Origin: Macrostomum lignano
Taxonomy: Eukaryota
DNA: 28,620 nt
Reading direction: 5' to 3'
Assembly: GCA_002269645.1 (NCBI GenBank)
Contig: NIVC01005010.1
Location: 1-28,620 of the forward strand
Shown: in pieces, positions 1 to 28,620 of the stretch
Position numbering within the stretch: the first letter of the stretch is position 1
How the letters are laid out: every line of letters begins with the position of its first letter
Notes under the pieces: model-generated
The model's database searches: none
What the model saw: the letters and a program-made list of their open reading frames with translations, nothing else
Told to the model about the DNA's origin: nothing
Program-made: the position numbers and the translations under genes

Positions 1-9
1 TAGGGTTAG
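1..9 (+). repeat. End of an interstitial telomeric tract
   Basis: TAGGGTTAG followed by the same palindrome as in the other units. Confidence 0.85.
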
Positions 10-13
10 AGTT

Positions 14-29
14 ACACACAGCTGCGTGT
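14..29 (-). other. 16-bp imperfect palindrome ACACACAGCTGCGTGT abutting the telomeric tract
   Basis: Also at 16903-16918, 20796-20811 and in the other short units; variant ACGCACAGCTTCGTGT in most long units. Confidence 0.8.
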
Positions 30-870
30 TGAAAGGCACCAATAATAAAATGAACTATTTAAAGCAACAGATTGCGGCAATCGATTTCTCAGTCAGCCAG
101 TATCAGTCTCAGTTCAAGTTAGCAAAATGATTGCGCAATTTAAATCAACCCATCCAATACACAAGGACCGCCCCCCCCTTCCAATACGCAGTGGCAAGTA
201 GACGTTTGAACCCCAACTTTATCTCTGACCTGTCGCAAAATAAGTACAATCTTTGCAAAAGTATGGAAATAGTTTTTGAATGCTGTATTTTAGTTATTTC
301 ATATTTAAATCAAACAACTTATATCCCGAACTCAGCGCTGCAAGCTCTTTCCAGCAATAAAAGTCTCGTCTCTCAAAGTTCAAAAATCGAGCAACAGTTA
401 GCGTTTGAAACTTTCTGATTTAAAGCATTGAAATATCGAGTGTACGTTCACTGCCTGCAGCAGAGGGAGGCTCGCAAGTTTATTCATTGAATTTAACTGT
501 CCAAAACTACACAGGGCAGCCTATTGAAAATCAGAACACAATTCGTTGCGCAATTGTCTATCTATACAATCAGCCAGTGAGCTAGGGTCCGATTGTACAC
601 ACGCAGCCACTGAGAATGCGACCATCCCCCCACTGGAGAGAAAATACACTGTAGAGATAGGGACAGTTGTGGCGCAATCACTGAAATTCATGCAAATTTT
701 CAGCTCCAAGCAGAAAGAGGGGACAATTAAGATTATCAAAGGTCAAGACGAGTTTTCTGCTTTTTTGAGGATCTTAGAAATTAAAATTTCAGAATTAAAA
801 TAGCCTATAGCCGACCTCGGATAATTTCCAATCTTCCCATATAAGTTTCAACGCTGAGTTGGCACTATTC

Positions 871-988
871 AAGGAGGAGTTGTCGAAATGACAGACACAC
901 AGACACAGACAAACAACACGTCAACTTTAGTATATATAGAAGACAAACAACACGTCAACTTTAGTATATACGAGTGGAACTCCTCCTT
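871..988. other. 11-bp inverted repeat AAGGAGGAGTT (871-881) / AACTCCTCCTT (978-988) bracketing the unit junction
   Basis: Exact reverse complements; also at 3673-3683/3752-3762 and the other junctions (10-bp core where B is type 2). Confidence 0.85.
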
Positions 989-996
989 CGGAGGAG
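971..996 (-). other. Helitron-type 3' end: hairpin CTCCTCC-GAA-GGAGGAG + TTCCA + CTCG
   Basis: Perfect 7-bp stem at 980-996, ending 9 nt before the junction; repeated at all 12 junctions (one stem mismatch in U8-U11). Confidence 0.7.
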
Positions 997-1130
997 AAAG
1001 GGGAAGAACTCCCATCACCGGAATTCTATTCCCTGAAATATCCATCAACTGAAATTCCATGTCTTTAACCCTATCTTCCAAATCGTCTCCAAATTCTTTA
1101 CAAAATCTTTCAAAGACCATAGCTCAAAGA

Positions 1131-2247
1131 CTCTTACGTCTCTCATATCTACTCTCTCCTCTCTTCGCTATTATCGTGACTCGCTTCTCTCTCCTCTCTC
1201 TCATCTCATCTCTACCCCTACTCTCTTATTTATCTCTACTCCCTTATTTATCTCTTCTCCCTCGTCTTTCGTCTGTACCCTATCCTGTCTACTCTCCTAT
1301 CTTCTATCTTATCTCTCCCCTTTTCTCTCCTCTCTCATATCTAATCTCTAATCACTTATCTATCGTCTCCGCTCTACTTTCTCTCTTCTTTTTTCTCTCT
1401 TCTCTCTGCTCTCATTTCTCGTATCTCTTATACGCTCTCACCCTCTCCTTTCTTATCTCCCATCTTTCTTCCCTCCTTTCTACTGCATCACCTGTCTCCT
1501 CTCTTCTCTTTTCTCTCCTCTCCATTCTCTCTTCTCTACTCTCATCTCCCCTCATCTCTTCTCTAATCTCTAATCTCTTCTCTCTCTTATTTTCTCACTC
1601 ATCTCTTTTCTCATTGCATCTCTCATCTCTCCTCTCTCTCTCTCCTCTCATCTGTACTATCTTTTTTATCTCTTCTCCCAGGTCTTTCAAATTTACTCTC
1701 TCCTGTCTCCTCTCTCCCCTCGTCTTTCCTCTCTCATATCTCTTCTCTACTCACTTATATATTCTCTCTCCTCTGCTCCCCTTTTACACTTTCCTATATG
1801 CTCTCACTCTCACCCTCCCCTTTCTTATCTGCTGTTTTTACACTCCTTTCTACCACCTGTCTCCTCTCGTTTCTCTCCTCTCTGCACTCTCATCTTTACC
1901 CTCTTCTTTCTCCTCACTACTTTCTTCTCTTAAATCTCTGATCTCTGATCTTTCATCTCTCTCCTCTCACCTCTCACCTCTCTCCTCTCTTTCCTCTCTT
2001 CTATTGCCTCTGTACGCTCTTGTCCCTCCTTTCTTCTCCATCCTGTCTCCTCTCTGCAATCTCATATCTCCTCTCTCATATCCTCTCCCTTCATCTCCTC
2101 TCTCCTCTTCTCTTCTCTCTCCTTCGTTCCCGCCTTACTTTCCTCTTCTCTCCCATCTGTCATGTCTAATCTCTCCACTCATTTCTACTCTGTTTTCTAT
2201 CATCTCATCTCTCTTCTCTTTTCATTCTTCTCTTTACTCTCTTCTCT
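1131..2247. repeat. Degenerate polypyrimidine (CT-rich) low-complexity tract, U1
   Basis: Mostly C/T with scattered A and rare G on the plus strand. Confidence 0.95.
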
Positions 2248-2267
2248 GACTGATTGAAGATGCCAAA

Positions 2268-2760
2268 TCCATCAAGATCCTCTCCGCGAAGCAGAAATCC
2301 TGTCCGTGCAACTGAAAACCATCGAAATCCTCTCCGTGAAACTGGACTCCTTCGAAATCCTCTCCTTGAAACTTAAATCCATCAAAATCGTCTCCATAAA
2401 ACAGAAATCAATCATAAATTATCTCCGCGAAACAGAAATCCTCTCCGTGAAGCTGAACATAATCGAAATCCTCTCCGTGAAACTGAACACCTTCGAAATC
2501 CTCTCCGTGAAACTGAACACCTTCGAAATCCTCTCCTTGAAACTTAAATCTATCAAAATCGTCTCCATAAAGCAGAAATCAATCATAAATTTAACTCCGC
2601 GAAACAGAAATCCTCTCCGTGAAGCTGAACATCATCAAAATCCTCTCCGTGAAACTGAGCACCATCGAAATCCTCTCCACGAAACAGAAATCCTCTTTGT
2701 CAAAATTAAAACATTGAAATCGTCTCCGCTAAACTGGACTCAATCAATTTTTTCCGTCAA
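2268..2760. repeat. Degenerate minisatellite; 30-bp unit GAAATCCTCTCCGTGAAACTGAACACCATC with 20-bp variant GAAATCCTCTCCRCGAAACA
   Basis: Read directly. Present immediately left of the TTAGGG tract in every complete unit (about 4605, 7707, 10824, 14221, 16663, 19201, 20606, 21836, 23071, 24295, 26292). Confidence 0.9.
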
Positions 2761-2786
2761 ACAACTCAACTCTCCGGATTCATTGG

Positions 2787-2808
2787 TTAGGGTTAGGGTT
2801 AGGGTTAG
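2787..2808 (+). repeat. Interstitial (TTAGGG)3 TTAG
   Basis: Read directly. Confidence 0.95.
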
Positions 2809-3904
2809 AACTACGCACAGCTTCGTGTTAAAAGGCACTGATAAACTATTGAACTAATTGAATCAATTCATTGCGCAACCGATTTCACAGTCAGTCAGTA
2901 TCAGTCTCAGTTAAAGTTAACAAAAACATTGCGCAATCTAAATCAACCCTCCAATACAAAGCAACTGACCCCCTTCCTATACACAGCGCCAGTTGGAAGT
3001 CGAAACCCCCAACTTTATCTCTCACCTCTCGCCAAAATGAGTACAATCTTTGCAGAAAGTTTAAAGTATGGAAATAGTTTTTGCAATGCAGAGCTTTTAG
3101 TTTTCATATTTGAAGCAAACAATTTATATCCCTGAAATCAGCTTTGCAAGTTCTTTCCAGCAATATAAATTTTTTCTCTCAAAGTTAAAAACTCGAGCAA
3201 CAGTTTGCGTTTGAAACTTTCTGATTTAAAGCATTGAAATATCGATTGTACGTTCACTGCCTGCTAAAGAGGCCCGCAAGTTTATGCATTGAATTTCAAC
3301 GTTCAACAAAATCACAGGGCTGCCTATTGAAAATTAGAACACAAATCTTTGCGCAATTGTCTATACAGTCAGCCAGTGAGCCAGGGTCCGATTGTACACA
3401 GGCAGCCATTTAGAACGCCCCATCCCCCCACTGGAGAGAAAATACACTGCAGAGATAGGGAAAAGTTGTGGCGCAATCACTTGAAATTCATGCAAATTTT
3501 CAGCTCCAAGCAGAAAGAGGGGACAATTAAGATTATCAAAGGTCAAGACCGCCGTTTTCTGCTTTTTTGAGGATTTTAGAAATTAAAATTTCAGAATTAA
3601 AATAGCCTATAGCCGACCTCGGATAATTTCCAATCTTCCCATATAAGTTTCAACGCTGAGTTGCCACTATTCAAGGAGGAGTTGTCGAAATGACAGACAG
3701 ACACACAGACAGACAGACAAACAACGCGTCAACTTTAGTATATACGAGTGGAACTCCTCCTTCGGAGGAGAAAGGGGAAGAACTCCCATCACCGGAATTC
3801 TATTCCCTGAAATATCCATCAACTGAAATTCCATGTCTTTAACCCTATCTTCCAAATCGTCTCCAAATTCTTTACAAAATCTTTCAAAGACCATAGCTCA
3901 AAGA

Positions 3905-4582
3905 CTCTCAAGTCTCTCATATCTCCTCTCTCCTCTCTCTCATCTCATCTCTACCCCTGCTCCCTTATTTATCTCTTCTCCCTCGTCTTTCGTCTGTACC
4001 TTCTCCTGTCTTCTGTCTCCTCTCTTCACTCTTATCTCTCCCTCTTCTCTCCTCTCTCATATGTCATCTCTACTCACTTATCTATCGTCTCTCTTAACCC
4101 TCTCTCTCTCTTCTCTTTTCTCTTCTCTCTGCTCTCATTTCTCATATTTCATATACGCTCTGACACTACTTTCTTGTCTCCCATCTTTCTTCCTCCTTTT
4201 CACTATCCCCTGTCTCTTCTCTTCTCTCTTTTCTATTCTCTCCATTCTCTCTTTTCTCTTTCCTTGCTCCTTTCATCTCTCTCCTCTCTCCTCTCTCTCC
4301 TCTCATCTTTACTACCTTATTTATATCTTCTCCTAGTCTTTCGTCTGTACTCTCTCCTGTCTCCTCTCTCCCCTGCTCTCTCATCCCTCATCTCCTCATC
4401 TCACTCTTTCTTTCTCCTCTACTCTCCCCTCTCTTATATTGCCTCTGTACGCTCTTATCCCTCATCTATTCTCTCTCCTATCATCTCCAATCTGTCATGT
4501 CTAATCTCTCCACTCAATTATACTCTGTTTTCTATCATCTCTTCTCTCTTCTCTTTTCAGTCTTCTCTTTACTCTCTTCTCT
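3905..4582. repeat. CT-rich tract, U2
   Basis: As in U1. Confidence 0.95.
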
Positions 4583-4604
4583 GACTGATTGAAGATGCCA
4601 AATC

Positions 4605-4950
4605 CATCAAGATCCTCTCCGCGAAGCAAAAATCCTGTCTGTGCAACTAAAAACCATCGAAATCCTCTCAGTGAAACTGGACTCCTTCGAAATCCTCTCC
4701 TTGAAACTTAAATCCATCAAAATTGTTTCCATAAAACAGAAATCAATCATAAATTATCTCCGCGAAACAGAAAGCCTCTCCGTGAAGCTGAACATGATCG
4801 AAATCCTCTCCGTGAAACTGAACACCATGGAAATCCTTTCGTGAAACTGAACATCATCGAAATCCTCTCCACGAAACAGAAATCTTCTCCGTCAGAATTT
4901 AAACATTGAAATCGTCTCCGTTAAACTTGACTTAATCGAATTTTTTCCGT
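4605..4950. repeat. Same minisatellite, U2 copy
   Basis: Repeated GAAATCCTCTCCGTGAAAC core. Confidence 0.85.
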
Positions 4951-4975
4951 CAAACAACTTAACTCGCCAGATTCA

Positions 4976-5009
4976 TTAGGGTTAGGGTTAGGGTTAGGGT
5001 TAGGGTTAG
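4976..5009 (+). repeat. Interstitial (TTAGGG)5 TTAG
   Basis: Read directly. Confidence 0.95.
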
Positions 5010-6426
5010 AACTACGCACAGCTTCGTGTTAAAAGGCACAGATAAAAATATTGAACTAATTGAATCAATTCATTGCGCAACCGATTTCACAGTCAGTATC
5101 AGTCTCAGTTAAATTTAACCAAAAGATTGCGCAATTTAAATCAACCCTCCAGTACACAGAGACCGACCCCTTTTCAATACGCTGTGGCAGTTAGAAATTG
5201 AACCCCATCTGTTGGGGGCATTGAACCAAAAAATGAGTACAATCTTTGCAGAAAGCTAAAAGTATGGAAATAGTTTTTTTGATGCTGCTCTTTTAGTCTT
5301 TATATTGAAAGCTAACAATTTATATCCTCGAACTCAGCGTTGCAAGATCTTTTCAGCAGTATAAGTCTCTTCTCTTAAAGTTTAGAACTCGAAGAGCAGT
5401 TAGCGTTTGAAAGTTTCCGTTTTAAAGCATTAAAATATCGAGTGTACGTTCACTGCCTGCCAAAGAGGCTCGCAAGTTGATTCATTCACTACACAGGCCG
5501 GCTATTACACAGGGCAGCGTATTGAAAGGCACAGATAATAAAACAAATTGATGGTGCAACCGATTTCACAGTCAGTCAGTATCAGTCTCAGTTAAAGTTA
5601 ACAAAAACATTGCGCAATCTAAATCAACCCTCCAATACACAGCAGCAGTGAGAAGTTGAACCCTCCCCCAACTTTATCTATTACGTCTCGCAAAACTGAG
5701 CACAATTTTTGCAGAAAGTTAAAAGCATGGAAATAGTTTTTTCAATGCTGTGCTTTTTCTTTTTATATTTAAAGCAAACAACTTATATCCCGAACTCAGC
5801 GTTGCAAGATCTTTCCAGCAATATAAGTTTCTCCTCTGAAAGTTTAAAACTCGAGGAACAGTTAGCGTTTGAATTTACCAATTTCCCGACTACTTGCTAG
5901 AGAAGCTCGCAAGTTTATTCATTGAATTTCACTGCCAAACTAATACACAGGGCCGATAATAAAAAATGAACCAATTGAATCAATTGATTGTGCAATATAT
6001 TTCTGTGTTAGTCAGTATCAGTCTCAGTTAAAGTTAACAAACAGATTGCGCAATCTAAATCAACCCTCAAATACACACCGACCGACCTCCTAACTGTTGG
6101 GGGTCGGTCGAACGCCATTGAAATCCTAAAATGAGTACAATCTTTGCAGAAAGTTTAAAGTATGGAAATAGTTTTTGCAATGCAGAGCTTTTAGTTTTCA
6201 TATTTAAAGCAAACAATTTATATCCCTGAAATCAGCTTTGCAAGTTCTTTCCAGCAATATAAATTTTTTCTCTCAAAGTTAAAAACTCGAGCAACAGTTT
6301 GCGTTTGAAACTTTCTGATTTAAAGCATTGAAATATCGATTGTACGTTCACTGCCTGCTAAAGAGGCCCGCAAGTTTATGCATTGAATTTCAAGGTTCAA
6401 CAAAATCACAGGGCTGCCTATTGAAA
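5010..6426. repeat. Nested tandem repeat: three diverged A modules (about 5010-5527, 5528-5954, 5955-6426)
   Basis: Each contains CAGTATCAGTCTCAGTTAAA, ATTGCGCAAT..AAATCAACCCTC, AAAGTATGGAAATAG (one with C for T) and ends ACACAGGGC. Confidence 0.9.
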
Positions 6427-7004
6427 ATTAGAACACAAATCTTTGCGCAATTGTCTATACAGTCAGCCAGTGAGCCAGGGTCCGATTGTACACATGCAGC
6501 CATTTAGAACGCCCCATCCCCCACTGGAGAGAAAATACACTGCAGAGATAGGGAAAAGTTGTGGCGCAATCACTTGAAATTCATGCAAATTTTCAGCTCC
6601 AAGCAGAAAGAGGGGACAATTAAGATTATCAAAGGTCAAGACCGCCGTTTTCTGCTTTTTTGAGGATCTTAGAAATTAAAATTTCAGAATTAAAATAGCC
6701 TATAGCCGACCTCGGATAATTTCCAATCTTCCCATATAAGTTTCAACGCTGAGTTGGCACTATTCAAGGAGGAGTTGTCGAAATGACAGACAGACGTACA
6801 GACAGACATACAGACAGACAAACAACGCGTCAACTTTAGTATATAGAGTGGAACTCCTCCTTCGGAGGAGAAAGGGGAAGAACTCCCATCACCGGAATTC
6901 TATTCCCTGAAATATCCATCAACTGAAATTCCATGTCTTTAACCCTATCTTCCAAATCGTCTCCAAATTCTTTACAAAATCTTTCAAAGACCATAGCTCA
7001 AAGA

Positions 7005-7684
7005 CTCTCAAGTCTCTCATATCTCCTCTCTCCTCTCTCTCATCTCATCTCTACCCCTGCTCCCTTATTTATCTCTTCTCCCTCGTCTTTCGTCTGTACC
7101 TTCTCCTGTCTTCTGTCTCCTCTCTTCACTCTTATCTCTCCCTCTTCTCTCCTCTCTCATATGTCATCTCTACTCACTTATCTATCGTCTCTCTTAACCC
7201 TCTCTCTCTCTTCTCTTTTCTCTTCTCTCTGCTCTCATTTCTCATATTTCATATACGCTCTGACACTACTTTCTTGTCTCCCATCTTTCTTCCTCCTTTT
7301 CACTATCCCCTGTCTCTTCTCTTCTCTCTTTTCTATTCTCTCCATTCTCTCTTTTCTCATTTCCTTGCTCCTTTCATCTCTCTCCTCTCTCCTCACTCTC
7401 CTCTCATCTTTACTACCTTATTTATATCTTCTCCTTAGTCTTTCGTCTGTACTCTCTCCTGTCTCCTCTCTCCCCTGCTCTCTCATCCCTCATCTCCTCA
7501 TCTCACTCTTTCTTTCTCCTCTACTCTCCCCTCTCTTATATTGCCTCTGTACGCTCTTATCCCTCATCTATTCTCTCTCCTATCATCTCCAATCTGTCAT
7601 GTCTAATCTCTCCACTCAATTATACTCTGTTTTCTATCATCTCTTCTCTCTTCTCTTTTCAGTCTTCTCTTTACTCTCTTCTCT
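7005..7684. repeat. CT-rich tract, U3
   Basis: As in U1. Confidence 0.95.
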
Positions 7685-8077
7685 GACTGATTGAAGATGC
7701 CAAATCCATCAAGATCCTCTCCGCGAAGCAAAAATCCTGTCTGTGCAACTAAAAACCATCGAAATCCTCTCAGTGAAACTGGACTCCTTCGAAATCCTCT
7801 CCTTGAAACTTAAATCCATCAAAATTGTTTCCATAAAACAGAAATCAATCATAAATTATCTCCGCGAAACAGAAAGCCTCTCCGTGAAGCTGAACATGAT
7901 CGAAATCCTCTCCGTGAAACTGAACACCATGGAAATCCTTTCGTGAAACTGAACATCATCGAAATCCTCTCCACGAAACAGAAATCTTCTCCGTCAGAAT
8001 TTAAACATTGAAATCGTCTCCGTTAAACTTGACTTAATCGAATTTTTTCCGTCAAACAACTTAACTCGCCAGATTCA

Positions 8078-8111
8078 TTAGGGTTAGGGTTAGGGTTAGG
8101 GTTAGGGTTAG
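8078..8111 (+). repeat. Interstitial (TTAGGG)5 TTAG
   Basis: Read directly. Confidence 0.95.
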
Positions 8112-9531
8112 AACTACGCACAGCTTCGTGTTAAAAGGCACAGATAAAAATATTGAACTAATTGAATCAATTCATTGCGCAACCGATTTCACAGTCAGTA
8201 TCAGTCTCAGTTAAATTTAACCAAAAGATTGCGCAATTTAAATCAACCCTCCAGTACACAGAGACCGACCCCTTTTCAATACGCTGTGGCAGTTAGAAAT
8301 TGAACCCCCATCTGTTGGGGGCATTGAACCAAAAAATGAGTACAATCTTTGCAGAAAGCTAAAAGTATGGAAATAGTTTTTTTGATGCTGCTCTTTTAGT
8401 CTTTATATTGAAAGCTAACAATTTATATCCTCGAACTCAGCGTTGCAAGATCTTTTCAGCAGTATAAGTCTCTTCTCTTAAAGTTTAGAACTCGAAGAGC
8501 AGTTAGCGTTTGAAAGTTTCCGTTTTAAAGCATTAAAATATCGAGTGTACGTTCACTGCCTGCCAAAGAGGCTCGCAAGTTGATTCATTCACTACACAGG
8601 CCGGCTATTACACAGGGCAGCGTATTGAAAGGCACAGATAATAAAACAAATTGATGGTGCAACCGATTTCACAGTCAGTCAGTATCAGTCTCAGTTAAAG
8701 TTAACAAAAACATTGCGCAATCTAAATCAACCCTCCAATACACAGCAGCAGTGAGAAGTTGAACCCTCCCCCAACTTTATCTATTACGTCTCGCAAAACT
8801 GAGCACAATTTTTGCAGAAAGTTAAAAGCATGGAAATAGTTTTTTCAATGCTGTGCTTTTTCTTTTTATATTTAAAGCAAACAACTTATATCCCCGAACT
8901 CAGCGTTGCAAGATCTTTCCAGCAATATAAGTTTCTCCTCTGAAAGTTTAAAACTCGAGGAACAGTTAGCGTTTGAATTTACCAATTTCCCGACTACTTG
9001 CTAGAGAAGCTCGCAAGTTTATTCATTGAATTTCACTGCCAAACTAATACACAGGGCCGATAATAAAAAATGAACCAATTGAATCAATTGATTGTGCAAT
9101 ATAATTCTGTGTTAGTCAGTATCAGTCTCAGTTAAAGTTAACAAACAGATTGCGCAATCTAAATCAACCCTCAAATACACACCGACCGACCTCCTAACTG
9201 TTGGGGGGTCGGTCGAACGCCATTGAAATCCTAAAATGAGTACAATCTTTGCAGAAAGTTTAAAGTATGGAAATAGTTTTTGCAATGCAGAGCTTTTAGT
9301 TTTCATATTTAAAGCAAACAATTTATATCCCTGAAATCAGCTTTGCAAGTTCTTTCCAGCAATATAAATTTTTTCTCTCAAAGTTAAAAACTCGAGCAAC
9401 AGTTTGCGTTTGAAACTTTCTGATTTAAAGCATTGAAATATCGATTGTACGTTCACTGCCTGCTAAAGAGGCCCGCAAGTTTATGCATTGAATTTCAAGG
9501 TTCAACAAAATCACAGGGCTGCCTATTGAAA
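8112..9531. repeat. Three A modules, U3
   Basis: As in U2. Confidence 0.9.
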
Positions 9532-10092
9532 ATTAGAACACAAATCTTTGCGCAATTGTCTATACAGTCAGCCAGTGAGCCAGGGTCCGTGTACACACGC
9601 AGCCATTTAGAACGCCCCATCCCCCACTGGAGAGAAAATACACTGCAGAGATAGGGAAAAGTTGTGGCGCAATCACTTGAAATTCATGCAAATTTTCAGC
9701 TCCAAGCAGAAAGAGGGGACAATTAAGATTATCAAAGGTCAAGACCGCCGTTTTCTGCTTTTTTGAGGATCTTAGAAATTAAAATTTCAGAATTAAAATA
9801 GCCTATAGCCGACCTCGGATAATTTCCAATCTTCCCATATAAGTTTCAACGCTGAGTTGGCACTATTCAAGGAGGAGTTGTCGAAATGACAGACAGACAG
9901 ACAGACAAACAACGCGTCAACTTTAGTATATACGAGTGGAACTCCTCCTTCGGAGGAGAAAGGGGAAGAACTCCCATCACCGGAATTCTATTCCCTGAAA
10001 TATCCATCAACTGAAATTCCATGTCTTTAACCCTATCTTCCAAATCGTCTCCAAATTCTTTACAAAATCTTTCAAAGACCATAGCTCAAAGA

Positions 10093-10802
10093 CTCTCAAG
10101 TCTCTCATATCTCCTCTCTCCTCTCTCTCATCTCATCTCTACCCCTGCTCCCTTATTTATCTCTTCTCCCTCGTCTTTCGTCTGTACCTTCTCCTGTCTT
10201 CTGTCTCCTCTCTTCACTCTTATCTCTCCCTCTTCTCTCCTCTCTCATATGTCATCTCTACTCACTTATCTATCGTCTCTCTTAACCCTCTCTCTCTCTT
10301 CTCTTTTCTCTTCTCTCTGCTCTCATTTCTCATATTTCATATACGCTCTGACACTACTTTCTTGTCTCCCATCTTTCTTCCTCCTTTTCACTATCCCCTG
10401 TCTCTTCTCTTCTCTCTTTTCTATTCTCTCCATTCTCTCTTTTCTCATTTCCTTGCTCCTTTCATCTCTCTCCTCTCTCCTCACTCTCTTCTCCTTTCGC
10501 TTCTCTCTCCTCTCTCTCCTCTCATCTTTACTACCTTATTTATATCTTCTCCTTAGTCTTTCGTCTGTACTCTCTCCTGTCTCCTCTCTCCCCTGCTCTC
10601 TCATCCCTCATCTCCTCATCTCACTCTTTCTTTCTCCTCTACTCTCCCCTCTCTTATATTGCCTCTGTACGCTCTTATCCCTCATCTATTCTCTCTCCTA
10701 TCATCTCCAATCTGTCATGTCTAATCTCTCCACTCAATTATACTCTGTTTTCTATCATCTCTTCTCTCTTCTCTTTTCAGTCTTCTCTTTACTCTCTTCT
10801 CT
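10093..10802. repeat. CT-rich tract, U4
   Basis: As in U1. Confidence 0.95.
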
Positions 10803-11195
10803 GACTGATTGAAGATGCCAAATCCATCAAGATCCTCTCCGCGAAGCAAAAATCCTGTCTGTGCAACTAAAAACCATCGAAATCCTCTCAGTGAAACTGG
10901 ACTCCTTCGAAATCCTCTCCTTGAAACTTAAATCCATCAAAATTGTTTCCATAAAACAGAAATCAATCATAAATTATCTCCGCGAAACAGAAAGCCTCTC
11001 CGTGAAGCTGAACATGATCGAAATCCTCTCCGTGAAACTGAACACCATGGAAATCCTTTCGTGAAACTGAACATCATCGAAATCCTCTCCACGAAACAGA
11101 AATCTTCTCCGTCAGAATTTAAACATTGAAATCGTCTCCGTTAAACTTGACTTAATCGAATTTTTTCCGTCAAACAACTTAACTCGCCAGATTCA

Positions 11196-11229
11196 TTAGG
11201 GTTAGGGTTAGGGTTAGGGTTAGGGTTAG
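11196..11229 (+). repeat. Interstitial (TTAGGG)5 TTAG
   Basis: Read directly. Confidence 0.95.
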
Positions 11230-12649
11230 AACTACGCACAGCTTCGTGTTAAAAGGCACAGATAAAAATATTGAACTAATTGAATCAATTCATTGCGCAA
11301 CCGATTTCACAGTCAGTATCAGTCTCAGTTAAATTTAACCAAAAGATTGCGCAATTTAAATCAACCCTCCAGTACACAGAGACCGACCTTTTCAATACGC
11401 TGTGGCAGTTAGAAATTGAACCCCCATCTGTTGGGGGCATTGAACCAAAAAATGAGTACAATCTTTGCAGAAAGCTAAAAGTATGGAAATAGTTTTTTTG
11501 ATGCTGCTCTTTTAGTCTTTATATTGAAAGCTAACAATTTATATCCTCGAACTCAGCGTTGCAAGATCTTTTCAGCAGTATAAGTCTCTTCTCTTAAAGT
11601 TTAGAACTCGAAGAGCAGTTAGCGTTTGAAAGTTTCCGTTTTAAAGCATTAAAATATCGAGTGTACGTTCACTGCCTGCCAAAGAGGCTCGCAAGTTGAT
11701 TCATTCACTACACAGGCCGGCTATTACACAGGGCAGCGTATTGAAAGGCACAGATAATAAAACAAATTGATGGTGCAACCGATTTCACAGTCAGTCAGTA
11801 TCAGTCTCAGTTAAAGTTAACAAAAACATTGCGCAATCTAAATCAACCCTCCAATACACAGCAGCAGTGAGAAGTTGAACCCTCCCCCCAACTTTATCTA
11901 TTACGTCTCGCAAAACTGAGCACAATTTTTGCAGAAAGTTAAAAGCATGGAAATAGTTTTTTCAATGCTGTGCTTTTTCTTTTTATATTTAAAGCAAACA
12001 ACTTATATCCCCGAACTCAGCGTTGCAAGATCTTTCCAGCAATATAAGTTTCTCCTCTGAAAGTTTAAAACTCGAGGAACAGTTAGCGTTTGAATTTACC
12101 AATTTCCCGACTACTTGCTAGAGAAGCTCGCAAGTTTATTCATTGAATTTCACTGCCAAACTAATACACAGGGCCGATAATAAAAAATGAACCAATTGAA
12201 TCAATTGATTGTGCAATATAATTTCTGTGTTAGTCAGTATCAGTCTCAGTTAAAGTTAACAAACAGATTGCGCAATCTAAATCAACCCTCAAATACACAC
12301 CGACCGACCTCCTAACTGTTGGGGGGTCGGTCGAACGCCATTGAAATCCTAAAATGAGTACAATCTTTGCAGAAAGTTTAAAGTATGGAAATAGTTTTTG
12401 CAATGCAGAGCTTTTAGTTTTCATATTTAAAGCAAACAATTTATATCCCTGAAATCAGCTTTGCAAGTTCTTTCCAGCAATATAAATTTTTTCTCTCAAA
12501 GTTAAAAACTCGAGCAACAGTTTGCGTTTGAAACTTTCTGATTTAAAGCATTGAAATATCGATTGTACGTTCACTGCCTGCTAAAGAGGCCCGCAAGTTT
12601 ATGCATTGAATTTCAAGGTTCAACAAAATCACAGGGCTGCCTATTGAAA
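11230..12649. repeat. Three A modules, U4
   Basis: As in U2. Confidence 0.9.
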
Positions 12650-13233
12650 ATTAGAACACAAATCTTTGCGCAATTGTCTATACAGTCAGCCAGTGAGCCA
12701 GGGTCCGATTGTACACATGCAGCCATTTAGAACGCCCCATCCCCCACTGGAGAGAAAATACACTGCAGAGATAGGGAAAAGTTGTGGCGCAATCACTTGA
12801 AATTCATGCAAATTTTCAGCTCCAAGCAGAAAGAGGGGACAATTAAGATTATCAAAGGTCAAGACCGCCGTTTTCTGCTTTTTTGAGGATCTTAGAAATT
12901 AAAATTTCAGAATTAAAATAGCCTATAGCCGACCTCGGATAATTTCCAATCTTCCCATATAAGTTTCAACGCTGAGTTGGCACTATTCAAGGAGGAGTTG
13001 TCGAAATGACAGACAGACACACAGCCAGACAGACAAACAACGCGTCAACTTTAGTATATATAGATAGATAGAAGAAGTGGAACTCCTCCTTCGGAGGAGA
13101 AAGGGGAAGAACTCCCATCACCGGAATTCCATTTCCTGAAATATCAATCAACTGAAATTCCATGTCTTTAACCCTATCTTCCAAATCGTCTCCAAATTCT
13201 TTACAAAATCTTTCAAAGACCATAGCTCAAAGA

Positions 13234-14198
13234 CTCTCAAGTCTCTCATATCTCCTCTCTCCTCTCTCTCATCTCATCTCTACCCCTGCTCCCTTATTTA
13301 TCTCTTCTCCCTCGTCTTTCGTCTGTACCTCTCCTGTCTCTTGTCCCGTCTCTTCTCTCATATCTCTCCCTCTTCTCTCCTCTCTCATATGTCATCTCTA
13401 CTCACTTATCTATCGTCTCTCTTAACCCTCTCTGTCTCTTCTCTTTTCTCTTCTCTCAGCTCTCATTTATCATATCTCATATACGCTCTCACACTCTACT
13501 TTCTTGTCTCCCATCTTTCTTTCCTTCTTTCCACTATCCCATGTCTCTTCTCTTCTCTCTTTTATATCCTCTCCATTCTCTCTTTTCTCCTCTCCTTGCT
13601 CCTTTGATCTTCTCCCCTCTCTTCTCTAATCTCTAATCTCTTCTCTCTTATGTTCTCACGCATCTCTTCTCATCGCATCTCTTATCTCTCTCTCCTCACT
13701 ACTTTCCTCTCTTAACTCTCTCATCTCTGATCTTTCATCTCTCTCCTCTCTCCTCACTCTCTTCTCCTTTCGCTTCTCTCTCCTCTCTCTCCTCTCATCT
13801 CTACTACCTTATTTATATCTTCTCCCTGGTCTTTCGTCTGCTCTCTCTCCTGTCTCCTTTCTCCCTCTTTTCTCTTCTCTTCTCTCTCCTTTCCTCTCTC
13901 ATCTCTCATCCCTCATCTCACTCTTTCTTTCTCCTCTACTCTCCACTCTCTTCTATTTCCTCTGTACGCTCTTATCCCTCATCTATTCTCTCTCCTATTA
14001 TCTCTCTTGTCTCCCTTTGCTATCTCATATCTCCCCTCTCATCTCCTCTCTCCTCTTCTCTTCTCTCTCCCTCTTCGTTCCCGCCTTACTCCCCTCTTCT
14101 CTCCCATCTGTCATGTCTAATCTCTCCATTCATTTCTACTCTGTTTTCTATCATGTCATCGCTCTTCTCTTTTCATTCTTCTCTTTACTCTCTTCTCT
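13234..14198. repeat. CT-rich tract, U5
   Basis: As in U1; long variant. Confidence 0.95.
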
Positions 14199-14597
14199 GA
14201 CTGATTAAAGATGCCAAATCCATCAAGATCCTCTCTGCGAAGCAGAAATCTTGTCTGTGCAACTGAAAACCATCGAAATCCTCTCCGTAAAACTGGACTC
14301 CTTCGAAATCCTCTCATTAAAACTTAAATCCATCAAAATGGTCTTCATAAAACAGAAATCAATTATAAATTATCTCGCGAAACAGAAATCCTCTCCGTGA
14401 AGCTGAACATCATCGAAATCCTCTCTTCGTGAAACTGAACATCATCGAAATCCTCTCTTCGTGAAACTGAACATCATCGAAATCCTCTCCACGAAACAGA
14501 AATCCTCTCTGTCAAATTAAAACATTGAAATCGTCTCCGCTAAACTGGACTCAATCAATTTTTTTTCCGTCAAACAACTCAACTCCGGATTCATTGG

Positions 14598-14624
14598 TTA
14601 GGGTTAGGGTTAGGGTTAGGGTTA
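14598..14624 (+). repeat. Interstitial (TTAGGG)4 TTA
   Basis: Read directly. Confidence 0.95.
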
Positions 14625-15672
14625 AAACTACGCACAGCTTCGTGTTAAAAGGCGCTGATAAAAATATTGAACTAATTGAATCAATTCATTGCGCAACCGA
14701 TTTCACAGTCAGTCAGTATCAGTCTAAGTTAAAGTTAACAAAAACATTGCGCAATCTAAATCAACCCTCCAATACACAGCAGCAGTGAGAAGTTGAACTC
14801 TCCCCCAACTTTATCTATTACGTCTCGCAAAACTGAGTACAATTTTTGCAGAAAGTTAAAAGTATGGAAATAGTTTTTTCAATGCTGTGCTTTTTCTTTT
14901 CATATTTAAAGCAAACAATTTATATCCTGAAATCAGCTTTGCAAGTTCTTTCCAGCAATATTAATTTTTTCTCTCAAAGTTAAAAACTCGAGCAACAGTT
15001 TGCGTTTGAAACTTTCTGATTTAAAGCATTGAAATATCAATTGTACGTTCACTGCCTGCTAAAGCGGCCCGCAAGTTTATGCATTGAATTTCAAGGTTCA
15101 ACAAAATCACAGGGCTGCCTATTGAAAATTAGAACACAAATCTTTGCGCAATTGTCTATACAGTCAGCCAGTGAGCCAGGGTCCGATTGTACACAGGCAG
15201 CCATTTAGAACGCCCCATCCCCCCACTGGAGAGAAAATACACTGCAGAGATAGGGAAAAGTTGTGGCGCAATCACTTGAAATTCATGCAAATTTTCAGCT
15301 CCAAGCAGAAAGAGGGGACAATTAAGATTATCAAAGGTCAAGACCGCCGTTTTCTGCTTTTTTGAGGATCTTAGAAATTAAAATTTCAGAATTAAAATAG
15401 CCTATAGCCGACCTCGGATAATTTCCAATCTTCCCATATAAGTTTCAACGCTGAGTTGGCACTATTCAAGGAGGAGTTGTCGAAATGACAGACAGACACA
15501 CAGACAGACAGACAAACAACGCGTCAACTTTAGTATATACGAGTGGAACTCCTCCTCCGGAGGAGAAAGGGGAAGAACTCCCATCATCGGAATTCCATTC
15601 CCTGAAATCCATCAGCTGAAACTCCATGACTTGAATCCCATCTTCCAAATCATCTCCAAAACCTCTGTAAAG

Positions 15673-16642
15673 CCTTTTTGCTCTCCTCTTTGCCCTCTTA
15701 TCTCTACAGTGTAGTCTCTTATCTTTTCTCTCTAATCTGCTTTTCATCTCTAGTCTCTCATCTCTGCTCTCTCTTCTTTGCTATCTTATATCTAGTCTCT
15801 CCTTTCTCTCCTCTCATCTCTACTCCCTTATGTATCTCTTCTCCCTCGTCTTTCGTCTGTACCCTCTCTTGTCTCGTGTCTCCTCTCTTCTCTCTTATCT
15901 CTCTCTCTTCTCTCCTCTCTCATATGTCATCTCTACTCACTTATCTATCGTCTCTCTTTACCCTCTCTCTTCTCTCTGCTCTCATTTCTCATATCTCATA
16001 TACGCTCTCACACTCTACTTTCTTGTCTCCCATCTTTCTTTCCTCCTTTCCACTATCCCCTGTCTCTTCTCTTCTCTCTTTTCTCCTCTCCTTTCTCCTT
16101 TCATCTTCTCCCCTCTCTTCTCTAATCTCTAATCTCTTCTCTCTTATGTTCTCACGCATATCTTCTCATCGTATCTCTCATCTCTCCTCTCCTCACTACT
16201 TTCCTCTCTTAACTCTCTCATCTCTGATCTTTCATCTCTCTCCTCTCTCCTCTCTCTTTTCTCCTTTCGCTTCTCTCTCCTCCCCCTCCTCTCATCTCTA
16301 CTACCTTATTTATTTCTTCTCCCTGGTTTTTCGTCTCTACTCTCTCCTGTCTCCTTTCTCCCCTCTTTTCTCCTCTCTTCTCTCTCCTGTCTTCCCTCCT
16401 CTCTCATCCCTCATCCCTCATCTCACTCTTTCTTTCTCCTCTACTCTCCCTCTCTTGTATCCCTTTGCTATCTCATATCTCCCTCTCATCTCCTCTCTCC
16501 TCTTCTCTTCTCTCTCCTTCGTTCCCGCCTTACTCCCCTCTTCTCTCCTATCTGTCATGTCTAATCTCTCCACTCATTTCTACTCTGTTTTCTATCATGT
16601 CATCTCTCTTCTCTTTTCATTCTTCTCTTTACTCTCTTCTCT
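15673..16642. repeat. CT-rich tract, U6
   Basis: As in U1; long variant. Confidence 0.95.
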
Positions 16643-16864
16643 GACTGATTGAAGATGCCAAATCCATCAAGATCCTCTCCGCGAAGCAGTCTGTGCAACT
16701 GAAAACCATCGAAATCCTCTCTGTAAAACTGAAAACCATCGAAATCCTCTCAGCGAAACAGAAATCCTGTCCGTGAAACTGATAACCATCGAAATTCTCT
16801 CTTTAAAACTGGACTCAATCGAAATTTTCTCCGTCAAAAAGAATAAAATATCATGATTCACTGG

Positions 16865-16898
16865 TTAGGGTTATTGTTAGGGTTAGGGTTAGGGTTAG
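16865..16898 (+). repeat. Interstitial TTAGGG TTATTG (TTAGGG)3 TTAG
   Basis: Read directly; one variant hexamer. Confidence 0.95.
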
Positions 16899-17862
16899 AG
16901 CTACACACAGCTGCGTGTCCAAATAAAAAAAATTGAAACAATTGAATCAATTGATTGCGCAACAGATTTCTCAGTCAGTCAGTATCAGTCTCAGTTAAAG
17001 TTAACAAAAAGATTGCGCAATTTAAATCAACCCTCCAGTACACAGAGACCGACCCCTTTTCAATACGCAGTGGCAATTAGAAATTGAACCCCCAACTGTT
17101 GGGGGCATTGAACTAAAAATGAGTACAATCTTTGCAGAAAGCTAAAAGTATGGAAATAGTTTTTTTATGCTGTGCTTTTAGTCTTTATATTTAAAGCAAA
17201 CAATTTATATCCTTGAACTCAGCGTTGCAAGATCTTTTCAGCAGTATAAGTCTCTTCTCTTAAAGTTTAGAACTCGAAGAGCCGTAAGCATTTGAAAGTT
17301 CCCGTTTTAAAGCATTGAAATATCGAGTGTACGTTCACTGCCTGCCAAAGAGGCTCGCAAGTTTATTCATTAATTACACACGCCGGCTATTACACAGGGC
17401 AGCCTATTGAAAGGCACAGATAATAAAACAAATTGATGGCGCAACCGATTTCACAGTCAGTCAGTATCAGTCTCAGTTAAAGTTAACAAAAACATTGCGC
17501 AATCTAAATCAACCCTCCAATACACAGCAGCAGTGAGAAGTTAAACCCTCCCCCAACTTTATCTATTACGTCTCGCAAAACTGAGTACAATTTTTGCAGA
17601 AAGTTAAAAGTATGGAAATACTTTTTCAAATGCTGTGCTTTTTCTTTTCATATTTAAAGCAAACAACTTATATCCTCGAACTCTGCGTTGCAAGATCTTT
17701 CCAGCAATATAAGTTTCTCCTCTCAAAGTTTAAAACTCGAGGAACAGTTAGCGTTTGAAATTTACCGATTTCCCGACTTCTTGCTAGAGATGCTCGCAAG
17801 TTTATTCATTGAAATTCACTGCCCAGCTAATACACAGGGCCGATAATAAAACCAATTGAATC

Positions 17863-18115
17863 TCGGCACAGTTCTATCTGTTTAAAACAGCTATGTACAC
17901 TCAGCCCAAGCCCAACCCCCCCGTTCCGGGGGAATCATTAAATTTAACCCAACCCCGACACGCGGGGTTTTATTTGCATTGAACCCAGAACACGCGCACC
18001 CACCACCCCTCAATACACAGCGGCCCGCGGGCGGAGGTTGGGGTGGCTATTTTTACAAACTGGCTGCAGCCCCAGGCAGAGTGGCAAAAGAAGGTTATTG
18101 GGGTCAAAAAGGCAG
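17863..18115. other. Unique GC-rich segment replacing A3 and the left half of B in U6
   Basis: Not seen in other units; its right end resembles B in diverged form. Confidence 0.85.
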
Positions 18116-18464
18116 TTTTCTGCTTTTTGAGGATCTTAGAAATTAAAATTTCAGAATTAAAATAGCCTATAGCCGACCTCGGATAATTTCCAATCTTCCC
18201 ATATAAGTTTCAACGCTGAGTTGGCACTATTCAAGGAGGAGTTGTCGAAATGACAGACAGACACACAGACAGACAGACAAACAACACGTCAACTTTAGTA
18301 TATACGAGTGGAACTCCTCCTTCGGAGGAGAAAGGGGAAGAACTCCCATCACCGGAATTCTATTCCCTGAAATATCCATCAACTGAAATTCCATGTCTTT
18401 AACCCTATCTTCCAAATCGTCTCCAAATTCTTTACAAAATCTTTCAAAGACCATAGCTCAAAGA

Positions 18465-19180
18465 CTCTCAAGTCTCTCATATCTCCTCTCTCCTCTCTTT
18501 CATCTCATCTCTACCCTGTTCCCTTATTTATCTCTTCTCCCTCGTCTTTCGTCTGTACCTTCTCCTGTCTTCTGTCTCCTCTCTTCACTCTTATCTCTCC
18601 CTCTTCTCTCCTCTCTCATATGTCATCTCTACTCACTTATCTATCGTCTCTCTTAACCCTCTCTCTCTCTTCTCTTTTCTCTTCTCTCTGCTCTCATTTC
18701 TCATATTTCATATACGCTCTGACACTACTTTCTTGTCTCCCATCTTTCTTCCTCCTTTTCACTATCCCCTGTCTCTTCTCTTCTCTCTTTTCTATTCTCT
18801 CCATTCTCTCTTTTCTCCTTTCCTTGCTCCTTTCATCTCTCTCCTCTCTCCTCACTCTCTTCTCCTTTCGCTTCTCTCTCCTCTCTCTCCTCTCATCTTT
18901 ACTACCTTATTTATATCTTCTCCCTAGTCTTTCGTCTGTACTCTCTCCTGTCTCCTCTCTCCCCTCCTCTCTCATCCCTCATCTCCTCATCTCCTCATCT
19001 CACTCTTTCTTTCTCCTCTACTCTCCCCTCTCTTCTATTGCCTCTGTACGCTCTTATCCCTCATCTATTCTCTCTCCTATCATCTCCAATCTGTCATGTC
19101 TAATCTCTCCACTCAATTTACTCTGTTTTCTATCATCTCTTCTCTCTTCTCTTTTCAGTCTTCTCTTTACTCTCTTCTCT
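18465..19180. repeat. CT-rich tract, U7
   Basis: As in U1. Confidence 0.95.
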
Positions 19181-19573
19181 GACTGATTGAAGATGCCAAA
19201 TCCATCAAAATCCTCTCCGCGAAGCAAAAATCCTGTCTGTGCAACTAAAAACCATCGAAATCCTCTCAGTGAAACTGGACTCCTTCGAAATCCTCTCCTT
19301 GAAACCTGAATCCATCAAAATTGTTTCCATAAAACAGAAATCAATCATAAATTATCTCAGCGAAACAGAAAGCCTCTCCGTGAAGCTGAACATGATCGAA
19401 ATCCTCTCCGTGAAACTGAACACCATGGAAATCCTTTCGTGAAACTGAACATCATCGAAATCCTCTCCACGAAACAGAAATCTTCTCCGTCAGAATTTAA
19501 ACATTGAAATCGTCTCCGCTAAACTTGACTTAATCGAATTTTTTCCGTCAAACAACTTAACTCGCCAGATTCA

Positions 19574-19601
19574 TTAGGGTTAGGGTTAGGGTTAGGGTTA
19601 G
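19574..19601 (+). repeat. Interstitial (TTAGGG)4 TTAG
   Basis: Read directly. Confidence 0.95.
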
Positions 19602-20605
19602 AACTACGCACAGCTTCGTGTTAAAAGGCACAGATAAAAATATTGAACTAATTGAATCAATTCATTGCGCAACCGATTTCACAGTCAGTCAGTATCAGCC
19701 TCAGGTAAAGTTAACAAAAGATTGCGCAATCTAAATCAACCCTCCAATCCACAGCTGTAGTGAGAAGTTGAACCCTCCCCCCAACTTTATCTATTACGTC
19801 TTGCAAAACTGAGTACAATATTTGCAAAAAGTTAAAAGTATGGAAATAGTTTTCCAAATGCTGTGCTTTTTCTTTTCATAGTTAAAGCAAACAACTTATA
19901 TCCCCGAACTCAGCGTTGCAAGATCTTGCCAGCAATATAAGTTTCTCCTCTCAAAGTTTAAAACTCGAGGAACAGTTAGCGTTTGAAACTGTCTGATTTA
20001 TAGCATTGAAGTATCGAGTGTACGTTCACTGCCTGCTTGCAAGTTGATGCATTGAATTTCAATGTCCAACAAATACACAGGACTGCCCATTGATAGGCAG
20101 GAAAACTTATCAGTAGCCATATCATTGCGCAATTATCTATAAAGTCAGCCAGTGAGCCAGGGTCCAATTGTACACACGCCGCCAATGAGAACGCGCCCAT
20201 TCCCCCACAGGAGAGAAAATGCACTGGCGACATAGGAAAAAGTTGTGGCGTAATCACTCAAAATTTATGCCAATTTTCAGCTCCGAGCAGAAAGAGGGGA
20301 CAATTAAGATTATCAAAGGTCAAGACCGCCGTTTTCTGCTTTTTTAGGGATCTTAAAAATTGAAAATGAAAGATTAAAATAGCCTAAAGCCATCCTCGGA
20401 AAATTTGCAGTTTTCCCATATAAGTTTCAACGCTGAGTTGCAAGTATTCTAGGAGGAGTTATCGAACTGACATACAGACAGACAAACAACGCGTCAACTT
20501 TAGTATATACGAGGCCAACTCCTCCTTCGGAGAAGAAAGGGGAAGAACTCCAATCAGCGGAATTCCATTCCCTGAACTCCATCAGCGGAATCCCATTTTC
20601 AACAC

Positions 20606-20745
20606 CTCTCCGCGCAACAGAAATCGTCTCCGTGAAACTGAACACATCGAAATCCTCTCCGTGAAACTGAACACCATCGAAATATTCTACGCGAAATAGA
20701 AATCCTCTCCGTGAAACTGGACTAAATCGAAATTTCTACGTCAAA
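20606..20745. repeat. Same minisatellite, reduced copy in short unit U8
   Basis: Repeated GAAATCCTCTCCGTGAAAC core. Confidence 0.8.
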
Positions 20746-20769
20746 CAGCCCAGCTCTAGAATTCATTGG

Positions 20770-20791
20770 TTAAGGTTAGGGTTAGGGTTAG
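20770..20791 (+). repeat. Interstitial TTAAGG (TTAGGG)2 TTAG
   Basis: Read directly. Confidence 0.9.
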
Positions 20792-21739
20792 AGCTACACA
20801 CAGCTGCGTGTTGAAAGACGCCGTAAAAACATTGAACCAATTAAATTGCGCAACTTATTTCTCAGGCAGTCAGTATCAGCCTCAGTTAAAGTTAACAAAA
20901 AGATTGCGCAATCTAAATCAACCCTCAAATACACAGCAACCGACCCCCTTCCAATACGCAGTGCAGCTAGAAATTGAACCCCCCCCACCAACTATTGGGG
21001 GGTCGGTCGAACCCCCATTGAACTCCAAAATGAGAACAATCTTTGCAGAAAGCTAAAAGTATGAAAATCTTTTCTTGAATGCTGTGAATTTAATTTTCAT
21101 ATTTAAAGCAAAAAACTTATATCCCCGAACTCATCGCAGCAAGATCTTTCCAGCAATATAAGTTCTCCTCTCTAAGTTCAAAACTCGAGCAACAGTTAGT
21201 GTTTGAAACTTTCTGATTTTAAGCATTGAAATATCGAGTGTACGTTCACTGCCTGCTAAAGATGCTCGCAAGTTTATGCATTTAAATGCACTGAATTTCA
21301 CTGTGCAAAAAATACACAGGGCTTCCTGTTAAAAAACAGAACACAAATATTTGCGCAATTGTCTATAAAGTCAGCCAGTGAGCCAGGGTCCAATTGTACA
21401 CACGCCGCCAATAAGAACGCGCCCATTCCCCACAGGAGAGAAAATGCACTGGCGACATAGGAAAAAGTTGTGGCGTAATCACTCAAAATTTATGCCAATT
21501 TTCAGCTCCGAGCAGAAAGAGGGGACAATTAAGATTATCAAAGGTCAAGACCGCCGTTTTCTGCTTTTTTAGGGATCTTAAAAATTGAAAATGAAAGATT
21601 AAAATAGCCTAAAGCCATCCTCGGAAAATTTGCAGTTTTCCATATAAGTTTCAACGCTGAGTTGCAAGTATTCTAGGAGGAGTTATCGAACTGACATACA
21701 TACAGACAAACAACGCACCACTTTAGTATTAACGATAGA

Positions 21740-22974
21740 CGAGGCCAACTCCTCCTTCGGAGAAGAAAGGGGAAGAACTCCAATCAGCGGAATTCCATTC
21801 CCTGAACTCCATCAGCGGAATCCCATTTTCAACACCTCTCCGCGCAACAGAAATCGTCTCCGTGAAACTGAACACAATCGAAATCCTCTCCGTGAAACTG
21901 AACACCATCGAAATATTCTCGCGAAATAGAAATCCTCTCCGTGAAACTGGACTAAATCGAAATTTCTACGTCAAACAGCCCAGCTCTCAGAAATCATTGG
22001 TTAGGGTTAGGGTTAGGGTTAGAGCTACACACAGCTGCGTGTTGAAAGACGCCGTAAAAACATTGAACCAATTAAATTGCGCAACTTATTTCTCAGGCAG
22101 TCAGTATCAGCCTCAGTTAAAGTTAACAAAAAGATTGCGCAATCTAAATCAACCCTCAAATACACAGCAACCGACCCCCTTCCAATACGCAGTGCAGCTA
22201 GAAATTGAACCCCCCCCTCACCAACTATTGGGGGGTCGGTCGAACCCCCATTGAACTCCAAAATGAGAACAATCTTTGCAGAAAGCTAAAAGTATGAAAA
22301 TCTTTTCTTGAATGCTGTGAATTTAATTTTCATATTTAAAGCAAAAAACTTATATCCCCGAACTTATCGCAGCAAGATCTTTCCAGCAATATAAGTTCTC
22401 CTCTCTAAGTTCAAAACTCGAGCAACAGTTAGTGTTTGAAACTTTCTGATTTTAAGCATTGAAATATCGAGTGTACGTTCACTGCCTGCTAAAGATGCTC
22501 GCAAGTTTATGCATTAAATGCACTGAATTTCACTGTGCAAAAAATACACAGGGCTTCCTGTTAAAAAACAGAACACAAATATTTGCGCAATTGTCTATAA
22601 AGTCAGCCAGTGAGCCAGGGTCCAATTGTACACACGCCGCCAATAAGAACGCGCCCATTCCCCCACAGGAGAGAAAATGCACTGGCGACATAGGAAAAAG
22701 TTGTGGCGTAATCACTCAAAATTTATGCCAATTTTCAGCTCCGAGCAGAAAGAGGGGACAATTAAGATTATCAAAGGTCAAGACCGCCGTTTTCTGCTTT
22801 TTTAGGGATCTTAAAAATTGAAAATGAAAGATTAAAATAGCCTAAAGCCATCCTCGGAAAATTTGCAGTTTTCCAATATAAGTTTCAACGCTGAGTTGCA
22901 AGTATTCTAGGAGGAGTTATCGAACTGACATACATACAGACAAACAACGCACCACTTTTAGTATTAACGATAGA
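21740..22974 (-). mobile_element. Unit U9, short subfamily, 1235 bp
   Basis: Near-identical to U8 and U10; clean CTCG|TC junctions on both sides. Confidence 0.7.
22001..22022 (+). repeat. Interstitial (TTAGGG)3 TTAG
   Basis: Read directly. Confidence 0.9.
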
Positions 22975-24198
22975 CGAGGCCAACTCCTCCTTCGGAGAAG
23001 AAAGGGGAAGAACTCCAATCAGCGGAATTCCATTCCCTGAACTCCATCAGCGGAATCCCATTTTCAACACCTCTCCGCGCAACAGAAATCGTCTCCGTGA
23101 AACTGAACACATCGAAATCCTCTCCGTGAAACTGAACACCATCGAAATATTCTACGCGAAATAGAAATCCTCTCCGTGAAACTGGACTAAATCGAAATTT
23201 CTACGTCAAACAGCCCAGCTCTCAGAATTCATTGGTTAAGGTTAGGGTTAGGGTTAGAGCTACACACAGCTGCGTGTTGAAAGACGCCGTAAAAACATTG
23301 AACCAATTAAATTGCGCAACTTATTTCTCAGGCAGTCAGTATCAGCCTCAGTTAAAGTTAACAAAAAGATTGCGCAATCTAAATCAACCCTCAAATACAC
23401 AGCAACCGACCCCCTTCCAATACGCAGTGCAGCTAGAAATTGAACCCCCCCCACCAACTATTGGGGGTCGGTCGAACCCCCATTGAACTCCAAAATGAGA
23501 ACAATCTTTGCAGAAAGCTAAAAGTATGAAAATCTTTTCTTGAATGCTGTGAATTTAATTTTCATATTTAAAGCAAAAAACTTATATCCCCGAACTTATC
23601 GCAGCAAGATCTTTCCAGCAATATAAGTTCTCCTCTCTAAGTTCAAAACTCGAGCAACAGTTAGTGTTTGAAACTTTCTGATTTTAAGCATTGAAATATC
23701 GAGTGTACGTTCACTGCCTGCTAAAGATGCTCGCAAGTTTATGCATTAAATGCACTGAATTTCACTGTGCAAAAAATACACAGGGCTTCCTGTTAAAAAA
23801 CAGAACACAAATATTGCGCAATTGTCTATAAAGTCAGCCAGTGAGCCAGGGTCCAATTGTACACACGCCGCCAATGAGAACGCGCCCATTCCCCCACAGG
23901 AGAGAAAATGCACTGGCGACATAGGAAAAAGTTGTGGCGTAATCACTCAAAATTTATGCCAATTTTCAGCTCCGAGCAGAAAGAGGGGACAATTAAGATT
24001 ATCAAAGGTCAAGACCGCCGTTTTCTGCTTTTTTAGGGATCTTAAAAATTGAAAATGAAAGATTAAAATAGCCTAAAGCCATCCTCGGAAAATTTGCAGT
24101 TTTCCAATATAAGTTTCAACGCTGAGTTGCAAGTATTCTAGGAGGAGTTATCGAACTGACATACATACAGACAAACAACGCACCACTTTTAGTATTAA
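22975..24198 (-). mobile_element. Unit U10, short subfamily, 1224 bp
   Basis: Near-identical to U8 and U9. Confidence 0.7.
23236..23257 (+). repeat. Interstitial TTAAGG (TTAGGG)2 TTAG
   Basis: Read directly. Confidence 0.9.
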
Positions 24199-25399
24199 CG
24201 AGGCCAACTCCTCCTTCGGAGAAGAAAGGGGAAGAACTCCAATCAGCGGAATTCCATTCCCTGAACTCCATCAGCGGAATCCCATTTTCCAACACCTCTC
24301 CGCGCAACAGAAATCGTCTCCGTGAAACTGAACACCATCGAAATATTCTCCGCGAAATAGAAATCCTCTCCGTGAAACTGGACTAAATCGAAATTTCTAC
24401 GTCAAACAGCCCAGCTCTCAGAATTCATTGGTTAAGGTTAGGGTTAGGGTTAGAGCTACACACAGCTGCGTGTTGAAAGACGCCGTAAAAACATTGAACC
24501 AATTAAATTGCGCAACTTATTTCTCAGGCAGTCAGTATCAGCCTCAGTTAAAGTTAACAAAAAGATTGCGCAATCTAAATCAACCCTCAAATACACAGCA
24601 ACCGACCCCCTTCCAATACGCAGTGCAGCTAGAAATTGAACCCCCCCCACCAACTATTGGGGGGTCGGTCGAACCCCCATTGAACTCCAAAATGAGCACA
24701 ATCTTTGCAGAAAGCTAAAAGTATGAAAATCTTTTCTTGAATGCTGTGAATTTAATTTTCATATTTAAAGCAAAAAACTTATATCCCCGAACTCATTGCA
24801 GCAAGATCTTTCCAGCAATATAAGTCTCTCCTCTCTAAGTTCAAAACTCGAGCAACAGTTAGTGTTTGAAACTTTCTGATTTTAAGCATTGAAATATCGA
24901 GTGTACGTTCACTGCCTGCTAAAGATGCTCGCAAGTTTATGCATTAAAATGCACTGAATTTCACTGTGCAAAAAATACACAGGGCTTCCTGTTAAAAAAC
25001 AGAACACAAATAGTTGCGCAATTGTCTATAAAGTCAGTCAGTGAGCCAGGGTTCAAGTGTACACACGCAGCCACTGAGAACGCGACCATCCCCCACTTGA
25101 GAGAAAATACACTGCCAAGATAGAAAAATTTTATGGCGCAATCACTAAAATTTATGCAAATTTTCAGCTCCAAGCAGAAAGAGGGACAATTAAGATTATC
25201 AAAGGTCAAGACCGCCATTTTCTGCTTTTTTAGGGATCTTAAAAATTGAAAATGAAAGATTAAAATAGCCTAAAGCCATCCTCGGAAAATTTGCAGTTTT
25301 CCCATATAAGTTTCAACGCTGACTTGCAAGTATTCTAGGAGGAGTTATCCAACAAACACACACACACACAGACAAACAACGCACCAACTTTAGTATTAA
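24199..25399 (-). mobile_element. Unit U11, short subfamily, 1201 bp (mosaic B module, AC microsatellite)
   Basis: Left part matches U8-U10; part of B matches U0. Confidence 0.7.
24432..24453 (+). repeat. Interstitial TTAAGG (TTAGGG)2 TTAG
   Basis: Read directly. Confidence 0.9.
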
Positions 25400-25559
25400 C
25401 GAGTGGAACTCCTCCTTCGGAGGAGAAAGGGGAAGAACTCCCATCACCGGAATTCTATTCCCTGAAATATCCATCAACTGAAATTCCATGTCTTTAACCC
25501 TATCTTCCAAATCGTCTCCAAATTCTTTACAAAATCTTTCAAAGACCATAGCTCAAAGA

Positions 25560-26271
25560 CTCTCAAGTCTCTCATATCTCCTCTCTCCTCTCTCTCATCT
25601 CATCTCTACCCCTGCTCCCTTATTTATCTCTTCTCCCTCGTCTTTCGTCTGTACCTTCTCCTGTCTTCTGTCTCCTCTCTTCACTCTTATCTCTCCCTCT
25701 TCTCTCCTCTCTCATATGTCATCTCTACTCACTTATCTATCGTCTCTCTTAACCCTCTCTCTCTCTCTTCTCTTTTCTCTTCTCTCTGCTCTCATTTCTC
25801 ATATTTCATATACGCTCTGACACTACTTTCTTGTCTCCCATCTTTCTTCCTCCTTTTCACTATCCCCTGTCTCTTCTCTTCTCTCTTTTCTATTCTCTCC
25901 ATTCTCTCTTTTCTCCTTTCCTTGCTCCTTTCATCTCTCTCCTCTCTCCTCACTCTCTTCTCCTTTCGCTTCTCTCTCCTCTCTCTCCTCTCATCTTTAC
26001 TACCTTATTTATATCTTCTCCCTAGTCTTTCGTCTGTACTCTCTCCTGTCTCCTCTCTCCCCTGCTCTCTCATCCCTCATCTCCTCATCTCACTCTTTCT
26101 TTCTCCTCTACTCTCCCCTCTCTTCTATTGCCTCTGTACGCTCTTATCCCTCATCTATTCTCTCTCCTATCATCTCCAATCTGTCATGTCTAATCTCTCC
26201 ACTCAATTATACTCTGTTTTCTATCATCTCTTCTCTCTTCTCTTTTCAGTCTTCTCTTTACTCTCTTCTCT
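25560..26271. repeat. CT-rich tract, U12
   Basis: As in U1. Confidence 0.95.
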
Positions 26272-26663
26272 GACTGATTGAAGATGCCAAATCCATCAAG
26301 ATCCTCTCCGCGAAGCAAAAATCCTGTCTGTGCAACTAAAAACCATCGAAATCCTCTCAGTGAAACTGGACTCCTTCGAAATCCTCTCCTTGAAACTTAA
26401 ATCCATCAAAATTGTTTCCATAAAACAGAAATCAATCATAAATTATCTCCGCGAAACAGAAAGCCTCTCCGTGAAGCTGAACATGATCGAAATCCTCTCC
26501 GTGAAACTGAACACCATGGAAATCCTTTCGTGAAACTGAACATCATCGAAATCCTCTCCACGAAACAGAAATCTTCTCCGTCAGAATTTAAACATTGAAA
26601 TCGTCTCCGCTAAACTTGACTTAATCGATTTTTTCCGTCAAACAACTCAACTCGCCAGATTCA

Positions 26664-26691
26664 TTAGGGTTAGGGTTAGGGTTAGGGTTAG
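26664..26691 (+). repeat. Interstitial (TTAGGG)4 TTAG
   Basis: Read directly. Confidence 0.95.
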
Positions 26692-27602
26692 AACTACGCA
26701 CAGCTTCGTGTTAAAAGGCACAGATAAAAATATTGAACTAATTGAATCAATTCATTGCGCAACCGATTTCACAGTCAGTCAGTATCAGCCTCAGGTAAAG
26801 TTAACAAAAGATTGCGCAATCTAAATCAACCCTCCAATCCACAGCTGTAGTGAGAAGTTGAACCCTCCCCCAACTTTATCTATTACGTCTTGCAAAACTG
26901 AGTACAATATTTGCAAAAAGTTAAAAGTATGGAAATAGTTTTCAAATGCTGTGCTTTTTCTTTTCATAGTTAAAGCAAACAACTTATATCCCCGAACTCA
27001 GCGTTGCAAGATCTTTCCAGCAATATAAGTTTCTCCTCTCAAAGTTTAAAACTCGAGGAACAGTTAGCGTTTGAAACTGTCTGATTTATAGCATTGAAGT
27101 ATCGAGTGTACGTTCACTGCCTGCTTGCAAGTTGATGCATTGAATTTCAATGTCCAACAAATACACAGGACTGCCCATTGATAGGCAGGAAAACTTATCA
27201 GTAGCCATATCATTGCGCAATTATCTATAAAGTCAGCCAGTGAGCCAGGGTCCAATTGTACACACGCCGCCAATGAGAACGCGCCCATTCCCCCACAGGA
27301 GAGAAAATGCACTGGCGACATAGGAAAAAGTTGTGGCGTAATCACTCAAAATTTATGCCAATTTTCAGCTCCGAGCAGAAAGAGGGGACAATTAAGATTA
27401 TCAAAGGTCAAGACCGCCGTTTTCTGCTTTTTTAGGGATCTTAAAAATTGAAAATGAAAGATTAAAATAGCCTAAAGCCATCCTCGGAAAATTTGCAGTT
27501 TTCCCATATAAGTTTCAACGCTGAGTTGCAAGTATTCTAGGAGGAGTTATCGAACTGACATACAGACAGACAAACAACGCGTCAACTTTAGTATATATAG
27601 AG

Positions 27603-27603
<1 letters not shown>

Positions 27604-27631
<28 letters not shown>
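27604..27631 (+). repeat. (GATA)7 microsatellite at the array terminus
   Basis: Read directly. Confidence 0.95.
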
Positions 27632-27633
<2 letters not shown>

Positions 27634-28227
27634 AGAGGATGTACATGTAGAATTCTTGGCTTTGTTCCCCCTCCATGATTTAACACAGTCGAGTTGAGCT
27701 TCCTCCTACTTCAGGTGTCCATGCATTGAACAATCTGATTGGAGAGTTGAGCTGAGACAATAAGGCCATGGTAATCCTATAACTGAGAGAGTTTGCTGGC
27801 TCACCAAAAAGTTTCAGGAGCAGTCAGCATGGCGACAAATCTTTGCTGTCTGCAGTCCTCCTAGGCTATGCTGTGCTTGATCTGGACCAACACCTGGTGC
27901 CCAGTGTTGACTCGGCAATGGGTAAGCTGAGCTCACATCCTGATCGTGACTATTCTAAATATGTGCCAATACAGTTTTTTTTCACGGGTTTTGTTACTAC
28001 AGTCACAGGCGTCAGGCGTCGGTAAACAATAACGGTACTGCTTTCCAACTGGTGTCTTCGCTTTTAATTATACCGTGTTAATCATTCGGCCACCAACCTA
28101 ACTCTAGTAAAAATGATTTGATGACAGACCCGAAAATTTTAGAGCCTCTAGTATTTCTTTATTGAATTAAGATGTTTTTCTGCAACTCAGTTTTATTTCC
28201 GCCTTCACAGAGTGACCAAAATGTAAA

Positions 28228-28620
28228 GGAGGCCGTAGTCTAGTACATGTAGTCGGCTCGGCGTTATGATGCGCCAGCGGCCTAGGCTCGATTCCAAAGT
28301 GCAGTCACATTAATTTGGGACTGAATTTGAATCTCGGCTTGACTCTGCTCGTGCAATTACCGCCCTTGAGGGCCAACCCCAAGGCACAGTGAAGTGTTTA
28401 TGCCTAACGATAATATAAAGTTAGGGCCGCTGTACACTCCTGTGGGAGTGTGTGCCTGTGCGTATGACTGCATACGTATCCGCGCGCTTGGGTGCCTGCG
28501 GCGGAATGGGGGCCGGCAGCAATGCTCTCGCCGGTTGTGTGACACTGTCTCATAAGTGAGCCAGGGTGCATTTGCATGCCCCGACTTGCTCATGAACAAT
28601 GACGATATAGTGACCATTCG
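28228..28620 (+). mobile_element. Possible tRNA-derived SINE head and body (runs off the window)
   Basis: A-box-like TAGTCTAGT[ACATGTAGT]CGG at 28236-28256 and B-box-like GGCTCGATTCC at 28285-28295, followed by a GC-richer body. Family not identified. Confidence 0.4.

What the first reader, a model, noticed from the sequence alone, without database searches (positions are those of the whole stretch)
1..27636. Head-to-tail array of a non-autonomous Helitron-like element that carries a telomeric seed in every copy
Seen: 12 complete units in one orientation, with no spacer and no target-site duplication between them. On the minus strand each runs TCTAT-like 5' end, TACTAAAG, (TCTG)n, internal modules, (CCCTAA)n, then hairpin and CTCG 3' end. 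Established: Helitrons have 5' TC and 3' hairpin+CTRR ends, make no TSD and can form head-to-tail arrays; many animal non-autonomous Helitrons start TCTATA..CTA followed by a TGTC/TTTG microsatellite. Inference: this is a rolling-circle element turned macrosatellite that disperses short telomeric tracts as cargo. I do not recognise this combination as a described family, but I cannot search.
Basis: partly seen in the sequence, partly recalled or inferred. Interest (0 to 1): 0.85.

Follow-up and report, generated by a model that had tools for sequence, protein, structure and literature searches.

The report
Tandem array of Helentron-like repeat units
A non-coding 1.2-3.1 kb DNA unit built like a non-autonomous rolling-circle (Helentron/HINE-type) transposon, with a short telomere-type tract inside it, is repeated head-to-tail at least 13 times; this is a transposon-derived macrosatellite, a known kind of repeat with an unusual internal module, not a new class of element.

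Summary
There are 12 complete units and one unit cut by the window start, all in one orientation. Each carries (TTAGGG)2-5 at the same internal position, and the array stops exactly at one unit terminus (27597).

The unit is non-coding and modular: terminus, tetranucleotide (GACA/TGTC)n microsatellite, internal tandem repeats (30 bp and about 450 bp), and a 7-bp hairpin 9 nt from the other terminus.

I also found an 11-nt inverted repeat that brackets every junction asymmetrically. It is reached by 1-3 of 500 shuffles. Such asymmetric inverted repeats mark Helentron/HINE (DINE-1, pearl) elements, not canonical Helitrons, whose CTRR 3' end is absent here (CTCG).

Recent growth was by unequal crossing-over. 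Near-identical blocks (99.6-99.97%) have break points inside units.

The telomeric tract has conserved flanks in all unit families, which are 12-28% diverged. It is therefore an old internal module, not an inter-element junction.

Dispersal, an autonomous partner and the source organism could not be tested. Every external search returned nothing.

Interest is moderate. It is a new member of a known kind; the telomeric module and the inverted-repeat layout are the unusual points.

The parts
1..27597 (.). Head-to-tail array: 12 complete units plus one cut by the window start. The array may continue beyond position 1.
1..970 (.). Unit U0, truncated by the window start inside its telomeric tract. 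Contains a 34-bp duplication of the R terminus (909-970).
971..3744 (.). Unit U1 (2774 bp, long type, 13.8 copies of the 30-bp repeat)
3745..6845 (.). Unit U2 (3101 bp, three 450-bp sub-repeats)
6846..9932 (.). Unit U3 (3087 bp; 99.90% identical to U2)
9933..13060 (.). Unit U4 (3128 bp; 99.97% identical to U3)
13061..15539 (.). Unit U5 (2479 bp). Begins with the variant junction filler TAGATAGATAGAAGA.
15540..18304 (.). Unit U6 (2765 bp, most divergent). Its distal internal module at about 17860-18090 is replaced by GC-rich sequence.
18305..20509 (.). Unit U7 (2205 bp; 99.6% identical to U12); used below as the reference unit
20510..21732 (.). Unit U8 (1223 bp, short type without the polypyrimidine block)
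21733..22967 (.). Unit U9 (1235 bp, short type)
22968..24198 (.). Unit U10 (1231 bp, short type)
24199..25399 (.). Unit U11 (1201 bp, short type; 97.2% identical to U10)
25400..27597 (.). Unit U12 (2198 bp), the last unit. Its R terminus is the end of the array.
27598..27636 (+). (TAGA)n microsatellite abutting the outer R terminus. The same motif occurs as filler in four internal junction variants. It is either part of the element end or a target microsatellite.
18305..18330 (+). Reference unit U7: L terminus CGAGTGG, then the 11-nt subterminal inverted repeat AACTCCTCCTT. This is also the 5' arm of the hairpin CTCCTCC-TTC-GGAGGAG.
18305..18460 (+). U7: conserved L flank. The first approximately 100 nt score 0.83-0.97 column conservation over 12 units.
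18461..19190 (+). U7: polypyrimidine (CT-rich) low-complexity block; absent from short units
19191..19573 (+). U7: tandem 30-bp repeats (consensus GAAATCCTCTCCGTGAAACTGAACACCATC), degenerating towards the telomeric tract
19574..19600 (+). U7: telomeric tract (TTAGGG)4TTA
19601..20449 (+). U7: internal module A, made of one approximately 450-bp sub-repeat plus an approximately 400-bp conserved distal part. It has three ATTGCGCAAT-type palindromes.
20450..20460 (+). U7: second copy of the inverted repeat (TAGGAGGAGTT; AAGGAGGAGTT in U0-U6)
20468..20483 (+). U7: tetranucleotide microsatellite (GACA)n, which is (TGTC)n on the minus strand; 16-36 nt long in other units
20484..20509 (+). U7: R terminus AAACAACGCGTCAACTTTAGTATATA, with the 6-bp palindrome ACGCGT 15 nt from the end
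5009..6400 (+). U2: three tandem copies of the approximately 450-bp sub-repeat (about 5009-5487, 5488-5935, 5936-6400). The same arrangement is in U3 and U4; U6 has two copies.
1..10 (+). Telomeric tract of U0, cut by the window start (TAGGGTTAGA)
2787..2807 (+). Telomeric tract U1, (TTAGGG)3
4976..5008 (+). Telomeric tract U2, (TTAGGG)5
8078..8110 (+). Telomeric tract U3, (TTAGGG)5
11196..11228 (+). Telomeric tract U4, (TTAGGG)5
14598..14624 (+). Telomeric tract U5, (TTAGGG)4
16865..16897 (+). Telomeric tract U6, TTAGGG TTATTG (TTAGGG)3
20770..20790 (+). Telomeric tract U8, TTAAGG (TTAGGG)2
22001..22021 (+). Telomeric tract U9, (TTAGGG)3
23236..23256 (+). Telomeric tract U10, TTAAGG (TTAGGG)2
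24432..24452 (+). Telomeric tract U11, TTAAGG (TTAGGG)2
26664..26690 (+). Telomeric tract U12, (TTAGGG)4
871..996 (+). Junction core U0/U1: inverted repeat, microsatellite, R terminus (duplicated), L terminus, inverted repeat/hairpin
3673..3770 (+). Junction core U1/U2
6766..6870 (+). Junction core U2/U3 (filler GAGTGG)
9869..9958 (+). Junction core U3/U4
12989..13099 (+). Junction core U4/U5, with the (TAGA)n AGA filler also found at the outer end of the array
15468..15565 (+). Junction core U5/U6 (inverted repeat reduced to 10 nt by T>C)
18233..18330 (+). Junction core U6/U7
20450..20535 (+). Junction core U7/U8 (10-nt inverted repeat; hairpin arm mutated)
21674..21765 (+). Junction core U8/U9 (filler CGATAGACGAGGCC)
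22908..23000 (+). Junction core U9/U10 (filler CGATAGACGAGGCC)
24139..24224 (+). Junction core U10/U11
25336..25425 (+). Junction core U11/U12

Best explanation
The window holds a locally amplified macrosatellite. Its repeat unit is one complete non-autonomous Helitron-like element, closest in architecture to the HLE2 branch (Helentron-associated HINE, DINE-1 and pearl elements).

Shown:
- Each unit runs from a conserved L end to a conserved R end. The L end is CGAGTGG, then an 11-nt subterminal inverted repeat that also forms a 7-bp hairpin. The R end is the second inverted-repeat copy, then the (GACA)n microsatellite, then 25 nt ending in TATATA.
- The interior is variable: a polypyrimidine block, 30-bp tandem repeats, (TTAGGG)2-5, and 1-3 copies of a 450-bp sub-repeat.
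- The units encode nothing.
- The array ends exactly at an R end.
- The telomeric tract lies in a context conserved in all unit families.
- The youngest copies arose by unequal crossing-over or segmental duplication, with break points inside units.

Inferred:
- The first head-to-tail copies arose when a rolling-circle transposase supplied in trans bypassed the termination signal, or when a multimeric circle was integrated.
- In that joined state the two inverted repeats can pair and present the R/L joint in a loop.
- The telomeric tract was acquired once, by capture or by slippage, before the unit families diverged. It has since been carried passively as cargo, changing length by slippage.
For: Unit ends:
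- All 12 junctions have the same L/R ends.
- The array stops at the R end, and nothing related follows it except one weak 20-nt match.
- The ends are the most conserved parts of the unit. Column conservation is 0.83-0.97 for the approximately 100 nt on the L side and 0.92-0.95 for the approximately 250 nt inside the microsatellite. The interior is length-variable.

Inverted repeat and hairpin:
- The 11-mer AAGGAGGAGTT occurs only as an inverted pair bracketing junctions: 18 exact hits against 0.10 expected.
- It is the longest inverted repeat across a junction, reached by 1-3 of 500 shuffles.
- It is the only inverted repeat of at least 9 nt between the unit ends.
- The hairpin is the only perfect hairpin with a stem of at least 7 bp per long unit.
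- Local and long-range stems compete in folding.

Modular plan:
- GTCY-type microsatellites, central tandem repeats, 11-12-nt subTIRs with an adjacent complementary IR, and a terminal palindrome are the published HINE/DINE-1/pearl plan (PMC7492417 sections 7 and 9; PMC4067079; PMC3879986; HLE2 definition in PMC11417382).
- Tandem Helitron arrays made by terminator bypass are documented (PMC4067079; PMC11934779).

Non-coding:
- No Pfam domain above threshold, no tRNA, no Rfam family.

Unequal crossing-over:
- Region 3034-7405 matches 6128-10493 at 99%, starting inside the internal module.
- U2/U3/U4 are 99.90-99.97% identical, U8/U9/U10 99.75-99.84%, and U7/U12 99.6%. Families differ from one another by 12-28%.

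Telomeric tract:
- It has conserved flanks on both sides in all 12 units, and its length tracks the unit family.
Against: - No copy outside this array was found, so mobility, exact termini, target site and an autonomous RepHel partner are all unverified.
- The inverted-repeat layout matches no published layout exactly. The microsatellite sits between one inverted repeat and its terminus, and that inverted repeat is 57-77 nt from the end.
- The second 'palindrome' is only the 6-bp ACGCGT.
- Folding energies of the ends are not exceptional (z about -0.5 to -1.5).
- The hairpin is already broken in the short units.
- The outer flank shows neither a T|T nor an A|T joint unambiguously.
Confidence: 0.55

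Rival explanations
1. It is an ordinary complex macrosatellite or subtelomeric-type tandem repeat with no rolling-circle ancestry. The microsatellite, hairpin and inverted repeat are incidental features of a unit that was duplicated by replication slippage and unequal crossing-over. The short TTAGGG tract is a degenerate interstitial telomeric sequence or a slippage-born microsatellite.
For: - All demonstrable growth is by unequal crossing-over, with internal break points.
- Repeats are nested at several levels: 7 nt, 30 nt, 450 nt and 1.2-3.1 kb.
- No external copy was found.
- The junction variant at 13061-13080 carries the same TAGATAGAAGA as the outer flank. That would also arise if a primordial duplication had included a few bases of flank.
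Against: - The array ends exactly at the conserved R end.
- The ends are more conserved than the interior.
- A statistically unusual 11-nt inverted repeat brackets every junction in the asymmetric geometry typical of HLE2 elements.
- The L + tandem repeats + tetranucleotide microsatellite + R plan equals pearl/DTC84/HINE.
Confidence: 0.22
2. It is a canonical Helitron (HLE1) non-autonomous element. On the minus strand it would have a 5' TC(TA)TATATAC start, a 3' hairpin plus a CTRR-like end, insertion between A and T, and would form a read-through concatemer.
For: - A hairpin lies 9 nt from the minus-strand 3' end.
- TCTA/TCTTCTA precedes TATATAC at the outer end and in junction variants.
- Tandem arrays of Helitrons are known.
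Against: - The 3' tetranucleotide is CTCG, not CTRR (definition).
- In 9 of 12 junctions no TC dinucleotide starts the unit, unless it is borrowed from CTCG.
- The base before TCTTCTA at the outer end is C, not A.
- The inverted repeats, GTCY microsatellite and central repeats are HLE2/HINE traits.
Confidence: 0.08
3. The telomeric tracts are the true unit boundaries. The array was then built by successive additions at a chromosome end, or by telomere-targeted insertion. Examples are the Helitrons that insert into telomeric repeats in Paramecium and, from memory, the terminal-addition Penelope-like retroelements of rotifers or the yeast Y' arrays. The tracts would be remnants of former telomeres.
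For: - One short telomeric tract per unit, all of one polarity.
- Precedent for same-polarity internal telomeric blocks made by Helitron insertion into telomeres (PMC13085455).
- Helitron-like repeats pile up in subtelomeres of cnidarians.
- The window itself starts inside a tract.
Against: - In this phase the array would end in the middle of a unit, at the R end, and not at a tract.
- Tract length is confined to 2-5 repeats and follows unit family rather than varying freely.
- The G-rich strand runs towards the side where the array ends in non-repeat DNA, opposite to what in-situ terminal addition predicts. This is weak evidence, because only 984 bp of flank is visible.
- The palindrome next to the tract does not fold into a stable hairpin.
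- There is no RT or RepHel ORF.
Confidence: 0.08
4. The array, or its copy number, is an assembly artefact caused by over-expansion of a repeat during long-read assembly.
For: Near-identical neighbours differ mostly by 1-nt indels, which is typical of long-read consensus error. The window begins inside the repeat.
Against: At least six clearly different unit families, 12-28% diverged and with different lengths and junction variants, sit in a fixed order. That cannot come from duplicating reads of one copy.
Confidence: 0.05

Closest known systems
Cg_HINE elements of Crassostrea gigas (non-autonomous Helentrons; PMC7492417)
   Same: - Non-coding modular plan: flank with an 11-12-nt subTIR plus a 7-12-nt complementary IR 1-12 nt away.
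- GTCY-type tetranucleotide microsatellite.
- Variable spacer, central tandem repeats (sometimes two kinds in series), opposite flank with a subTIR and a palindrome.
- No TSD.
- A source of satellite-like DNA.
   Different: - Here the microsatellite lies between one inverted repeat and its terminus, at the end opposite to the subTIR/IR hairpin.
- Central repeats are 30 bp and about 450 bp rather than about 160 bp.
- Whole elements, not only their central repeats, are arrayed.
- A telomeric tract is a fixed internal module.
- TT target and dispersal were not testable.
- No sequence comparison was possible, because the table of Cg_HINE ends was illegible in the held supplement.
DINE-1 / HINE-Mo and Helentrons (PMC4067079)
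   Same: - Subterminal inverted repeats a few nt from one end and tens of nt from the other. HINE-Mo has 2-4 nt and 38-60 nt; here it is 7 nt and 57-77 nt.
- The subTIR is itself palindromic.
- A small palindrome lies 8-35 nt from the far terminus; here ACGCGT at 15 nt.
- Microsatellites and tandem repeats lie inside.
   Different: - The inverted repeat is 11 nt, at the lower limit.
- The far palindrome is only 6 bp.
- There are no terminal T runs.
- No autonomous partner is known.
pearl / DTC84 MITE-like elements of bivalves and sea urchin (PMC3879986)
   Same: - L + core repeats + tetranucleotide microsatellite (ACGG/ACTG/ACGA type, the same strand sense as GACA here) + short R.
- 11-bp inverted motif, subterminal in L.
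   Different: - In DTC84 the second inverted repeat is terminal in R; here it precedes the microsatellite.
- No AA...AA flanks are visible.
- Units are 4-10 times larger.
Tandem arrays of Helitrons (Myotis lucifugus, Bombyx mori, Arabidopsis; cited in PMC4067079 and PMC11934779) and DINE-TR1 satellite expansions (cited in PMC6581046)
   Same: Head-to-tail copies of a rolling-circle element or of its repeats, which then behave as a satellite.
   Different: The ends here do not meet the canonical TC...CTRR rule. Amplification here is demonstrably by unequal crossing-over.
Subtelomeric Helitron-like repeats of cnidarians (HSymSHlR, NveSHlR; PMC11934779) and telomere-capping Helitrons of Paramecium (PMC13085455)
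   Same: Association of Helitron-derived tandem or nested repeats with telomeric repeats. In Paramecium there are internal same-polarity telomeric blocks and many internal satellites.
   Different: In those cases the telomeric repeats flank the elements (insertion into telomeres) or merely lie nearby. Here the tract is inside the unit, with conserved flanks. The chromosomal position of this window is unknown.

Membership tests
Canonical Helitron (HLE1) | 5' end begins with TC | tested here: inconclusive
   On the minus strand, TCTA/TCTTCTA precedes TATATAC at the outer end and in four junction variants. Nine junctions read CTCG|TATATAC.
Canonical Helitron (HLE1) | 3' hairpin followed by CTRR | tested here: not met
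   The hairpin is present 9 nt from the end, but the suffix is CTCG (CCACTCG/GGCCTCG) in all units. Definition from PMC11417382.
Canonical Helitron (HLE1) | Insertion between A and T without TSD | tested here: inconclusive
   Only one outer flank is in the window. The base before TCTTCTA is C, and the joint TATATA|TAGA is ambiguous.
Canonical Helitron (HLE1) or HLE2 | Autonomous RepHel(-EN) partner sharing the terminal sequences | not testable with these tools
   There is no ORF with a domain in the window. The source genome is unavailable. Searches with ORFs and DNA returned nothing.
HLE2 non-autonomous (Helentron-associated HINE / DINE-1-like / pearl) | Short (11-18 nt) asymmetric terminal/subterminal inverted repeats | tested here: met
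   An 11-nt (10-nt in some units) inverted pair brackets all 12 junctions, 7 nt from one end and 57-77 nt from the other. It is reached by 1-3 of 500 shuffles (6 of 500 for the 10-nt case).
HLE2 non-autonomous (HINE) | subTIR accompanied by a short complementary IR (hairpin) at one end | tested here: met
   AACTCCTCCTT-C-GGAGGAG gives a 7-bp stem and 3-nt loop. It is the only such hairpin per long unit. One mismatch in U8-U11.
HLE2 non-autonomous (HINE) | Palindrome/stem-loop in the tail beyond the other subTIR | tested here: inconclusive
   Only the 6-bp palindrome ACGCGT, 15 nt from the R terminus. No stable fold is predicted.
HLE2 non-autonomous (HINE) | GTCY-type tetranucleotide microsatellite next to a flank module, and central tandem repeats | tested here: met
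   (GACA)n = (TGTC)n of 16-36 nt in every unit. 30-bp repeats at 2-14 copies and 450-bp sub-repeats at 1-3 copies. The position of the microsatellite relative to the inverted repeat differs from published layouts.
HLE2 non-autonomous (HINE) | Insertion into TT / T-rich target, terminal T runs, no TSD | tested here: inconclusive
   The visible outer joint is TATATA|TAGAGAGA, with no T run. The other end of the array lies outside the window.
HLE2 non-autonomous (HINE) | Many dispersed copies with the same ends; paralogous empty sites | not testable with these tools
   No eukaryotic genome collection is available. All scans were empty.
Satellite DNA / macrosatellite | Head-to-tail repetition with block-wise homogenisation by unequal exchange | tested here: met
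   At least 13 units. Blocks are 99.6-99.97% identical and have break points inside units. Families are 12-28% apart.
Telomere-targeted or terminal-addition elements (Paramecium Helitrons; Athena-type retroelements) | Units bounded by telomeric tracts of variable length, oriented with respect to the chromosome end | tested here: not met
   The array ends at the R terminus and not at a tract. Tracts are 2-5 repeats and are family-specific. The position relative to a chromosome end is unknown.

The most novel reading that the evidence does not exclude
A Helentron-type non-autonomous element family has fixed a short telomeric-repeat tract as a functional internal module. Possible roles are recruiting telomere-binding proteins or telomerase, or homing to and seeding chromosome ends. 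Its inverted repeats are arranged in a layout not yet described, with the microsatellite lying between an inverted repeat and the terminus. Arrays of it would then be a rolling-circle-derived source of interstitial telomeric sites and potential neo-telomere seeds in an animal genome.
Probability: 0.1. Interest if true: 0.7.

Novelty: new member of a known kind. Interest (0 to 1): 0.4.

Why it matters
The origin of short interstitial telomeric sites in invertebrate genomes is mostly unexplained. If the element is mobile, it would be a vehicle that copies short telomeric tracts around a genome and builds kilobase-unit satellites. That would link three repeat classes: transposon, satellite and telomeric DNA. 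It would also add a variant terminal layout to the poorly catalogued HLE2/HINE elements. As it stands, the window documents one clear case of a whole HINE-like element turned into a macrosatellite by unequal exchange. This is expected from current models and useful mainly for repeat annotation.

Tried and rejected
1. External copies and organism identification. All of these returned nothing:
- Exact-pattern scans of metagenome contigs (cap exhausted), viral contigs and prokaryotic genome contigs.
- Protein-level searches with the junction-spanning ORF and an internal-module ORF.
- Exact look-ups of four window ORFs.
- A full-text search for six diagnostic oligomers.
- The supplement of PMC7492417 was illegible for the end sequences. 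No supplement was held for PMC11934779.

2. Coding or RNA-gene explanations. There are no tRNAs and no Rfam family. No Pfam domain exceeds threshold. The long S/L-rich ORFs are by-products of the polypyrimidine block.

3. Classical HINE subTIR within a few nt of the minus-strand 5' end. Not found. This led to the inverted-repeat geometry described above.

4. The internal module alone as a small canonical Helitron ending in hairpin + CTAA at the telomeric tract. Rejected, because the near-palindrome CACGCAGCTGTGTG does not give a stable hairpin and is homologous to the boundaries of the 450-bp sub-repeats.

5. Decayed further units in the flank beyond the array. Only a 20-nt 90% match at 28555-28574 (E = 0.08).

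6. The first self-BLAST at 97% identity missed most blocks. It was repeated with more permissive settings.

Full report
**What is in the window**

The sequence is eukaryotic non-coding DNA. GC content is about 40%. There are no tRNA genes and no Rfam family. No ORF has a Pfam domain above threshold.

Twelve junctions of the form ...AACAACGCGTCAACTTTAGTATATA|CGAGTGGAACTCCTCCTTCGGAGGAG... lie on the + strand. They cut positions 971-27597 into 12 complete units of 1201-3128 bp. Positions 1-970 are a thirteenth unit, cut by the window start inside its telomeric tract.

All units point the same way. The last unit ends at 27597, followed by (TAGA)n to 27636 and then by unrelated sequence.

**Anatomy of a unit (+ strand)**

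- L terminus CGAGTGG (CGAGGCC in the short units).
- The 11-mer AACTCCTCCTT, which with the following C-GGAGGAG forms a hairpin with a 7-bp stem and 3-nt loop.
- About 100 nt of highly conserved L flank.
- In the eight long units, a 0.65-1.3 kb polypyrimidine block.
- Two to 14 copies of a 30-bp repeat that degenerates towards the telomeric tract.
- (TTAGGG)2-5.
- One to three copies of an approximately 450-bp sub-repeat, then an approximately 400-bp conserved part.
- The 11-mer AAGGAGGAGTT, the exact complement of the first 11-mer.
- GTCGAAAT, then a (GACA)n microsatellite of 16-36 nt.
- A 25-nt R terminus, AACAACGCGTCAACTTTAGTATATA.

The four short units (U8-U11) lack the polypyrimidine block.

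**Are the proposed ends real ends?**

Three things say yes.

- The array stops exactly at the R terminus.
- The approximately 100 nt on the L side and the approximately 250 nt inside the microsatellite on the R side are the most conserved columns of the unit (0.83-0.97). The interior varies in sequence and length.
- Small junction variants all involve the same TAGA motif that abuts the outer R terminus. They are TAGATAGATAGAAGA at 13061, a TAGA between the duplicated R termini at 937-940, and CGATAGA at 21733 and 22968.

The exact terminal nucleotides cannot be fixed, because the window contains only one outer flank.

**Which kind of element**

Its defining 3' CTRR is not there: the suffix is CTCG in every unit (definition in PMC11417382). 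A 5' TC is present only in the variants.

I looked for the inverted repeats that define the other branch, HLE2 (Helitron2/Helentron and their non-autonomous HINE/DINE-1/pearl derivatives).

- The only inverted repeat of at least 9 nt between the two ends of a unit is the 11-mer pair described above.
- It occurs nowhere else in 28.6 kb: 18 exact hits against 0.10 expected.
- It is reached by only 1-3 of 500 dinucleotide shuffles of the junction flanks.
- It is placed asymmetrically, 7 nt from the L terminus and 57-77 nt from the R terminus.

This is the geometry described for HINEs. There the subTIR lies 2-4 nt from one end and 38-60 nt from the other, the subTIR is itself palindromic or has an adjacent complementary IR, and a small palindrome lies 8-35 nt from the far end (PMC4067079; PMC7492417). 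Here the far palindrome is ACGCGT, 15 nt from the end.

The sequence 'L + core repeats + tetranucleotide microsatellite + R' with 11-bp inverted motifs is also the pearl/DTC84 plan (PMC3879986). GTCY microsatellites are a hallmark of these elements.

The match is not exact. The microsatellite lies between an inverted repeat and the terminus. The far palindrome is weak. Predicted fold energies are unremarkable. I therefore say that it is built like, and probably derives from, an HLE2-type non-autonomous element. I do not claim proven membership.

**How the array grew**

- Unit families differ by 12-28% in the internal module.
- Neighbours are nearly identical: U2/U3/U4 at 99.90-99.97%, U8/U9/U10 at 99.75-99.84%. 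U7 and U12, which lie 7.1 kb apart, are 99.6% identical.
- The long high-identity blocks start and stop inside units. For example, 3034-7405 matches 6128-10493 at 99%.
- The number of 450-bp sub-repeats changes by in-register recombination.

Recent expansion is thus by unequal crossing-over or segmental duplication, as in any satellite. Only the origin of the first head-to-tail joint is attributed to rolling-circle read-through or a multimeric circle, and that is by inference (precedent). Many 1-nt indels between near-identical copies suggest a long-read assembly with residual errors. The copy number of the youngest blocks needs read-level confirmation.

**The telomeric tract**

Both flanks of the tract are conserved in all 12 units across all families, and tract length follows family: 5,5,5 / 4,4 / 2,3,2,2. 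The tract was therefore present in the common ancestor of the units and is carried inside them.

The alternative is that tracts mark former chromosome ends or telomere-targeted insertions, as for Paramecium Helitrons (PMC13085455). That fits poorly.

- In that phase the array would end mid-unit.
- The tracts are uniformly short.
- The adjacent near-palindrome does not fold.
- The G-strand points towards the side where the array ends in non-repeat DNA.

Whether the tract does anything is unknown.

**Comparison with the literature**

The following are all described:
- HINE-borne satellites (PMC7492417).
- DINE-TR1 expansions and telomeric Helitron fragments in Drosophila (PMC6581046).
- Subtelomeric Helitron-like arrays in cnidarians (PMC11934779).
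- Helitron tandem arrays.

I found no paper that describes a HINE-type element with an internal telomeric module. The library is incomplete, and Repbase/Dfam could not be queried.

**Limits**

No eukaryotic genome collection was available. Every external search returned nothing. The organism, the dispersal of the element, its target site and its autonomous partner remain untested.

**Verdict**

The element is Helitron-like but of Helentron/HINE architecture. It is now a macrosatellite maintained by unequal exchange, and the telomeric tract is ancestral cargo. I rate it a new member of a known kind, of moderate interest.

Noticed in passing
window 130-27221, e.g. 2928-2937, 5126-5135, 19721-19730, 20124-20133: The perfect palindrome ATTGCGCAAT (from memory, the optimal C/EBP-type bZIP site) or a one-mismatch variant occurs 48 times against 0.57 expected. 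There are about three per internal module, at fixed positions. The CpG is retained in unit families 12-28% diverged.
   Followed up: partly
window 1140-2250, 3900-4590, 7000-7690, 10090-10810, 13230-14200, 15750-16650, 18461-19190, 25560-26280: Polypyrimidine (CT-rich, GC skew about -0.7) low-complexity blocks of 0.65-1.3 kb are present only in the eight long units. They create spurious S/L-rich ORFs of up to 396 aa and could form triplex DNA.
   Followed up: partly
window 909-970: A 34-bp tandem duplication of the R terminus (AGACAAACAACACGTCAACTTTAGTATATA + TAGA). It produces two consecutive R ends before one L end.
   Followed up: yes
window 17860-18090: In unit U6 the distal part of the internal module is replaced by GC-rich sequence unlike the other units. 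U6 is also the most divergent unit, at 72-82% identity.
   Followed up: no
window 28230-28400: The flank contains a tRNA-box-B-like motif (GGCTCGATTCC) in a stretch that resembles a tRNA-derived SINE. Neither ARAGORN nor Rfam reports anything.
   Followed up: partly
window 28555-28574: A 20-nt 90% match (GTGAGCCAGGGT...) to the distal internal module of the units lies at the far right edge of the window (E = 0.08). It may be chance, or the start of a diverged relative beyond the window.
   Followed up: no
window 3745-13060 and 20510-24198: Near-identical neighbouring units differ mainly by single-base indels. This suggests residual long-read consensus errors, so exact copy number and microsatellite lengths should be treated with care.
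   Followed up: partly
window 1-10: The window begins inside a telomeric tract (TAGGGTTAGA). The G-rich strand reads inward, which is the wrong polarity for a true left-end telomere. It is probably a contig break in the repeat.
   Followed up: no
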